DNA of 64,000 nucleotides from Thermoanaerobaculia bacterium (GCA_038245905.1 JBBRRY010000013.1:1-64000); one strand, 5' to 3'; counted from the stretch's first letter, positions 1 through 64,000 are shown. Notes: generated by a model from the sequence alone, not told the origin. Made by a program: numbers and translations.

Positions 1-258
1 AAAGCGGACGCCGTCCATATTCTCGAACGCGTACAGCGTGGCGATGTTCGGCTGGTTGAGGGAGGCGAGGAGCCGGGCCTCGCGTTCGAGACGGGCGACG
101 CGCTCGGGGTCCGAGGCGAACGCGTCCGGAAGGACCTTGATGGCCACCTCGCGGCCGAGCTTCGTGTCGTGCGCGCGCCAGACTTCGCCCATGCCTCCGG
201 CACCGAGAGGGCCAAAGATCTCGTAGGGGCCGAGCCTTATCCCGGGCGCAAGGGACAT
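1..258 (-). CDS. Hanks-type Ser/Thr protein kinase, N-terminal part (runs off window edge)
   Basis: Manual translation from ATG at 258: MSLAPGIRLGPYEIFGPLGAGGMGEVWRAHDTKLGREVAIKVLP...EREARLLASLNQPNI. Gly-rich loop and VAIK motif present. TATACT -10-like hexamer upstream. Confidence 0.93.
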   Translation of the reverse strand, partial: MSLAPGIRLGPYEIFGPLGAGGMGEVWRAHDTKLGREVAIKVLPDAFASDPERVARLEREARLLASLNQPNIATLYAFENMDGVRF

Positions 259-307
259 CGGTTGTGCAGAGTCCTGCCGGCAAGTATAGGAGGCAGCTGG
301 TCCCGGT

Positions 308-904
308 CTAGTCGATCCAGACCCTCACGTGCGCGTCGGGGGCGGTGATCTCCACGAGGTCGCCGCGTTCCGCGTGTCGGAGCTGGGCGAGGAGGGCATC
401 GACGTCGAGATTGCGGTCCGAGGTCGACACGGCGTCCACGATGCGCCAGGGGAGCTTGAGCGTCACGAGCTCGTCCGCATGATCCTTCTTTCGGACTTCG
501 AGCGTCGCGATGTCGCCCTCCTTCTTGACGTGAATCTCGGCGTCGTCGTGGATGCGCATGACGTCGGTGCCGTCCGGCTTGTCCTTGAGCTCCTGCACGA
601 TCGTCCGGATGTCGCTCGCGTCGACGGACTGGTCGAAGTGGAGATCCATCTCGCGCCGCACCTTTCCGAGCGAGGCGAAGCGCAGCGCGCCGGAGACGAA
701 GGCGTAGGGAACGGAGAAAGAGACGTTCGAGCGCCCCCCGTCCCCGGTCCGGAGGTTCTCCACCTTCATCCGGAGAAACCGGGGTCCCCGGGCGCTTCTC
801 CGGGCGTGTCCCGGGACGACCGCCGAATAGGCGAGGAGGAAGAGGGCGAACAGGAAGAGGGCGTTGACGACGGACCGGGCTTCTTTTCCGACGGGCTGTT
901 TCAC
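308..904 (-). CDS. Hypothetical secreted or membrane-anchored protein
   Basis: Within ORF 308..976. GTG at 904 is preceded by GGAGG. N-terminal hydrophobic segment, then a soluble domain ending ..VRVWID. Confidence 0.7.
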   Translation of the reverse strand: MKQPVGKEARSVVNALFLFALFLLAYSAVVPGHARRSARGPRFLRMKVENLRTGDGGRSNVSFSVPYAFVSGALRFASLGKVRREMDLHFDQSVDASDIRTIVQELKDKPDGTDVMRIHDDAEIHVKKEGDIATLEVRKKDHADELVTLKLPWRIVDAVSTSDRNLDVDALLAQLRHAERGDLVEITAPDAHVRVWID

Positions 905-988
905 GTGGGCCTCCGCCTCCAGAGACAGAAACGAGGGATCGCGGCCAAAGGTTCCCGGCGATCCCGGAATGGACATTCCACGGCGCCG

Positions 989-998
989 ATGCTAGCTT
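989..998. promoter_or_regulatory. Putative bidirectional overlapping -10 elements (TAGCTT forward, TAGCAT reverse)
   Basis: ATGCTAGCTT lies between divergent genes; two TANNNT hexamers share the central TA. Confidence 0.45.
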
Positions 999-1018
999 TT
1001 CCCAGCGGGGGACGGACA

Positions 1019-1468
1019 TTGCCTCATTTCATCCATGACACGTGTATCGGCTGCGGGGTCTGTGAGATCAAGTGCCCGACGCACACGATCACCGGCGGCA
1101 AGAACGAGAAGTTCGTGATCCACCAGGAGCGGTGCATCGACTGCTCCGTGTGCGCCGTCTACTGCCCGGTCTCCTGCATTCAGGACCAGCACGGCGAACT
1201 CGTCCAGAAGGTCAAGCCGAAAGACATCCCGAAGGCGATCGTGGACCGGGAGCTTTGCACGGCGTGTGAGTTCTGCATCGACATCTGCCCGTTCGACTGC
1301 ATCCACCTCGTGGCCGACCCGCTCGCCCCGAACTTCCACTATAAGGTGGCCGAGGTGGATGCGGCGCCGTGCGTGTCCTGCCGGCTCTGCGAAACCGTGT
1401 GCGACAAGGACGCCATCTACGTCCCGAATCCCGTCACGCAGGCCAAGCAGTACCTGCCCGTGCTTTGA
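1019..1468 (+). CDS. Polyferredoxin with four 4Fe-4S motifs
   Basis: TTG start at 1019. Motifs CIGCGVCEIKCP, CIDCSVCAVYCP, CTACEFCIDICP, CVSCRLCETVCD. Confidence 0.9.
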   Translation: MPHFIHDTCIGCGVCEIKCPTHTITGGKNEKFVIHQERCIDCSVCAVYCPVSCIQDQHGELVQKVKPKDIPKAIVDRELCTACEFCIDICPFDCIHLVADPLAPNFHYKVAEVDAAPCVSCRLCETVCDKDAIYVPNPVTQAKQYLPVL

Positions 1469-2346
1469 ACATCCCGCCGCACCCGCCGTCCGAGCCATTC
1501 GAAGAATCTTCTTCTTCCGCCACCCCGGCGGGACGCCTGCTCGTCCAGTTCTTCCTGATTCCCGCGTTCGTCGTCGGCGTCGCGGTGTTCGTCTTCTGGC
1601 TCTTCGGCGCCATCGCGGTCGACCGCAAGACCGCCGTTGAGCTCCTGTCCGACGTCAGGACGGGGAGCCGGAACCAGCGCTGGCAATCGGCCTTCGAGCT
1701 CACGAAAAAGCTTCCTGCCATGACGGACCCGAAGGAACGGGCGGCGTTTTCCGCGGCCGCGCTCCGCGCATTCGAAGGCGCCGAAAGCGACGACCCGCGG
1801 GTGAGGCGTTACCTGACGCTCGTCCTCGGACGCCTCGGGGACCCGCGCGCGGTTCCGCTCCTCGAGAAGGCGCTCGACGACAAAGACCCCGAGACGCGTC
1901 TCTACGCCCTCTGGGCGCTCGCGCTCATCGGAAATCCGTCCTCGGCGACGCGCGTCCGGCCGTTGCTCGAGTCCGAGGACGCCGGAATCCGGAAGACGGC
2001 GGCGTACGCCGCGGGCCGCATGGAAGACGGGGAGGCCGTGCCCGCGCTCCGGAAGCTGCTCGGCGATTCCGTCACGGACGTCAGGTGGAACGCGGCGCTC
2101 GCCCTCGCGACGCTCGACGACCCGGCGGGCCGCGACGTCCTCCTCGGGATGTGCGATCGCAACCGGCTGCGGACGACGCCCGGACTTTCCGCGGAGCAGC
2201 AGGAAGACGCGCTTCTCAACGGCCTCCGGGGCCTCGTCCTGCTGCACGACTCCACGGCGGCCGCGGTCGGCGGGGCGATGGCCGAGAAGGACCCGTCCCT
2301 GCGCGTGCGGCGCGAGGCGAAGAAGATCCTCGGAAACGCTCCTTGA
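1465..2346 (+). CDS. Membrane-anchored HEAT/PBS-lyase-like repeat protein
   Basis: TTG overlaps the ferredoxin stop. One TM helix (LLVQFFLIPAFVVGVAVFVFWLFG), then repeats such as DDPRVRRYLTLVLGRLGDPRAVPLL, DPETRLYALWALALIG, VTDVRWNAALAL. Confidence 0.85.
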   Translation: MNIPPHPPSEPFEESSSSATPAGRLLVQFFLIPAFVVGVAVFVFWLFGAIAVDRKTAVELLSDVRTGSRNQRWQSAFELTKKLPAMTDPKERAAFSAAALRAFEGAESDDPRVRRYLTLVLGRLGDPRAVPLLEKALDDKDPETRLYALWALALIGNPSSATRVRPLLESEDAGIRKTAAYAAGRMEDGEAVPALRKLLGDSVTDVRWNAALALATLDDPAGRDVLLGMCDRNRLRTTPGLSAEQQEDALLNGLRGLVLLHDSTAAAVGGAMAEKDPSLRVRREAKKILGNAP

Positions 2347-2362
2347 CGGAGTCCGGAATTTT

Positions 2363-2387
2363 TGAGACTTTGTCTCACGGTTTTTTT
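2363..2387. promoter_or_regulatory. Palindrome TGAGAC-TTT-GTCTCA followed by a T-run (operator or weak terminator) upstream of the Rieske gene
   Basis: Perfect 6-bp inverted repeat at 2363-2377, then CGGTTTTTTT, in an AT-rich intergenic gap. Confidence 0.35.
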
Positions 2388-2401
2388 CCGGGGGAGTGCG
2401 G

Positions 2402-2944
2402 ATGACGGAATCGGGGTCTCCGGGAGTCTCGGCTGCGGGGAGCGCGGCCGATGCCCCCACGCGCCGCGGTTTCATCAGCTGGCTCGCCGTTGGCTGGCTC
2501 GCGTTCGCCGCCGGCATCGGCGCCTTCGTGACGACGATGGCGCGCTTTCTCTTTCCGAACGTGCTCTTCGAGCCGCCCTCGTCGTTCAAGGCGGGCTTCC
2601 CGCCCGACTACCAGGTCGGCGAAGTGGACGAGCGCTGGAAAGAGAAGTACCAGATCTGGGTCGTGCGCAACACGGAGATGATCTACGCGCTGATCACCGT
2701 CTGCACGCACCTCGGCTGTATCCCGAACTGGCTCGCGGCCCAGAACAAGTTCAAGTGCCCCTGCCACGGCTCGGGCTACTACCGGTCGGGCATCAACTTC
2801 GAGGGCCCGACGCCGCGCCCGCTGGAGCGCGCGGCCATTTCCATTTCACCCGACGACGGACAGATTTTCATCGAAAAGGCCCGGAAGTTTCTCTACGAGA
2901 AGGGCCAGTGGACAGACCCTGCGGCCTTCATCAAGACGACATAG
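2402..2944 (+). CDS. qcrA: Rieske 2Fe-2S subunit of a Rieske/cytochrome b complex (QcrA/PetC-like)
   Basis: Tat-like TRRGF plus TM helix; CTHLGC and CPCHGSGY boxes; GPTPRPL. Confidence 0.95.
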   Translation: MTESGSPGVSAAGSAADAPTRRGFISWLAVGWLAFAAGIGAFVTTMARFLFPNVLFEPPSSFKAGFPPDYQVGEVDERWKEKYQIWVVRNTEMIYALITVCTHLGCIPNWLAAQNKFKCPCHGSGYYRSGINFEGPTPRPLERAAISISPDDGQIFIEKARKFLYEKGQWTDPAAFIKTT

Positions 2945-2962
2945 GAAGAGGATGAGGAAGAG

Positions 2963-2988
2963 AAAGATTTTCTTCGAAGGCAAGAGAG
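2963..2988 (+). repeat. Dispersed AT-rich motif copy (AAAGATTTTCTTCGAAGGCAAGAGAG), intergenic
   Basis: Closely similar to 20700-20729 and to copies at 8067, 9736, 9845, 23091, 60783 and 61006. Confidence 0.65.
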
Positions 2989-2995
2989 TGACGGC

Positions 2996-3790
2996 GTGAG
3001 CCTCGAGAAATCGTGGCGTCGACTGCAGCAGACGGTCGTCGAGACCCAGATCTGGAAATCGATCTTCCGCGTCGGCATCCCGAATACGAATCGCAAGCGC
3101 GTGCTCGCGATGCTCGGGAACGTCGTCCTCCACCTCCACCCTGTGAAGACCCGCAAGTCGGGCGTGAAAATGCGCTACACGTGGTGTGCGGGCGGGATGA
3201 CGTTCTTCCTCTTCCTCGTCCTCACGTTCACGGGCCTTCTTCTCATGTTCTATTACCGGCCCACGATCGAGTACGCATACGGCGACATGCTCGACCTCCG
3301 AGAGCAGGTTCCCTTCGGAATCATGCGTGAGATGCACCGCTGGGGCGCGCACGCGATGGTCATCACCGTCTGGATCCACATGTTTCGCGTGTTCATGACG
3401 GGCTCCTACAAGCCGCCGCGCGAGTTCAACTGGAACGTGGGCGTCGTCCTTCTCGTCCTGACGCTTCTCCTCTCGTTCACGGGCTATCTCCTGCCATGGG
3501 ACCAGCTCGCGATCTGGGCCATCACGGTTGGTTCGAACATGGCGCGCGCGACGCCTCTCGCGGGTTACGAGGGTCCGTTCTCCGCGCAGATCGCGGTGAA
3601 CGGCGTGAACCTCGTGACGGCGGGCAGCGACGCGCGCTTCGGGCTCCTCGGCGGGCGCATCGTGGGCGCGAACGCGCTCCTCCGGTTTTACGTCCTCCAT
3701 TGCGTCTTCATTCCGCTCATCGCCGCGTTCCTCATGGCCGTCCACTTCTGGCGCGTGAGGAAGGACGGCGGAATCTCGGGGCCCCTCTAG
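2996..3790 (+). CDS. qcrB: Cytochrome b6-like subunit (N-terminal half of split cytochrome b)
   Basis: Heme b His pairs in [18 protein letters not shown] and [10 protein letters not shown]...MAVH; GYLLPWDQ; WCAGG carries the heme ci-type Cys. Confidence 0.95.
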
Positions 3791-3812
3791 AGCTCATGCC
3801 CGCCATCAGCCG

Positions 3813-4889
3813 ATGACAGCCATCAAGGACCTCATCAACTGGCTTGCGTCGCCCGCGATCGCGGTGACGCTTTCCATGATCGGCCTCGTTGGGGCGATGT
3901 TCTGCAAGCCGCTGTGGACGAAGAAGGGCGGGCTTCTGCTCTTCGCGACGCTCATCGGCGGGTTCTTGTTCAGCTTCACCGACCCGAACTTCCGCATCGT
4001 CGCGACGATGCCCGACAACGTGCCGATTCTCGGCATGCTGTTCCTCGTCGGCTTCTTCTTCTGGTACGCGATGTACCAGGCGCACCTCAACGACGCGCGG
4101 CTCGCGAAGGGCCTTCCGCCCCTCGAGAAGGAAGACAGCGACAAGAAAGTCTTCTCGTGGCCCGACCTCGTCTATGTCGAGCTCATCTCCGTGGTCGTGT
4201 GCTCGATCGTCATGATTCTCTGGTCGATCGTCCTGAAGGCTCCTCTCGAAGAACCCGCGAACCCCGGGGCCGCTCCGAATCCGGCGAAGGCGCCGTGGTA
4301 CTTCCTCGGCCTTCAGGAGCTGCTCGTCTACTTCGACCCGTGGATGGCGGGCGTCGTCCTTCCCACGCTGATCATCGTGGGACTCATGGCGATCCCCTAC
4401 ATCGACACGAACCCGCGTGGGAACGGCTACTTCTCCTTCCGCGAGCGGAAGTGGGAAATCGTCATGTTCTGCTTCGGATTCATCATCCTGTGGGTCGTCC
4501 TGATCATCCTCGGGACGTTCCTCCGGGGCCCGAACTGGAACTTCTTCGGGCCCTACGAATACTGGGACCCGAACAAGCTCGTTCCGCTGAACAACGTGAG
4601 CGTCTCGGAGATCTTCTGGGTGAAGTGGCTGAAGACGGCGCTTCCGACGTTTTGGTTGAAGCGTGAGCTGCCCGGCATCCTTCTCGTGCTGCTCTATATG
4701 GGGGCGCTGCCGGGTCTTCTCGGCAAGACGCTCTTCAAGCGCTTCTACGAAAAGATGGGCACGGTGCGCTTCTTCGTGGGCGTGAACCTGTTTCTCATCA
4801 TGTTCGCGGTGCCCATCAAGATGTACCTCCGGTGGATCTTCAACCTCAAGTACATCGTCAACATCCAGGAGTTCAGCTTCAACATCTAG
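3813..4889 (+). CDS. Cytochrome b subunit IV (PetD-like, with extra TM helices)
   Basis: WPDLVYVE, APLEEPANP..PNPAKAPWYFLGLQELL (PEWY-equivalent loop), IPYID; multiple TM segments. Confidence 0.9.
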   Translation: MTAIKDLINWLASPAIAVTLSMIGLVGAMFCKPLWTKKGGLLLFATLIGGFLFSFTDPNFRIVATMPDNVPILGMLFLVGFFFWYAMYQAHLNDARLAKGLPPLEKEDSDKKVFSWPDLVYVELISVVVCSIVMILWSIVLKAPLEEPANPGAAPNPAKAPWYFLGLQELLVYFDPWMAGVVLPTLIIVGLMAIPYIDTNPRGNGYFSFRERKWEIVMFCFGFIILWVVLIILGTFLRGPNWNFFGPYEYWDPNKLVPLNNVSVSEIFWVKWLKTALPTFWLKRELPGILLVLLYMGALPGLLGKTLFKRFYEKMGTVRFFVGVNLFLIMFAVPIKMYLRWIFNLKYIVNIQEFSFNI

Positions 4890-4890
4890 C

Positions 4891-7800
4891 ATGGCCAAAG
4901 CACCGCCGCCCGAACCGATCGATCACCACTACGACATCCGGAGGCTGACGAAGATCTTCGCGATCACGTCGATCCTCGTGCTGCCGGCGTTCGCGTGGAT
5001 GACGTGGCAGGATTACGGGCGCGACTGGAAATCCTGGCAGAAGAAGTTCGTCGAGAACGACCGCAAGAGAACGCGCGCCGCCCTCCGGACGGCCTCCGAG
5101 AAGATCGACCCCGAGGCCGAGGAGAAATACCTCGAGCAAAAGCGCGAGGGCGCGCGCGAGGTGCGCCGGAACCGCACGGCGTTCTCGGAGGCCGAAGACA
5201 AGGTGCGGAAGACCGAGGGCGCCTGGTACGAGGCCGACCAGGATTTCCGTTTCAAGAAGGCCGAGATGGATACGGCGCGGTACGACTTCGAGACGCGCCG
5301 GAAGGAGAGCCCGAAGTCGGCCTCCACCGCCGCCGCCCGGAAGGACTACGAGCGGCTCAAGGCGGCATACGAGAGCAGCACGGTCGCCGAACAGTCCGCG
5401 CGCGCCGCGTGGGACACCGCGAAGGCCGGGCTCCTTGCGCTCGAGAAGACCCGGAACGACGCCGAGGAAGCGCTCGCGAAGCTGGACGCCGACTACGACC
5501 GCATCCGGGCGAAGCTCGGGACGCTTCGCCAGAACGACGCGTTCTATTTCGTGCGCAACGCGCCCATCGCGGACATGCTCGCTCCGTCCCTCAAGATCCA
5601 GCAGGTGCAGCTCGACGGGCTGTACAACGACGTCAACTTCCTGAAGAGCCAGCGCGTCGACCGGTGCGTCACCTGCCACATCGCGGCCGAGACCCGGGGG
5701 TTCGAGGACAAGGAGAAGTACCCCGAGTCCGTACTGAGGACGCACCCGCGCCTCGACCTCTTCGTCGACTCCAACTCGCCGCACCCGTACGCGACGTTTG
5801 GCTGCACGTCGTGCCACGGCGGACGCGACCGCGCGACCGACTTCACGCGCGCGGGCCACATGCCGAACGACTACGGGCGCTACGAAAAGCTCGCCGCCGA
5901 GCTCCACGAGGGGCGCGACGAGAAGGGGTTTCCGGTCGACGACGACGTCGTGAAGGAAGCCATGGACGAGACGCAGGCGGGCCGCTGGACGAAGGAGTAC
6001 GACTGGGAGGTCGACAAGTACAACGACCTGCCGATGTACCCGATGAAGGCCGTGGAGGCCGGTTGCTTCCGCTGCCACAAGACCGATGCGGGGCACCCGA
6101 AGGCCGCGAAGCTCGATCAGGGCCGCAAGCTCATCGAGCAGCTTGGCTGCTGGAGCTGCCACAAGATGAAGGGCCTCGAGGAGCTGCCGCGCATCGGGCC
6201 GAACCTCTCGCGCGTCGCCTCGAAGACGACGCGCGAGTGGACGGCGCGATGGCTCGTCAACCCGCGGGCCTTTCGCAACAACACGAAGATGCCCCGCTTC
6301 TTCTACCTCGAGAATTTCGAAAGCGAGGCCGGGCACCGGCTCACGGACACGATGGTCGCGGGCGTCACGGCCTATCTCTTCGAGAAGTCCGGAAAGACGG
6401 AGTGGCCGGCGGTCGCGAAGGGGGACGCCGCCCGGGGCCAGCAGCTCTTCGAGAACGTGGGCTGTCAGGGCTGTCACGTGTCGGAGGTGGGCGCCGAACG
6501 ACATGTGATGGACGGCTGGCGCCAGCACGGTCCGAACCTGATCGGGCTCTCCCAGAAGGTGTCGCCGGAGTGGCTCGCGGCCTGGCTGAAGAACCCGAAG
6601 GCCTACAACGCCGAGACGCGGATGCCGAACCTGCGCCTCCAGGACGACGAGATCGCGGATCTCGTGGCCTATCTCATGGCGCGGCCGGCGCAGCCCGAGT
6701 TCCAGCGCAGCCACGCGCCGAAGGCCGACGAGAAAGAGCGCGACGCACTCGTATACGACTACCTCACGCAGACGAAATCCGTCGTGGAGGCGAAAGCCGA
6801 TGTCCTGAAGATGACGCCTCGCGAGAAGGACCTCTTCGTGGGCGAGAAAATCATCGCGCACTACGGGTGCTATGCCTGCCACGCGATTCCGGGATTCGAG
6901 AAGGCAAAGCCGATCGGTGTCGAGCTGTCCGAGTGGGGCAACAAGCCCGTTCATCTCCTCGACTTCGGTTTCCTCCACCTGCCCCACACGCGCGCCGACT
7001 GGTTCCAACAGAAGGCGGGTGAGCCGCGTTCCTTCGATCGCGAGAAGGTGAAGTCGTTCCAGGAGAAGTCGCGCATGCCGCAGTTCTCCCTCTCGCCGGC
7101 GGAGATCGAAGCCGTGGAGACCGCGGTCCTCGGGATGCAGAAGGACGACATGGCCGACGCGCTCAAGGTGGAAGCCACGGGCCCCCGCGCGGCGGTCGAG
7201 GCCGGACGCCGCATCGTGAAGGATTACAACTGCCAGGGCTGCCATATTCTCGAGGACAAGGGCGGGCAGATCCGCGAGGCGCTGACGGCGAACAAGATCG
7301 ACCTCGCGCTCGCGCCGCCCAACATCAAAGGCGAAGGCGCCAAGGTGCAGAGCGACTGGCTCTTCTCCTTCCTGCATGCCCCGCGTTCGGGCCAAATCCG
7401 GCCGTGGTTGAAGGTGCGGATGCCGACGTTCCCATTCAACCCGGACCAGCTCAACGCGCTGACGTCGTATTTTGCGTTGCTCGACAAGGCGCGCTACCCG
7501 TTCGAGGACCGTGTCGAGGGACTCGACGAGCGTTCCCGCACGGCGGGGGCGAAGACGTTCGAGGCGCTCAAGTGCGCCCAGTGCCACCCGACGTCCGAGG
7601 ACGCGTTCGCGCTCGCGATCAAGGCGGGCAAGACTCCGGCGGACCTCGCACCCATTCTCGCGGCCGCGCACAACCGGCTCCGGTACGAGTGGGTCGCGGA
7701 CTGGATCAAGCGGCCAGAGGAGTGGATGCCGGGCACGCGGATGCCCACGAACTTCCCGAAGATGGACGACGGTCCGGGCAAGCCCGAGAAGCGCATCTCG

Positions 7801-8016
7801 CCGCTCGCCCCCGCCCTCGATTCTCCGGCGTTCGCAGGTTTCAAGAAGGATCTCGTCGCGATCTGGGGTTCCGAGGCGGAGGCGAAGGCCTACATCAGCG
7901 ATCCCGACCGCGTCACGAAGGCGCTCCGCGACCACGTCTGGTCGCTCGGCAACGACTTCCTGACGGTGCCCCAGGCGCCGAAAAAGCGGGCGACGACTGT
8001 CGTCGCGTCGCACTGA
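4891..8016 (+). CDS. Membrane-anchored octaheme c-type cytochrome
   Basis: Eight CxxCH motifs: CVTCH, CTSCH, CFRCH, CWSCH, CQGCH, CYACH, CQGCH, CAQCH. N-terminal TM and a long coiled-coil-like segment. Confidence 0.93.
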   Translation: MAKAPPPEPIDHHYDIRRLTKIFAITSILVLPAFAWMTWQDYGRDWKSWQKKFVENDRKRTRAALRTASEKIDPEAEEKYLEQKREGAREVRRNRTAFSEAEDKVRKTEGAWYEADQDFRFKKAEMDTARYDFETRRKESPKSASTAAARKDYERLKAAYESSTVAEQSARAAWDTAKAGLLALEKTRNDAEEALAKLDADYDRIRAKLGTLRQNDAFYFVRNAPIADMLAPSLKIQQVQLDGLYNDVNFLKSQRVDRCVTCHIAAETRGFEDKEKYPESVLRTHPRLDLFVDSNSPHPYATFGCTSCHGGRDRATDFTRAGHMPNDYGRYEKLAAELHEGRDEKGFPVDDDVVKEAMDETQAGRWTKEYDWEVDKYNDLPMYPMKAVEAGCFRCHKTDAGHPKAAKLDQGRKLIEQLGCWSCHKMKGLEELPRIGPNLSRVASKTTREWTARWLVNPRAFRNNTKMPRFFYLENFESEAGHRLTDTMVAGVTAYLFEKSGKTEWPAVAKGDAARGQQLFENVGCQGCHVSEVGAERHVMDGWRQHGPNLIGLSQKVSPEWLAAWLKNPKAYNAETRMPNLRLQDDEIADLVAYLMARPAQPEFQRSHAPKADEKERDALVYDYLTQTKSVVEAKADVLKMTPREKDLFVGEKIIAHYGCYACHAIPGFEKAKPIGVELSEWGNKPVHLLDFGFLHLPHTRADWFQQKAGEPRSFDREKVKSFQEKSRMPQFSLSPAEIEAVETAVLGMQKDDMADALKVEATGPRAAVEAGRRIVKDYNCQGCHILEDKGGQIREALTANKIDLALAPPNIKGEGAKVQSDWLFSFLHAPRSGQIRPWLKVRMPTFPFNPDQLNALTSYFALLDKARYPFEDRVEGLDERSRTAGAKTFEALKCAQCHPTSEDAFALAIKAGKTPADLAPILAAAHNRLRYEWVADWIKRPEEWMPGTRMPTNFPKMDDGPGKPEKRISPLAPALDSPAFAGFKKDLVAIWGSEAEAKAYISDPDRVTKALRDHVWSLGNDFLTVPQAPKKRATTVVASH

Positions 8017-8028
8017 ATAGGAAGACCC

Positions 8029-8793
8029 GTGCGCTTCGTGCACGCGTCACTGCTTCTCGGATCGTTATTTTTTTTCTTAGAAGGAAAAAGGGGAGAAGCG
8101 GATGCTCCCTCTTCACCTTTTAGGAAATCCTCCAGCGCCGCTGCCCCCGCTGCGAAGCAGGAGGCAAGAGACGGGGTCTTCGGCAAAGTCTCTCTCTCCG
8201 GTCCCGTCCCGAAGCTCGCGGCTCGGCCCGTGAACGCGGACGCCGCCGTGTGCGGGCGCACCGACCGCCCAAGCCCGTCGCTCGTCCTCTCGAAGGACAA
8301 GGGCCTCGCGAACGCCGTCGTGTGGCTGGAAGGAGCGAAGGGCCTCGCGCCGCCGAAGGGCCCGTTCCGGCTCGACCAGAAGAACTGCCTCTTCGCGCCT
8401 TACGTGCAGATCGTGTCGAAGGGCGCGCCGGTCGTGTTCGGCAACTCCGACGCGGTCCTACACAACGTCCATGCCGCCACGGCGGGCTCGGCGCTGATCT
8501 TCAACAAGGCGATCCCGACCAAGGGACAGACGTTCACGGAGACGTTCACCGAACCGGGTCTCGTGCGCGTGAAGTGCGACATCCACACGTGGATGACGGC
8601 ATGGCTGTTCGTGGCCGACACGCCGTACGCGGCGGTGACCGACGCGGAGGGCCGCTACGCGTTTCACGGCGTTTCGCAGGGCACCTACCCGCTCCACGCG
8701 TGGCACGAGCTCCTGGGCGAGAAGATCCGGTCCGTCGTCGTGCCCGCGAACGGCGTCGCGCGGGCCGACGTCACGCTGTCACTGGCGGATTGA
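8029..8793 (+). CDS. Secreted cupredoxin-like / carboxypeptidase-regulatory-like domain protein (putative type-1 Cu site)
   Basis: Signal peptide; DQKNCLFAP, LHNVH, KCDIHTWM; AVTDAEGRYAFHGVSQGTYPLHAWHE. Confidence 0.8.
   Translation: MRFVHASLLLGSLFFFLEGKRGEADAPSSPFRKSSSAAAPAAKQEARDGVFGKVSLSGPVPKLAARPVNADAAVCGRTDRPSPSLVLSKDKGLANAVVWLEGAKGLAPPKGPFRLDQKNCLFAPYVQIVSKGAPVVFGNSDAVLHNVHAATAGSALIFNKAIPTKGQTFTETFTEPGLVRVKCDIHTWMTAWLFVADTPYAAVTDAEGRYAFHGVSQGTYPLHAWHELLGEKIRSVVVPANGVARADVTLSLAD
8067..8133. repeat. Convergent pair of dispersed AT-rich motif copies inside a CDS
   Basis: TTTTTTTCTTAGAAGGAAAAAG (+) and GGAGGATTTCCTAAAAGGTGAAGAGGG (-). Confidence 0.6.
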
Positions 8794-9354
8794 CCGGCTG
8801 AATTCCGCGACGAAGGAGCGGGCTTCCGGCTTGCTCCAGTCGGCCGCTCCCACGAGCTGCTTCACGATCTCGCCGGACGGCGCGATGAAGAACGTTTCGG
8901 GATACCCGGTCACGCCGTAGCGGCCGGCAATCGTGCCCTTCGGGTCCAGGGCGACCGGCAGGCCCGCGATTCCGTGGTCCTTCAGCCACGTGTCGACGAC
9001 GTTCCAATCCTCGTCCACCGAGACGGCCAGGAAGTCGACGCGCGTGTCGCCCTTTATGTCGGCGACGAATTTCACGAGCTCGGGCATCTCGGCGCGGCAG
9101 GGAGCGCACCACGTCGCCCAGAAGTGCAGGATCAGCCCCTTGCCGGCCTGTGCGGCGAGATCGCGGCGGGCGCCGTTCCTTTCGAGGACGAGTTGCGGCC
9201 CCGCGGGAACGGTGCGCTTCGCGGCGGTCGCCTGCGCCCGGCCGGGCACGGGTGTGGCCGGCTGAATCAGCGCATCCTTCGCGAAGAAGGCGGCCACCGC
9301 GGCCGCGAGAGCCGCAGCGACGAGGACGGCGGTCGTGCGCTTCGAGTCGCTCAT
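8779..9354 (-). CDS. TlpA/ResA-family thiol:disulfide oxidoreductase
   Basis: N-terminal anchor; HFWATWCAPCRAEMP; GYPETFFI. Confidence 0.92.
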   Translation of the reverse strand: MSDSKRTTAVLVAAALAAAVAAFFAKDALIQPATPVPGRAQATAAKRTVPAGPQLVLERNGARRDLAAQAGKGLILHFWATWCAPCRAEMPELVKFVADIKGDTRVDFLAVSVDEDWNVVDTWLKDHGIAGLPVALDPKGTIAGRYGVTGYPETFFIAPSGEIVKQLVGAADWSKPEARSFVAEFSRSIRQ

Positions 9355-10196
9355 GCGCGTGCCGCGCTGCTGGTGGGGAGAGTCATGGGCTCGGACAGGA
9401 TACCGAGTCGCGAAAGTGGCCAATCGTAGACGACGGGGTCTTCGGGATTCAGAAGGCGCAGCCAGCCTGTCGCCTCTCGCGACGCGGCGAGGTCCGCGGT
9501 CCTGCGGCGCGTGAGACCGATCCGGCGCGAGATGCGGTGCACGTGGACGTCCATCGGCAGGAGGAGGCGCGCGGGCGTGAAGCGCCCTCCCGTCCAGAGG
9601 CCGAGGTCGAAACCCTCCGTCCGGATCATCCAGCGGAGGAACAGGTGCGAGCGCTTGCACGCGGAGCCGGAGGAGGGGGAGGGGAGAAGAAAACGCACGC
9701 CGCGAGAGATTGGCTTCGGAGAGGAGGAGAAATTCAAGAGATTTCTTTGAAAGGAAGAAAGGGCGGCGACGTAGTCCTCGCCGCCGGCGCATTCTTCGTC
9801 GCCCGCCGCGAACAGGGCGCCCAGAGACCCGTGCGTCTCCCGAGCTCTCTTCACCATTCTAAGAAAATCTTCGACGTCCGACCCTGTCACCCACCGATGC
9901 ACGAAACGCTTCAGCGCCGGGATGTGTCTCTCGTCCCACCCTTCGAGGAATTCCGATGGCCTCGGTCCCAGCACCGCGAGAACGCGCGAGACCGAGGTCT
10001 GGATCGACGCGACGCGGCCGAACGCGAGGGAGGCCGAGAGAAACGCGACGACCTCGCGATCCGCCGAATCGGGGAACTGGTGGGCAAAGACGAGCGGGTC
10101 CGAATCGAGGCGGCGGGAGCGCCACTCGCTCCTGAGAGCCTCGAGGCGCTCGCCGAGGAGGGTGAGGTCCCGGGGGCCGCCCGTGCGCCGTCTCAT
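9351..10196 (-). CDS. TIGR02757/DUF2400 family protein
   Basis: DREVVAFLSASLAFGRV, SACKRSHLFLRWMIR, DLGLW, PMDVHVHRI, PEDPVVYDW. Confidence 0.88.
   Translation of the reverse strand: MRRRTGGPRDLTLLGERLEALRSEWRSRRLDSDPLVFAHQFPDSADREVVAFLSASLAFGRVASIQTSVSRVLAVLGPRPSEFLEGWDERHIPALKRFVHRWVTGSDVEDFLRMVKRARETHGSLGALFAAGDEECAGGEDYVAALSSFQRNLLNFSSSPKPISRGVRFLLPSPSSGSACKRSHLFLRWMIRTEGFDLGLWTGGRFTPARLLLPMDVHVHRISRRIGLTRRRTADLAASREATGWLRLLNPEDPVVYDWPLSRLGILSEPMTLPTSSAARA
9736..9872. repeat. Convergent pair of dispersed AT-rich motif copies inside a CDS
   Basis: AAGAGATTTCTTTGAAAGGAAGAAAGGG (+) and GAAGATTTTCTTAGAATGGTGAAGAGAG (-). Confidence 0.62.
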
Positions 10197-10202
10197 GGGC
10201 CT

Positions 10203-10212
10203 ACGCTAGCAT
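10203..10212. promoter_or_regulatory. Putative bidirectional -10 element serving two leaderless divergent genes
   Basis: ACGCTAGCAT gives TAGCAT forward (7 nt before hflX GTG 10220) and TAGCGT reverse (6 nt before ATG 10196). No SD on either side. Confidence 0.55.
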
Positions 10213-10219
10213 CCCCCGA

Positions 10220-11374
10220 GTGAGCCCGCGACGCCCCGGCAAGGAGGCTCCTCCTCCGCCCGAAAAAAAACCCGACTCGAGCCGGACGATTCTCGTCGGC
10301 GTCTACGGGCGCGAGATCCCGAAGGAAATGGCCGAGGACCAGCTCGACGAGCTGGAGCGCCTCGTCGAGACGGCGGGCGGCCGGGTCGTCGCGCGCGCGC
10401 TCCAGGAGCGCCGCGGGCCCGACCCCGCCACGTACGTCGGCTCGGGCAAGGTCGAGGAGATCGCCGAGGCGGCGCGCGCCCAGAACGTCGGCTGGACGGT
10501 CTTCGACGACGAGCTCACGCCCACGCAGGCGCGGAATCTCGACGAGAAGCTGCCGACGCAGGTGCTCGACCGCGCGGGCGTCATCCTGCGCATCTTCGCG
10601 GCCCGCGCGCGCTCCCGGGAAGCCATGACGCAGGTCGAGCTCGCGCGGCTCCAGTACGAGCTTCCGCGCCTCGCGGGGCCGGCTCATGGCCTCGCCCAGC
10701 AGCGGGGCGGCGGCGCGTTCCGGGGCGGCGCGGGTGAGCGCAAGATCGAGCTGGACCGCCGCCGCGTGCGCACGCGGATCGCGCGGCTCAAGGAAGACCT
10801 CAAGGCGATCGAGACGCAGCGCGACGTGAGGCGGAAGGGGCTCAAGCGCGTCGCGACAGTCTCGCTCGTCGGCTATACGAACGCGGGAAAGACGACTCTT
10901 TTCAATCGCCTCACGGCGTCGAAAGAGTTCGCCGAAGACCGCCTCTTCGCCACGCTCGACCCGAGGCACGCGCGGCTCCACGGCGTCGGCGGGCGCGCGA
11001 TCGTGCTCGCCGACACGGTCGGCTTCCTCCGCAAGCTCCCGCACACGCTCGTGGCGTCGTTCAAGTCCACTCTCGCCGAGGTCAAGGACGCGGACCTTCT
11101 CGTCCACGTCGTGGACGCGTCTTCCCTGCAGGCGTCCGAACAGCGGGCTGTTGCCGAGGAAGTGATCGCGGGCTTCGGAGTGGAGAAGAGACGCATCCTC
11201 CTCGCATACAACAAGACGGACCGCCCGCATGCGGGCGCGCTCGACGCTGACGCCATCCGGATCTCCGCCGCCACAGGAGAGGGCCTCCCGGAGCTCAAGG
11301 AGGCGATCGTCGCGCGGCTGACGGCTCTCGGCTCCAGGATGCCGTTCTACGGATCCGGGAATGACGCCGGCTGA
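10220..11374 (+). CDS. hflX: GTPase HflX
   Basis: LTPTQARNL, QVELARLQYELPRL, VGYTNAGKTTLFNRLT, LFATLDP, DTVGF, NKTD. Confidence 0.96.
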   Translation: MSPRRPGKEAPPPPEKKPDSSRTILVGVYGREIPKEMAEDQLDELERLVETAGGRVVARALQERRGPDPATYVGSGKVEEIAEAARAQNVGWTVFDDELTPTQARNLDEKLPTQVLDRAGVILRIFAARARSREAMTQVELARLQYELPRLAGPAHGLAQQRGGGAFRGGAGERKIELDRRRVRTRIARLKEDLKAIETQRDVRRKGLKRVATVSLVGYTNAGKTTLFNRLTASKEFAEDRLFATLDPRHARLHGVGGRAIVLADTVGFLRKLPHTLVASFKSTLAEVKDADLLVHVVDASSLQASEQRAVAEEVIAGFGVEKRRILLAYNKTDRPHAGALDADAIRISAATGEGLPELKEAIVARLTALGSRMPFYGSGNDAG

Positions 11375-13283
11375 GGGCTCGAGTCTCCTCAGCCCGCGCG
11401 CGGAGCGGTTGGCCGCGGCGGGCTTTCTCGTTCTCGCGGCGCTTCTCGCCGTGACGGCCCTCCTCACGGACAGCGCGACGATCGACGAGGTCATACATCT
11501 GCCGGCCGGTATCGTCCACATGAAGACGGGAGACATGCGCCTCGCGCCAGACCATCCTCCCCTCGGCAGACTGTGGGCGGCGCTTCCTTCAGCGTTCCTT
11601 CCCGTCGTGCTGCCGGACACGGACCGTGAGGCCTTCCGGGCAGGCGAGTTCGTCGCGGTGGGCCGCGAAGTTCTCGAGGGGAATCCCCGCCTTCCGCTGC
11701 TCACGCTCGGGCGTCTCATGGTCGTCGCGCTTCTTCTCGTGCTTCTCGTTCTCGTGCGCGCCGCCGCGCGCGGTCTTTTCGGCCCGGACGCGGGGCTCCT
11801 CGCGCTCGCGGTGGCCTCCCTGTCGCCGTCGCTGCTCGCGCACGGACATCTCGTGACGACGGACCTGCCGGCGGCCCTTCTTTTTCTCGCGGTGCTCCTG
11901 GCGTTCGCTCGCCTCGGCGAGCGTCTTTCTGCGGGCCGACTCGCCGTGGCGGCCCTGCTCCTCTCTGCGCTCGTCCTCACGAAATATTCGTGGCCCATCG
12001 TCCTCCCGGCTCTTCTCGCGATGGGTGTGCTCGCCGCCGTCTCGCGCGGTGTGCGCGTCGTCTCGCTCGCCGGGGTCGCACTCGTTTGTGGACTTGTCGT
12101 CTGGGGAGCCGTCTGGGCGTGCTACGACTTCAGGTTCTCGCCCTTCCGCGGTCCGCGCGCCGTCGAGGCACGCATGCACGCCCCCATTCAGAGGGGGCTC
12201 CCCGCGGTGACGAGCCAAGCGGAGGCATGGGCGACGGTCCTCAGGGATTCCTGGGGCAAGCCCTACACGGGGCCCACTGCGGGTTTCGTGCGGTGGGCCA
12301 GGCAGCATCGGGTGCTGCCGGAGGCCTGGATTTACGGCGTCATGCTTCTCAAGAGGTCGTCATACCCTCGCACGGCCTTCTTTCACGGTGAGATCGGGTT
12401 CGGATGGGCGGCGTATTTCCCGGTCGCGTTTCTCGTCAAGTCTCCGCTTCCCGAGCTCCTCCTCGGCGCGCTCGGGCTCGCGGCGATCGTGGCGCGGCGA
12501 GCCCTGCCGCGCGACCCTCTTCTCGCGTCAGGTCTCCTTGTCTTCGCCCTGTCGTACGGCGTCTTCGCGGTTCTTCAGGCGTTGAACATCGGCGAGCGCC
12601 ACCTCTTGCCGCTTCACCCGATTCTCGCCGTGGCAGCGGGGGCGGGCGCGGCGTGGGCCCGGGTCCGGTGGGGGAAGGCGCTCCTCCTCGCCCTCGTCCT
12701 CTGGCTGGGCGTGGAAGTAGCTCTCGTCCATCCGAACGAGCTCGGCTACTTCAACGAGACGGTGGGTGGCTGGAGGAACGGCTCCCGGTGGCTCGCGGAC
12801 AGCAACGTCGACTGGGGTCAGGACCTCGCGCGCCTTGCCCGCTGGACGAAGAAGAATGGTAATCCGGAGGTCAAGCTCGCTTACTTCGGCGCCGCGGACC
12901 CGCGGGGACTCGTCCCCAACGCCACGAACCTCACGAGCTCGTATCCGTTCGGCGAGCCCGCGCTCCTGACTCCCGGCGTCTACGTCGTGAGCGTGAACCA
13001 GCTCATCGGGCTCTTCATTCCGATCGCGCGCGACGACTTCTGGGAGAAGCCCGCGACCGGGGACTGGTACAAGAGCCGCTGGGAGATGGCGCGCCGGTCC
13101 GGCTTCGCGCGCCCGCCGGGACTCGTCGGCCGGGAGGCGGGGGCGTGGGATGCGTTCGAGGCGGCCGAGAGGGGCCGCCTCTTCCGCGCCCTTCGGGGGC
13201 GCGCGCCGGATGACTTCATCGGGACGTCGCTGCGCGTCTACCGCCTTTCGCAGGCCGACCTCGACGCGATCCTGCCGCCATGA
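11361..13283 (+). CDS. GT-C fold glycosyltransferase (family 39/PMT-like)
   Basis: DSATIDEVIH, DHPPLGR, many TMs, LNIGERHLLP, YFNE..GG, LADSNVDWGQDL. Confidence 0.85.
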   Translation: MTPAEGSSLLSPRAERLAAAGFLVLAALLAVTALLTDSATIDEVIHLPAGIVHMKTGDMRLAPDHPPLGRLWAALPSAFLPVVLPDTDREAFRAGEFVAVGREVLEGNPRLPLLTLGRLMVVALLLVLLVLVRAAARGLFGPDAGLLALAVASLSPSLLAHGHLVTTDLPAALLFLAVLLAFARLGERLSAGRLAVAALLLSALVLTKYSWPIVLPALLAMGVLAAVSRGVRVVSLAGVALVCGLVVWGAVWACYDFRFSPFRGPRAVEARMHAPIQRGLPAVTSQAEAWATVLRDSWGKPYTGPTAGFVRWARQHRVLPEAWIYGVMLLKRSSYPRTAFFHGEIGFGWAAYFPVAFLVKSPLPELLLGALGLAAIVARRALPRDPLLASGLLVFALSYGVFAVLQALNIGERHLLPLHPILAVAAGAGAAWARVRWGKALLLALVLWLGVEVALVHPNELGYFNETVGGWRNGSRWLADSNVDWGQDLARLARWTKKNGNPEVKLAYFGAADPRGLVPNATNLTSSYPFGEPALLTPGVYVVSVNQLIGLFIPIARDDFWEKPATGDWYKSRWEMARRSGFARPPGLVGREAGAWDAFEAAERGRLFRALRGRAPDDFIGTSLRVYRLSQADLDAILPP

Positions 13284-13321
13284 CTTCGTAATACGATCCG
13301 TGGAGTCTTGGAGGAAATGCC

Positions 13322-14470
13322 ATGAGCGCACCCACCGATTACCGCCAGCGCGGCCAGGCCGTCTGGCTGGACAGCATTTCCTCGAAGATGATCCACTCAG
13401 GACGGCTGTCGTCGTGGATCGAAGCCGGCTCGATCTACGGCGTGACGTCGAATCCGACGATCTTTGGGCAGGCCATCGTGAAGAACGAGGGCGACTACAA
13501 CGCCGGCATCGAGCGTCTGGCGCGGGACGGGAAGGATGCCTTCACGATCTACGACGCGCTCACGCGCAAGGACATCGGAGAGGGCGCGGACGCGTTCCGG
13601 GCGCTGCACGAGAAGAACCCCGTCGACGGATGGATCTCTCTCGAGGTCCTGCCCTCGCTCGCGGGCGACACGGAGAAGACCGTGGCCGAAGCGAAGAGGC
13701 TCGCGGGTGCTCTCGCCCGCCCGAACGTATTCATCAAGGTGCCCGCGACGCCCGCGTGCATCCCTGCGATCCGCCGCCTCATCGGCGAGGGGATCTCGAT
13801 CAACGTGACGCTCATGTTCAACCGCAAACACTACCGGGACGTCGCGAGTGCTTACGTCGACGGCCTTTCGGACTTCGCGGCGAAGGGGGGAGACCTCTCG
13901 CGCGTCCATTCGGTCGCGTCGTTCTTCGTCTCCCGGGTCGACACGCTCATCGACAAGCGTCTCGATGAGAAGGCCGCGAAGGCCTCCGGCCCGGAAAAGG
14001 CCCGCCTCGAGAGCCTGCGCGGAAAGGCGGGCCTCGCGAGCTCCAGGGTCGTCTACGAGGACTTTCGCGCCAGCTTTGCCGCCGAGCGCTTTCTCGCGCT
14101 GCGGGGGAGGGGTGGGCGGGTCCAGCGCCCCCTCTGGGCGTCCACCGGCACGAAGAACCCGGCTTACTCCGACCTTCTGTACGTCGAGAACCTCGTCGGG
14201 CCCGACACCGTGAACACGATGCCTGAAAAGACTCTCGAAGCGCTTCTCGATCACGGGAGGACGCCGGGCGACACCGTGACGGAGGGCGTGCCCGCCGCTC
14301 GTCAGACGCTCGACGACCTCCGCGCCGTCGGGATCGACGTCGAGGCGGTTGGAGAAGAGCTCCAGAAAGACGGCGTCGTCCTATTCGAGAAGTCCTATGT
14401 CGAGCTTCTCCAGGCGATCGAGACGCGCCGCGCCGAGGCTTTGAAAAGGTCTCAGGGGGTGATGGAGTGA
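13322..14470 (+). CDS. tal: Transaldolase (long, actinobacterial-type)
   Basis: VWLDSI, GVTSNPTIF, NVFIKVPAT, INVTLMF, SVASFFVSRVDT, QRPLWASTGTKNP, TVNTMP. Confidence 0.96.
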   Translation: MSAPTDYRQRGQAVWLDSISSKMIHSGRLSSWIEAGSIYGVTSNPTIFGQAIVKNEGDYNAGIERLARDGKDAFTIYDALTRKDIGEGADAFRALHEKNPVDGWISLEVLPSLAGDTEKTVAEAKRLAGALARPNVFIKVPATPACIPAIRRLIGEGISINVTLMFNRKHYRDVASAYVDGLSDFAAKGGDLSRVHSVASFFVSRVDTLIDKRLDEKAAKASGPEKARLESLRGKAGLASSRVVYEDFRASFAAERFLALRGRGGRVQRPLWASTGTKNPAYSDLLYVENLVGPDTVNTMPEKTLEALLDHGRTPGDTVTEGVPAARQTLDDLRAVGIDVEAVGEELQKDGVVLFEKSYVELLQAIETRRAEALKRSQGVME

Positions 14471-16419
14471 TCCTCGGGAACTTCGAGGCCCCGGAACTCA
14501 CCGATGCGGAAGTCGCGAGGCTCGCCGCGCTCGGCGTCCGGGCGCGTGCCGACATCCTGAAGATGACGACGCTCGCCGCTTCGGGCCACCCCGGCGGATC
14601 GATGTCGTCGATCGACTTCGAGCTCGTCCTCTGGGGCTTCGCGAACTGTGATCCGAAGAATCCCTTCGCGGAAGAGCGCGACCGCGTCGTCATCAGCCAT
14701 GGACACACGTCGCCGGCCGCGTATGCGGCGCTCGCGCACCTCGGGTGGTTCGACCCGTCGCTTCCGCTCCTCGGGTTCCGCCGCGGCGGCTCGCCGTTCG
14801 AGGGGCACGTGGAGAGGGACGTGCCCGGGATCGACTGGGGCACGGGCAACCTCGGGCAGGGCCTCTCGGCGGCCGTCGGCTTCGCGCTTGCGGCGCGGAT
14901 CAAGGGGAACGGCGCGAAGGTGTTCTGCGCGATGGGGGACGGCGAGCAGCAGAAGGGCCAGCTCTCGGAGGCGCGGCGCTACGCGGTGAAGTTCTCTCTC
15001 ACGAATCTCGTCGCCCTTCTCGACTGGAACCGCGTCCAGCTCTCGGGGACGAACGACGAGATCCTCAAGCAGGACATCGTGGCGGACTGGAAGGCCGACG
15101 GCTGGGCGGTGATTGAGGTCGACGGCCACGACGTCCGCGCCGTGTACCGAGCGGTGCGCGCGGCGCTTCGCGCGGCGGTCCCGACGCTCGTGGCTTGCCA
15201 TACGGTCATGTCCAAGGGCGTCCCCTTCATGGAGAAGGACGGCTACAAGTGGCACGGAGCCGCTCTCTCTCCCGACAAGTGCAAAGAAGCGCTCGCGATC
15301 CTCGGTGCCGAGGACGACCTCGACCACTGGACGCTCGAGCGGAAGAAGTCCGCACCCGACTGGCACGCGGCGCTTCCGCGGCGCCCCGTAGAGACCGTCG
15401 TCCTCCCGTCCCAGGGGGCACCGCGAACGTACACGACCGAGAAGACGTCCGACAACCGCGGAGCGTTCGGGGCCGCGCTCGAGGATCTTGGCGCGATTTC
15501 GGGAGGAGTCCCGATGGCGGTCCTCGACTGCGATCTCCTGAAGTCCACGAAGACCGATCTCTTTGCCGCGAAGTTCCCGAAGAGTTTTTTCCAGGGCGGC
15601 ATCGCCGAGCACCACACCGCGGTCCTCGCGGGCGCGCTGTCGGTGGCGGGGATCGCGGCCTGGTGGGGCGAGTTCGGAATGTTCGGCGTGGCCGAGGCCT
15701 ACAATCAGCAGCGTCTCAACGACATCAACGCGTCGAACGTCAAGCTCGCGGTGACGCACTCGGGCATCGACGTCGGCGAGGACGGCAAGACGCACCACTC
15801 GATCGACTATTTCGCTCTCCTCAACTCGACGTTCGGGTGGAAGGTGTTCACCCCGGGCGATCCGAACCAGACGGATCGCATCACACGCTGGATGGCGACC
15901 CACCGCGGCAACCACGCGCTCGTCATGGGGCGCTCGAAATTTCCGGTCGCCCTGAAGGAGGACGGCGCGCCCTTCTTCGCGGGCGACTACGCGTTCGACC
16001 CCGCGAAGGCCGACCACCTGCGCGACGGGTCGGGCGTGTCGCTCGTTTGCGCGGGAAACATGCTGCCCTACGCCATGGACGCGTGGAACGCGCTCGCGAA
16101 GGAAGGGACCCGCGTGGATCTCGTCTCCGTCGCGGCGTGGAGCGACCTTTCAGACGCGGACCTCGAGCACATCGCGCGGCACGGCCGCGTCGTCACGGTC
16201 GAGGACCACAACCCGAAGACCGGCCTCGGAACCTGGATCCAGGCGCGGCTCAACGACCTCGGGTTCGCGGCGCGCGTCCGGAAGATGGGCGTCACCTTCT
16301 ACTCGTCCTCGGGTCCCGCGAAGGAGCTGTACGCGCTGATGGGACTCGACGGGCCCGCGATCGCAGCCGTGGTCCGGCGCGTCCTGTCGTCGAAGAGCGG
16401 GATGGAAAGGTCCGCATGA
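14467..16419 (+). CDS. tkt: Transketolase
   Basis: SGHPGGSMS, RDRVVISHGH, TGNLGQGLS, TPP-binding GDGE...N, GIAEH, THSGIDVGEDGKTH. Confidence 0.94.
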   Translation: MILGNFEAPELTDAEVARLAALGVRARADILKMTTLAASGHPGGSMSSIDFELVLWGFANCDPKNPFAEERDRVVISHGHTSPAAYAALAHLGWFDPSLPLLGFRRGGSPFEGHVERDVPGIDWGTGNLGQGLSAAVGFALAARIKGNGAKVFCAMGDGEQQKGQLSEARRYAVKFSLTNLVALLDWNRVQLSGTNDEILKQDIVADWKADGWAVIEVDGHDVRAVYRAVRAALRAAVPTLVACHTVMSKGVPFMEKDGYKWHGAALSPDKCKEALAILGAEDDLDHWTLERKKSAPDWHAALPRRPVETVVLPSQGAPRTYTTEKTSDNRGAFGAALEDLGAISGGVPMAVLDCDLLKSTKTDLFAAKFPKSFFQGGIAEHHTAVLAGALSVAGIAAWWGEFGMFGVAEAYNQQRLNDINASNVKLAVTHSGIDVGEDGKTHHSIDYFALLNSTFGWKVFTPGDPNQTDRITRWMATHRGNHALVMGRSKFPVALKEDGAPFFAGDYAFDPAKADHLRDGSGVSLVCAGNMLPYAMDAWNALAKEGTRVDLVSVAAWSDLSDADLEHIARHGRVVTVEDHNPKTGLGTWIQARLNDLGFAARVRKMGVTFYSSSGPAKELYALMGLDGPAIAAVVRRVLSSKSGMERSA

Positions 16420-17921
16420 GCAGCGCAATCTCGACCGACCCCGCGACGATCGTCATCTTCGGAGGCTCGGGCGACCTCAGCAAGAGGAAGCTCGTCCCCG
16501 CGCTCTTCGAGCTCCACTCGGAGAAGCAGCTTCCGCCGGCGACGGCGATCGTGGGCTACGCGAGGACAGGCGAATCGGACGAGTCGTACCGCGCCGAGAT
16601 GAAGGCCGCGGTCACCGAGTTCGCCCGCAAGAAACCCGTCGACGAGGCGGACTGGAATGCGTTCGCGTCCCGCCTCTATTTCTTCAGGGGCGACTTGAAG
16701 ATCCCGAAGAATTACTTGGACCTCAAGATCCGGCTCGAGACGATCGAGAAGGAGCGCGGCCTTCCCGGCAATCGCATTTTCTATCTCGCGATCCCGCCGT
16801 CGGTGATCGGCGACGTCGTGAACAATCTCGGCCAGGCGGGGTTCGTGTACCGGGTGGACGGCGGCCCGTGGTCGCGGGTCATCGTGGAGAAGCCGTTCGG
16901 GCGCGACCTCGAGACCGCGCGCGCCCTGAACGAGGAGCTGGCTCAGGTCTTCCGCGAACGGCAGATCTTCCGTATCGACCACTACCTCGGCAAGGAGACG
17001 ACGCAGAACATCCTCGTCCTGAGGCTCGGGAACGGCATCTTCGAGCCGCTCTGGAACCGCCGCTACGTCGACCACGTCCAGATCACGGTTGCCGAATCGA
17101 TCGGCGTCGAGAACCGTGGGAAGTTTTACGAAGAAGCGGGCGTTCTCCGCGACATCATCCAGAATCACGTGCTGCAGCTCCTCTGTCTCGTCGCGATGGA
17201 GCCGCCGGTGGCCTTCGATCCGAATGCCGTGCGCGATGAAAAAGTGAAAGTGCTCCGTTCGATCCAGCCGCAGTCCGCCGAGGAGATCCTGCACGACAGC
17301 GTGCGCGGACAGTACGGTCCGGGTGCCGTGGACGGTCAGACCGTCGTCGGCTACCGGCAGGAGAAGGACGTAAACCCGATGTCGCTCCGCGAGACGTACG
17401 CGGCCTGGAAGGTGCAGATCGAGAACTGGCGCTGGGCGGGCGTGCCGTTCTACCTCCGTGCGGGCAAGCGGCTGCAGAAACGCGTCACGGAGATCGCGAT
17501 CCAGTTCAAGACGCCGCCCATCGCGCTCTTCCGCAGAGTCGGCGTCCTCCGGCAGGAACCGAACGTCCTCGTCCTCAGAATCCAGCCCGACGAAGGCGTC
17601 GCGCTGAAGTTCGGCGCGAAGGCGCCCGGGCCGGTCACGAAGGTCGACCCCGTGACGATGGACTTCCGTTACAGCGAGTTCTTCGGCGCGTCGCAACCGG
17701 AGGCATACGAGAGGCTCCTCATGGACGCCATTCACGGGGATTCCACTCTCTTCGCGAGGCGGGACGAGGTCGAGGCGGCTTGGGAGCACGTGACGCCCCT
17801 CCTCGACGTCTGGCGCGACAATCCGCCCCTCGATCACCCGAACTACGAAGCGGGCACCTGGGGGCCGGACGCGTCCGTCGCGCTCCTCGCGAGGGATGGG
17901 AGGCGCTGGCGCAGGCCGTGA
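16416..17921 (+). CDS. zwf: Glucose-6-phosphate 1-dehydrogenase
   Basis: ATG 16416 overlaps the tkt stop. IFGGSGDLSKRKL, EKPFG, RIDHYLGKE, RWAGVPFYLRAGKR. Confidence 0.97.
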   Translation: MSSAISTDPATIVIFGGSGDLSKRKLVPALFELHSEKQLPPATAIVGYARTGESDESYRAEMKAAVTEFARKKPVDEADWNAFASRLYFFRGDLKIPKNYLDLKIRLETIEKERGLPGNRIFYLAIPPSVIGDVVNNLGQAGFVYRVDGGPWSRVIVEKPFGRDLETARALNEELAQVFRERQIFRIDHYLGKETTQNILVLRLGNGIFEPLWNRRYVDHVQITVAESIGVENRGKFYEEAGVLRDIIQNHVLQLLCLVAMEPPVAFDPNAVRDEKVKVLRSIQPQSAEEILHDSVRGQYGPGAVDGQTVVGYRQEKDVNPMSLRETYAAWKVQIENWRWAGVPFYLRAGKRLQKRVTEIAIQFKTPPIALFRRVGVLRQEPNVLVLRIQPDEGVALKFGAKAPGPVTKVDPVTMDFRYSEFFGASQPEAYERLLMDAIHGDSTLFARRDEVEAAWEHVTPLLDVWRDNPPLDHPNYEAGTWGPDASVALLARDGRRWRRP

Positions 17922-18688
17922 GGGAGGTTCTCGCCTTTGCCACAGCCGACGACGTCGCGGACGCCGCGGCCTTCCTCTTCGTGAATCTCGCGGCGCAGGC
18001 GGTCCGAGACCGCGGAGCGTTCTACGTGGCCCTGGCGGGCGGCACGACGCCTCTCTCCTGCTACCGGCTTCTCTCCGCGCCGCTGATTTCCTCGCGGGTC
18101 GATTGGGAGAAGACGCAGGTTTTCTTCGGAGACGAAAGGTGCGTGCCGGAGGGTCACCCGGACCGGAATGACGACGCCGCTGCGGTCGCGCTCCTGAACC
18201 ACGTTTCCATTCCGGGAAAGAACATCCACCGCGTCCCCGCGACGGAACGGGACGGCGCCGAGCGTTACGAATCCGAAATCCGGGGTGCGTTTTCGATTTT
18301 CTCTCCCTCTTCCGACAAGGGAGTCCCCCGCTTCGATCTCGTGTTCCTCGGCATGGGAGCGGACGGCCACACGGCCTCGCTGTTTCCGGGGCGGGCGTCT
18401 CTCGATGAGACTCAGCGGCTCGTCCTGCGTGTCGACGACGCTCCGAAGCCTCCGCCCTGCCGCGTGACGTTCACGCTGCCGATCGTGAACGCAGCACGGC
18501 ACGTGGCTCTTCTCGTCACGGGGAAGGAGAAGGCGGCGGCGCTGTCCCGGGTCCTTCTCGAGGACGCGGCGCTGCCCGCGGCGCGCGTGCGTCCCCCCTC
18601 GGGGATGCTGACGATTCTCGCGGACGCCGCGGCGGCTTCGGTTTCGCGCAAGCCGCCGGCGCCGCCGACGGCCGGGAGCCCCCGTTGA
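17918..18688 (+). CDS. pgl: 6-phosphogluconolactonase
   Basis: ALAGGTTP, FFGDERCVP, FDLVFLGMGADGHTASLFP, RVTFTLP. Confidence 0.95.
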   Translation: MREVLAFATADDVADAAAFLFVNLAAQAVRDRGAFYVALAGGTTPLSCYRLLSAPLISSRVDWEKTQVFFGDERCVPEGHPDRNDDAAAVALLNHVSIPGKNIHRVPATERDGAERYESEIRGAFSIFSPSSDKGVPRFDLVFLGMGADGHTASLFPGRASLDETQRLVLRVDDAPKPPPCRVTFTLPIVNAARHVALLVTGKEKAAALSRVLLEDAALPAARVRPPSGMLTILADAAAASVSRKPPAPPTAGSPR

Positions 18689-19662
18689 TTCTCGCGGGCG
18701 ACATCGGCGGCACCAACGTCCGCCTCGCCCTCTTCGAGATCGAGGGCGGCAGGCTCGTGGCAAAGGACGAAAGGACGTTCCGGAGCCGCGATTTCTCCGG
18801 GCTCGAGCAGCCCGTGGAGGAATTCCTGGCCGGGCGCGCGGTGTCCGCGGCGGGCTTCGGCGTCGCCGGCCCCGTGCGCAACGGGCGCTCCGAGGCCACC
18901 AATCTTTCCTGGGTCGTCGACGCCGCCGCCCTTGCGCGGCGGCTGTCGCTTCCGCGCGTGGCTCTCGTGAACGACCTCTTCGCAAACGCGGCCGGCCTCG
19001 GCGAGCTCTCACCCTCCGACTTCGCCGTCGTGAACGCGGGGACGGAGAATTCCGACGGGAACGCCGCCCTCATCTCCGCAGGAACGGGCCTTGGCGAGGC
19101 GTACCTCGTGCGTTTGAACGGCCGCTTCTGGCCGCAGGCTTCCGAGGGCGGACACGCGTCGTTCGCGCCGCGGAACGCGGTCGAGATCGACCTCCTCCGC
19201 CACCTCGAGACAAAGTGGGGCCACGTTTCCTTCGAGCGAATCCTCTCGGGCCCCGGCCTCGCGGCGCTCTACGCCTTCGAGAGGGCCCGCTCGGGCGAGA
19301 GCGAGCCCGGCTGGCTCGCCGAGGAAATTGCCCGGGCGGGCGATCCCGCGCCCGCCGTGACCGCGGCGGGACTCTCCGGGAGGGACGCCGTGGCCGAGCG
19401 GACCGTCGAGCGCTTCGTTTCGATCTACGGCGGCGAGGCGGGGAATCTCGCGCTCAAGGTACTCGCGACCGGCGGCCTTTTCGTCGGCGGCGGGATCGCG
19501 CCGAAGATACTGCCGCGGATGCTGGACGGGACGTTTTTCGGAGGCTTCTGCGACAAGGGGCGGCTCGCGCCGCTCCTCGCGAAAATTCCGGTTCGCGTCG
19601 TGACGAACGACCGCTGCGCGCTTCTGGGCGCGGCGCGCTCGGGAGCGGAGGCGGCTTCATGA
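18685..19662 (+). CDS. glk: Glucokinase
   Basis: LAGDIGGTNVRLA, LVNDL, AGTGLGEA, SEGGH, ERILSGPGL, GGLFVGGGIAPKI. Confidence 0.95.
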   Translation: MILAGDIGGTNVRLALFEIEGGRLVAKDERTFRSRDFSGLEQPVEEFLAGRAVSAAGFGVAGPVRNGRSEATNLSWVVDAAALARRLSLPRVALVNDLFANAAGLGELSPSDFAVVNAGTENSDGNAALISAGTGLGEAYLVRLNGRFWPQASEGGHASFAPRNAVEIDLLRHLETKWGHVSFERILSGPGLAALYAFERARSGESEPGWLAEEIARAGDPAPAVTAAGLSGRDAVAERTVERFVSIYGGEAGNLALKVLATGGLFVGGGIAPKILPRMLDGTFFGGFCDKGRLAPLLAKIPVRVVTNDRCALLGAARSGAEAAS

Positions 19663-19674
19663 TGGGGACGAGCG

Positions 19675-20688
19675 ATGACTAAGATCGGGACGCAGCTCCA
19701 TCGATTTCTCTTCGAGACCGAACGGCAGATCCCGCAGGCGACGGGCGAGCTTTCGGCGCTCCTCTCGCAGCTCGCATTCGCCGGCAAGAGGATCAGCCGC
19801 ATCCTGTCCTCGGCCGGCCTGACGGACGTCCTCGGTGCGTCCGGGGAGATCAACGTCCAGGGCGAGCAGCAGCAGAAGCTCGACGCGCTCGCGAACGAGA
19901 TCTTCCTCGATGCCTTCGCCTACGGCCAGCTCGTCCCGACCGTCGTCACGGAGGAAATGGACCTTCCGGCCCACCTCCCGGAGAACGTCGAATCCGGCAA
20001 GTACATCGTCTTCCTCGACCCGCTCGACGGCTCCTCGAATCTCGACGTGAACGCCGGTGTCGGGTCGATCTTTTCGGTGAGGCGCCTCTCCGGACGCGGC
20101 GAGGTGAAGTCCGAAACCGAGCTCATGGCCCGCATCTCTCAGGAGCAGGTCGTTGCGGGCTACTTCCTGTATGGCCCGTCCACGACGCTCGTCTACACGG
20201 AGGGGCGCACGGTCCACGGCTTCACCTTGGATCCCGGCATCGGTGAGTTCCTCCTCTCGCACCACGAGATCCGCATCCCGGACCACGGGCCGTATTACGG
20301 CGCGAACGAGGGCACCGTGCACGACTGGGAGAGCGGACCGCGCCGATTCCTCGAGTGGGTGCGCGAGAGCGACCCCGCGACGGGGCGCCCGTACTCGACG
20401 CGCTACTCGGGCGCGCTCGTGTCGGACTTTCACCGCATCGTTCTCAAGGGTGGGATCTACATGTATCCGGCTACCGGGAAGAGCCCGAAGGGAAAGATCC
20501 GTCTCATGTACGAGGCGGCCCCGCTCGCGCTCGTCGCCGAGGCCGCGGGCGGCGCTGCCAGCGACGGCCGGCGGCGCATCCTCGACATCCACCCCACGCG
20601 GAACCACGAGAGGACGCCGATCTACCTGGGCTCGAAGGGTGACGTGGCGCGTGTCGACGCGTACGTCGCCTCCGCGGGCCCGCGATAG
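19675..20688 (+). CDS. fbp: Class 1 fructose-1,6-bisphosphatase
   Basis: NVQGEQQQKLD, DPLDGSSNLDVN, RYSGALVSDFHR, GKIRLMYEAAP. Confidence 0.96.
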   Translation: MTKIGTQLHRFLFETERQIPQATGELSALLSQLAFAGKRISRILSSAGLTDVLGASGEINVQGEQQQKLDALANEIFLDAFAYGQLVPTVVTEEMDLPAHLPENVESGKYIVFLDPLDGSSNLDVNAGVGSIFSVRRLSGRGEVKSETELMARISQEQVVAGYFLYGPSTTLVYTEGRTVHGFTLDPGIGEFLLSHHEIRIPDHGPYYGANEGTVHDWESGPRRFLEWVRESDPATGRPYSTRYSGALVSDFHRIVLKGGIYMYPATGKSPKGKIRLMYEAAPLALVAEAAGGAASDGRRRILDIHPTRNHERTPIYLGSKGDVARVDAYVASAGPR

Positions 20689-20699
20689 ACTTCGGCACG

Positions 20700-20729
20700 G
20701 AAGAAGATTTCTTCGAAAGGAAGAGAGAG
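20700..20729 (+). repeat. Dispersed AT-rich motif copy (GAAGAAGATTTCTTCGAAAGGAAGAGAGAG), intergenic
   Basis: Matches 2963-2988. Confidence 0.65.
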
Positions 20730-20733
20730 TCCG

Positions 20734-21207
20734 ATGCGCATCTCGACGATGTTTCTGGCGTGCTCCATGACCCTGTCTCTCGCGCTCCCCACCTCTGCCG
20801 ACGAGAAAACCACACCGGCCGCGCCCGCCGCCGCCGCGGACAAGAAGGAGTCGAAGATGAAGACGACACCCTCGGGTCTCCAGTACGAGGACGCCGTGCT
20901 CGGAACAGGGGCCTCGCCAAAGACAGGACAGACCTGCGTCATGCACTACACGGGCTGGCTCTTCGAGAACAAGACGAAGGGCAAGAAATTCGATAGCTCG
21001 CTCGACCGCGGGCAGCCGTTCGAGTTTCCGATCGGACAAGGCCGCGTCATCCAGGGCTGGGACGAAGGCGTCGCCACGATGAAGGTCGGCGGAAAGCGCA
21101 CCCTCGTAATCCCGCCTTCCATCGGTTACGGGGCCCGGGGCGCTGGCGGCGTCATCCCGCCGAACGCGACTCTGCTCTTCGAGGTCGAGCTCCTCGGCGT
21201 GAAGTAA
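20734..21207 (+). CDS. Exported FKBP-type peptidyl-prolyl isomerase
   Basis: Signal peptide; HYTGWL, KFDSSLDRGQPF, VIQGWDEG, IPPNATLLFEVELL. Confidence 0.95.
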   Translation: MRISTMFLACSMTLSLALPTSADEKTTPAAPAAAADKKESKMKTTPSGLQYEDAVLGTGASPKTGQTCVMHYTGWLFENKTKGKKFDSSLDRGQPFEFPIGQGRVIQGWDEGVATMKVGGKRTLVIPPSIGYGARGAGGVIPPNATLLFEVELLGVK

Positions 21208-21246
21208 CCCTGCTTCCCCCCGGCTAGTGCAGGGGAATCAGGGTTT
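21206..21246 (+). terminator. Hairpin after the FKBP gene (possible intrinsic terminator)
   Basis: AACCCTG-C-TTCCCC...GGGGAA-T-CAGGGTT imperfect stem; only a short T tract. Confidence 0.4.
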
Positions 21247-21302
21247 CCCGCCTGAAGTACTCCTAAATTACGCTTGCGGGGCTCTCCCCGCGGAGGGTTT
21301 CC

Positions 21303-22646
21303 ATGCAGAGCCCCGTGAAGCGTGTCGTCATTCTTGGTGCCGCCGGCCGCGACTTCCACGACTTCAACACGGTTTTCCGCGACAAGCCGGACAACAAGGT
21401 CGTCGCCTTCACGGCGACGCAGATTCCGGGAATCGACGCGCGCCGGTATCCCGCCGCGCTCGCGGGCTCCCTCTACCCGGACGGGATCCCGATCGTCCCC
21501 GAGGACGGCCTCGAGGACCTCATCCGCAGGGAGAAGATCGACCTCTGCGTCTTCTCGTACTCGGACGTCGCACACACGCAGGTCATGCACATCGCCTCGC
21601 GAGTGGTCGCGGCGGGCGCGGATTTCCTCCTCCTTGGCGCGGATCGGACGATGCTCAAGTCGAAGGTCCCCGTCATCGCCGTCACGGCGGTCCGCACCGG
21701 CGCGGGCAAGAGCCAGACGACGCGCTACCTCTCGCGCATCCTCAAGGAGCAGGGGCTCAAGGCGGTCGCCGTCCGCCACCCGATGCCCTACGGCGACCTT
21801 GCGGCACAGGCCTGTCAACGCTTCGCGACCTACGCGGACCTCGACAAGGAGAAGTGCACGATCGAGGAGCGCGAGGAGTACGAGCCCCACCTCGACAACG
21901 GTTTCGTCGTCTACGCGGGCGTCGACTACGAGAAGATCCTCCGCCGTGCGGAGGCCGAGGCCGACGTGATCCTCTGGGACGGCGGGAACAACGACCTGCC
22001 GTTCTACGTTCCCGACCTCCACATCTGCATCGCGGACCCGCACCGGCCCGGCCACGAGACCGCGTACCACCCCGGCGAGGCAAACTTCCGTCGCGCCGAC
22101 GTCATCCTCATCAACAAGTGCGATACGGCCGACGAGGGCAACATCCACGCGGTCGAGTTGGCGGCCGCGAAGCTGAATCCGAAGGCGAGGGTCCTGCGCG
22201 CGGACTCGCCGGTCGTCTGCGAGCACCCCGAGCTCGTCCGCGGCAAGCGGGCTCTGGTCGTCGAGGACGGCCCGACGCTCACCCACGGAGGCATGAGCTT
22301 CGGTGCCGGCCTCGTGGCGGCGAAGAAGGCCGGCGCAGCGCAGATCGTCGACCCGCAGCCTTACGCGGTCGGCTCGATCGAGGCGACGTACCGGAAGTAC
22401 CCGAACGCGGCGGGGATCCTGCCCGCGATGGGCTACAGCGACACGCAGGTGGCCGAGCTCGCCGAGACGATCGCCCGGACGCCGTGTGACGTCGTCGTCG
22501 TCGGGACGCCGATCGATTTGACCCGCGTCGTCAAGCTTTCGAAGCAGGCCGTGCGTGTGCACTACGAGCTCCGGGAAATCCAGCCGGGCCGTCTCGCGGA
22601 AGAGCTCGCGAGGGTCGTCCCGGTCGCGGCCGGAGGAGTGCGGTAG
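21303..22646 (+). CDS. Cyclic 2,3-diphosphoglycerate synthetase-like P-loop protein (COG2403; probable arginine synthetase ArcE family)
   Basis: ILGAAGRDFHDFN, VAFTATQIP, AVRTGAGKSQT, RHPMPYGDL, TIEEREEYEPH, WDGGNND, VEDGPTLTHGGM. Confidence 0.85.
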   Translation: MQSPVKRVVILGAAGRDFHDFNTVFRDKPDNKVVAFTATQIPGIDARRYPAALAGSLYPDGIPIVPEDGLEDLIRREKIDLCVFSYSDVAHTQVMHIASRVVAAGADFLLLGADRTMLKSKVPVIAVTAVRTGAGKSQTTRYLSRILKEQGLKAVAVRHPMPYGDLAAQACQRFATYADLDKEKCTIEEREEYEPHLDNGFVVYAGVDYEKILRRAEAEADVILWDGGNNDLPFYVPDLHICIADPHRPGHETAYHPGEANFRRADVILINKCDTADEGNIHAVELAAAKLNPKARVLRADSPVVCEHPELVRGKRALVVEDGPTLTHGGMSFGAGLVAAKKAGAAQIVDPQPYAVGSIEATYRKYPNAAGILPAMGYSDTQVAELAETIARTPCDVVVVGTPIDLTRVVKLSKQAVRVHYELREIQPGRLAEELARVVPVAAGGVR

Positions 22647-22669
22647 CCGTTACTTTATAGTCCCGCGCG

Positions 22670-23107
22670 ATGCTTCTCCTTTCCCGCACGATCCATTTCA
22701 ATGCGGCCCACCGCCTTTTCAATACGCAGAAGAGCGAAGAGTGGAACCGCGCGACGTACGGGGACGCCTCGAATCTCGCGGGCTACGGGCACAACTACAC
22801 GCTCGATGTGTCCGTGGCGGGCGCCCCAGATGCGGAGTCGTCGATGATCGTGAACCTCACGGACCTCGATCGCATCCTCAAAGAGGAGGTCGATCGGCCG
22901 CTCGACCACCACAACCTGAATCACGAGATCCCCGAGTTCCGGACGCGCGTTCCCACGGCCGAGAATCTCGCGCGGTGGATCTGGGAGCGCGTCGCAGCGC
23001 GCATCGAAAAGGAGCGCTGGCCCTGCCGGCTCGCGGCGTTGAAGCTCACCGTCACGCCCACGTTTTCGGTCGAATTGGTTTCGGAAGGGAAAGAGAAGAC
23101 TTCTTAG
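22670..23107 (+). CDS. PTPS/QueD-family T-fold protein with divergent active site
   Basis: FNAAHRL, GHNY, LDHHNLN, PTAENLARWIW. Confidence 0.85.
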   Translation: MLLLSRTIHFNAAHRLFNTQKSEEWNRATYGDASNLAGYGHNYTLDVSVAGAPDAESSMIVNLTDLDRILKEEVDRPLDHHNLNHEIPEFRTRVPTAENLARWIWERVAARIEKERWPCRLAALKLTVTPTFSVELVSEGKEKTS

Positions 23108-23937
23108 AAGGGGTGCCTTCTTCTCTCTCTCTTCCGAAAACTCAAATGTTCTTTTGCGCCTGCGACGCGTGCCGCGACCTCGATCGCCTCGCGCCCCCAC
23201 GCGACCTCAGCTGGAGCGTGGGCGTCGGACGAGAAGACGATCGGGACGCCTGCCGCGACGAGGCTCCTGAGGAGCGGGGGAGCGGGGTACTCCTCGCCGA
23301 CGGCCTTCCGGAGGCCGGCGCTCGAGACCTCGATGGCCACGCCTGCCCGCCGCGTGGCGTCGACCGCCGCGGCCTCCGCGTCGGCGACCTCATGCGGCAT
23401 CCGGTGGCCGAACTTCTTCGGGAGGTCGAAGTGCGTGAGGACGTCGAAGAGGCCCGTCGCGGCGGCCTTGCCGATCAGTCGGTAGTACTCGCGCCAGAGC
23501 GTCGCCGTGCCTTCACGTTCATGCCGCGCCCCGGACCCTGGCGCGTCGATCCAGTCGCCCGCGACCCAGTGGACCGACCCGAGGACGACGTCCCAGTCGT
23601 GGGCGCGGAGGATCTCCTCGAGGGCGGCCTCGTGGCCCACGGCGTAGTCGGCCTCGAGGCCGAGGAGCACGTCGATCCGGCCCGCGAACTCCTCGCGAAG
23701 CGCGCGGACTTCCTCAACGTAGCCGGGCAGCTCGGCGCGGGTCATCGCAATGCAAGGATCGGGATCTTCGCCGGGCAGAAAATACAGGGGAATGTGATCC
23801 GTGAAGGCAATCTCCGACAGTCCGCGGGAGAGTGCCGCGATAACGTATTCCCGCGTGGCGCCGCCGGCGTGGCCGCAGCGCGCCGTGTGGACGTGGTAAT
23901 CCGTCTGGTACGCGTCCTGCATTACTTCCGGCATCAT
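23104..23937 (-). CDS. PHP-family histidinol-phosphatase (HisJ-like)
   Basis: [37 protein letters not shown]. Start could be 23937, 23934 or 23922. Confidence 0.9.
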
Positions 23938-23954
23938 CGACGAACCGCCCGTCG

Positions 23955-23964
23955 AGTGTAGTCT
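23955..23964. promoter_or_regulatory. Putative bidirectional overlapping -10 elements (TAGTCT forward, TACACT reverse)
   Basis: AGTGTAGTCT lies in the short gap between the divergent hisJ-like and pduO-like genes. Confidence 0.5.
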
Positions 23965-23983
23965 TTGGGGCAGAGGGGATGAC

Positions 23984-24577
23984 ATGGCGATCCGGATCAA
24001 CCGCGTTTACACCCGGGGAGGCGATTCCGGCGAGACGAGCCTCGTGGGAGGACAGCGGATCGCGAAGGACGCGATCCGCATCGAGAGTTACGGGACCGTG
24101 GACGAGCTCAACGCCATTCTCGGGCTCGCGCGGACCGCGAACCGCGAGACCTCCGGCGCGTCCGACACGGACCGCGAGCGCCTCGACGCGCTGCTCACGA
24201 AGATTCAGAACGAGCTCTTCAATCTGGGGTCGGACCTCGCCACCCTGCCGCAGGATCGCCATCCGAAGCAACCCGTCATCGAGGCGCGCCACGTGACGTT
24301 TCTCGAGAGCACGATCGACGACCTGAATGCCACGCTGCCGGAGCTCCGGTCGTTCGTTCTGCCTGGCGGCGGCTGGGTCTCCGCGTTCCTCCACCAGGCC
24401 CGGACGGTCTGCCGGCGCGCCGAACGCCTCGTCACGACGCTTGCGCGGCAGGAGGCGACCGGCGCGTACGCGCTCGTCTACCTCAACCGCCTCTCGGACC
24501 TTCTCTTCGTCCTCGGCCGGTGGGCCGCGCGCGCGCGCCGCGAGACCGAGCCGCTCTGGGAGCCGGAACGGGCTTGA
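23984..24577 (+). CDS. PduO-type ATP:cob(I)alamin adenosyltransferase
   Basis: [54 protein letters not shown]. Confidence 0.94.
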
Positions 24578-26127
24578 CTCGCCTCGTACGCGCCGGTTTC
24601 GCCGGCCTCGTCGCCGCCTTCGCCGGGGGCCATCTCGCCGCGCAGGAGCGCCCGGCCATCTCGACGGTCGAGATCCGCCAGACGGACGTCTTCTCGGACG
24701 AAGAGGCAGCGAAGTTCTTCCTCTACCGTTGGGCGAACGCGCTCCACATCACGACGAAGCTGTCCTTCGTCGAGAGCCAGCTCCTCTTCAAGCCGGGCGA
24801 CCCGCTGCGCCCCGAGATCCTCGCGGAGACCGAGCGCAACCTCCGCGCCGTCGGGCTGTTCCGGAAGGCGTACGTGCGGGCCGAGGGGACGCGCGTCGTC
24901 GTCGAGACGGCGGACACGTGGACGCTCCTCCTGCGCGGCTCCCTCTCGAACAAGGGCGGTGTCACGGAGTACTCGATCGGAGCCGAGGAGTACAACCTCC
25001 TCGGCCTCGGGATGCAGTTCGGGTTCGGTTACGAGAAGGAAGTCGACCGCTCCTCGCGCTCGGTCTTCTTCGTGAACCCGAATCTCCTCGCGCCGCACGC
25101 CGTCTTCCGGATAGATGCCTCCGACCTCTCGGACGGCCAGCGGTTCTCGGTCGCGTACGGGCGTCCGTTCTACGCGCTCGCGGTCCCGTGGGCCCTCGAG
25201 GGACTCCTCAACCGTTCGGACTCCAACACGAAGCTGTACGCCGGAGGGGAGGAGTCCGCGACCTGGCAGAAGCGCCAGCGGATCGCGCGCCTCTCGGGGG
25301 GCGCGCTCCTGTCCGGCGAGGCGAACGGCGCCAACCGCCTTCTCGGATCGATCGACTGGAACGAGGTGCGCCTGACCGCGGGAACCGGCCCGCCGCCACC
25401 CGCCGGCCCGCTTTCGAACCGCCGATATCTGTTTTTCTCCGGCGGCTTCGAGCACGTCGGGTCGGAGTGGATCACTCGCCGCCAGGTCGACAAGCTCGAG
25501 CGGGACGAGGACTTCAACCTCTCGACGGGCCTGCGCGTCGAGGCCGGAGTCTCGCCGGCCTTCGACGACAACGGCGCCGCGGGCCGTCTCGCCGCGACTT
25601 TGTTTTCGGGCACGTCGTTCCCGAAGGGATTCGCGCTCTTCACCGCGACGGGCTCGACTCGGCTCGAGAGCGGCATTCGAAACGCTCTCTTCGGGGCGGA
25701 CGCCCGCGGATATGTCCAGGAGGGCGCGTTTACGATCGAGGGCCGGATCGGGACGCTCGTCGGCTGGCACCTCGACCCCGAGGTACAGATTCCCCTCGAC
25801 GGGACAACGGGCGTCCGCGGATACCGCCTCAACGCCGTCGAGGGCGACCGCCGCCTCGTCGCGAACGCCGAGGTGCGCGTCTTTCTCGTCCCCGAGACCT
25901 GGTCGCTTCTTTCGTTCGGCCTGGCGGCGTTCGGCGATGTCGGGTACTCGTGGGGGCAGCCGGACGTCTTCTGGCACCTTGCGGACGCCGGTCTCGGCCT
26001 GAGGATCGGGATCACGCGCGCGAGCAAGAACAATCTCGTGCGGATAGACGTCGCACGGGTCCTCCATCCGGACCCGCAGGGTCGGACCGGGTGGCTCGTG
26101 TCGTTCTCGTCCGGACAGGCCTTCTAG
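24574..26127 (+). CDS. Omp85 (BamA/TamA-like) outer membrane protein with a single POTRA-like domain
   Basis: Signal peptide; [25 protein letters not shown]6-like GVRGY, C-terminal Phe (SGQAF). Confidence 0.8.
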
Positions 26128-26142
26128 CCGGCCCTCAGGCGT

Positions 26143-27090
26143 TCAGTGGATGCCGTGCTCGGCGAGCCAGCGTTCGGCGTCGATGGCCGCCTTGCAGCCT
26201 TCTCCCGCCGCCGAGACCGCCTGCCGGTAAATGAAGTCGGCGACATCGCCTGCCGCGAAGATGCCGTCGACCGACGTCTTCGTCGAGGGGTGCCGGATCA
26301 GCAGGTAGCCGACGTCGTTCATCTCGAGCTTTCCCTTGAAAAGTCCGGTGTTCGGCTGGTGGCCGATCGCGGCGAAGTAGCCGGAGACGTTCAGCGTCCT
26401 TGTTTCGCCGGTCTTCGTGCTTTTCACGCGCACGCCCTTCACGCCCGTGGCGGGCTCACCGAGGATCTCCTCGACGACCGTGTCGAGGAGGACCTCGACT
26501 TTCGGGTTCAGGAGCGCGCGTTGGACCATGATCTTCGACGCGCGGAATTCGCTCCGGCGGTGGACGAGATACACCTTCGTGCAGAACTTCGTGAGGAACG
26601 TCGCCTCCTCCATCGCCGTGTCGCCGCCGCCCACGACGACGACCTCCTTCCCGCGGAAGAAGAAACCGTCGCACGTCGCGCAGGCCGAGACGCCGTAGCC
26701 TAGTAGCTTTTTTTCGCTCTCGAGGCCGAGGTACTTGGCGGACGCGCCGGAAGCGACGATGACGGCGTCGGCCGTGATCCGGCCGGCCGATTCGAGAGTC
26801 AGGGTGAAGGGTCTCGACGCCACGTCGACCTCCGTGACGGTGTCGACGACGATCTCCGTGCCGAATCGCTGCGCCTGCTTGCGGGTGACGTCCATGAGCA
26901 CCGGCCCCTGGATGCCATGCTCGAAGCCGGGAAAGTTTTCGACCTCGGTCGTCGTCGTGAGCTGGCCGCCGGGCTCCATTCCCTCGATGACGAGGGGCTC
27001 GAGGTTCGCGCGCGAAGCGTAGATGGCGGCCGTGAGACCGGCGGGGCCGGATCCGATGATCGCGACCTTGTAGTGAGTCTTTGCGGGCAT
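26143..27090 (-). CDS. trxB: Thioredoxin reductase
   Basis: IIGSGPAGLTAA, GVSACATCDG, GGGDTAMEEA, GIFAAGDV. Confidence 0.97.
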   Translation of the reverse strand: MPAKTHYKVAIIGSGPAGLTAAIYASRANLEPLVIEGMEPGGQLTTTTEVENFPGFEHGIQGPVLMDVTRKQAQRFGTEIVVDTVTEVDVASRPFTLTLESAGRITADAVIVASGASAKYLGLESEKKLLGYGVSACATCDGFFFRGKEVVVVGGGDTAMEEATFLTKFCTKVYLVHRRSEFRASKIMVQRALLNPKVEVLLDTVVEEILGEPATGVKGVRVKSTKTGETRTLNVSGYFAAIGHQPNTGLFKGKLEMNDVGYLLIRHPSTKTSVDGIFAAGDVADFIYRQAVSAAGEGCKAAIDAERWLAEHGIH

Positions 27091-27100
27091 GGCCCCGAGG

Positions 27101-27691
27101 TTACTTCGCGTGAGCGAAGTACTCCTTCGCGCTTTCGCGGTCTCCGGACTTCATGGACCTTGCACCGGGCTTCCAATCGGCGGGGCAGAGCTCGCCGTTG
27201 TCGCGCACATTCTGGAACGCCTGCAGGACGCGCAGTGTCTCGTCCACCGAGCGGCCGACGGACGTGTTGTTGATCGTCGCGTGCTGGACGACACCGTCCG
27301 GGTCGATGATGAAGAGCCCGCGCAGCGCGATCAAGCCGGCCTCGTCGAGGACGCCGTACTCCTCGGCGAGCTCCTTGCCGAGGTCCTCGAGGAGCGGGTA
27401 CGCGAGGCCCTTGATGCCGCCTTCTTCACGCGGCTTCTCCGTCCACGCGAGATGGCTGTACCTGGAGTCCACGGAGGCTCCGAGCACCTCGGTGCCGGCC
27501 TTCTTGAACTCGCCGAGCCGGTCGGAAAACGCGAGGATCTCGGTCGGACACACGAAGGTGAAGTCGAGAGGGTAGAAGAACAGTACGACCCACTTCCCCT
27601 TGTAGTCGGCGAGGCGGTAGGTGTGGAACTTTCCGTTCAGGACGCCCTCGAGGGCGAAGTCGGGAGCCTTGCGGCCGACGATCTGGGTCAT
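27101..27691 (-). CDS. ahpC: 2-Cys peroxiredoxin (AhpC/Prx1)
   Basis: [14 protein letters not shown]; resolving GELCPADW. Confidence 0.95.
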
Positions 27692-27757
27692 GGAAATTCT
27701 CCTTATAGAGCTCGTATCTTTACAGGCAGGGATTGTGTCCCGTCTGGAAAAGCTAGT

Positions 27758-27772
27758 TTAGACTAAGTCTAT
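27758..27772. promoter_or_regulatory. PerR/Fur-like 7-1-7 operator, copy 1
   Basis: TTAGACT-A-AGTCTAT inverted repeat in the AT-rich divergent gap between peroxide-defence genes. Confidence 0.65.
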
Positions 27773-27789
27773 TTACTTGTCCAGCCGCC

Positions 27790-27818
27790 TTGATTCTTGT
27801 TTATATTCAGTCTAAGTT
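27790..27818 (+). promoter_or_regulatory. Sigma70-like promoter of the rubrerythrin operon, with a second PerR-like box (27801-27815) inside it
   Basis: TTGATT-17 bp-TAAGTT; TTATATT-C-AGTCTAA overlaps the spacer and -10; AAGGAG SD before ATG 27848. Confidence 0.6.
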
Positions 27819-27847
27819 AGGGAGAGTCACATTAGTAAGGAGGGCCC

Positions 27848-28267
27848 ATGGCCGAACTCAAGGGAACCAAGACGCACGAGAACCTCAAACACGCGTTCGC
27901 GGGCGAGAGCCAGGCGAACCGCCGCTACCTCTATTTCGCCGACAAGGCCGACATCGAAGGCTATCCGGAGATCGCGGGCAACTTCCGCGACACGGCGGAG
28001 GGTGAGACGGGCCACGCGCACGGGCACATGGACTACCTGAAGCCCGCGGGCGACCCCGCCACGGGCCTTCCGTTCGGATCGACGTCTCTGAATCTCAAGA
28101 GCGCGATAGAGGGCGAGACCTACGAGTACACGCAGATGTACCCCGGTTTCGCGAAGACCGCCCGCGAGGAGGGCTTCGCCGAGGTCGCCGACTGGTTCGA
28201 GACGCTCGCGCGCGCCGAGAAGTCGCACGCGAACCGCTTCTCGAAGCTCCTCACGACGATCGGCTGA
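27848..28267 (+). CDS. Short rubrerythrin (no rubredoxin domain)
   Basis: [38 protein letters not shown] di-iron motifs. Confidence 0.93.
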
Positions 28268-28291
28268 AGACCCCGCCTCACTCACCACCAC

Positions 28292-29569
28292 ATGGGTGCC
28301 GTAGGACCTCCGATCGCCGTCAAGGACTCGGCCTCCCTGTCTGCCGAGCTCACACGCATCGCCGACATCTGCCACGGGTGCCGGCGGTGCTTCTCGCTCT
28401 GCCCGTCTTTCGAGGTCCTGTTCAAGGGTCTCGACGTGCCGGAAGTGGACGGCGAGGCAGACAAGCTGCCGAAAAAGGTCCTCGACGATTTCGTGGACCT
28501 CTGCTACGAGTGCAAGCTCTGCCTGCCGCACTGCCCGTACATTCCGCCACATCGCTGGGCGGTGGACGTTCCCCATCTCGTCCTCGAGTCGCGCCACGTG
28601 CGGATGCAGGAAACGGGGCTGCGGCTGCGCGAGCGGCTCCTCTCGAACCCGGACGCGCTCGGCCGGATGTCTTCGCCCGTCGCACCCGTCGCGAACTTCA
28701 TGAACACCCTGCCCCTCGCGCGGTGGGCGATGGAGAAGACGCTCGGCGTCTCCGCGAAGAAGGACCTCCCCCGTTTCGTCTGGCAGACCTTCACGCGCTG
28801 GTTCGAGACGCGCGAGGCGCCGAGACTCACGGCGCCGCCGGCCGCGAAGGTCGTCCTCTTCCCGACCTGCTCCGTCGAGTGGAACCGGCCCGAGATCGGG
28901 CAGGCTGCCGTCGCCGTGCTCGAGAAGAACGGTGTCGAGGTCGCCGTCGCGTACCCGCTGTGCTGCGGGATGCCGCTTTTTGACGTCGGCGACATCGCGG
29001 GCGCCGACGAGGCGCGCCGGACGTTCGTCGCGGCGATGAAGGACTGGGTCCTGAAGGGCTACACGATCGTGACGCCCGGCCCGTCCTGCTCGCTCATGGT
29101 CAAGAAGGAGTACCCGTGGCTCGCGGCCCGGAGCGGCGCGCCCGACGCGGACACGGCGCTCGTAGCGAAGGCCACGCGCGACCTCTTCGAATTCCTCGCC
29201 GAGCTCAGGGCGAAGGGCCTCCTCGCGCTGGACTTCCCGAAGGCGCCGAAGTCGATCGCTTACCACCTCCCGTGCCACCTCAAGGTCCAGAACATGGGCT
29301 ACAAGTCGCGCGACATCCTTGCAGCCACGGGAGCGGTGGTGACGATGGTCGAGAAGTGCTCGGGCCACGACGGGACGTGGGCGATGAAGACGGAGTATTT
29401 CGACGAGTCCATGAAGGTCGGACAGAAGCTCTTCGACGGGCTCGCAGCGGCTCAGGCCGACGTGATCGCGTCGGACTGCGCGCTCGCGGGTGTCCAGATC
29501 CACCAGGGGATGAACATTCCGGTGAAGCACCCGATCGAAGTGCTCCGGGACGCTTACGGGCTCGCATGA
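28292..29569 (+). CDS. Fe-S oxidoreductase (GlpC/HdrD-like, 2x4Fe-4S plus CCG domains)
   Basis: CHGCRRCFSLC, CYECKLCLPHC, LCCGMP, YHLPCH, CSGHDG. Confidence 0.9.
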   Translation: MGAVGPPIAVKDSASLSAELTRIADICHGCRRCFSLCPSFEVLFKGLDVPEVDGEADKLPKKVLDDFVDLCYECKLCLPHCPYIPPHRWAVDVPHLVLESRHVRMQETGLRLRERLLSNPDALGRMSSPVAPVANFMNTLPLARWAMEKTLGVSAKKDLPRFVWQTFTRWFETREAPRLTAPPAAKVVLFPTCSVEWNRPEIGQAAVAVLEKNGVEVAVAYPLCCGMPLFDVGDIAGADEARRTFVAAMKDWVLKGYTIVTPGPSCSLMVKKEYPWLAARSGAPDADTALVAKATRDLFEFLAELRAKGLLALDFPKAPKSIAYHLPCHLKVQNMGYKSRDILAATGAVVTMVEKCSGHDGTWAMKTEYFDESMKVGQKLFDGLAAAQADVIASDCALAGVQIHQGMNIPVKHPIEVLRDAYGLA

Positions 29570-30156
29570 AGAAAGTCACGCTCCTGGACGTCAAGAACCT
29601 GCACGAGTACGAGCTCATCCGCGACGACTGGCGGAAGGACATCATCGCCGTGAAGGCGAAGCGGCGCGTCCTCCTCGGGGACATCATGTCGCTCGTATTC
29701 GAGAACCGTCTCACGGTCCTGAACCAGGTTCAGGAGATGTGCCGGGTCGAGCGCCTCGCGAAACCCGAGGCCGTTCAGAAGGAAATCGACGTCTACAACG
29801 ACCTCGTGCCCGACCCAGGCGAGCTCTCGGCCACGCTGCTCGTCGAGATCACCGAGGAAACCGACATCCAGCCGCGGCTCGACGGGCTCGTCGGCCTTTC
29901 GTCGGGTCGCCACGTCTGGCTCGAGTTGAACGGCCGAAAGATCTTCGCGCGCTTCCTCGAGGGGCAGGGGCGCGAGGATCGGATCGCGGCTGTGCAGTAC
30001 CTGAGGTTCCCGATCGGAGAGGACCCGCTCGACCGCCAGGCGCTCGAGTCGGGGCCGGCCTCCGTGATCCTCTTTGCCGACCATCCGGGCTATCGGGCCA
30101 GCGCCGTCCTTTCGCCCGCCATGCGCGCAGAGATTGCCCGCGACCTCGTCGACTGA
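29566..30156 (+). CDS. DUF3501 family protein
   Basis: FENRLTVLNQVQEMCRVER, YNDLVP..GELSATLLVEI, AVQYLRF, DHPGY; typical position after rubrerythrin and the Fe-S protein. Confidence 0.88.
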   Translation: MKKVTLLDVKNLHEYELIRDDWRKDIIAVKAKRRVLLGDIMSLVFENRLTVLNQVQEMCRVERLAKPEAVQKEIDVYNDLVPDPGELSATLLVEITEETDIQPRLDGLVGLSSGRHVWLELNGRKIFARFLEGQGREDRIAAVQYLRFPIGEDPLDRQALESGPASVILFADHPGYRASAVLSPAMRAEIARDLVD

Positions 30157-30186
30157 GGCCGTTTCGAAGCCGAATAGAATCCGCCC

Positions 30187-30678
30187 GTGCTCATTCATCT
30201 TCTCCGCCACGCCGAAGCCGAGGACGTTTCGCCCACCGGAAGAGACGCGGATCGCCGTCTGACCGAGGACGGGAGGAAGCGCATGCGGTTGGTGGCGAAG
30301 GCGATCGCGAAGCTGGAGCCTGGCTACGAAGCCGTGCTCGTTTCGCCTCTCGTGCGGGCCCGGGAGACGGCAGAGCCGGTCGCGGCGGCCTGCGGATTGG
30401 GGCGCCCGATCACGGAAACGAAGAATCTCTCCCCGAATGCCGACCCCGTCGAGGTCCTCCACGAGCTCGCCCGCCTTGGGTTAGCGTCGGTTCTCCTCGT
30501 CGGGCATCAGCCCCATCTGGGCCGGCTTGCGGGGCTGCTCCTGTCGGGTCGCTCCGACCTCGAAGTCCCGATGAAGAAGGCGGCTCTGGCGGCCTTCGAG
30601 GCTTCCGCCGACCCGACTCTCGGGCTGGCCGAACTGAAGTTCCTGCTTCCCCCGCGCCTCATGGAAAAGCTTCCATAG
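30187..30678 (+). CDS. sixA: Phosphohistidine phosphatase SixA
   Basis: LLRHAEAE, DRRLT..G, SPLVRARETA, LLVGHQP. Confidence 0.92.
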   Translation: MLIHLLRHAEAEDVSPTGRDADRRLTEDGRKRMRLVAKAIAKLEPGYEAVLVSPLVRARETAEPVAAACGLGRPITETKNLSPNADPVEVLHELARLGLASVLLVGHQPHLGRLAGLLLSGRSDLEVPMKKAALAAFEASADPTLGLAELKFLLPPRLMEKLP

Positions 30679-30756
30679 TCATGAGTTACGGCACAAGTCG
30701 ATTATTCTTGACTCGTTCCTGATAGGATCTTGGGTCCTTGGAGGATCGATTTTTCT

Positions 30757-31359
30757 ATGGGTAAAAGTGTTGCTCTCGGCTGCATCGTCCTGATCCTGGT
30801 CGGCGTCCTCGTAGTCGGCGGCATGGCGGCGGGCGCCTACAACAAGCTGAACGCCGCGGATCAGGCTGTCAGCGCGGGCTGGGCCCAGGTCGAAAACGTC
30901 TATCAGCGGCGTGCCGATCTCATCCCGAACCTCGTCGAGACCGTCAAGGGAGCGGCGAATTTCGAGAAGGACACCCTGACCCAGGTCATCCAGGCGCGCG
31001 CTTCGGCCACGCAGGTCAAGCTCGACGCGAACTCCATCAAGGACCCGGCTGCCTTCGAGAAGTTTCAGAAGGCCCAGGACGCGCTCGGGAGCGCAATCGG
31101 CCGCCTGCTCGTCAGCGTCGAGAAGTACCCGGAGCTGAAGGCGGTCCAGGGGTTCCGCGACCTGCAGGTGCAGCTCGAGGGGACAGAGAACCGCATTTCG
31201 GTCGAGCGCGGCCGGTTCAACGACATTTCGCAGGTGTATAACACGCTGCGCCGCTCGTTCCCGACCGTCATCGTCGCGAACTTCGCCGGCTTCAAGGATC
31301 GTCCGTACTTCAAGGCCGCGGAGGGCTCCGAGAAGCCTCCCCCGGTCAAGTTCAACTGA
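30757..31359 (+). CDS. lemA: LemA family protein
   Basis: WAQVENVYQRRADLIPNLVETVKG, EKYPELKA, QLEGTENRISVER. Confidence 0.95.
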   Translation: MGKSVALGCIVLILVGVLVVGGMAAGAYNKLNAADQAVSAGWAQVENVYQRRADLIPNLVETVKGAANFEKDTLTQVIQARASATQVKLDANSIKDPAAFEKFQKAQDALGSAIGRLLVSVEKYPELKAVQGFRDLQVQLEGTENRISVERGRFNDISQVYNTLRRSFPTVIVANFAGFKDRPYFKAAEGSEKPPPVKFN

Positions 31360-31389
31360 GGCCGGCTCGCGGCGCTTTCGGATTCTTGA

Positions 31390-32148
31390 ATGAGTAGACG
31401 CGGCGGGGGGCGGAAAGTCTTCTTCTTCGCTTTCCTCTTTCTCCTCGCCTCCGCCGCCGCCGCGGGGCCCGTGGTGCCGCCCGCGCCGACGCGGTTCGTG
31501 ACGGACAAGGCAGGCGTGATCGCGCCGGACGTCGCCGCCGGGCTCGAGACCCGCCTTTTCGACTTCGAGAAGGAAACGTCGAACCAGTTCCTCGTCTACA
31601 CGGAGACCGCCGTTCCGGAGGGAACGACGCTCGAGGAATACACCGTCGCGTGCGCGCAGGCCTGGAAGGCCGGGCAGACGCAGCGGAAGAACGGGATGAT
31701 CCTGTTCGTCTTTCCCGGATCGCGGAAGGCGCGCCTCGAAGTGGGATACGGGCTCGAAGGCGCGATGCCCGATGCCCTCGCGCGTCGCGTCCTCGACGAG
31801 CAGGTGCTCCCGCGGTTCCGGACGGGCGACTACTCCGGGGGGATTTCCTCGGGCGTCTCGTCTGCGATCGCGGCCACGAAGGGCGAGTACAAGGGGACCG
31901 GACAGGCGCGCGGGCAGCGCCGCGAACGGACCCTTCCCGGTCCGCTTCTTCTCTCTCTCCTCTTTCTCTTTTTCTTCGTGATCGTTCCGGCGCTCCGGGG
32001 CCGTCGCCGCGGGTATTCCTACATCGGTGGCGGCGGCTGGGGCTCGGGGGGATTCGGCGGGTTCGGCGGCGGAGGAGGAGGAGGCGGCGGCGGCTTCTCG
32101 GGCGGAGGCGGCTCCTTCGGCGGCGGCGGCGCGAGCGGGGACTGGTGA
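31390..32148 (+). CDS. TPM-domain membrane protein with Gly-rich tail
   Basis: VTDKAG, RLEVGYGLEG, tail GFSGGGGSFGGGGASGDW. Confidence 0.92.
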   Translation: MSRRGGGRKVFFFAFLFLLASAAAAGPVVPPAPTRFVTDKAGVIAPDVAAGLETRLFDFEKETSNQFLVYTETAVPEGTTLEEYTVACAQAWKAGQTQRKNGMILFVFPGSRKARLEVGYGLEGAMPDALARRVLDEQVLPRFRTGDYSGGISSGVSSAIAATKGEYKGTGQARGQRRERTLPGPLLLSLLFLFFFVIVPALRGRRRGYSYIGGGGWGSGGFGGFGGGGGGGGGGFSGGGGSFGGGGASGDW

Positions 32149-32151
32149 CGC

Positions 32152-32601
32152 ATGGTGAAGAGTGAGAAGGCGAAGTCGTTCTTCGACGGCCTCGATCGCC
32201 CGGCGATCGTCGCGGCCATCAGTCGGGCTGAGGCGAAGGGTCTCGGAGAGATCCGCGTCCACCTGCATCACGGCGCCGTGAACGACGCGCGGGAGGAAGC
32301 GGAGAAGACCTTCCTGAAACTCGGAATGGACAAGACGATCCGGGGAAGCGGATGCCTCGTCTTCATCGCCCCGGAGTCACGAGCTTTCGCCGTGATCGGC
32401 GGCACGGGAATCCACGAAAAGGTTGGAGACGCGTTCTGGGCCGAGGCGCGGGATGCGGCTCGAGCCCGCTTCGCCGAGGGGAAGTTCACGGAGGGGATCG
32501 TCGCGGCAGTGGACAAGCTCGGCGACGCGCTGGCCCTCTTCTTCCCGAACACGGGGCCAAAGGACACGAACGAGCTGCCGGACGAGGTCAGCGAGGACTG
32601 A
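32152..32601 (+). CDS. TPM-domain protein (short type)
   Basis: AISRAEAKGLGEIRVH, GIHEKVGDAFW, NELPDEVS. Confidence 0.9.
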   Translation: MVKSEKAKSFFDGLDRPAIVAAISRAEAKGLGEIRVHLHHGAVNDAREEAEKTFLKLGMDKTIRGSGCLVFIAPESRAFAVIGGTGIHEKVGDAFWAEARDAARARFAEGKFTEGIVAAVDKLGDALALFFPNTGPKDTNELPDEVSED

Positions 32602-32608
32602 CGCCGCT

Positions 32609-32637
32609 TTGACAGCCGTGTCCCGGTCTGGTATTTT
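32609..32637 (+). promoter_or_regulatory. Sigma70 promoter of the rplU operon
   Basis: TTGACA-17 bp-TATTTT with an extended -10 TG; GAGG SD before ATG 32674. Confidence 0.7.
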
Positions 32638-32673
32638 CGTCGGCCGTTTTGCTCGGGAAGTTGAGGTAAAGCC

Positions 32674-32994
32674 ATGTACGCAGTTATCCGGACGGGGGGC
32701 AAGCAGGTACGCGTCGCCGAGGGCGACGTCGTGCGTGTCGAGCGCCTCACGAAAGAGACCCTCGAGAAGGGCGCGGAGGTGTCTCTGACCGAAGTCCTCG
32801 CCATCGGCAAGGACGACGGCCTCCACCTCGGCTCCCCGCTCGTCGCGGGCGCGAAAGTGACGGGCGTCGTCGTCCGCGAGACGCGCGGGCCGAAGCTTCT
32901 CGTCTACAAGAAGAAGCGCCGGAAGGGTTTCCAGCGCACTCACGGACATCGCCAGGATCTCGTCGAGATTCGCATCGCGTCCATCACGGTCTGA
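32674..32994 (+). CDS. rplU: 50S ribosomal protein L21
   Basis: MYAVIRTGGKQ...KKKRRKGFQRTHGHRQ. Confidence 0.98.
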   Translation: MYAVIRTGGKQVRVAEGDVVRVERLTKETLEKGAEVSLTEVLAIGKDDGLHLGSPLVAGAKVTGVVVRETRGPKLLVYKKKRRKGFQRTHGHRQDLVEIRIASITV

Positions 32995-33015
32995 TCAGGC
33001 GGAGACGAAAACAAA

Positions 33016-33288
33016 ATGGCACACAAAAAAGGTCAGGGTTCGTCCCGCAACGGGCGCGACAGCAACAGCCAGCGCCTCGGCGTGAAGCGTTTTGCCGGTC
33101 AGCTCGTGTCGGGCGGTTCGATCCTCGTCCGGCAGCGCGGCACGCCCCTGAAGCCGGGACTGAACGTCGGCCGCGCCAAGGACGATTCCCTGTTCGCGAA
33201 GGTCGACGGGATCGTGAACTTCCACGACAAGGGCCGGCTCGGCCGCTACGTCTCGATCACCCCCGCGGCCCTCGTCGCCGAAAAGTAA
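33016..33288 (+). CDS. rpmA: 50S ribosomal protein L27
   Basis: [24 protein letters not shown]. Confidence 0.98.
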
Positions 33289-33297
33289 GCCGCTCTT

Positions 33298-34365
33298 TTG
33301 TTCATCGACGAAGCGGTCATCCACGTCGCCGGGGGCGACGGTGGTAATGGCTGTGTCGCCATGCGGCGCGAGAAGTTCGTCCCACGGGGCGGGCCCTCGG
33401 GCGGGGACGGTGGAGACGGCGGCAGCGTCACGCTCGTCGCGGACCGCGGACTCAACACGCTCTATCCGTTCCGTTTCCAGAGGCGTTTCCCCGCGGGCCG
33501 GGGAGGCCACGGGAAGGGCAACAACCGCCACGGAAAAAATGGGGCGGATCTCCCGGTCTCGGTGCCCGTCGGAACGGTCGTGCGCGTCCGCGACACGGGG
33601 GAGATCCTCGGCGACCTCGTCGAGGAGGGACAGACGCTGCTCGTGGCCCCCGGTGGAAAAGGCGGAAAGGGAAACGCACGCTTCGCGACGTCGACGAATC
33701 GCACGCCGCGGCGCGCGGATCCGGGCGGCGAGGGCGTCCAGCTCGAGCTCGCGCTCGAGCTGAAGCTTCTCGCGGACGTGGCCCTCGTCGGGCTGCCGAA
33801 TGCGGGCAAGTCGACACTCATCGCCGCGATCTCGGCCGCTCGCCCGAAGATCGCCGATTACCCCTTTACGACACTCGTGCCGAATCTCGGGGTCGTCTCG
33901 TGGGAGCGGTTCCGGACGTTCGTCGCGGCGGACGTGCCGGGCCTCATCGAGGGCGCCCACGAAGGCCACGGCCTCGGAATCCGGTTCCTGAAGCATGTCG
34001 AAAGGTCGCGCCTCCTCGTCCACCTCGTGGACGCCGCGGCGCTCGACGCGGACGACACCGAGCAGAACGCGGAAGCGACGATCGCGACGATCGAGCACGA
34101 GCTCCAGTCCTTCCAGCCCGAGCTCGCGGAGCGCGAACGCGTCCTCGTGGCCACGAAGGAGGACGCGGCAACACCGGACCAGGTCGATGCGGTCCGTGCC
34201 GCCGCGAAGCGCCGGGGCCTCGCCTTCTTCGCGATTTCGGCCGCGGCGCGCCACGGGCTCGACGCCCTCGTCCCGCATCTCGGCACGCGGCTCGACGCGC
34301 TCGCGGCGTCCGCGGTGTCCACCGCGCCCGCCGTTCCCGCCTCGTCCACGCCGGTCGCGTCCTGA
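33298..34365 (+). CDS. obgE: GTPase ObgE
   Basis: FIDEA..GGDGGNG..RREKFVPRGGP, ADVALVGLPNAGKSTL, ADYPFTTLVPNLG, DVPGLIEGA. Confidence 0.97.
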   Translation: MFIDEAVIHVAGGDGGNGCVAMRREKFVPRGGPSGGDGGDGGSVTLVADRGLNTLYPFRFQRRFPAGRGGHGKGNNRHGKNGADLPVSVPVGTVVRVRDTGEILGDLVEEGQTLLVAPGGKGGKGNARFATSTNRTPRRADPGGEGVQLELALELKLLADVALVGLPNAGKSTLIAAISAARPKIADYPFTTLVPNLGVVSWERFRTFVAADVPGLIEGAHEGHGLGIRFLKHVERSRLLVHLVDAAALDADDTEQNAEATIATIEHELQSFQPELAERERVLVATKEDAATPDQVDAVRAAAKRRGLAFFAISAAARHGLDALVPHLGTRLDALAASAVSTAPAVPASSTPVAS

Positions 34366-34367
34366 AC

Positions 34368-34976
34368 ATGCGCATCGGCGTTTACGGGGGCTCGTTCGAT
34401 CCGGTGCACTACGGGCATCTCGTGCCCGTCGAGGAGGCGCGGCAGAGGCTTCTGCTCGACGAAATCCTCTTCGTGCCGGCGTTCCAACCGCCGCACAAGC
34501 CGTCCGGAACGTCGGCCCCGTCTCACCATCGCTTCGCGATGCTCGCGCTCGCGCTGGAGACGTATCCCGCCTTCCGCCTGACCGACTTCGAAGTCGCGCG
34601 CGGCGGGACCACGTACACGATCGAGACCCTCCGGCACCTGCGCGCGGCGCGGGCCGACGCCGAGTTCGTGCTCGTGCTCGGGTCCGACTCTCTCGCCGCG
34701 ATCACGACGTGGCGCTCGTGGCAGGAGATTCTCGACGAGTTCCCGCTCGCCGTCGTCGAGCGGGAGGGCTTTCCGGCCGGAGTGCTCGCGCGCGAGCTGC
34801 CGCAGGCGATCTCCGGCCGGTTCGGCGAGTCGATTTTCTTCGCGGGCAACGCACCGGTTACAATTTCGTCCACGTGGTTAAGGCGCGCCATCCCAGCGGG
34901 AGAGGACCTGAGCGGAAGTCTCCCGGCGAACGTCGCCGCGTATCTCCGAAGGCACGCCCTGTACCGGGTCCCGTAA
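34368..34976 (+). CDS. nadD: Nicotinate-nucleotide adenylyltransferase
   Basis: GVYGGSFDPVHYGHL, PPHK, YTIETL, ISST. Confidence 0.95.
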   Translation: MRIGVYGGSFDPVHYGHLVPVEEARQRLLLDEILFVPAFQPPHKPSGTSAPSHHRFAMLALALETYPAFRLTDFEVARGGTTYTIETLRHLRAARADAEFVLVLGSDSLAAITTWRSWQEILDEFPLAVVEREGFPAGVLARELPQAISGRFGESIFFAGNAPVTISSTWLRRAIPAGEDLSGSLPANVAAYLRRHALYRVP

Positions 34977-35482
34977 AGCACGCCGTTCCACAGGTCGGAC
35001 CCATCGACGACCTCATCGAGGCGACGCTGCAGCGGACGGGGGCGCGATCCGGAGCACGGGCCGCGGCCGCGGCCGCCGCGGCGTCCCAGGACGCGCCCGA
35101 GAAGTCCCGTGCTTCCGCCGACCCGGCAATCGACGAGCGCCTGACCGAACAGCTCAAGAAGGGTGTGGCCGCGCTGCTCGACAAGAAGGCCGAAAAGCTG
35201 GTCGTCCTGAACCTGCAGGGCCTCACGACGATCTCCGACTACTTCGTCCTCGCCACGGCGGGGAGTGACCGGCAAGCCCAGGCTCTTTCCGACGCCGTCG
35301 AGCTGGCCCTCAAGGCCGTGGGCCGCAGGCCGCTCTCGATCGAGGGCTACTCCTCAGCGACCTGGATCCTCCTCGACTACGGCGACGTGGTGTTCCACGT
35401 CTTCCACGACGAGGCGCGCCGCTTCTACGGCCTCGAGAGGCTGTGGGGAGACGCTCCGGACGCCACGGCGGCGTTCCGCTAA
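34874..35482 (+). CDS. rsfS: Ribosome silencing factor RsfS (start uncertain: GTG 34874 or GTG 35165)
   Basis: LDKKAE, SDYFVLAT..SDRQAQAL, WILLDYGDVVFHVF..EARRFYGLERLW. Confidence 0.88.
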   Translation: MVKARHPSGRGPERKSPGERRRVSPKARPVPGPVKHAVPQVGPIDDLIEATLQRTGARSGARAAAAAAAASQDAPEKSRASADPAIDERLTEQLKKGVAALLDKKAEKLVVLNLQGLTTISDYFVLATAGSDRQAQALSDAVELALKAVGRRPLSIEGYSSATWILLDYGDVVFHVFHDEARRFYGLERLWGDAPDATAAFR

Positions 35483-35490
35483 GGTATCGC

Positions 35491-36429
35491 GTGGCGGGAC
35501 GTGCCGCGTCGTCCGCCCTCTTCGTGACGCGCCACCGCGGCCTCAGGGAGCAGCTCAGGCGGCTCCAACGCGCGGTCGACTCGGCCAACACGGTTCTCCT
35601 CCTCGGAGCGCCTGGCACGGGGAAGGACCGGCTCGCGCGCCTCCTGCACGAGCGCTCGACGCGCGCCGGAGAGCCTTTCGTGCGCGTGGATCTCGCGGCC
35701 GTATCGGACGATCTCTTCGAGAGCGAGCTCTTCGGGCACGAGCGCGGCGCGTTCACGGGCGCCGTCTCGGGCAAGCCCGGCCTCCTCGAAGGCGCCGGCG
35801 AGGGCACGCTCTACCTCGACCGGGTCGACGCGCTGTCGCTCCGGGCCCAGGGAAAGCTCCTTCGCGTCGTCGAGGAGCGTCTCGTGCGTCGCGTCGGAGG
35901 CACCCGTCTCCTGCCGCTCAAGGCGCGCCTCGTGGCCTCGGCCGGTCCCGACCTGCCGCGTCAGGCGCGCGCGGGGACGTTCCGGGAGGATCTCTACTAC
36001 CGGCTCGCGGTCGTCACGGTGAGCCTGCCTCCGCTGGTCGAGCGCCGCGAGGACCTTCTTTCCGCGGCGCGTTCTCTCGCGAAAGCCGGCGGCGGCCCGG
36101 CCGTGTTCACGGCGGCCGCACGGCGCGTGATCCTGGGGCACGCCTGGCGCGGCAACTTCCGCGAACTCGAGAACGTCGTTCGAAGAGCCGCGAACGAAGC
36201 GCTCGCGGACAGGGCTGGCGCGATCGACGCCGCGCACCTGAAGCTCGCCGGTCCGTCGGACCCCGAGGCGCTTCTTCACGCGGCCGCGCACGCGCGCTGG
36301 TCGCTCCGGCAGCTCACGGGCGCCTACATCTCCCTCATCCTGGACGAGGCGGGTGGAAACGTGGCGGAGGCGGCGCGCCGCCTCGGGGTGGCCCGCAAGA
36401 CGCTCTACGCGCGACGGACGCGCTCGTGA
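35491..36429 (+). CDS. Sigma54-interacting AAA+ activator with Fis-type HTH and no N-terminal sensor domain
   Basis: GAPGTGKD, ESELFGHERGAFTGA, FREDLYYRL, WRGNFRELENV, GNVAEAARRLGVARKTLY. Confidence 0.9.
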   Translation: MAGRAASSALFVTRHRGLREQLRRLQRAVDSANTVLLLGAPGTGKDRLARLLHERSTRAGEPFVRVDLAAVSDDLFESELFGHERGAFTGAVSGKPGLLEGAGEGTLYLDRVDALSLRAQGKLLRVVEERLVRRVGGTRLLPLKARLVASAGPDLPRQARAGTFREDLYYRLAVVTVSLPPLVERREDLLSAARSLAKAGGGPAVFTAAARRVILGHAWRGNFRELENVVRRAANEALADRAGAIDAAHLKLAGPSDPEALLHAAAHARWSLRQLTGAYISLILDEAGGNVAEAARRLGVARKTLYARRTRS

Positions 36430-36896
36430 GAATCCGGTTTCTCTTCGTCGGTAAGAGCGACGAGGCCGAATACGCCCGGGGGATCGAGCGCTACGTCGCG
36501 CGGATCGGCCGCTTCGCCGCGTGCGACGTCGTCGTCGTCAAGGACGAAAAGCCGGGCCCGAAACCCGACGCCGCCCGCATTCGCGCAAAGGAGGCGGAGC
36601 GCATCCTCGCGGCTCTTTCGCCGCGCGATCTCCTCGTGCTCGTAGACGAGAAGGGCAAGGAGAAAACGAGCGCGGAATTCGCGGTCGACCTCCGCTCCTG
36701 GCTCGACGCGTCTCCCTCGGCGGTGGTCTTCGCCGTGGGCGGGGCGTTCGGTCTGGACCCCGTCTTGCGCCCTCGGGCGCGTGCTATCCTCCCGCTTTCC
36801 CGGATGACCCTGCCTCATCAGCTGGCTCGGTTGTTCCTGACGGAACAGGTTTACCGGGCGACCGCGGCGCATTCCGGCGTCGCCTATTCCAAGTGA
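36426..36896 (+). CDS. rlmH: 23S rRNA pseudouridine-1915 N3-methyltransferase
   Basis: VDEKGKEKTSAEFA, GGAFGL, LSRMTLPHQLARLFLTEQVYRA. Confidence 0.93.
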   Translation: MRIRFLFVGKSDEAEYARGIERYVARIGRFAACDVVVVKDEKPGPKPDAARIRAKEAERILAALSPRDLLVLVDEKGKEKTSAEFAVDLRSWLDASPSAVVFAVGGAFGLDPVLRPRARAILPLSRMTLPHQLARLFLTEQVYRATAAHSGVAYSK

Positions 36897-36916
36897 CCTC
36901 GAGGGAGACGACCAGC

Positions 36917-37306
36917 ATGTCACCTAAAGCCGCCGCGATGCCCTCCAAGTCCCTGAAGAAGGAAGCCGGCGACAAGGTCAGGAAGCGTCTCCTCGCCAAG
37001 CGCGACGAGCTCGTTCAGGATCTCGCGAAGAACCGTCAAGTCTCCGACGAGACGATTGAAGAGTCGGCGCAGGACATGGCCGACCGCGCGACGTCCGCTT
37101 ACACGAAAGAGTTTGCGTATTCGCTCTCCGAGAGCGAACGCAAGATCCTGCTTCTCATCGAGGAAGCGCTCGGGCGGCTCGAGACCGGGACCTATGGGAC
37201 CTGCGTTCACTGCTCCCAGGTCGTCCAGGAGAAGCGTATCGAGGCGGTTCCCTGGGCGCGCCACTGCCTGGACTGCCAGGAACTTCAGGACAAGGGGCTG
37301 CTCTAG
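36917..37306 (+). CDS. dksA: DksA/TraR C4 zinc-finger regulator
   Basis: Coiled-coil tip DMAD; GTYGTCVHC...RIEAVPWARHCLDCQE. Confidence 0.88.
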   Translation: MSPKAAAMPSKSLKKEAGDKVRKRLLAKRDELVQDLAKNRQVSDETIEESAQDMADRATSAYTKEFAYSLSESERKILLLIEEALGRLETGTYGTCVHCSQVVQEKRIEAVPWARHCLDCQELQDKGLL

Positions 37307-37332
37307 CCCCCTCTCCCGCATAGTATTGAAAG

Positions 37333-38778
37333 GTGACACGTCCCGATCCCTTCGCGGCTCTCGCGCCGCTCCTCGCGTCGGCGCGGACGACGCCTCTCCA
37401 CCCGATCCTCTTCCTGTCCGGAGACGACGACTGGATCGTGGTCGAGGGCGCGCGCCGCGTGACGGCGGCATTCCAGGAAGCCTTCCCGGAGGGAGAGGTC
37501 TCGACGTACGAGGCGACGGGCGAAGGCGTGAAGGAAGCCGTGGCGGACGCCGCCACCGTCGCGCTCTTCTCGACGAACCGGCTCGTGGTTCTCGAAGCGA
37601 CGGAGCTGTTCCGCGGCAAGGGCCTCACGGCGGAAGAGGTCGATGCGCTCCTCGACGAAGCCGACGAGGCGCGGGACGACGCGCGCGTCCGCGCGCGCCT
37701 CGCGCGTAAGGCGCACGCGCTCGCCGGGGCGGCCGGCGTCGCCGTCGGCGACGATCCCGAAGACGCCGCGCGCCGAATCGCCGGCCGGGTGAAGAGGGCG
37801 GATCGGGCCGGGGAGCTTGCCGCGCTTCTCGCCCTCCTCCCCGCGCCGGAGGAAGGCGCCGAGACGGCGCTCGACCGGCTCCTGGACTTCGCCGTGCGCG
37901 CGGGCGCGTCCGACAACGTCCTTCTCGTTCATGCGATCACGCCCGACGCGCAGCACCGCGCGACACAGGGCCTGAGACGCGCGGCGCGTACCGCGGACCT
38001 GTCGGTGCCCGACGAACCCGCGCGGCGCGCGCGCCTCGCCGCGCTCGGTCTCGAACGGGCCATCGATCGCAAGGCGCTCGTCGAGTCCGAGGTCTTCGAG
38101 CTTCTCTCGGGCCGGGGCCGGCTCGCCGCGCGGCCCTTTCTCTCGGACCTCGACCGCCTCATCGACTCCGCTGCCGGGCCGCGCGTGACCGCCGAAGAGG
38201 CCGCGCGACAGGTCGCCGACGAGAGCCGCGAATACGGATCGGACTTCGTCGAGGCCGTCGCGAAGCGCGACCTTGGAGAGGCGCTGCGCCTCCTCGCGAA
38301 GCTCCTCTCGGGAGCCAGCTTCACGGCGTTCCGCCCGTGGGGCGGCAAGGAGGACACGCCCTCGGCGAAGAAGGGGCCGCGCGGCGAGGCCGCGTTTTTC
38401 CCGCTCCTCGGCCTCCTCGCGGCCGAGATCAGGAGGATGCTCGCGCTGCGCGCGGCCCTGGACGAACGGGCGACGCCTTCCTCTTCGTCTCAAGCGCCGC
38501 GCCGCGCGGATTACCGCGGATTCGTGGATCGCATTCTCCCGGTTCTGAAGGCCGTCCGCCCCGGTTTCCCGCCGCTGCCTCTCGACGCCCACCCGTTCGT
38601 TCTCCACAAGGCCTACCTCGCGGCCCTCGGCTGGACGGCGGACGACCTCAAGGGCGCGCTCATGGGGCTGGAGGCGATCGACCGGGGCGTGAAGAGCGGG
38701 GCGGGCACGGGCCCCGAGCTTCTCGAGACCTGGCTTCTCTCCCAGCTCCACTCTCTCGGGCGGACGGCGACAGGCTAA
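37333..38778 (+). CDS. holA: DNA polymerase III delta subunit (HolA-like, long)
   Basis: LFLSGDDDW, ALFSTNRLVVL, HPFVLHKA, LEAIDRGVKSG...LETWL. Confidence 0.7.
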   Translation: MTRPDPFAALAPLLASARTTPLHPILFLSGDDDWIVVEGARRVTAAFQEAFPEGEVSTYEATGEGVKEAVADAATVALFSTNRLVVLEATELFRGKGLTAEEVDALLDEADEARDDARVRARLARKAHALAGAAGVAVGDDPEDAARRIAGRVKRADRAGELAALLALLPAPEEGAETALDRLLDFAVRAGASDNVLLVHAITPDAQHRATQGLRRAARTADLSVPDEPARRARLAALGLERAIDRKALVESEVFELLSGRGRLAARPFLSDLDRLIDSAAGPRVTAEEAARQVADESREYGSDFVEAVAKRDLGEALRLLAKLLSGASFTAFRPWGGKEDTPSAKKGPRGEAAFFPLLGLLAAEIRRMLALRAALDERATPSSSSQAPRRADYRGFVDRILPVLKAVRPGFPPLPLDAHPFVLHKAYLAALGWTADDLKGALMGLEAIDRGVKSGAGTGPELLETWLLSQLHSLGRTATG

Positions 38779-38788
38779 GATCTCCTTC

Positions 38789-41700
38789 TTGGTGAGCGAG
38801 CCGACCGGCGACCCGCGCGTGCGCTTCGACCGCCGCGACCGCATTTTCATCGTCCTCTGCCTGCTCACGATCGTGGGCGGCGCCCTCGTCTTCCGGGCCG
38901 GGTTTTCGAGAGCCTTTCCGGAGGCGTCGATCGACTTCAAGGTCACGCGCGAGGAAGCCATTCGCCGTGGCGCCGAGGCGCTTCGCGCGCGCGGCTTCTC
39001 GCTCGACGGCGCCCGCGCTCTCGCGATCTTCGACGGCGACGACGAGGCGAAGGTCTATCTCGAGCGGACTCTCGGCCTCGAGAAGGCGAACCCGGTCTTC
39101 AGGGCGACGGTTCCCGTCTGGCGCTGGTCGGTGCGATGGGTCCGCCCGCTCGAGAAGCTCGAATACCGGGCGGCGGTCTCTCCGGACGGACGGCTCCTCG
39201 CCATCCGCAGGATCCTGCCGGAAAAGGAGGCCGCACCCGATCCGGGCGAGGCAACGGCGCGCTCCCTGGCGGAGGCGGAGATCCGGGAGCTGCGCGGGAT
39301 CGACCCGTCGACGCTTCGATTCATCGAGACGACGGTCGAGAAGCGCCCCGCGCGCGTCGACCGCACATTCATCTGGGAGTCGAACACGATCCGATTCGGG
39401 GATGCCGCTCTTCGCTACCTCGTCGAGATGCAGGGGGACCGCGTCGGGCGCTCGTCGCTCCACTTCGAGGTCCCGGAGAAATGGCGTCGCGACTACGAGA
39501 CGCTCCGCTCGAAGAACCTCGCGGCGGGCACGGTCGCCACGCTGGGCCTTCTCCTCACGGCGCTCGCCGTCCTCGTCGTCTTCCTCCAGCGCGTCCGCCG
39601 CAAGGACGTGAAGTGGAAGTGGGCGCTCGCGTTCGGGGGGACGGGAGCGCTTCTGCAGCTCCTCGCGTCGCTCAACGAGATGCCGATCCGTCTGTTCGAC
39701 TACGAGACCTCGGACGGCTGGGCGGGGTTCGTCGCGAAGTCGGTGGCGGGCGACGTGGGCGCCGCCGTGAGCCTCGGCGTGGTGCTGCTCCTTCTCGTCG
39801 CGGCGGGCGAGCCGCTCTACCGGGAGCGCTATCCGGACAAGCCGGCGCTCGGCCGCATCCTGTCTCTCCGCGGAATCGCTTCGAAGCGCTTCTTCCGAGG
39901 GCTCCTCCTCGGATACGCGATGACGGCATTCTTCTTCGCGTACCAGATCATCTTCTACATCGTGGCCGCGCACTTCGACGCGTGGGCTCCCGCCGACGTG
40001 CCGTACTCGAACCTGCTCGGCACCTCGTTCCCGTGGCTCGGCGTCCTCCTGATGGGGTTCGTGCCCGCGACGACCGAGGAGTTCTCGTCGCGGATGTTCT
40101 CGATCTCCTTCGCGGAGCGGTTCGTGCCGCGATGGGCCGCGGTCGTGGTGCCGGCGCTCATCTGGGGCTTCGCGCACAGCACGTATCCGAACCAGCCTTT
40201 CTACATCCGAGGCGTCGAGGTGGGGTTCGCGGGAATCCTCATCGGCTTCGTGATGCTGAAGGCGGACATCTTCCCGCTCCTCGTGTGGCACTTCACGGTC
40301 GACGCCGTCTACACGGCGCTCCTTCTCCTGCGCTCGTCGGATCCGTACTTCGTCGTGTCCGGCGCCGCTGCGTCTCTCGTGCTCCTGCTTCCGCTCGCCG
40401 TGTCGCTCGCACTCTATTTCCGCCGCGGCGGATTTACGCCCGACGGGGAATTCACGAACGCGACGGTCGGTACCGCACTGGCGCCTCCGCACGTCGAGGA
40501 GGCCGTCCCTTCGGGTTGCGCGCCGCCGAGCGCGCTGAGCCCCGTGCGCGTGTGTTCCGCTCTCGCGCTCGCACTCCTTGCGTTCCTCGCGGCGCGATTC
40601 GTTCTGCCGCGGACAGGGCCATGGGAAGACGTGAGGGTCGCGGTCGACCGGAATGGAGCGAAGGCCGCCGCGGACGCCTGGCTGAGGACGGCGGGCGACG
40701 ACCCCGCGGGCTACCTGTCGGTGGCGACGACGGCCACTGCGCTCCCGGCCCTCGAGGACCCCTCCGACACGGGCGCGGGCCTCGTCCCGTATGGCGAATC
40801 CGATCTCGCGGAGCGTTGGCTGCTCGAACGGGGCGGCATGCCGCTCTTCACGAAGTGGGCGACGGCAATCTTTCCGGGGCCGGTCTGGAACGTCCGCTAC
40901 GTGCGCGCGCTCGATGAGCACGGCGCGAACGTCGCGGTGGACGGGCGGACGGGCCGCGTCGTCGGCTTCCGCCGCTCCTTCCCGGAGGCCGAGGCCGGCG
41001 CGAGCCCCGACGAGCCGGCGGCTCGCGCGAAGGCGTCGACGGTCCTTTCCTCGTTCGGCTTCGGCCCGCTCACCTGGGATGTCGTGTCGTCGAAGAGCGA
41101 GGCGCGCAAGGCTCGAAAAGACACGCTCGTCGTCTCCGAGTCGCGTCTCGAGCACGCCGGCGAAGCGGTGAGACGCGCCGTCACCGGGTTCGCGGGCGAC
41201 GTTCCGTCGCTCTTCGCCACGGCCCTGAAGCTGCCGGAGGACTGGGTGCGCTCCCGGGACAAGTCGACGGGCGCGACGTATGCCGCCATCGCGTGGAAGA
41301 TCCTCGCGTGGGGAACCCTCGTGGGGCTTCTCGTCGTCGAGCTCATTCGTCTCGCGCGCGCCGGGTCGATTCCGTGGCGGAACTCTCTCAGGCTCGCGGC
41401 GCTTCTCGCGCTGCCGGCGATTCTCTCCCGCTTCCTCTCGCTCCCTCTCATCCTCGCGCGCTACGACTCGCAGTTCTCGATGCCGGTCTTCGCGGTCGTC
41501 GCGGGAGTCGGTCTGCTCGTGGGCGTGCTCGTCTCCTACGGCATCGCCCTCCTCGCGGTGGCCCTCGTCCTCGCCGTAAAGTCCGACGCGGCCGGCGCGT
41601 TCCGGCGCGGGGGCGCGGACGGCCCCTGGGCCCTCGCCGCGGGCGCGGGCGCGACCGTTCTCGTCCTCGGCGTGCGCGCACTCGCGCATGGTGTCTCGGC

Positions 41701-42202
41701 GGCGTTCCCTCTCGAGGCAGGCGTCCCGGGCTTCTCGTTTCCGCAGGGAGTCGAGACGATCCTGCCCGCTGCCATCGTGCTCGACGGCATCGTCCTTCGC
41801 GTCCTTCTCTTCGGGGGCGCCGCCGCCTTCCTCGCGCTTCTCCTCCGCGACGTCTTGAAGAAGCCGGCCCTTCGCGTGGGTCTTCTTGCGCTCGCCGTCG
41901 GCGTCTTCGCGCCGTTCGGCGCTCGGACGGCCGGCGAGCTCGCGGTGCCTGTCTTCGCGGGCGCGCTGACCGCGCTCGCCGCGGTCGCGGCGATCACCGT
42001 GTTCCTGCGCGACGACCCGCGCGCATACGTTTTCGCGGCGGCGCTCCTCGCGGCGGCCGGAGCAGGCGCCGACCTCGTGTCGAGTGGCGTGACGCCGTGG
42101 GTGTGGAACGGCGTCATCGTGCTCGCGGTCGTGGCAGTCTTCGTCGCCCGCTTCGGTTTCGACCGGCCCCGGCCGGAAGCGCCCGCCCTGCCGGTGACCT
42201 AG
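38789..42202 (+). CDS. Large CPBP (CAAX/Rce1-like) intramembrane metalloprotease with internally duplicated extracytoplasmic domain
   Basis: TEEFSSR, WGFAHSTY, WHFTVD motifs; two similar soluble domains, each followed by a TM block. Confidence 0.85.
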   Translation: MVSEPTGDPRVRFDRRDRIFIVLCLLTIVGGALVFRAGFSRAFPEASIDFKVTREEAIRRGAEALRARGFSLDGARALAIFDGDDEAKVYLERTLGLEKANPVFRATVPVWRWSVRWVRPLEKLEYRAAVSPDGRLLAIRRILPEKEAAPDPGEATARSLAEAEIRELRGIDPSTLRFIETTVEKRPARVDRTFIWESNTIRFGDAALRYLVEMQGDRVGRSSLHFEVPEKWRRDYETLRSKNLAAGTVATLGLLLTALAVLVVFLQRVRRKDVKWKWALAFGGTGALLQLLASLNEMPIRLFDYETSDGWAGFVAKSVAGDVGAAVSLGVVLLLLVAAGEPLYRERYPDKPALGRILSLRGIASKRFFRGLLLGYAMTAFFFAYQIIFYIVAAHFDAWAPADVPYSNLLGTSFPWLGVLLMGFVPATTEEFSSRMFSISFAERFVPRWAAVVVPALIWGFAHSTYPNQPFYIRGVEVGFAGILIGFVMLKADIFPLLVWHFTVDAVYTALLLLRSSDPYFVVSGAAASLVLLLPLAVSLALYFRRGGFTPDGEFTNATVGTALAPPHVEEAVPSGCAPPSALSPVRVCSALALALLAFLAARFVLPRTGPWEDVRVAVDRNGAKAAADAWLRTAGDDPAGYLSVATTATALPALEDPSDTGAGLVPYGESDLAERWLLERGGMPLFTKWATAIFPGPVWNVRYVRALDEHGANVAVDGRTGRVVGFRRSFPEAEAGASPDEPAARAKASTVLSSFGFGPLTWDVVSSKSEARKARKDTLVVSESRLEHAGEAVRRAVTGFAGDVPSLFATALKLPEDWVRSRDKSTGATYAAIAWKILAWGTLVGLLVVELIRLARAGSIPWRNSLRLAALLALPAILSRFLSLPLILARYDSQFSMPVFAVVAGVGLLVGVLVSYGIALLAVALVLAVKSDAAGAFRRGGADGPWALAAGAGATVLVLGVRALAHGVSAAFPLEAGVPGFSFPQGVETILPAAIVLDGIVLRVLLFGGAAAFLALLLRDVLKKPALRVGLLALAVGVFAPFGARTAGELAVPVFAGALTALAAVAAITVFLRDDPRAYVFAAALLAAAGAGADLVSSGVTPWVWNGVIVLAVVAVFVARFGFDRPRPEAPALPVT

Positions 42203-43065
42203 CCCCGCACTCCGGCCTTCCGCCACTCCCACTCGGCGAGGCGTTCGCGTGCGCCGAGGCCGATCGCGCGGTGCAGGTCGACGAGGAGGCGCGACGCTTC
42301 GGGGTCCTTGAAGGGCGGCGGCCCGAGGCGTGTGAGCACGGCCTCCGGATGATCCGGGGGCGCATAGGACCCGCGGAGCGCGGCGACCGGCTCGCCCGGA
42401 CGGTAGAAGAGCTCGGGTCTCTCGAGGACGTGCCGGGGGAGCGACTCCGGCGGGTCAGTCGTGTCGCGGGGCGCGGCCGGGTCGGGTGCGTCGGGCACGG
42501 ACCTGCGTTCGGGACGGGTGCGCGCGCGCTGCAGGCCCGCGAGGAGCTCTTCTCGGGGAACGCCACGGAGCAGGAACACGAGGAACGGGTCGTCCTGGAG
42601 GCGGTCGCCGAGCAGGACGGCGAGGGCGCCGGCATGCGCACACGGCCCTGGAACCTCCGCGCACGAGCACCGGAAGACGACATCGTCAGCGTCGACCGGA
42701 AGGAGCGTGCGCCCGGTGCCCTGGAAGGCGCCCTCCACGTCTTCGGGCAGGCGGCCCGCGAGGAGATCGGCGGCGAATCGCGCCCGCGCGGCCATCGCCT
42801 TCAGGACACGGCGCTTGGCGATGGTCGCGAGCGAGTGCAGGGAAAGCGACGTCTCTTCGACGTGGCCGTCCGTTGCCTTGACGTCCGCGCGCGCGCCGGC
42901 GCGCCCGATCTCGAGCGACGTGACGGCGCCCGAGAGGGCGATCGCGCGCCCGTCCTGGAGCGCCTCCTCCCAGCCGAGCGCGGCGAGGCGCGCGAGGAAG
43001 CGGAAGGCCCACCCGCTCTCGGGCGGCTTCGCGCGGGGGAGAAGTGTCTTTCGGCGGCGCGGCAT
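42199..43065 (-). CDS. SWIM zinc-finger protein (YwqB-like)
   Basis: CSCAEVPGPCAH, DDPFLVFLLRG..REELL; start overlaps the SNF2 stop. Confidence 0.87.
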   Translation of the reverse strand: MPRRRKTLLPRAKPPESGWAFRFLARLAALGWEEALQDGRAIALSGAVTSLEIGRAGARADVKATDGHVEETSLSLHSLATIAKRRVLKAMAARARFAADLLAGRLPEDVEGAFQGTGRTLLPVDADDVVFRCSCAEVPGPCAHAGALAVLLGDRLQDDPFLVFLLRGVPREELLAGLQRARTRPERRSVPDAPDPAAPRDTTDPPESLPRHVLERPELFYRPGEPVAALRGSYAPPDHPEAVLTRLGPPPFKDPEASRLLVDLHRAIGLGARERLAEWEWRKAGVRG

Positions 43066-46000
43066 CAATGGCCTCCGTCCGTTTCGACGGCGTTCGTGTC
43101 GAGCGCGACGAGCTCCGTGAGCTGCTCGTCCGACAGGGTCGCGATCCACTGCTCCCCGGCACCCACGATCGAGCGCGCGAGCGCCTTCTTCTCCTCGATC
43201 ATCCGGTCGATGCGCTCCTCGAGCGTGCCGCGGCAGACGAACTTGTGGACCTGGACGTGCTGCGTCTGGCCGATCCGGAACGCGCGGTCGGTCGCCTGCT
43301 CCTCGACCGCGGGATTCCACCAGCGGTCCACGTGGAACACGTGCGAGGCGCGCGTCAGGTTGAGGCCCGTGCCTCCCGCGCGCAGCGATAGAACGAAGAA
43401 TGGGGGCGGATCCTCGTCCTCCTGGAAGCGCCGAACCATTTCCGTCCGCGTGTGGCGGGGGACCGCGCCGTGGAGAAACAGAACCTCGCAGCCGAAGCGC
43501 TCTTTCAATTCGGCGACGAGGAGGTGGCCCATCTCGGCGAACTGCGTGAAGAGCAGGGCCGGGCTCCTCTCGGCGAGCGTCTCCTCGCACATCTCGACGA
43601 GGCGGGCGACCTTCGCCGAGCGGCCGTCGCGCCGCCCGTCCCCCAGGAACAGCGCGGGGTGGTCGCAGATCTGCTTGAGCCTGAGCAGGAGGAGGAGAAT
43701 CTTCGCCTTCCGGCTCCGCCGATTCGCCCGCCCGATCCCCGAGAGCAGGGAGCGCGTCGTCGCCTTGTAGAGTGCCGCCTGTTCGCGCGTCAGGCCGACG
43801 AGCTCCTTCGTCTCGATCTTCTCGGGAAGGTCGGGAACGACGCCGGGATCGGTCTTGGCGCGGCGGAGCAGGAACGGGCCCGTGACGTGGCGCAGGCGGG
43901 CGGCCGCGGACGGGTCGCTGTGCCGCTCGATCGGAAGCGAAAAATTGCGCCGGAAGGCTTCGTCCGTGCCGAGGAGCCCGGGGTTCAGGAAATCGAAGAT
44001 GGACTTCAGCTCGGAGAGGCGGTTCTCGACGGGCGTGCCCGTGAGGGCGGCGCGGCGGTGGGCATGCAGAGAGCGCGCGGCACGCGACTGCGCGGCCGCC
44101 GGGTTCTTGATGTTCTGCGCCTCGTCGAGCGCGAGGTATTCCCAGGTGACGCCCGACAGAAGCGCGCGGTCGCGGTGCACGAGGGCATACGTCGTGACGA
44201 GGAGGTCCACCTCTTCGAGGAGTTCCTGGAACGCCGCCCCGCTCGCGCGGCCGGCTCCGTGGTGTACGACGACACGGAGCTGCGGCGCGAAGCGTTCGGC
44301 TTCACGGACCCAGTTCTCGGCGACGGACGTGGGGCAGACGAGGAGGGACGGCCCGATGCGCTCCCCCGCATCGCGTGCCGTGAGCAGCGTGGCGAGGAAC
44401 TGGATCGTCTTGCCGAGTCCCATGTCGTCCGCGAGACACGCGCCGAGGCCCCGCGAGAGCAGGAAGCGCAACCACCCCACACCTCGCATCTGATATGGGC
44501 GTAGCGTGCCCGTCAGGCCGTGCGGCGCCGCGTATCCGGCGATCTCGCGCCGCGCGACTTCCGGGTCGAGCAGGCGGCCGACCCATCCCTCGCCCCCCAC
44601 GCCGTCGATGAGCACGTCGTCGCGCTCGCTGTCGAGCCCGCCCGCGAGCCGAAGCAGCTCGCCGAGCGTCGTGCGGCCTCCGGGGCGGCGGTCCAGGAGG
44701 CGCCGCGCCCTCTCGAGGTTCTCCTTGTCGAGAAGGACCCACTCTCCCTGGATTTCGACGAGCGGAATCTGGCGCGCGGCCAGGTCCTCGAATTCGTGAG
44801 GAGTCAGGAGCGCGTCGCCCACGGCCACGCGCCAGTCGAAGTCGACGAGCGCGTCGAGGCCGAAGCGCACGACGGGCGCGTCCGCTTCGCCCGGTCCGGG
44901 CGCGCGCCCCACGAGCTTGAGGGCGACGCGTGCGAGGCTTCCGCCACCGGGCAGGCGGACGGCGATGCCGGCCTCTCCAAGGCGCGGCGCCTCGTCGGAG
45001 AGAAAGCGCCAGGCCTCGTCGGGGGACAGGATGACGCCCGAGGGATGCCGCTCTTCGAGGCTCCGGGCGACCGGCCTGGAAAGCGCCGCGGCGGTCCCGA
45101 GGCGCGCGAGGAGCACGTCCTGCGGATTCGTGAACAGGCGCCCGCGGCGCCGGATCGAACCCTCGGTCAGGGCCCAGATCTCCTCGGCTTCGAGCGAGAC
45201 TTCCGGGCTCTCTCCGGATTCGAGGACGTACGCGAGTGCGAACGGGCCGCCGGCCTCGGCCGGAGGCACGACGCGGATCCCGAGCCTGAGCAGACTCTCG
45301 GGCAGCGGATCGAGGAGCGGAAGACTCCACTCCTTGAGACGCGCGAGGACGCCGGGCTCGAGCACCGAGGTGGCGGGGGCCGCGAGCGCGGCGACGACCT
45401 CGGCCTCGGGACCGTCGCCCGCGCGGCGGCGCTCTTCTGGAAGGACATCCCTGAGGACGTCGCGCGCCGCCGCATCCACGGCGTCGTCGAGGAAGCTCAA
45501 CAGCAGTCCGCGTGCGGCGGGGAGCGCGCCGTCGGGCCCGGGGCGCGTGCCCGAAGGCAGGACCGCGCGCGATACGGGCGGCATCGCTTCGGCGAGGCGG
45601 CGCAGCCGCTCCCTCTCGTGGGCGTCGTCGAGAACCGGGCGCCAGCGCGGGTGGGCGCCGTCCGTGCCGGGCGCGACACGCCGACGGAGCAGGAGGTCGA
45701 ACACCCAGCGCGCGACTTCCGCCCAGTAGTCGAGGTCGTCGCCGGCAGACACGGAGAGGGGCCGCGCGCGGAGGGCGGCAGGGAGCGCGAGAAGCGTTTC
45801 GAGCGCGTGCGCCATCGGGAGGACGAGGGCGGGGACCTCGTACGCCCGGAGGACGGCCGTGAAGGGCGCCGTATAGTCCGCCGGCTCCCGGAGGGCCGGT
45901 GCGGACGGAACGGGACGCCCGTGCACAGCGGGGGTGGCGAGCGTGAGCGACGTGCGCTCGGCGTGCACGGAGACGAAGGACGTGAGGCCTTCGGTCGCCA

Positions 46001-46136
46001 GCGCCTCGAGGATCTCGCTTTGCTCGAGGGCGCGGGGGTGCCGGTCGCGCCCTTCGCGCGGGGTGAAGAGTCCCTCGCCCCAAAGGGCGAAACCGGATGG
46101 ACGAGGGACGCCATGCAGGATGATCAAGCCGTCCAT
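43065..46136 (-). CDS. SNF2-family helicase/ATPase (YwqA-like)
   Basis: LRPYQ, CLADDMGLGKT, LDEAQNIKN, LTGTPVEN, GGTGLNLT, WWNPAVEEQATDRAFRIGQ. Confidence 0.96.
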   Translation of the reverse strand: MDGLIILHGVPRPSGFALWGEGLFTPREGRDRHPRALEQSEILEALATEGLTSFVSVHAERTSLTLATPAVHGRPVPSAPALREPADYTAPFTAVLRAYEVPALVLPMAHALETLLALPAALRARPLSVSAGDDLDYWAEVARWVFDLLLRRRVAPGTDGAHPRWRPVLDDAHERERLRRLAEAMPPVSRAVLPSGTRPGPDGALPAARGLLLSFLDDAVDAAARDVLRDVLPEERRRAGDGPEAEVVAALAAPATSVLEPGVLARLKEWSLPLLDPLPESLLRLGIRVVPPAEAGGPFALAYVLESGESPEVSLEAEEIWALTEGSIRRRGRLFTNPQDVLLARLGTAAALSRPVARSLEERHPSGVILSPDEAWRFLSDEAPRLGEAGIAVRLPGGGSLARVALKLVGRAPGPGEADAPVVRFGLDALVDFDWRVAVGDALLTPHEFEDLAARQIPLVEIQGEWVLLDKENLERARRLLDRRPGGRTTLGELLRLAGGLDSERDDVLIDGVGGEGWVGRLLDPEVARREIAGYAAPHGLTGTLRPYQMRGVGWLRFLLSRGLGACLADDMGLGKTIQFLATLLTARDAGERIGPSLLVCPTSVAENWVREAERFAPQLRVVVHHGAGRASGAAFQELLEEVDLLVTTYALVHRDRALLSGVTWEYLALDEAQNIKNPAAAQSRAARSLHAHRRAALTGTPVENRLSELKSIFDFLNPGLLGTDEAFRRNFSLPIERHSDPSAAARLRHVTGPFLLRRAKTDPGVVPDLPEKIETKELVGLTREQAALYKATTRSLLSGIGRANRRSRKAKILLLLLRLKQICDHPALFLGDGRRDGRSAKVARLVEMCEETLAERSPALLFTQFAEMGHLLVAELKERFGCEVLFLHGAVPRHTRTEMVRRFQEDEDPPPFFVLSLRAGGTGLNLTRASHVFHVDRWWNPAVEEQATDRAFRIGQTQHVQVHKFVCRGTLEERIDRMIEEKKALARSIVGAGEQWIATLSDEQLTELVALDTNAVETDGGH

Positions 46137-46158
46137 TGTCGGTTATCCTCGGCCTCCG

Positions 46159-46680
46159 ATGAAAGCCCCCAAGTCGCACGAGCTTTTTCGCCGGATGTCG
46201 AGCGCGGAAGTGGCCGCGATCGTCGAGGCCGCGTGCGAGGACGACGAGCTTCCCGAGAAGATCGCGGGCGGCGTCCTCACGTATCAGCAGATTCCCCTCC
46301 GTCGCTTCACGAAGCTGCCCGAGGAAACGCGCTTTTCCTACGTGAGACGAACGCTGCGCGACAAACGGGCGACGGATCTTGGCCTGTATGTCCTCTCGGC
46401 CGCCCTCACCCGGCGTCAGGCGGCTTTGATCTCGTCGTTCCTCGAGGCCCTGAAGCTGCCCCACGACGGCCCCAGCCTCACGGTGGAAGGAGCGATCCCG
46501 GCGCCGGCACAAAAGGTCCTCGCCCGCGCGGTCGACGCCCTCCTGCGCGTGCATGACGCCCGCGACGTGTCGCTCTACCTCCACGCCTTCACGTCCCAGC
46601 CCGACGTCGACTGGCCCGTCCTTGTGAAGCTGCTCGACGCGGACGAGCGTCTCGCCTTCGAAGACCGTTCGGCGAGCTAG
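46159..46680 (+). CDS. Hypothetical protein (predicted helical)
   Basis: ATG 46159 after TATCCT; typical codon usage; no recognisable motif. Confidence 0.7.
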   Translation: MKAPKSHELFRRMSSAEVAAIVEAACEDDELPEKIAGGVLTYQQIPLRRFTKLPEETRFSYVRRTLRDKRATDLGLYVLSAALTRRQAALISSFLEALKLPHDGPSLTVEGAIPAPAQKVLARAVDALLRVHDARDVSLYLHAFTSQPDVDWPVLVKLLDADERLAFEDRSAS

Positions 46681-46697
46681 ACGCTCGTGCAGGGGAC

Positions 46698-48224
46698 GTG
46701 AGCACGCTCTCCGCGTCCTGGGTGCGCCGGCCCGCGTTCCTCGCCGGCCTTCTCGCGCTCTTCGCCGCGGCGGGAAGCGCCTCCCTCGGGCAGCACGTGT
46801 TCGGGGGCGTCCCACACGCCGCCGACGGGATTTCATACGCGTTCCAGGGAAGGATATTCGCGGCAGGCCTCCCCTGGCTCGAGCCGCCGCCCGTTCCCGA
46901 CGCGTTCAAGTCCCAGAACATTCTCCTCGACACGACGCGGTGGTGCGGGATCTATCCTCCCGGATTCCCGCTGCTCCTCGCGGCCGGATGGCTCGCTGGC
47001 GCTCCCTTCCTCGTGAATCCGGTCCTCCTCGGACTCGCGGTCTTCGGGGTCTTTCGTCTGGGAAAGGCCCTCTTCGACGAGCCGACCGGCCTCCTCGGGT
47101 CGCTTCTGCTTGCGGTGTCACCGTTCGCGCTCCTCATGGGAGCGGGATTCATGGGACATGTCGCGGGGCTATGTGTCTTCACGTGGTGCCTCGCGTTCCT
47201 CGTCGAGAGCGGCGCGAGCGGGGCCATGCGCCCGCTCGTGCTCGCGGGCTTTCTCGGGTCCTTCGGGATCGTCGTCCGCCCGCAGGCGGCGGTGTTCTTC
47301 CTGCTGCCCGCGCTGCTCGGTGTCCTCGTCCGGCGGCGGAAAGACGTCGCGCGGGCCGCCGGATGGCTCGCGCTCGGCGGTGCGGCACCTCTCGCGTTTC
47401 TTTTTGCGTACAACTTCAAGCTCTCGGGTCATCCGCTGCGCATGGCGTACCTCGTCTGGGACCCGAATCTCTCGTTCACGTACGGCCTCTCGCCGACACA
47501 GCTGTTTGCGTCCCACTTTCCATGGTTCCTCTACGACCTCAATGCGACGGTCTGGGGCTACCCGTGGGGAGACCTCCCGCTCCTCGCCCTGCTTCTGATT
47601 CCAGCGCCGCGGCGCCGGAGGGACGCGTGGCTCTTCTCATGCGTCCTTGGCCTTCTCGTCGGGTTCAGCTTCTACCGCTTCTACGAGATCAACCATTCCG
47701 GCCCGCGGTACGCGTTCGAGGCGCTCGGCGTGCTTGCGCTCCTCGTCGCGCGGGCGATTCGTGCCGGCGGAGATATCGGGGCGTCCCTTCTCGGGCGTCT
47801 CCGGCGCGAAGGGTTGGCCGCGGGCGCGGCCGCTCTCGTCGTGGCGTTCCTCGCGATCTTCCCTCTTGTGACACTTCTGCCCGTGCAGGCCGAAGCTCTT
47901 TCGCACGCCTATCACGCGCACACGCCCGAGCCGCTCCGGCGTCTCGCGGCGGCTGGCGTCGGGCCGTCGGCTCTCGTGCTCGTAGCCGGGAACACAGTCG
48001 AGTGGACGTACGGATCGTTTCTGCTCGCGAACGGGCTCGATCCGCGGCATGCGCCCCGCGTCTTCGTGCGGGATCTTCCGGAGAAGCGCGCCGAGCTCCT
48101 CGCGGCCTATCCCCGGAGCGAGATGTGGCGCGTGAACGTCACGCTCGAGCCGCAGCCGCATCCGAACGCATGGATCGACAACACGTGGGACGTCGTCGAC
48201 GTCGTCTGGTCCCGGCTCCGTTAG
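46698..48224 (+). CDS. GT-C fold glycosyltransferase (family 39-like)
   Basis: PHAADGISYAFQG, YPPGFP, many TMs, GPRYAFE. Confidence 0.82.
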   Translation: MSTLSASWVRRPAFLAGLLALFAAAGSASLGQHVFGGVPHAADGISYAFQGRIFAAGLPWLEPPPVPDAFKSQNILLDTTRWCGIYPPGFPLLLAAGWLAGAPFLVNPVLLGLAVFGVFRLGKALFDEPTGLLGSLLLAVSPFALLMGAGFMGHVAGLCVFTWCLAFLVESGASGAMRPLVLAGFLGSFGIVVRPQAAVFFLLPALLGVLVRRRKDVARAAGWLALGGAAPLAFLFAYNFKLSGHPLRMAYLVWDPNLSFTYGLSPTQLFASHFPWFLYDLNATVWGYPWGDLPLLALLLIPAPRRRRDAWLFSCVLGLLVGFSFYRFYEINHSGPRYAFEALGVLALLVARAIRAGGDIGASLLGRLRREGLAAGAAALVVAFLAIFPLVTLLPVQAEALSHAYHAHTPEPLRRLAAAGVGPSALVLVAGNTVEWTYGSFLLANGLDPRHAPRVFVRDLPEKRAELLAAYPRSEMWRVNVTLEPQPHPNAWIDNTWDVVDVVWSRLR

Positions 48225-48895
48225 ACGGCGGCTGCCACCGCGAGGACGATCTCGCCCTTCACGCTCGGGCGCTTCGCGAGGAGAGCCGCGACCTCCATCG
48301 CGCGCCCGCGCAGAACTTCTTCGTGCATTTTCGTCAGCTCGCGCCCGAGGACGACGGGCGGGTCTCCCCACGCCCGGGCGAGCGCCTCTAGGGATTCCAC
48401 GATGCGGAAGGGAGACTCGAAGAGCACGGCCGTCCCGAGGTGCACGGCATGCGACGCGTACCAGCGGTCCCGCTCACCGCGGCGCGGCGGGGGAAAGCCG
48501 AGGAACGTGAACGGGACCGCGGGGAACCCCGAGATCGAGAGGATCGCGAGCACGGCGGACGGGCCCGGAATCGCCTCCACCTGGTGTCCCGCCGCCGCCG
48601 CGGCAGCGACGAGCCGCTCCCCCGGATCCGAGACGAGGGGCGTGCCGGCGTCCGACACGAGCGCGAGCGTTTCCCCGCGGGCCAGCCTCTCGAGCGCCTC
48701 GCCGACGCGGTGGTGCTCGTTGTGGCCGTGGCAGGAAATGCGAGGCGTCGTGAGGCCGAACCGCGCGAAGAGGTTTCCCGTGCGACGTGTGTCCTCGCAG
48801 TAGACGACGGCCGCCGATGCGAGGGCTTCCCGTGCCCGCGGCGACAGGTCGTCGAGATTCCCGATCGGTGTCGCGACGACGAGGAGGCGGCCCAT
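48221..48895 (-). CDS. rsmI: 16S rRNA C1402 2'-O-methyltransferase
   Basis: VVATPIGNLDDLSPRA, CEDTR, VSDAGTPLVSDPG, FESPFR, RELTKMHEE. Start is 48895 or 48904. Confidence 0.95.
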   Translation of the reverse strand: MGRLLVVATPIGNLDDLSPRAREALASAAVVYCEDTRRTGNLFARFGLTTPRISCHGHNEHHRVGEALERLARGETLALVSDAGTPLVSDPGERLVAAAAAAGHQVEAIPGPSAVLAILSISGFPAVPFTFLGFPPPRRGERDRWYASHAVHLGTAVLFESPFRIVESLEALARAWGDPPVVLGRELTKMHEEVLRGRAMEVAALLAKRPSVKGEIVLAVAAAV

Positions 48896-48948
48896 CAAGC
48901 CCATTCTCTCGCGATCGCGCAGCGGGGGACGCCTGCTACGATCCGGAT

Positions 48949-49668
48949 GTGTTTCGCGGGCCGCTCGTCGCGCTCTTGTTCGCGGGCGTCACCCGGGCGG
49001 GGGCCGCCTGGAGCACCGCCCTCGAGACTCCGGCTCCCGCGGCTTCACCCGCGGCTTCCGCGACGACGCCCTCCGGGCCGGCCGTGCTCGTGGACCGCAT
49101 CGCGGCGGTCGTGGGCGACGACATCATTCTCGAGGGCGAGATCCGGAAGCTCGTGGCCGTGGGGTACCTCGAACGAAAAGCCGGTGAGCTCGACACCGCC
49201 TACCGCGACCGGGTCCTCGACCAGCGCATCGTGGACCTGCTGCGCGAGAAGCAGCTCCGAAGATCGTCCGGCTTCGACCCGAAGCCCGAAGAGGTCGAAG
49301 CGCGCGTCCAGGCCCTCGAGGTGCGGCTCGCGAAGGACCGCGGCGTTCCGGCCGCGGCCGCCCTCGCGGCGGCCGGCACGACGCGCGAGGAGCTGGCCGC
49401 CTGGGTGCGCCGCGGGCTCGCGCTCGACAGCTTCGTCAAAGAGCGCCTCACGCCGGGCCTGAAGCTCACGGACGCGAACCTTCGCGCTTACTACGACACG
49501 ATCTTTCGCGACGCGGCGAAGAAGCGAGGCCTGAAGGACGTGCCGCCCTTCGACGACGTCCGTGAGGAGATCCGCGAGGTCGTCCGCGAGCTCCGGCTCA
49601 ACGCCGAGATCGAGCGCTGGACCGAACAGCTCCGGCGCGAGACCCGCATTCTCATTTACCGGCGCTGA
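48949..49668 (+). CDS. SurA N-terminal-domain-like periplasmic chaperone
   Basis: Signal peptide; LVDRIAAVVGDDII; C-terminal WTEQLRRETRI; no PPIase domain seen. Confidence 0.72.
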   Translation: MFRGPLVALLFAGVTRAGAAWSTALETPAPAASPAASATTPSGPAVLVDRIAAVVGDDIILEGEIRKLVAVGYLERKAGELDTAYRDRVLDQRIVDLLREKQLRRSSGFDPKPEEVEARVQALEVRLAKDRGVPAAAALAAAGTTREELAAWVRRGLALDSFVKERLTPGLKLTDANLRAYYDTIFRDAAKKRGLKDVPPFDDVREEIREVVRELRLNAEIERWTEQLRRETRILIYRR

Positions 49669-52027
49669 GTTTTTCGGTGCCCGCGGGCTCGGCTTTCCGG
49701 TAGAGGATCCGGTTCGCGAGGACGCGTCTTACGTATGTGCGCGTTTCCGCGTAGCTGATCGAGGCCAGGAGCGTCTCGGCGGGCGCCTTGGCTCCTCCAG
49801 ACCAGAGCGCCGTCTGGCCGGCTCCGGCGTTGTAGCCCGAGGTCGCGAGAACCGCGTCGCCGTTGAAGCGGGCGAGGAGATTCTTCAGTGTGCGTGCGCC
49901 GAGGCGCAGCGAGCGCGCGGGATCATAGAGGTCGGCATAGGCGGGCGGCGTCTCGTTCAGCTCGCGCGCGGCTTCTCCGGCGGCCGGGAGCGTGAGCTGC
50001 ATGAGGCCGCGCGCTGCGGCCGGAGAGGCCGCCTCGCGGTCGAATCTGCTCTCCTGCCTCATGACGGCGTAAAGGAGATCGCGCGGGACGCCGCTCTGGT
50101 CAGCCGTTTCGGCGACGAGGCGGCCGAAGGGCCTGGGCGCGAGCCCCCGGAGGATCGAGCGGGGTGCGAGGTCGAGGAGGAAGTCGTCGGGCACCATCCG
50201 GTCGAGCGCCTCGGCCGCGTCCAGAGCCGCGGGCCCGGCGTCGGCGTCCTCGGCGAGCCGCGCGGCGACGAGACAGGCGAGCGGCGTCGTGAGATGCGAG
50301 GCGTCGCGCACGATGGGCTCGGCCTCGACCGGCAGGCCGAGCTGCAGGAGGCGGCAGGCGGCGGCGTCTCCGCAGAGCGTGGGGAGGGCATCCTCCGGCA
50401 GGTCGGGCGCGAGCAGGACCTCGGCATATCCGGGGAGCGAACGGTACGCGAGCTTGAGGAGGTCGCGGGCCGCCGTGTCCCCGAGGAGGGCCGCGGGCAG
50501 AAGATGGATCCGGGCCTCCCCGGGTTTTCGGGAGGTGAGGAGCGCTTCGCCGAGCAGCCGCTCGCGGCGGAGAAACGCGTCGCGCGAGCCGGCGGGAAGC
50601 GCGAGAATCCGCTGCGTCGCGAGCTCGCCCGCGAGCGTGAAGGGGCGGGCGGCGAGGAGGGTGGTATAGCCGGCGAGGGCGCCCGCGACGTCGCCGGCAG
50701 CCTCGGCGACGCGGCCGCGCCAGAACGAAAGCTCGCTCTTCCAGGGATCCTTCAGCCTCCCCGAGCGCGCGAGGCGCTCCACGGGAAGCAGGATTCGCCG
50801 CGCGCCGACGCCATCGCCGGCCTCGGCATGCCGCTCCATGAGATGCAGGAGGCCCTCGACGCGCCCCGCTTCTTTCGCGAGCGCGGCCCGCATGAGGATC
50901 GCCTCGGCGCCCGCGAGGTTGCCCTGGCGCATGAGAAGGCGAGCCCGCTGCAGCGCCGCGACGGCCGCGGGACCGACGCGCCCGTTCTCCACCTGCCGGA
51001 ACGCGGCCGCCGCGGCGTCGAGCTGGCCGAGCTTCTCGAGGACCGCACCCACGTTGAAGCGCACCCGCGCGAAAAATGCGTCCGTCCCCGCAGTGTCGTC
51101 TTTCTTTCCCGTCGCGCGCCGCGGGTGGCGCGGCTGCTCGTCCAGAATCTTCCGAAACATGGCCGCCGCTTCGGCGAAACGGCCGCGCGACGCGAGGATC
51201 CTTCCGAGATCGAAGCGGGCGCCCCAGCGCGCGACGTCGCTGCCGGAGCGCGTGGCGCGTGTCTCGCGTTCCGCCGCGAGCCGCTCCGCGAGATCCAGGT
51301 CCCGCTGCGCCCGGGCGGTTTCGATGAGAAGCGGCAGCAGCCGGTCGGAAAGGTCGCGCGTTTCCTTGCCACGGATCTCGCGGGCTAGGACGACCGCGGC
51401 CGCGTCGTCCCGTCGGGCCTCACGCAGGATCTCCTCGCGGAGCGTGGCTGCTCCGGCTTCGTCTCCGGACTGGTCGAGCGCCTCGGAGCGGAGCGCGAGG
51501 AGACGGCGTCTCTCGCGCGACGGCGCGGGAGGCCGTGCCGCGACGAGCCGGTTCAGCGCGGCGACGTCGAGGCGCGTCTCGAGCGCGTCGAGCGCGATGC
51601 GAAGAGCCCGGCGGGAAACGGCGCCTCCCTTTCGCTGGAGGAGCGGAAAGAGGAGCTCGAGCGCGCCGAGCCCGTCCCCGCCCTCGAAGCGAAGCGATCC
51701 GGCCGCGAGACGGGCCGGCACGTCAAGGAGGTCGTCGGCGGACACGTGGCGCTCGAAGAGCGCGATCGCCTCCTCGCGGGCCCCCGTCGCGGCCCGAGCG
51801 CGCGCCTCGAGATAGTCGAAGCGGCCGTCCTGATAGCGCTCGGCGGATTCCTTCTTCAGGGTGGCGAGCCGGTCGAGGACCTCGACCCATTTCCCGGCGC
51901 GCGCGGCGGCCGCGAGGTCGCGTTCGGCCGCGGCGTGGGCCGCGAGAGGCGAGGCCGGGAGGAGGATGAGGAACGCGAGGAGCAGTACGGCAGGGGCGCG
52001 GAAGCGGTCTCTCAGCCCGGCGGCCAC
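49652..52027 (-). CDS. TPR-containing soluble lytic transglycosylase (Slt70-like)
   Basis: AVMRQESRF, ARGLMQL, GYNAG, ETRTYVRRV; TPR-like N-terminal part. Start approximate. Confidence 0.9.
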   Translation of the reverse strand: MAAGLRDRFRAPAVLLLAFLILLPASPLAAHAAAERDLAAAARAGKWVEVLDRLATLKKESAERYQDGRFDYLEARARAATGAREEAIALFERHVSADDLLDVPARLAAGSLRFEGGDGLGALELLFPLLQRKGGAVSRRALRIALDALETRLDVAALNRLVAARPPAPSRERRRLLALRSEALDQSGDEAGAATLREEILREARRDDAAAVVLAREIRGKETRDLSDRLLPLLIETARAQRDLDLAERLAAERETRATRSGSDVARWGARFDLGRILASRGRFAEAAAMFRKILDEQPRHPRRATGKKDDTAGTDAFFARVRFNVGAVLEKLGQLDAAAAAFRQVENGRVGPAAVAALQRARLLMRQGNLAGAEAILMRAALAKEAGRVEGLLHLMERHAEAGDGVGARRILLPVERLARSGRLKDPWKSELSFWRGRVAEAAGDVAGALAGYTTLLAARPFTLAGELATQRILALPAGSRDAFLRRERLLGEALLTSRKPGEARIHLLPAALLGDTAARDLLKLAYRSLPGYAEVLLAPDLPEDALPTLCGDAAACRLLQLGLPVEAEPIVRDASHLTTPLACLVAARLAEDADAGPAALDAAEALDRMVPDDFLLDLAPRSILRGLAPRPFGRLVAETADQSGVPRDLLYAVMRQESRFDREAASPAAARGLMQLTLPAAGEAARELNETPPAYADLYDPARSLRLGARTLKNLLARFNGDAVLATSGYNAGAGQTALWSGGAKAPAETLLASISYAETRTYVRRVLANRILYRKAEPAGTEKLSAGK

Positions 52028-52368
52028 GCGAAGGCCCGCCCGCCGAGGAGATGAAAATGAAGGTGGGAGACGCTCTGGCCGGCGTCGGCGCCGTCGTTGG
52101 TGACGACCCGATAGCTCTCGACGGAAAGAGACTGCGCGACCGCGCGAAGCGCCGCGAGGCACTCTCCGAGAAGCGCGTTGTCGGCGCCCGAGGTCTCGGA
52201 GAGGCGCGCGAGGTGCGTCTTCGGAATCACGAGGACGTGCGTCGGCGCCTTTGGGGCCACGTCGTGGAACGCGAGGACGTTCTCGTCCTCGAAGACGATT
52301 TTTGCTGGGATCTCTCTCCGGCCGATCCGGCAGAAGAGGCACGAGGGATCGGCGAAGGGTTTAATCAC
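52012..52368 (-). CDS. HIT-family nucleotide hydrolase (HinT-like)
   Basis: CLFCRI, DVAPKAPTHVLVIPK, GQSVSHLHFHLLGGR. Confidence 0.95.
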   Translation of the reverse strand: MIKPFADPSCLFCRIGRREIPAKIVFEDENVLAFHDVAPKAPTHVLVIPKTHLARLSETSGADNALLGECLAALRAVAQSLSVESYRVVTNDGADAGQSVSHLHFHLLGGRAFAWPPG

Positions 52369-52375
52369 GCGACGA

Positions 52376-53662
52376 TTATCCGTCGATCCGCTCGACCGAG
52401 GCGCCGAGAGACCTGAGGCGCTCGTCCATGGCCGCATAGCCGCGGTCGAGATGATAGATCCGCCGGACGCGGGTCTCGCCCCTGGCGACGAGGCCCGCGA
52501 GCACGAGCGCCGCCGACGCCCGGAGGTCCGACGCGGTGACGGGCGCGCCCTCGAGAGACGAAGGCCCGCGCACGATCGCCGCGCGCCCCTCGACGCGCAC
52601 GTCGGCGCCGAGGCGCGCGAGCTCGACGGCGTGGAGGAAGCGGTTCTCGAAGATCGTCTCGACGAGGTGCGACGTCCCCTCGGCCTGCGTCATGAGAGCG
52701 AGGAACTGGGCCTGCAGGTCCGTCGGGAAGCCCGGGTGCGGCGCCGTCTCGATGTCGACGGCCGCGAGGGGACGCCCGCCGAAGACGCGCACGGCATCGG
52801 CCGTGACCTCGACGCCGGCTCCCGCCCGGCGGAGCGCGTCGAGGAACGCGCCCAGATCGCGCGCGCGTGCACGTGTCACGGTCACATCTCCGCCCGTGAT
52901 CGCGCCGGCGGCAAGGTAGGTTCCCGCCTCGATCCGGTCGGGCACGATCGCGTGGGGCGACGGACCCGTCCCGGAGAGGCGATCGACGCCTTCGACCGTG
53001 ATCGTCGCCGTGCCCGCGCCTGCGACGCGTGCGCCCATCGTCGTCAGGAGGCGCGCCGCGTCTTCCACCTCGGGCTCCGTCGCCGCGTTCTCGATGACCG
53101 TCGTGCCCTTGGCGAGGGCCGCCGCGAAGAGGACGTTCTCGGTGCCCGTCACCGTGGGCGTGGGAAAACGGATCGTCGTTCCCGTGAGCCGGCCGGTCCC
53201 GCGCCCGACGCGCGACACGTGCGCATGAATGTAGCCCTTCTCGACGGCGATCCGCGCGCCCATCGCCTCGAGTGCCATGACGTGGAGGTCCACGGGCCTC
53301 ACGCCGATCGCGCATCCGCCGGGCAGCGAGACGCGCGCCTCGCCGAAGCGCGCCAGGAGCGGCCCGAGAACGAGGATCGACGCGCGCATCGTGCGTACGA
53401 GGTCGTAAGGCGCCTCGGTCGAGGTGACGCGCGACGCGTCGAGGATCACCCGACCCGGCGCCGGCCGCTCGATTGAGACGCCCATGCCGGCGAGGAGACG
53501 GTTCATGGTGTTGACGTCCGCGAGGTCCGGCACCTCCTCGAGCGTCACGGGGTCCTCCGTGAGGAGCGCGGCGGCGAGCGCCGGCAGGGCGGCGTTCTTC
53601 GCGCCGCTGGCCCGGATGGCGCCATGGAGCCGCACGGGGCCCTTGAGAAGAAAGGCGTCCAT
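52376..53662 (-). CDS. murA: UDP-N-acetylglucosamine 1-carboxyvinyltransferase
   Basis: [47 protein letters not shown]. Confidence 0.97.
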
Positions 53663-53702
53663 CAGGGGCGGGAGTGTAGCGGCACCGGCGTCCCGGCTCG
53701 TC

Positions 53703-54563
53703 TCAGAGACGAACCGCCGTGGCCGTGCGCGGGATTCCGGCGGCGTCGAGGCGCATGGCGGTGAGACGGAAGCCCGAGGTCTCGACGAGCGCGGAGACGT
53801 CGCGCGCCTGCCCGTATCCGAACTCGAATACGAACGGGGCGCCCTCCTGGAGGAATGCGGGAAGCGACGCGAGCAGGACGCGCAGGGGGTCGAGGCCGTC
53901 GCCCCCGCCGTAGAGCGCGAGCGGGGGCTCGAACTCCGAGACCGTCTTCGAGAGGTGGGGCGCGTCGGTCACGGGAACGTAGGGTGGGTTCGCGACCACG
54001 AGATCGAAGAGGGGCCGGCGTTGGAATGCCGAGAGCCAGTCGGACGCGATGGGGGTTACGCGCGCGCCGACGCCGTGGCGGCGCGCGTTGGCGGCGGTGA
54101 GAGCGAGAGCCGCGAGAGAGCGATCGGCCGCGACGACGTGTGCGCCGGGGCGGTCGAGCGCGAGCGACACGGCGAGGATGCCGCTTCCCGTCCCCAAGTC
54201 GACGATCCGGCGGGCACCGGCGGCGGCCGCGCGCGCCGCTTCCACGATGCCTTCCGTCTCGCCGCGCGGGATCAGCGCGCGCGGGTCGACGAAAAAAGTC
54301 CGGCCCAGAAATTCCCACTCGCCGAGGAGGTATTGCAGCGGCTCGCCCGCGGCGCGGCGGAGGACGAGCTCCCTGAAGGCCGCCCGAGCCGCCGGCTCCG
54401 CCGGTTCGCTCCGGCGGCCATGGAACCAGGCCCGGGGTCGTGCCGCGGCCCTCGCGAGCAGCTCTTCCGCCTCGTACGGAGCGTGACCCGGGCCCGTGAG
54501 GCGGCGCCGCCCCTCTGCGAGGAGCGCGCCCCAGGTCGTGTCCGGGCTTTTGGAGGACGTCAT
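53703..54563 (-). CDS. prmC: Release factor glutamine methyltransferase
   Basis: GEPLQYLLG, LIPRGETE, DLGTGSG, NPPY. Confidence 0.95.
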   Translation of the reverse strand: MTSSKSPDTTWGALLAEGRRRLTGPGHAPYEAEELLARAAARPRAWFHGRRSEPAEPAARAAFRELVLRRAAGEPLQYLLGEWEFLGRTFFVDPRALIPRGETEGIVEAARAAAAGARRIVDLGTGSGILAVSLALDRPGAHVVAADRSLAALALTAANARRHGVGARVTPIASDWLSAFQRRPLFDLVVANPPYVPVTDAPHLSKTVSEFEPPLALYGGGDGLDPLRVLLASLPAFLQEGAPFVFEFGYGQARDVSALVETSGFRLTAMRLDAAGIPRTATAVRL

Positions 54564-54590
54564 GGGGGCCTCTTGTTTAAGATGGAGCGT

Positions 54591-56144
54591 ATGTCCGGCC
54601 CCCGGATTCTCGTCTTTTTCGGCCTTCTGCTTCTCGCGGCGGGCGTCGTCATCGGCATGCCGTCGTCGCTCGCGCCCGCGGCCGTCGTGATCGCGGCGGC
54701 CGCCGTGCTCGTCCTCATCGGCGCGGACCGGGCCTCGTACAACCCGGGTTTGCGCCCCGACCAGGTGACGTCCAGCCGCGCGGCGTTCGGCCCGGCCGTC
54801 GACGCGCTGGAATCGGTCGCCGTCTACACGCTGGAGCGTTCGGGCCGGATCGGCTACGCGAACCTGGGAGCGCGGCGAGTACTGGACGCGGCCGGGCGCG
54901 GCGTGGAGGGGAAATTGGCGTCGGAGTTCCCCGCCGCCGGTTCCGAGACTCCCGAGATGGTCGAGGGCCTGAACGAGGTCTTCGAAACCGGCAGGCCCCG
55001 GGTGGCGCGGCGGATCATGCTGCTCGCGGACGGCACGACGCGCGTCGAGTCCATCGTCTCGATGACGCCGGTCGTAAGGTACGGCAAGGTCGTCGAAGCG
55101 GCCGTCTGGCGAGTCGATACGCGCGGTCCCGTCGGCGGCGACGAGCACCGCGCGCGCCTCCTCGACTCCTCGCCAGCGGGGCTCCTCGGCGTGGACGCGT
55201 CGGGCCGGATCGAGGCCGTGAGCCGCCGGCTCGCGGAATGGGTCGGGCGCCGTGCGGACGCTCTCGAGGGGCTCGACGTCGAGCGTACCGAGGTGCTGCC
55301 CCAGGCTCTTCGCGGGCACATACGGGCGCACGCCGTGAATCGCGCCGCCCAAGGCACGCCGACCGCGGTCGTCGAGGACGACGTCGTCCTCGTCACGCCG
55401 GACGGGGTCTCACGGGTGTTCCACATCCTGGTCGCCCCGCGCCCGGGCGGAGGCGCCGATGTCGTATTTCTCGACGGCGTCTCGCGGAGGCGCCTCCTCG
55501 CCGAGCTGGACGCAGCACGTCGGGCGCTCGCCGATGCGCGCGAGACCGCCGTGGATGTTCTCCATTCCACGACGAAAGACCTCCGTGCGCGTGCCCGCGA
55601 GATCGTGGCCGCGGCACGGCGCGCGGCGGACGAGTCTTCCGGTCCGATCCAGCGCGCCAAGGCCGAAGCCGAGCTCCTCGTGACGAGCGACGCGTTCCTT
55701 GCGCGGGTGAGCGAGACCGTGCCGGAAGAGGACGGGTCCAGCCGCCGTTCGCTCGGCGGCACGGATGGCCGTCCGCGAGTGTTGCTCGTGGAAGACAACG
55801 AGGAAAATCGCGAGCTCCTTGCCCACATGCTGAGATCCCGAGGCGCCGAAGTCCTCACGGCGGCGAACGGTCGCGAGGCCGTGGACGCGGCGGCGGGCTT
55901 CCGCTTCGACTTCGTCCTCCTGGATCTTCAGATGCCCACGATGGACGGCTTTCAGGTCCTGAGGCGGCTGCGTTCCCTGCCCGGTGGCGGCCGCCTGCCG
56001 GTCGTCGCCCTCACCGCGCTCACGTCCGACCTCGTCAAGGAGCGCTGCGAGGCCGAGGGCATGAACGACTTCGTGAGCAAGCCCGTGACGCTCGCGCGCA
56101 TCGGTGAGCTCGTTGCGAAATGGGGCCGGGCGGGAAGAGCCTGA
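54591..56144 (+). CDS. Membrane PAS-domain protein with C-terminal receiver domain; kinase core appears absent
   Basis: Two N-terminal TMs; two PAS-like regions; receiver VLLVEDN..LLDLQMP..ALTA..SKP; no HATPase N/G boxes. Confidence 0.82.
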   Translation: MSGPRILVFFGLLLLAAGVVIGMPSSLAPAAVVIAAAAVLVLIGADRASYNPGLRPDQVTSSRAAFGPAVDALESVAVYTLERSGRIGYANLGARRVLDAAGRGVEGKLASEFPAAGSETPEMVEGLNEVFETGRPRVARRIMLLADGTTRVESIVSMTPVVRYGKVVEAAVWRVDTRGPVGGDEHRARLLDSSPAGLLGVDASGRIEAVSRRLAEWVGRRADALEGLDVERTEVLPQALRGHIRAHAVNRAAQGTPTAVVEDDVVLVTPDGVSRVFHILVAPRPGGGADVVFLDGVSRRRLLAELDAARRALADARETAVDVLHSTTKDLRARAREIVAAARRAADESSGPIQRAKAEAELLVTSDAFLARVSETVPEEDGSSRRSLGGTDGRPRVLLVEDNEENRELLAHMLRSRGAEVLTAANGREAVDAAAGFRFDFVLLDLQMPTMDGFQVLRRLRSLPGGGRLPVVALTALTSDLVKERCEAEGMNDFVSKPVTLARIGELVAKWGRAGRA

Positions 56145-56147
56145 GGA

Positions 56148-57677
56148 CTACTTCGCCGGCTGCATGAGCTGCCAGTTGCCGGTACCGCCTACATTCGGAT
56201 TGAAGCCCGCGTCGTTGGAGTGCTGGTACCCGCCCTGACCGTCCGTCCAGTGGTACTTCTCGGTGTAGGCGTGCTCGGAGGTTCCGTAGTAGGGGTCCTG
56301 CATGCGCTCGGTGCCGCGGATGTACTGCGAGAAGGAGTCGCTCGTGTGCTGAGCGCTCCGGTTCGCCGCCTGCCGCTGCGCGTCCATCGAGGCGATCATG
56401 GAGTCGTTGTTCGCGCTGATCTGCCGGCTGAGGGCGCCCGCCGCGGCGATCCGCGAGTAGCCCGCGGCCAGGTTGCGCTCGAATTGCGCCGTCAGCTGGT
56501 TCTGCACCTGCTGTCGCCTTTGGTCCCACACGGGGTCGTGCTGGATCGAGGACATCATGTAGCCGAGGAGAGGATGCAGGCTGTCTAGCTGCCCGTCCCG
56601 CGCGCCCATGCTGTGCACGTAACCGAGGACGCGGTGGTTTTCATACGAGGTGCCCTGCGGGCCGTGGTAGGGGATGCGGTTCGGGTGCGAGAGCAGCAGG
56701 AAGAAATCCTCGTCGATCGGGTGCCCGTTCAGCGTGTAGCGCACGCGCGCCGCGAGCGACTCGCCCGCGAAGGGAGGCTTGTGGAGGGCCGCAGCGAGGT
56801 TGCCGATCGGCCTCATCCCGACGATCCTGAGGTTCTGCGCTCTCCCGCGGTAGCGGCCGATCACGAACGATCGCATCGCCTCGGTGGCCGTGATGCCGGG
56901 CCGGTGGATCATCCCGAGCGTCTTGCCGCCGACGCTTACCGAACGGTCCGCGGGCTCGGTCCAGTAGAAACATTCGGCGGGAAACGTCTCGAGCCACGCC
57001 GAGCCGTCGGCGGCGGCGAATCGCGAGCCCACCTGCACGGGCCAGCTCGTGGCCGAATAGTTCCAGACGACGTTGCTCGTCGCGGTCCACCCATCCGGCA
57101 CGGCGACCGTGCTCACGCGGAGCCCGCCCTGAGTCTTGTCCACGATCGCGTAAGGATGAAAGGTCGTGCGGGAAAAGCGCTGCGCGATCTGGCTGAAGAG
57201 ACCCGCGGGGGCGGAGCGAGGCGCCGGCTGCGCCTTGCCCGCCTGGGCGCCGGGCGCGTTCCACCTCATCTGGTACAGCATCACGTAGACGACGACTCCC
57301 GTCACGGAGACGTAGAGCCAGATCGGGAGCGTCCAACGCGCGAGGCGCCGGTGCTTCTCGAACCGGCCGCGCCACGCGAGCGAGAACGTCACGACGGCCA
57401 TCGGGGCGACGGCGGCGGCGAGGACCGTGTGCGTGAGGAGGATGCCGAGGTAAAGCGTGCGCGCGCCGCCCGTCCCGGGAAACCGGACGCTTCCCACCCG
57501 CGCGTGGTACGTGAGATAGCTCGCGAGGAAGAGCGTCGAACAGGTGAATGCGGCAATCATGACGCGGCGGTGGGCGTCTCTCCGGCCCGAGCGGATGAGG
57601 ACCCAGCCGACGGCGAGGAGAACGGCGCTCGTCGCGTTCAGGCAGGCGTTCAGCGTAGGCAGGTCGCGGACGGTCAC
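56148..57677 (-). CDS. DUF420 (CtaM/YozB-like) membrane domain fused to a ~370-aa soluble domain
   Basis: GGAGG plus GTG 57677. LPTLNACLNA, AHRRVM, FLASYLTYH, ILLTHTVLA, HRRLARWTLPIWLYVSVTGVVVY; the frame continues without a stop to 56148. Confidence 0.85.
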   Translation of the reverse strand: MTVRDLPTLNACLNATSAVLLAVGWVLIRSGRRDAHRRVMIAAFTCSTLFLASYLTYHARVGSVRFPGTGGARTLYLGILLTHTVLAAAVAPMAVVTFSLAWRGRFEKHRRLARWTLPIWLYVSVTGVVVYVMLYQMRWNAPGAQAGKAQPAPRSAPAGLFSQIAQRFSRTTFHPYAIVDKTQGGLRVSTVAVPDGWTATSNVVWNYSATSWPVQVGSRFAAADGSAWLETFPAECFYWTEPADRSVSVGGKTLGMIHRPGITATEAMRSFVIGRYRGRAQNLRIVGMRPIGNLAAALHKPPFAGESLAARVRYTLNGHPIDEDFFLLLSHPNRIPYHGPQGTSYENHRVLGYVHSMGARDGQLDSLHPLLGYMMSSIQHDPVWDQRRQQVQNQLTAQFERNLAAGYSRIAAAGALSRQISANNDSMIASMDAQRQAANRSAQHTSDSFSQYIRGTERMQDPYYGTSEHAYTEKYHWTDGQGGYQHSNDAGFNPNVGGTGNWQLMQPAK

Positions 57678-58456
57678 GTGTCCTCCGGGGAGCGCGGCAG
57701 TTCCGGCCGGCCGGCGGGTCCCGCGGGAAAGCGCGCGACGGCGGCGACGGCGGCCCCGAACGTCACGACGGCGAAAGCGATCGTCACGGCGAAGGAAAGC
57801 GCGGGGGACGTCCACGAGGGCACGGCGCCGCCGAGCGCGCGGCGGAGCGCCGCGACCCCGTACGTGAGCGGGTTCACGGCCATCGCCGCGCGGAGCCATG
57901 CGGGAGCGCCGTCGACGGGAAAGAAGGCGCCCGAGAGCAGCCACATCGGGATCAGGAAAAGATTCATGATCGCGTGGAATCCCTGGGTCGACTCGAGGCA
58001 CCATGCGATCGCGAACCCGAGCGCCGTGAGCGCGAAGGCGAGCACGACGAGAAGCGCGGCGGCGGTGAGGAGTCCCGCCGCGTCGGCCTTCAGGCCGGCC
58101 ACGGGCACGAGGACGAGGAGCGGAAGCCCCTGGATCAGGCCGAGCACCGCGCCGCCGAGGACCTTTCCGAGCGCGATCGAGGACGGAGCGACGGGAGACA
58201 CGAGGACGCCCTGGAGGAAGCCTTCGCGCCGGTCCTCGATGACGGAGATCGTGGCGAAGATCGCCGCGAAGAGGACGACGAGGACGACTGTCCCCGGAAA
58301 GAAGTAGCCGAACGAGTCCTCGCGGAGGGACCCCTTGAAGCCGGCCCCCACGAGAACCCACATGACGAGCGGCGGGGCGACCGCGCCGACGACGCGGCTC
58401 TTCTGCCTCAGGAAGCGGACGATCTCGCGGCGCGCGAGGGCGAGAGAAGCGCTCAT
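57674..58456 (-). CDS. ABC-2 type transporter permease
   Basis: REIVRFLRQKSR, DRREGFLQGVLVSP, LSGAFFP, NPLTYGV. Confidence 0.92.
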   Translation of the reverse strand: MSASLALARREIVRFLRQKSRVVGAVAPPLVMWVLVGAGFKGSLREDSFGYFFPGTVVLVVLFAAIFATISVIEDRREGFLQGVLVSPVAPSSIALGKVLGGAVLGLIQGLPLLVLVPVAGLKADAAGLLTAAALLVVLAFALTALGFAIAWCLESTQGFHAIMNLFLIPMWLLSGAFFPVDGAPAWLRAAMAVNPLTYGVAALRRALGGAVPSWTSPALSFAVTIAFAVVTFGAAVAAVARFPAGPAGRPELPRSPEDT

Positions 58457-59403
58457 GCCGCGTCCTCTTCGCGGAAGCGGCGCCCGGTCTTCGCGATGAA
58501 GACGTCCTCGAGCGAGGGCGCGCCGAGCGTCACGGACTTGAACGCGCCCGGGAACGCTTCGACGAGGCGCGGGACGAACGTGTGCGCGGCCGGCCGCTCG
58601 ACTCTCACAGTGGGCCCGACCACCGTGATCCGCCCTGCCTCGGCGCCGAAACGGCTTCCGATCGCGACCGCGAGGGCGGGCGCGCCGGTCTCGTCCTTCG
58701 CCTCCACCGTCACGACGTCGCCGCCCACGGTCGCCTTCAGCGCGGCGGGCGTGTCGAGCGCGAGGAGCCGCCCGCGGTCGAGGATTCCGATGCGGTGCGC
58801 GGCCTCGGCCTCCTCGAAGAGGTGGGTCGTCAGGAGCACCGCCGTGCCCCCGCGGGCCAGAGAGCCGAGCAGCCCGACGAGATCGCGCCGCGCGCCCGGG
58901 TCGAGGCCCGTCGACGGCTCGTCGAGGAGGAGCACGGGCGGAGCGTGGAGGAGCGCCTTGGCGATCTCGACGCGGCGCGCGAGGCCGCCTGAGAGAGTCT
59001 CGACGAGATCGCCGGCGCGATCCTCGAGGCCGAAGGTCGCGAGAAGCTCGCCGATCTTCGTCCGAAGGGGCGGGCCCGAAAGAGAGTAGAGCGCTGCCTG
59101 CAAGGTGAGGTTCTCCTCGACGGTCAGCTTCTTGTCGAGGCTGGGCGCCTGAAAGACGACGCCGAGGTGCCGGCGCACGTCGCGGCCGGCCGACGCGGGA
59201 TCGAGCCCGTCGATCGAAAAGCTCCCGGCGCCGGGCGGCAGCAGCGTCGCGAGGATCCGGAACAGCGTGGTCTTGCCGCCGCCGTTCGGGCCGAGGAGCG
59301 CGAAGATTTCGCCGCGCGCGACGGAGAACGTGACGTCGGCGAGCGCGGCGCGCGCCCCGAAAGAGCGGGAGAGGGAGCGGGCTTCGACGGCGGGAGGCGT
59401 CAC
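58453..59403 (-). CDS. ABC transporter ATP-binding protein
   Basis: GPNGGGKTT, LSGG, LLLDEP, TTH. Confidence 0.95.
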   Translation of the reverse strand: MTPPAVEARSLSRSFGARAALADVTFSVARGEIFALLGPNGGGKTTLFRILATLLPPGAGSFSIDGLDPASAGRDVRRHLGVVFQAPSLDKKLTVEENLTLQAALYSLSGPPLRTKIGELLATFGLEDRAGDLVETLSGGLARRVEIAKALLHAPPVLLLDEPSTGLDPGARRDLVGLLGSLARGGTAVLLTTHLFEEAEAAHRIGILDRGRLLALDTPAALKATVGGDVVTVEAKDETGAPALAVAIGSRFGAEAGRITVVGPTVRVERPAAHTFVPRLVEAFPGAFKSVTLGAPSLEDVFIAKTGRRFREEDAA

Positions 59404-59428
59404 GTGCGGCTGCAGGCTTCGGAACGCG

Positions 59429-60310
59429 TCAGACGCGGTCGAGGACGAGGAGGACGAGGATCGCCGGCAGCCATCCGATCGACGCCAGGAAGAGCGAGCG
59501 CGCGTGGCCGTCCGAGATGTCCCTTGCGAACCTCAGCGAGGACGCCAGGAACAGGAGGGTCATCACGAACGCCCCAAAGGCGTACGCGAACCCCGCCGTG
59601 CCGACGAGAGACGGCAGGAGGCTGACGGGCAGGAGGATGGCCGTCCAGAGGAGGGTCTGGCGGGCGGTGCTGCGCCCGGTCGGGTCGACGACGGGCAGGA
59701 TGACGACGCCCGCCTTCGCGTAGTCGACACGGTGGCGCCACCCGATCGCGAAGAAGTGCGGCAGCTGCCAGACGAACAGGATCGCGAAGAGCGCGAGCCC
59801 GGGCAGGCCGAGTGCGCCCGCCGCGGCCGTGTACCCGCCGAGCGGCGGCAGCGCGCCGGGGATCGCGCCGACGATGGTCGAGGCCGGCGAGCGCGTCTTC
59901 ATCGGGGTGTACATGCAGACGTACGAGACGAGCGTGAACGCGGCGAGCGCGGTCGTGATCCCGTTCGTGAAAAGGAGGAGCTCGACGAGGCCGACGACTG
60001 AGAGCGCGCCGGCGAAGAGCGCCGCGCCCGCCATCGGGAGGCGACCCGACGGGAGCGGACGGGCGGCGGTCCGCTCCATCCGGCCGTCGAGATCCTTCTC
60101 CCAGACCTGGTTGAAGGCGCTCGTCCCGGATGCGACGAACGCCGTCCCGGCGAGGGTGTGGAGGAGCAGCGCGGCGTCCATGCCCGAGAGCGGCCCCTTC
60201 GTGCCCGCCACGAAGCCCACGAAGGCCGTCATGACGACGAACAGCGTGATGCGCGGCTTCGTGAGCGCGACATACGACGACAGGGCGGACGGGTTGCGAC
60301 GGAGGCTCAT
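59429..60310 (-). CDS. ctaB: Protoheme IX farnesyltransferase (heme o synthase)
   Basis: LTKPRI, NQVWEKDLDGRMERTAARPLPSG, GAIPGALPPL, WQLPHF, DYAKAG. Confidence 0.96.
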   Translation of the reverse strand: MSLRRNPSALSSYVALTKPRITLFVVMTAFVGFVAGTKGPLSGMDAALLLHTLAGTAFVASGTSAFNQVWEKDLDGRMERTAARPLPSGRLPMAGAALFAGALSVVGLVELLLFTNGITTALAAFTLVSYVCMYTPMKTRSPASTIVGAIPGALPPLGGYTAAAGALGLPGLALFAILFVWQLPHFFAIGWRHRVDYAKAGVVILPVVDPTGRSTARQTLLWTAILLPVSLLPSLVGTAGFAYAFGAFVMTLLFLASSLRFARDISDGHARSLFLASIGWLPAILVLLVLDRV

Positions 60311-61263
60311 GCGCGACGGGCGGAGCTTAGCGCGTTCCCGGGGTTCCGGCAGGCACCGAGGCAGACGAGCGCGAGGACCCCCGTCACCCAGCACAGGGCT
60401 CCGGTGGCGAGGTGGGCGGTCGTGAGGGACGGGGCCTTCCGCGACCAGACGGAGAGCGCGCCCAGGAGCACTTGAATCGTGACGAGGCCGGCCCAAAAGG
60501 AAGCGGCGATCCCGAAGAGGGGCCGCGAAGGGGAGATCTTTGAAAGGGCGCCTGCGGCGCGAAAGACGAGCAGGACGACGACGACGGCTCCGAGCCGGTG
60601 GGCGATGTGAATCGGCACGCCGGAAAGAGCCAGATCGGCGGCGGAGGGAAAGAACCCTCCAAAGGAAGTCGGGAAATCCGGGATCGCGAGGCCCGCGCCC
60701 GTGTGCCGCATGACAGCACCGAGAACGATCTGGATGTAGATCGCGGCGGTGGCGGCGAGCGTCCACCGGAACGCGCGCATCGCCTCTTCACCCTTCAAAG
60801 AAATCCGAAGATTTTCTTCGACCAACTCCCTCCATGTCTTCGAGCACATGAGTGCGACGGCCGCGGTGAGGGCGAAGACGATCTCGGCGAGGGCGGCGTG
60901 CGCGGAGGAGATGGCTGGCGGAAGGAGAAGCAGCACGGTCAGCCCGCCCAGAACCGCCTGAAGCAGGATCGCCACGAAGGCGGCCGCAGCGAGCCGCTTG
61001 ACCGTCTTTCTTCCTTCTAAGAAAAAAAGAATTGCGCCCAGCTCCAGGCCCACCAATGTGGAAACGCCGGCGGCGATGAGGCGGTGCCCGTGCTCATACA
61101 GGATGCCCCCCACCATGGGAGGCATGACCTTCCCGTAGGAGAGAGGCCAGTCCGGAACGGCGAGGCCCGACTCCGTGGACGTGACGAGTGCGCCCGCGAC
61201 GAGAAGCAGGAAGACGCAGACGGCGACCGTCCGCGTTCCGACCCTCAGGAAGGCTTCACGCAC
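60307..61263 (-). CDS. ctaA: Heme A synthase (COX15/CtaA)
   Basis: GLAVPDWP, EHGHR, QAVLGGLTV, HAALA, GAVMRH, HIAHR, TAHLATG. Confidence 0.92.
   Translation of the reverse strand: MREAFLRVGTRTVAVCVFLLLVAGALVTSTESGLAVPDWPLSYGKVMPPMVGGILYEHGHRLIAAGVSTLVGLELGAILFFLEGRKTVKRLAAAAFVAILLQAVLGGLTVLLLLPPAISSAHAALAEIVFALTAAVALMCSKTWRELVEENLRISLKGEEAMRAFRWTLAATAAIYIQIVLGAVMRHTGAGLAIPDFPTSFGGFFPSAADLALSGVPIHIAHRLGAVVVVLLVFRAAGALSKISPSRPLFGIAASFWAGLVTIQVLLGALSVWSRKAPSLTTAHLATGALCWVTGVLALVCLGACRNPGNALSSARRA
60783..61030. repeat. Cluster of dispersed AT-rich motif copies inside ctaA
   Basis: GGATTTCTTTGAAGGGTGAAGAGG (-, 60783-60806); GAAGATTTTCTTCGA (+, 60807-60821); TTTTTTTCTTAGAAGGAAGAAAG (-, 61006-61028). 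Confidence 0.6.
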
Positions 61264-62101
61264 CGGCCTTGAACGTGAACGCGGCCGGCTTCGATTCCTG
61301 CGCGCCCACCGTGACCTGCTGGGTCTGCGTGCCGAACTTCTCGTGCCACGCCTCGATCGTATAGGTGCCGGCGGGGAGGTCCTTGATCGTGTACGTGCCG
61401 TCCGCCGCCGTGACGGCGAAGAAGGGATGAGAGAGGACGCCGCAGTACGCCGACATCCATCCGTGCACGTCGCACTTGATCCGGATCATGACCTCGGGCT
61501 TGTCGAACTTCTTCGTGTACTTCATGCCCTTGACCGGCATTCCGAGGTTGAAGGCCTCGTTCTTCTCGGGGAGCGAGTGAATGTTGTGGAGCGTGTCGTC
61601 GCTGTTCAGGATCTCGAGGTTCTGTCCCGCAACCATGCCGAAGACGTGAGGGTGGTATGTGCAGCCCCTCTGGTCGATCGTGGCAGGTGCGGCGGGAGCG
61701 GGATAGGTCCCGTTGATTCCGGATTTCACGTAGACGAAGACATTCGCGAGGCCCTTGTCATTCCCGATGATGATGTCCTCACGGCTCACGTCTCCCGGAT
61801 GCAATTTGGCGCAGAAGGCGTCGGCCGACATCTTGAACTTGTCGGCGGCCGGCACGGCCCCCTCGAACACGATCTTGCCGGTGATGGAAGCCGCGCCCGT
61901 CGCCCCGGCGGCGGGACTGGCGACGGAGGAGGCCGCGGGAGCGGACGTCGCGCCGTCGTCTTTCGCCGCGCCCGCGGCACGGGACGACTTGGGCCGGTCC
62001 TCGTCGTCGTCCTTGCCTCCGCAGCCGGTCAGGAGTGCGGTGCCCAGGAGAACAGCGGCCGAGAGGGCGGCAAAACGAATTCGAATGGCGGGACCGGTCA
62101 T
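61256..62101 (-). CDS. Lipoprotein with cupredoxin-like / carboxypeptidase-regulatory-like domain (putative type-1 Cu site)
   Basis: Lipobox LTGC; DQRGCTYHPH, LHNIH, KCDVHGWM, GTYTIEAWHE; GGAGG before ATG 62101. Confidence 0.85.
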   Translation of the reverse strand: MTGPAIRIRFAALSAAVLLGTALLTGCGGKDDDEDRPKSSRAAGAAKDDGATSAPAASSVASPAAGATGAASITGKIVFEGAVPAADKFKMSADAFCAKLHPGDVSREDIIIGNDKGLANVFVYVKSGINGTYPAPAAPATIDQRGCTYHPHVFGMVAGQNLEILNSDDTLHNIHSLPEKNEAFNLGMPVKGMKYTKKFDKPEVMIRIKCDVHGWMSAYCGVLSHPFFAVTAADGTYTIKDLPAGTYTIEAWHEKFGTQTQQVTVGAQESKPAAFTFKAGA

Positions 62102-62176
62102 GCGAGCCTCCTCGGCGGCGTTTTCCTTATCATGTCCCCCCGGAACGAGGGGAGCGTGATGATAGACAAACGTCCC

Positions 62177-63283
62177 ATGCGCGTCGAATCCGCGGTGCTC
62201 CGCCACGTGGAGATGCCGCTCAAGTTCCGCTTCCGCACGTCGTTCGGCGAGACGGGCGTCAAGAAGTTCCTCCTCCTCGAACTCCGCGGCGAGGGCCTTT
62301 CCGGATGGGGCGAGTGCGTGGCCGAGGAAGGGCCGTTCTATTCGCCCGAGACGACCTCCACGGCGTCTTCCATCCTCACGGCGTACCTCTTGCCTCTCGT
62401 CCTCGGCAAGGTCGTCGCGTCTCCGGCCGCGTTCGACGAGGCCGCGAGGCGTGTGCGCGGAAACAGGATGGCGAAGGCCGCCGTGGAATGTGCGCTCCAG
62501 GACATGTTCGCGCGCGCCGCGAGCGTTCCGCTCGGGCGTTCTCTCGGGGGAACGCGCGACGCCATCGAGGTCGGCGTCTCGCTCGGAATCTCCCCGACGC
62601 CCGCCGAGACCGTCGAGAACGTGCGGAAACACGTGGCCGAGGGCTACAAGCGGATCAAGCTCAAGATCGAGCCGGGCAAGGACGCCGACCGCCTCGCGGC
62701 CGTCCGCGAGGCCTTTCCGGACATCACGCTCACGGTGGACGCGAATGCGGCCTACACGCTGGCCGACGCGGACCTACTGCGCTCTCTCGACGCGTTCCGG
62801 CTCGACTACATGGAGCAGCCGCTGCATCACGAGGACGTCGTCGCCCATGCCGAGCTCGCGAAGACGCTCCAGACGCCGATCTGCCTCGACGAGTCGATCC
62901 GCTCGGCGGCGGACGCGGAGGCCGCGATCCATCTTGGCGCCTGCAGGGTCATCAACATCAAGATCGGCCGCGTCGGCGGCCACGCGGAGGCTGTGCGCAT
63001 TCACGACGTCGCGCGCGCCGCGGGCGTCCCCGTGTGGTGCGGCGGCATGCTGGAGGCGGGCATCGGGCGCGCGCACAACGTCGCGATCGCGAGCCTGCCG
63101 GGCTTCTCGAAGCCGGGGGACACGTCCTCTTCGTCGCGTTACTTCGAGGAGGACATCGTCGAGCCCGCGCTCGAGGCGAAGGAAGGGCTCATGCCCGTGC
63201 CGGCGGGTCCTGGTACCGGGGTCACGATCCGCCCTGACGTCCTCGGACGCGTTACGACTTCCATCCAGGAGCTTCGCGCGTGA
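62177..63283 (+). CDS. menC: o-succinylbenzoate synthase / N-succinylamino acid racemase (enolase superfamily, NSAR/OSBS subfamily)
   Basis: FRTSFG, GYKRIKLKI, VDAN, MEQP, LDES, INIK, WCGGMLE. Confidence 0.9.
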   Translation: MRVESAVLRHVEMPLKFRFRTSFGETGVKKFLLLELRGEGLSGWGECVAEEGPFYSPETTSTASSILTAYLLPLVLGKVVASPAAFDEAARRVRGNRMAKAAVECALQDMFARAASVPLGRSLGGTRDAIEVGVSLGISPTPAETVENVRKHVAEGYKRIKLKIEPGKDADRLAAVREAFPDITLTVDANAAYTLADADLLRSLDAFRLDYMEQPLHHEDVVAHAELAKTLQTPICLDESIRSAADAEAAIHLGACRVINIKIGRVGGHAEAVRIHDVARAAGVPVWCGGMLEAGIGRAHNVAIASLPGFSKPGDTSSSSRYFEEDIVEPALEAKEGLMPVPAGPGTGVTIRPDVLGRVTTSIQELRA

Positions 63284-64000
63284 GTGCGCGTGTCGGCGAG
63301 CTTGCCGCGCTGTTCGAAGCGCGGAGGGGCTCGATGCTCCAGGATCTCGAGTCTCTCGTCATCCGCGAGAGCCCGTCGAGCGAGTCTTCCCTCGTCAGCG
63401 AGGTCGCGAGCTGGATTGCGGCGCGGCTCGGGAAATCGGGGATCACGGCCTCGTGCGTGCCCTGCGCGGGCCGGGGCGACGCCCTCCGCGTGCGGCTCGG
63501 CCCCGAGCGTGGGGGCGCGCTCCTGCTCGGCCACATCGACACGGTTTGGCCCTCCGGGACGCTGACGGAGATCCCGTTCCGGGTCGAGGAAGGCGTCGCC
63601 CGGGGGCCGGGCGTCTTCGATATGAAGGGCGGCGTGACGGTGGCGATCGCCGTCCTCGAGGCCCTCGCGCGCGGCGACGTGAAGGCCGCCGGGGGGGTGA
63701 CCCTCTTCCTGACACCCGACGAAGAGGTCGGGAGCCACGCCTCCCGGGATCTCCTCGTCTCCGAGGCCTTGAAGCGGGATCGCGTGTTCGTTCTCGAGCC
63801 GTCCGGCGACGGTGGAGCCGCGAAGATCGCGCGCAAAGGGACCGGTCTCGTAACGGCGCGCTTCAGGGGCGTGGCCGCTCACGCGGGCCTCGAGCCGGAG
63901 AAAGGGGCTTCCGCTCTCCTCGAGATGTCGCGCTTCGCGCTTTTCGCCGACGCGCTCGCGGATCTTCCCTCGGGCACCTCGGTCGTCCCGACCGTCGCGG
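63280..64000 (+). CDS. M20 family metallopeptidase (glutamate carboxypeptidase-like), truncated by the window end
   Basis: Manual translation from GTG 63280: ESPS, LLLGHIDTVW, GPGVFDMKGG, PDEEVGS, VLEP, GVAAHAG. Confidence 0.92.
   Translation, partial: MSARVGELAALFEARRGSMLQDLESLVIRESPSSESSLVSEVASWIAARLGKSGITASCVPCAGRGDALRVRLGPERGGALLLGHIDTVWPSGTLTEIPFRVEEGVARGPGVFDMKGGVTVAIAVLEALARGDVKAAGGVTLFLTPDEEVGSHASRDLLVSEALKRDRVFVLEPSGDGGAAKIARKGTGLVTARFRGVAAHAGLEPEKGASALLEMSRFALFADALADLPSGTSVVPTVA

Follow-up and report, generated by a model that had tools for sequence, protein, structure and literature searches.

The 64,000-nucleotide stretch of DNA analysed here (the window) raises the question why one AT-rich word should be written again and again into the genes and spacers of a bacterium whose genome is 68% GC. 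The word is asymmetric and about 30 nt long. Each copy, or arm, reads as a purine-rich run followed by GA TTTCTT A GAA (G/A/T) G G (G/T) GAAGAG, and the sole dyad in its core is 4+1+4, TTCT-T-AGAA. A 33-nt weight matrix derived from 285 genomic instances of TTTCTTNGAA detected 668 sites genome-wide at a score >16, 536 at >20 and 378 at >25, whereas at these thresholds an order-4 Markov genome yielded 29, 3 and 1. Coding DNA (2371 strong ORFs) contained 303 sites scoring >20. When synonymous codons were shuffled within genes the mean fell to 31 (maximum 37), and when codon order was shuffled it fell to 0.7. The recurrent motif that had been claimed from the sequence alone (the sequence-only reading) is therefore real, and the comparison with a codon-shuffled background proposed there gave about tenfold enrichment over the synonymous-codon null. 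Motif density is ~1 copy per 6 kb. We found no description of the motif in the literature, in line with the suspicion that it was undescribed.

Ten of the 12 copies that the sequence-only reading had listed in the window score >16. The other two, 60527-60548(+) and 60807-60821(+), both fall below 9 and are decayed partners at best, and a copy absent from that list was found at 18121+ (score 20.2). Read directly in the sequence, the copies at 8067 and 61006 have an 18-mer exactly in common and those at 8107, 9845 and 60783 all terminate in GGTGAAGAG, both as claimed. A weak single arm (1487..1519, minus strand; score 16.6, scan position 1507-) sits close to the 5' end of a gene with HEAT repeats (1465-2346, a Pfam HEAT_2 match), and a strong single arm (2957..2989, plus strand; 33.2, scan 2969+) lies in the Rieske/cytochrome b spacer, where 10 of 17 species have it at the orthologous position and four more are alignable but motif-free. 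Downstream of a multihaem cytochrome gene, an intergenic facing pair with a core-to-core distance of 54 bp consists of a left arm at 8061..8093 (+; 27.9, scan 8073+), present in 9/17 species with most others unalignable there, and a right arm at 8107..8139 (-; 24.3, scan 8127-), present in 8/17. The DUF2400 gene (9351-10196, minus strand; assigned by Pfam and homologues) carries another facing pair, with its left arm at 9730..9762 (+; 36.1, scan 9742+; antisense ..SSFQRNLL..) and its right arm 124 bp away at 9846..9878 (-; 33.1, scan 9866-; sense EDFLRMVKR). The copy missed earlier is a moderate single arm (18109..18141, +) in the 6-phosphogluconolactonase (pgl) gene and is found only in G000, the genome of the window. 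A strong single arm in the FBPase/FKBP spacer (20696..20728, +; 34.3, scan 20708+) recurs in 5/17 species. Contigs of two runs from a related population have 20670-20843 replaced by 38 other letters, as judged from assembled contigs, in which rare variants do not show. The convergent PTPS and PHP genes share an arm that runs across their 3' ends at 23088..23120 (+; 21.5, scan 23100+). Its very weak facing partner at 23121..23153 (-; 9.3) may be a chance match, given that the order-4 Markov null has 214 sites >10 per genome. Lastly, ctaA (60307-61263, minus strand; Pfam and homologues) contains a strong arm in a variable loop read ..ISLKGEE.. (60783..60815, -; 32.4, scan 60803-) and an arm read ..FFLEGRK.. 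(61004..61036, -; 27.2, scan 61024-). Their respective left partners are the decayed copy at 60527-60548 and the fragment at 60807-60821.

Inverted pairs, touched on only briefly in the sequence-only reading, proved to be the dominant property of the motif. A facing (convergent) partner, counted if it scored >10, lies 30-400 bp from 401 of 529 strong copies (76%), whereas a divergent partner accompanies 39. Neighbouring copies at most 400 bp apart are likewise arranged +- in 197 cases, -+ in 20, ++ in 32 and -- in 25, so that facing pairs outnumber divergent ones by about 10 to 1. Members of a pair resemble each other no more than arms drawn at random (identity 0.430 within pairs vs 0.429 for permuted partners, z = 0.24), which indicates that each arm is read independently. 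The signal is symmetric relative to transcription: gene-upstream and gene-downstream arms have similar scores (27.6 vs 28.4, p = 0.33) and the position of pairs along genes is uniform. Helical phasing of the pair distances at ~10.5 bp was not robust (amplitude 0.088, p = 0.045), and the best periods in 234 unique pairs were 9 and ~45 bp (global p = 0.04). The genome holds ~370 pair units, roughly one per 10 kb, and their spacing is irregular (variance/mean 1.38 per 10-kb bin), which lends no weight to a role as strict domain boundaries.

According to home-made and crude gene calls, which make the intergenic and coding shares approximate, 493 of 644 copies fall inside called ORFs, and strong ORFs contain 338 at a depth of 45 nt or more. 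Copy density is 0.65 per kb in intergenic vs 0.14 per kb in coding DNA; among spacers, it is 0.82 per kb between co-directional genes vs 0.39 per kb between divergent ones, and spacers of convergent genes also hold copies (n = 14). A promoter or RBS was considered and rejected, as the 60 nt upstream of same-strand starts hold 39 of 624 copies vs 43 in the mirror control, and no start-codon signal was seen downstream of the arms. Arms in coding DNA occupy all six frames. The variable base is A in 89/151 intergenic copies, but in the two frames in which it would make a stop the counts are only 0/49 and 4/85; the base liable to create an in-frame stop is thus changed in coding arms. The coding copies are situated in real genes, with those of DUF2400/TIGR02757 type and CtaA recognised by Pfam and in frame with homologues, and the use of rare codons noted before is evident: TTA accounts for 0.2 per 1000 codons, AGA for 2% of Arg, TTT for 11% of Phe and CTT for 9% of Leu. 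Across 20 species, third-codon identity is 0.75 within arms vs 0.57 in flanking codons. This conservation, the use of six frames and the tenfold excess over the synonymous-codon null uphold the earlier contention that selection acts on the DNA and not on the protein. As the arms nearly always face one another in pairs and in many cases occupy genes by means of rare codons, some factor must presumably read the DNA itself.

Alignment of ctaA and TIGR02757 orthologues, suggested as a check by the sequence-only reading, points to recoding in place. Between the HRW and GSL landmarks of DUF2400 there are 20 residues in G000 and 20 in the outgroups, and the EDFLRMVKR of arm 9846..9878 aligns indel-free to AALLWVIAH-type residues in outgroup homologues; CtaA differs from its outgroups by a 1-residue indel at arm 61004..61036. 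The DUF2400 pair is kept in 20/20 loci and 17/17 species, and an extra arm inside it, together with a ~30-45-nt insertion, occurs in 4/20 loci and 4/17 species. Seven other species carry a facing pair in pgl at the window equivalents of 18087+ and 18223-, of which both arms arose in the same seven species by point changes only, and arms are still arising by point mutation in sub-clades (species turnover). The purine runs beside the arms are indel-rich. Arm turnover and the enrichment in tolerant DNA fit uptake-type drive as well as they fit selection for binding.

The host lineage is a single genus of bacteria from sediment and soil, GC-rich and uncultured, with several hundred copies per genome. 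The 15-mer was present in 18/18 genomes of this genus vs 1/12 genomes from other genera of the order, and its copy number varied 6-fold between species (12 to 76). The 13-mer had 75-123 matches in 5/5 genus genomes vs 0-8 in 76 others of the class, and the 9-mer core had 122-264 matches in genus genomes and at most the control level in others. The lineage specificity that had been surmised thus holds, with abundance in every searched genus genome and background in the 76 others. The label 'polar' applies to the asymmetric word but not to the chromosome, as forward and reverse counts are 62 and 56 in G000 and 73 and 73 in G011, in which the 100 places listed, spread over a 3-Mb stretch of a single contig, revealed no strand switch. 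Equal strand counts, taken genome-wide, speak against a strand-polar signal of the KOPS, matS or Chi type, the first two of which had been suggested before.

By analogy with uptake sequences such as Pasteurellaceae USS and Neisseriaceae DUS, the word may be an uptake-type or 'self' signal accumulating by molecular drive, which we regard as possible but rather unlikely. Word-bearing DNA, ideally with a facing pair side by side in folded duplex, would be favoured in uptake or recombination, and consensus-ward substitutions would spread through this preference. The substitution origin and turnover of the arms, the genus-specific 'dialect', the equal strand counts and a near-random placement enriched in tolerant DNA all fit such a signal. 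ComEC and DprA genes are present as well, but they also occur in 10 and 11 of 14 control genomes and so their presence says little. Both the present word and USS/DUS are clade-restricted, have copy numbers of hundreds to thousands, are written into coding DNA by substitution and use both strands equally; here, however, the signal is ~30 nt long and AT-rich, its unit is an obligate facing pair whose arms lie a variable distance apart, and copies are several-fold sparser (~1 per 6 kb vs ~1 per 1.2 kb in H. influenzae, given the size of that genome). Known uptake signals act as single copies and are not known to follow an orientation rule, whereas most strong copies here have a facing partner. 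Uptake sequences are described in PMC2817400 as present in hundreds of copies (1,471 in H. influenzae), in coding DNA with reading-frame effects and at poorly conserved residues, and these features are shared by the word studied here, which is over-represented, lineage-specific and found in coding DNA in several frames. An RNA-level role would involve a stem that forms over a long range and is then cleaved or bound, for processing of the RNase III type or to stabilise transcripts where cistrons join, and we find this improbable. The facing rule gives transcripts of both strands an identical arm order, in which the purine-rich arm precedes the pyrimidine-rich one, the arms pair at -31 kcal/mol vs -23 kcal/mol for random DNA partners, and the higher density in co-directional than in divergent spacers also agrees with such a stem. 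However, the two arms are able to pair as RNA or ssDNA because both fit the consensus: complementarity is no higher between cognate arms than between non-cognate ones (-31.0 vs -30.1 kcal/mol, p = 0.10), compensatory variation is absent, and the conserved feature is a specific sequence beyond mere complementarity. Furthermore, single arms are non-folding (six window arms as ssDNA, -1.6 to -4.9 kcal/mol, z -1.14 to +1.17), the window has no Rfam family matches, and the 14 copies between convergent genes do not fit.

The proposal that the copies are relics of a tiny mobile repeat did not hold up. Decaying copies of a selfish short repeat (a MITE, a REPIN-like element or short-patch gene conversion) would fit the extra DUF2400 arm with its insertion in some species, the 6-fold variation in 15-mer copy number and the indel-rich purine runs, yet such an origin is very unlikely, as the pair interior is ancestral host coding DNA with residues replaced in place, new arms appear by indel-free point mutation, arm likeness within pairs is not in excess, and synonymous sites in the arms experience purifying selection. 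The RAYT/Y1 transposase PF01797 had 0 matches in G000 (96% complete), while the control search matched 6/14 genomes, and core near-matches at three transposase loci (two families searched) numbered 0, 0 and 1, which is chance level. REP, BIME and REPIN elements resemble the motif in their short arms, often inverted doublets, and few hundred units per genome, but REPs depend on a RAYT transposase, are extragenic and each palindromic, and carry GTAG or CGTC tags; we rejected them, since most copies here are in ORFs, the arms lack a hairpin and G000 lacks PF01797, and the consensus contains no tag of the GTAG/CGTC type. Suggested roles of REPs are in supercoiling, termination and mRNA stability (PMC3733652). 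MITEs also have inverted terminal arms and a short interior, with copies that may lie in genes and be translated; they are inserted as whole elements, whereas here the interior is the host's ancestral sequence and the arms overwrite codons. MITEs and in-frame palindromic insertions, such as the MITE-like palindromic elements of Rickettsia, were rejected because of the unchanged length at the DUF2400 arms, the 1-residue indel in CtaA and the point changes in the pgl pair. A survey of MITEs is given in PMC11602168. Intragenic invertons, in which a recombinase would flip the segment between the arms, could account for inverted repeats of one consensus around 40-400 bp segments at many sites. They seem extremely unlikely, as a recombinase could use either inverted-repeat arrangement, whereas divergent pairs here are about tenfold rarer than facing ones, and a serine recombinase (Resolvase) domain was not found in the genome (96% complete). 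In-silico inversion, moreover, keeps the ORF open in 44 of 102 pairs and breaks 58, no better than control segments (41-78% by frame class), which counts against a dual-coding inverton. HIP1 (GCGATCGC) is hyper-abundant in cyanobacteria within and between ORFs and is taken as selected; a peptide, RNA or expression role is described as without evidence, and a role in chromosome or nucleoid structure is proposed (PMC5861425). Later work links HIP1 to transformation and gene transfer. The present word is similarly hyper-abundant and conserved in and between ORFs, but HIP1, which is associated with methyltransferases, is a perfect palindrome of 8 bp and has no pair rule, whereas here long, asymmetric words with only a core dyad form facing pairs, and an iterated palindrome of the HIP1 type was rejected.

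The enriched word, the facing-pair rule, arm independence, substitution origin, nucleotide-level conservation and restriction to one genus are all observed here, and there is about an even chance that they reflect a paired duplex-DNA recognition signal for a putative genus-specific, sequence-specific factor. Its reader would be a protein or RNP that binds double-stranded DNA. The unit would be two ~30-nt asymmetric sites that face each other, separated by 40-400 bp of unremarkable and for the most part coding DNA, and two protomers, or two DNA-binding modules, would each read one arm independently and then, once bound, communicate over the pair interior in a fixed inside/outside geometry. Units would be placed where the sequence is tolerant, that is, between cistrons and in variable protein parts. 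New sites would come from chance proto-sites by point substitutions, after which either purifying selection or a drive at the DNA level would maintain them. A looping protein usually imposes ~10.5-bp phasing over <150 bp, and the lack of robust phasing here counts against a paired recognition signal. As the purpose of such a signal we put chromosome architecture first (bridging or wrapping of ~100 bp, or a topological or tracking barrier) and self-DNA recognition in DNA exchange second.

Facing pairs might be chromosome-organising anchors that depend on orientation but not on phase, with a reader that tracks along or wraps the ~100 bp interior, although we consider this doubtful. Convergent-orientation tracking systems include CTCF/cohesin loop anchors and the head-to-head sites of Type III restriction enzymes. 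Those systems likewise use asymmetric sites that act solely when oriented one way relative to each other, with the distance between them variable and helical phasing absent, but the likeness is an analogy only, as the distance here is only 40-400 bp and motor and reader are putative. If the pairs are indeed such anchors, bacteria would have their own equivalent of rules for convergent sites like that of CTCF/cohesin. The pairs would then place programmed barriers or clamps in the chromosome at intervals of about 10 kb, and encoding these inside genes would be paid for in rare codons and changed residues.

The source genome is a draft of 3.80 Mb in 113 contigs, with a GC content of 0.678 and no assembled 16S rRNA, and positions 1–64000 of its contig C13 form the window. 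This genome has 285 occurrences of the core TTTCTTNGAA. Their alignment gives a consensus of an approximately 15-nt purine run followed by GA TTTCTT H GAA D G G K GAAGAG. A 33-nt weight matrix built from these instances finds 668, 536 and 378 sites at scores >16, >20 and >25, compared with 29, 3 and 1 when the genome is simulated by an order-4 Markov model; since this genome also supplied the training instances, only the contrast against nulls counts. In 2371 strong ORFs, 303 sites score >20 versus a mean of 31 after synonymous-codon shuffling within each gene, and shuffling of codon order gives a mean of 0.7. The synonymous-codon null is conservative, since the peptides that the motif encodes are retained together with their rare codons. 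The enrichment thus holds against the codon-preserving background that the sequence-only reading had proposed, and the codons within the copies (arms) are indeed rare in this genome, as it had stated. The sequence at each of the 12 stretches it listed in the window matches its description. On the matrix, 10 of the 12 score >16 and two score <9, and one further copy, 18121 (+), had been overlooked. Eleven arms (C1:64519, C1:109966, C1:256956, C14:37868, C26:56693 and six more) have in common an extra word of about 13 nt (..CCGAAGAGCAC..) that flanks the purine run on its outer side, and several of the arms closely follow a stop codon; these may represent either a sub-family or, at gene ends, a second signal.

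The main property of the motif is that its copies form facing pairs. Among neighbouring copies at most 400 bp apart (644 copies), 197 are convergent (+-), 20 are divergent (-+), and 32 and 25 are in the ++ and -- arrangements. A facing partner (>10, 30–400 bp away) is present for 401 of 529 strong copies and a divergent one for 39 of 529. The core-to-core distance in 234 unique pairs ranges from 38 to approximately 380 bp with a mode at 85–105 bp. Pair interiors are ordinary unique DNA with a GC content of 0.70, and no signal was found at the midpoint of the pairs examined. The distance histogram of the 234 pairs looks multimodal, with clumps near 95, 122, 147 and 177 bp. We do not claim a helical or ~30-bp ladder periodicity, as the periodogram is weak and, once corrected for the periods tried, not significant (best periods 9 and ~45 bp, global p = 0.04) and orthologous spacings shift continuously, from 115 to 133 bp. 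Arm identity is 0.430 within pairs and 0.429 between arms of different pairs (z = 0.24), and RNA complementarity is -31.0 kcal/mol for cognate versus -30.1 kcal/mol for non-cognate arms (p = 0.10). The two arms of a pair are therefore neither more alike nor more complementary than other arms; each matches the consensus independently, and the pair is neither a copied inverted repeat nor a co-evolving stem.

Genes were called with a home-made codon-usage caller, which is crude, and those of the window were checked against Pfam. One co-directional cluster at 2396–8016 comprises a Rieske protein, a split cytochrome b and a 1041-aa multihaem/cytochrome c protein, and ctaA and ctaB lie at 59429–61263. 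In the whole genome, 493 of the 644 copies are within called ORFs, where arms occupy all six frame/strand classes, pair position is uniform along the gene and both arms score alike. Of 151 intergenic copies, 89 have A as the variable base of the motif, but in the two frames where A yields TAG or TAA, 0 of 49 and 4 of 85 copies do. This avoidance indicates that the copies are translated through as protein and that the ‘true’ word has A at this position. The arm EDFLRMVKR of the DUF2400 gene (pair at 9730–9762 + and 9846–9878 -) aligns to AALLWVIAH-type residues of homologs from other genera of the order, and the same landmarks are separated by 20 residues in the source genome and the outgroups alike. 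The alignment has nine outgroup rows, three of them from genomes flagged as unpublished (G019 and G024), and G020, G021 and G027 show the same picture. Against outgroup homologs, the arm in CtaA shows an indel of one residue.

The source genome contains approximately 370 units. Counts in 10-kb bins average 1.0 and have a variance/mean ratio of 1.38, which corresponds to a nearly random, slightly clustered distribution. Intergenic DNA carries 0.65 copies per kb versus 0.14 per kb in ORFs, and the density is 0.82 per kb in spacers between co-directional genes versus 0.39 per kb between divergent genes. The densest 10-kb windows are long runs of co-directional genes. Multi-copy ‘source’ loci were rejected, as clusters of four to five arms are adjacent pairs in genes. 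Between 24 and 60 kb the window has no strong copy despite housekeeping genes (L21, L27, Obg, EPSP synthase); within these 36 kb, the GC content is higher over 34–56 kb (0.69–0.75).

Relatives were sampled across 49 genera. A 15-mer of the motif was found in 18 of 18 genomes of the same genus, at 12–76 hits with none for the reversed control; among the order's other genera, 1 of 12 genomes has it. A 13-mer gave 75–123 hits in five of five genus genomes versus 0–8 in 76 other genomes of the class, including 0 in two other genera of the same family, and the 9-mer core gave 122–264 hits in the genus and at most control level elsewhere. Judging from these counts, the motif is genus-wide and, in this sample, not class-wide, which answers the question of its presence in related genomes raised by the sequence-only reading. 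No counterpart motif was detected in other genera by k-mer scans of 400 kb of G027, from another family of the same order, and 171 kb of the comparison genome G082. The G027 stretch (C1:100001–500000) carries short tandem arrays of 7-nt units of two kinds, which flank hairpin-like centres rich in GC in inverted orientation and seem to lie directly downstream of gene ends (for example around 21278–21340, 31367–31434 and 130340–130392 of the joined stretch). In the first 60 kb of contig C2 of G082, a long gene at ~51500–56300 has tandem coding repeats of ~150 bp (multiples of 150), which dominate the k-mer enrichment of that sample.

Conservation was compared for the DUF2400 pair across 20 species and, in 17 species, for one syntenic stretch of 20 kb. 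The position of the DUF2400 pair is shared by 20/20 and 17/17 species, and at this one locus third-codon identity is 0.75 in the arms versus 0.57 in flanking codons. Other sites are patchy between species: among the 17, arm 2969 (+) was found in 10, with four others alignable but lacking it, and arm 20708 (+) in five. In contigs of two runs from a related population in another study, window 20670–20843 (spacer and start of the FKBP gene) has been exchanged for 38 different letters, and the arm at 20708 is thus missing from that population. The pgl pair is present in seven species and missing in eight others; the seven have several further substitutions in common in that alignment. Both pgl arms derive from a proto-site through point changes without length change, and where some species have a third, extra arm within the DUF2400 pair, it is accompanied by a short insertion. 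These 20- and 17-species comparisons indicate that new sites arise mostly through substitution and are sometimes lost, and that constraint at the nucleotide level maintains them. The concern that the copies are assembly artefacts is ruled out by the motif at an orthologous locus in 29 of 29 genus genomes, together with the frame-aware avoidance of stops.

The motif is thus a real, strongly non-random and genus-wide paired DNA signal, and it fits no described family among those whose defining features could be tested. A promoter or ribosome binding site is ruled out by the position relative to gene starts and the position profile; the arm may resemble the anti-Shine–Dalgarno sequence of the 16S rRNA. 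The KOPS-type strand-polar signal suggested by the sequence-only reading is not borne out, as forward and reverse counts are equal. An RNA stem ranks low: a stem between cognate arms, in RNA or DNA, was rejected because they do not covary, and folding found no hairpin within single arms. A selfish repeat follows it in rank. REP/RAYT elements are excluded since most copies lie in ORFs, single arms do not fold and Y1 transposase has 0 matches in the source genome. MITEs are excluded since arms replace residues, arise by point change, show no excess arm-to-arm similarity and match no ends at the three transposase loci found. The relic of a tiny repeat element that the earlier reading had considered is likewise not supported, given the point-change origin of the pgl arms and pair arms that are not copies. 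The sole DDE_Tnp_1 match of the genome (C26:761–2195) consists of two overlapping frames of 311 and 230 aa at the contig start and looks like a frameshifted IS copy; no motif arms were found near it. Invertons also rank below the two leading explanations, and a dual-coding inverton was rejected by in-silico inversion of the pairs. In assembled contigs of four DNA runs, no strand-changing joint is among the joints listed, which leave out a further 123; as contigs cannot show rare variants, this result carries no weight for or against inversion. Serine recombinases and histone-fold proteins have 0 matches in the source genome, and no Rfam family matched within the window.

Ranked first among possible functions is an architectural role for the pairs. 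An uptake-type or self-recognition drive ranks second; it explains everything but the pair rule. The arms are independent and strictly oriented inside/outside, their spacing is flexible and lacks a robust helical phase, and the pairs show transcription symmetry and sequence conservation; together these features point to a putative trans-acting reader of duplex DNA. Such a factor would bind each arm and act on the pair. Uptake sequences (PMC2817400) and HIP1 (PMC5861425) are the closest described phenomena; REP elements (PMC3733652) and MITE surveys (PMC11602168) were further comparisons. A literature search on the motif and on repeats in the class found no description of it among the papers listed. 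General points of comparison are BIME structure, Rickettsia palindromic elements, Type III enzymes, CTCF, terminator-type DUS pairs and 10-kb topological domains.

The motif is a sharp metagenome marker for the genus. Caution is needed, as gene callers and codon-usage or horizontal-transfer scans will see the AT-rich arm patches as anomalies. If a dedicated factor reads the pairs, this would be a genome-wide DNA signal of a previously undescribed kind: long, asymmetric, valid only as two facing copies, and important enough to overwrite codons of housekeeping enzymes and to be retained through the whole radiation of the genus. It would then be a clean natural example of protein sequence yielding to a DNA-level constraint, and would pose a testable question on how a group that is uncultured and common in the environment organises its chromosome, exchanges it or protects it.
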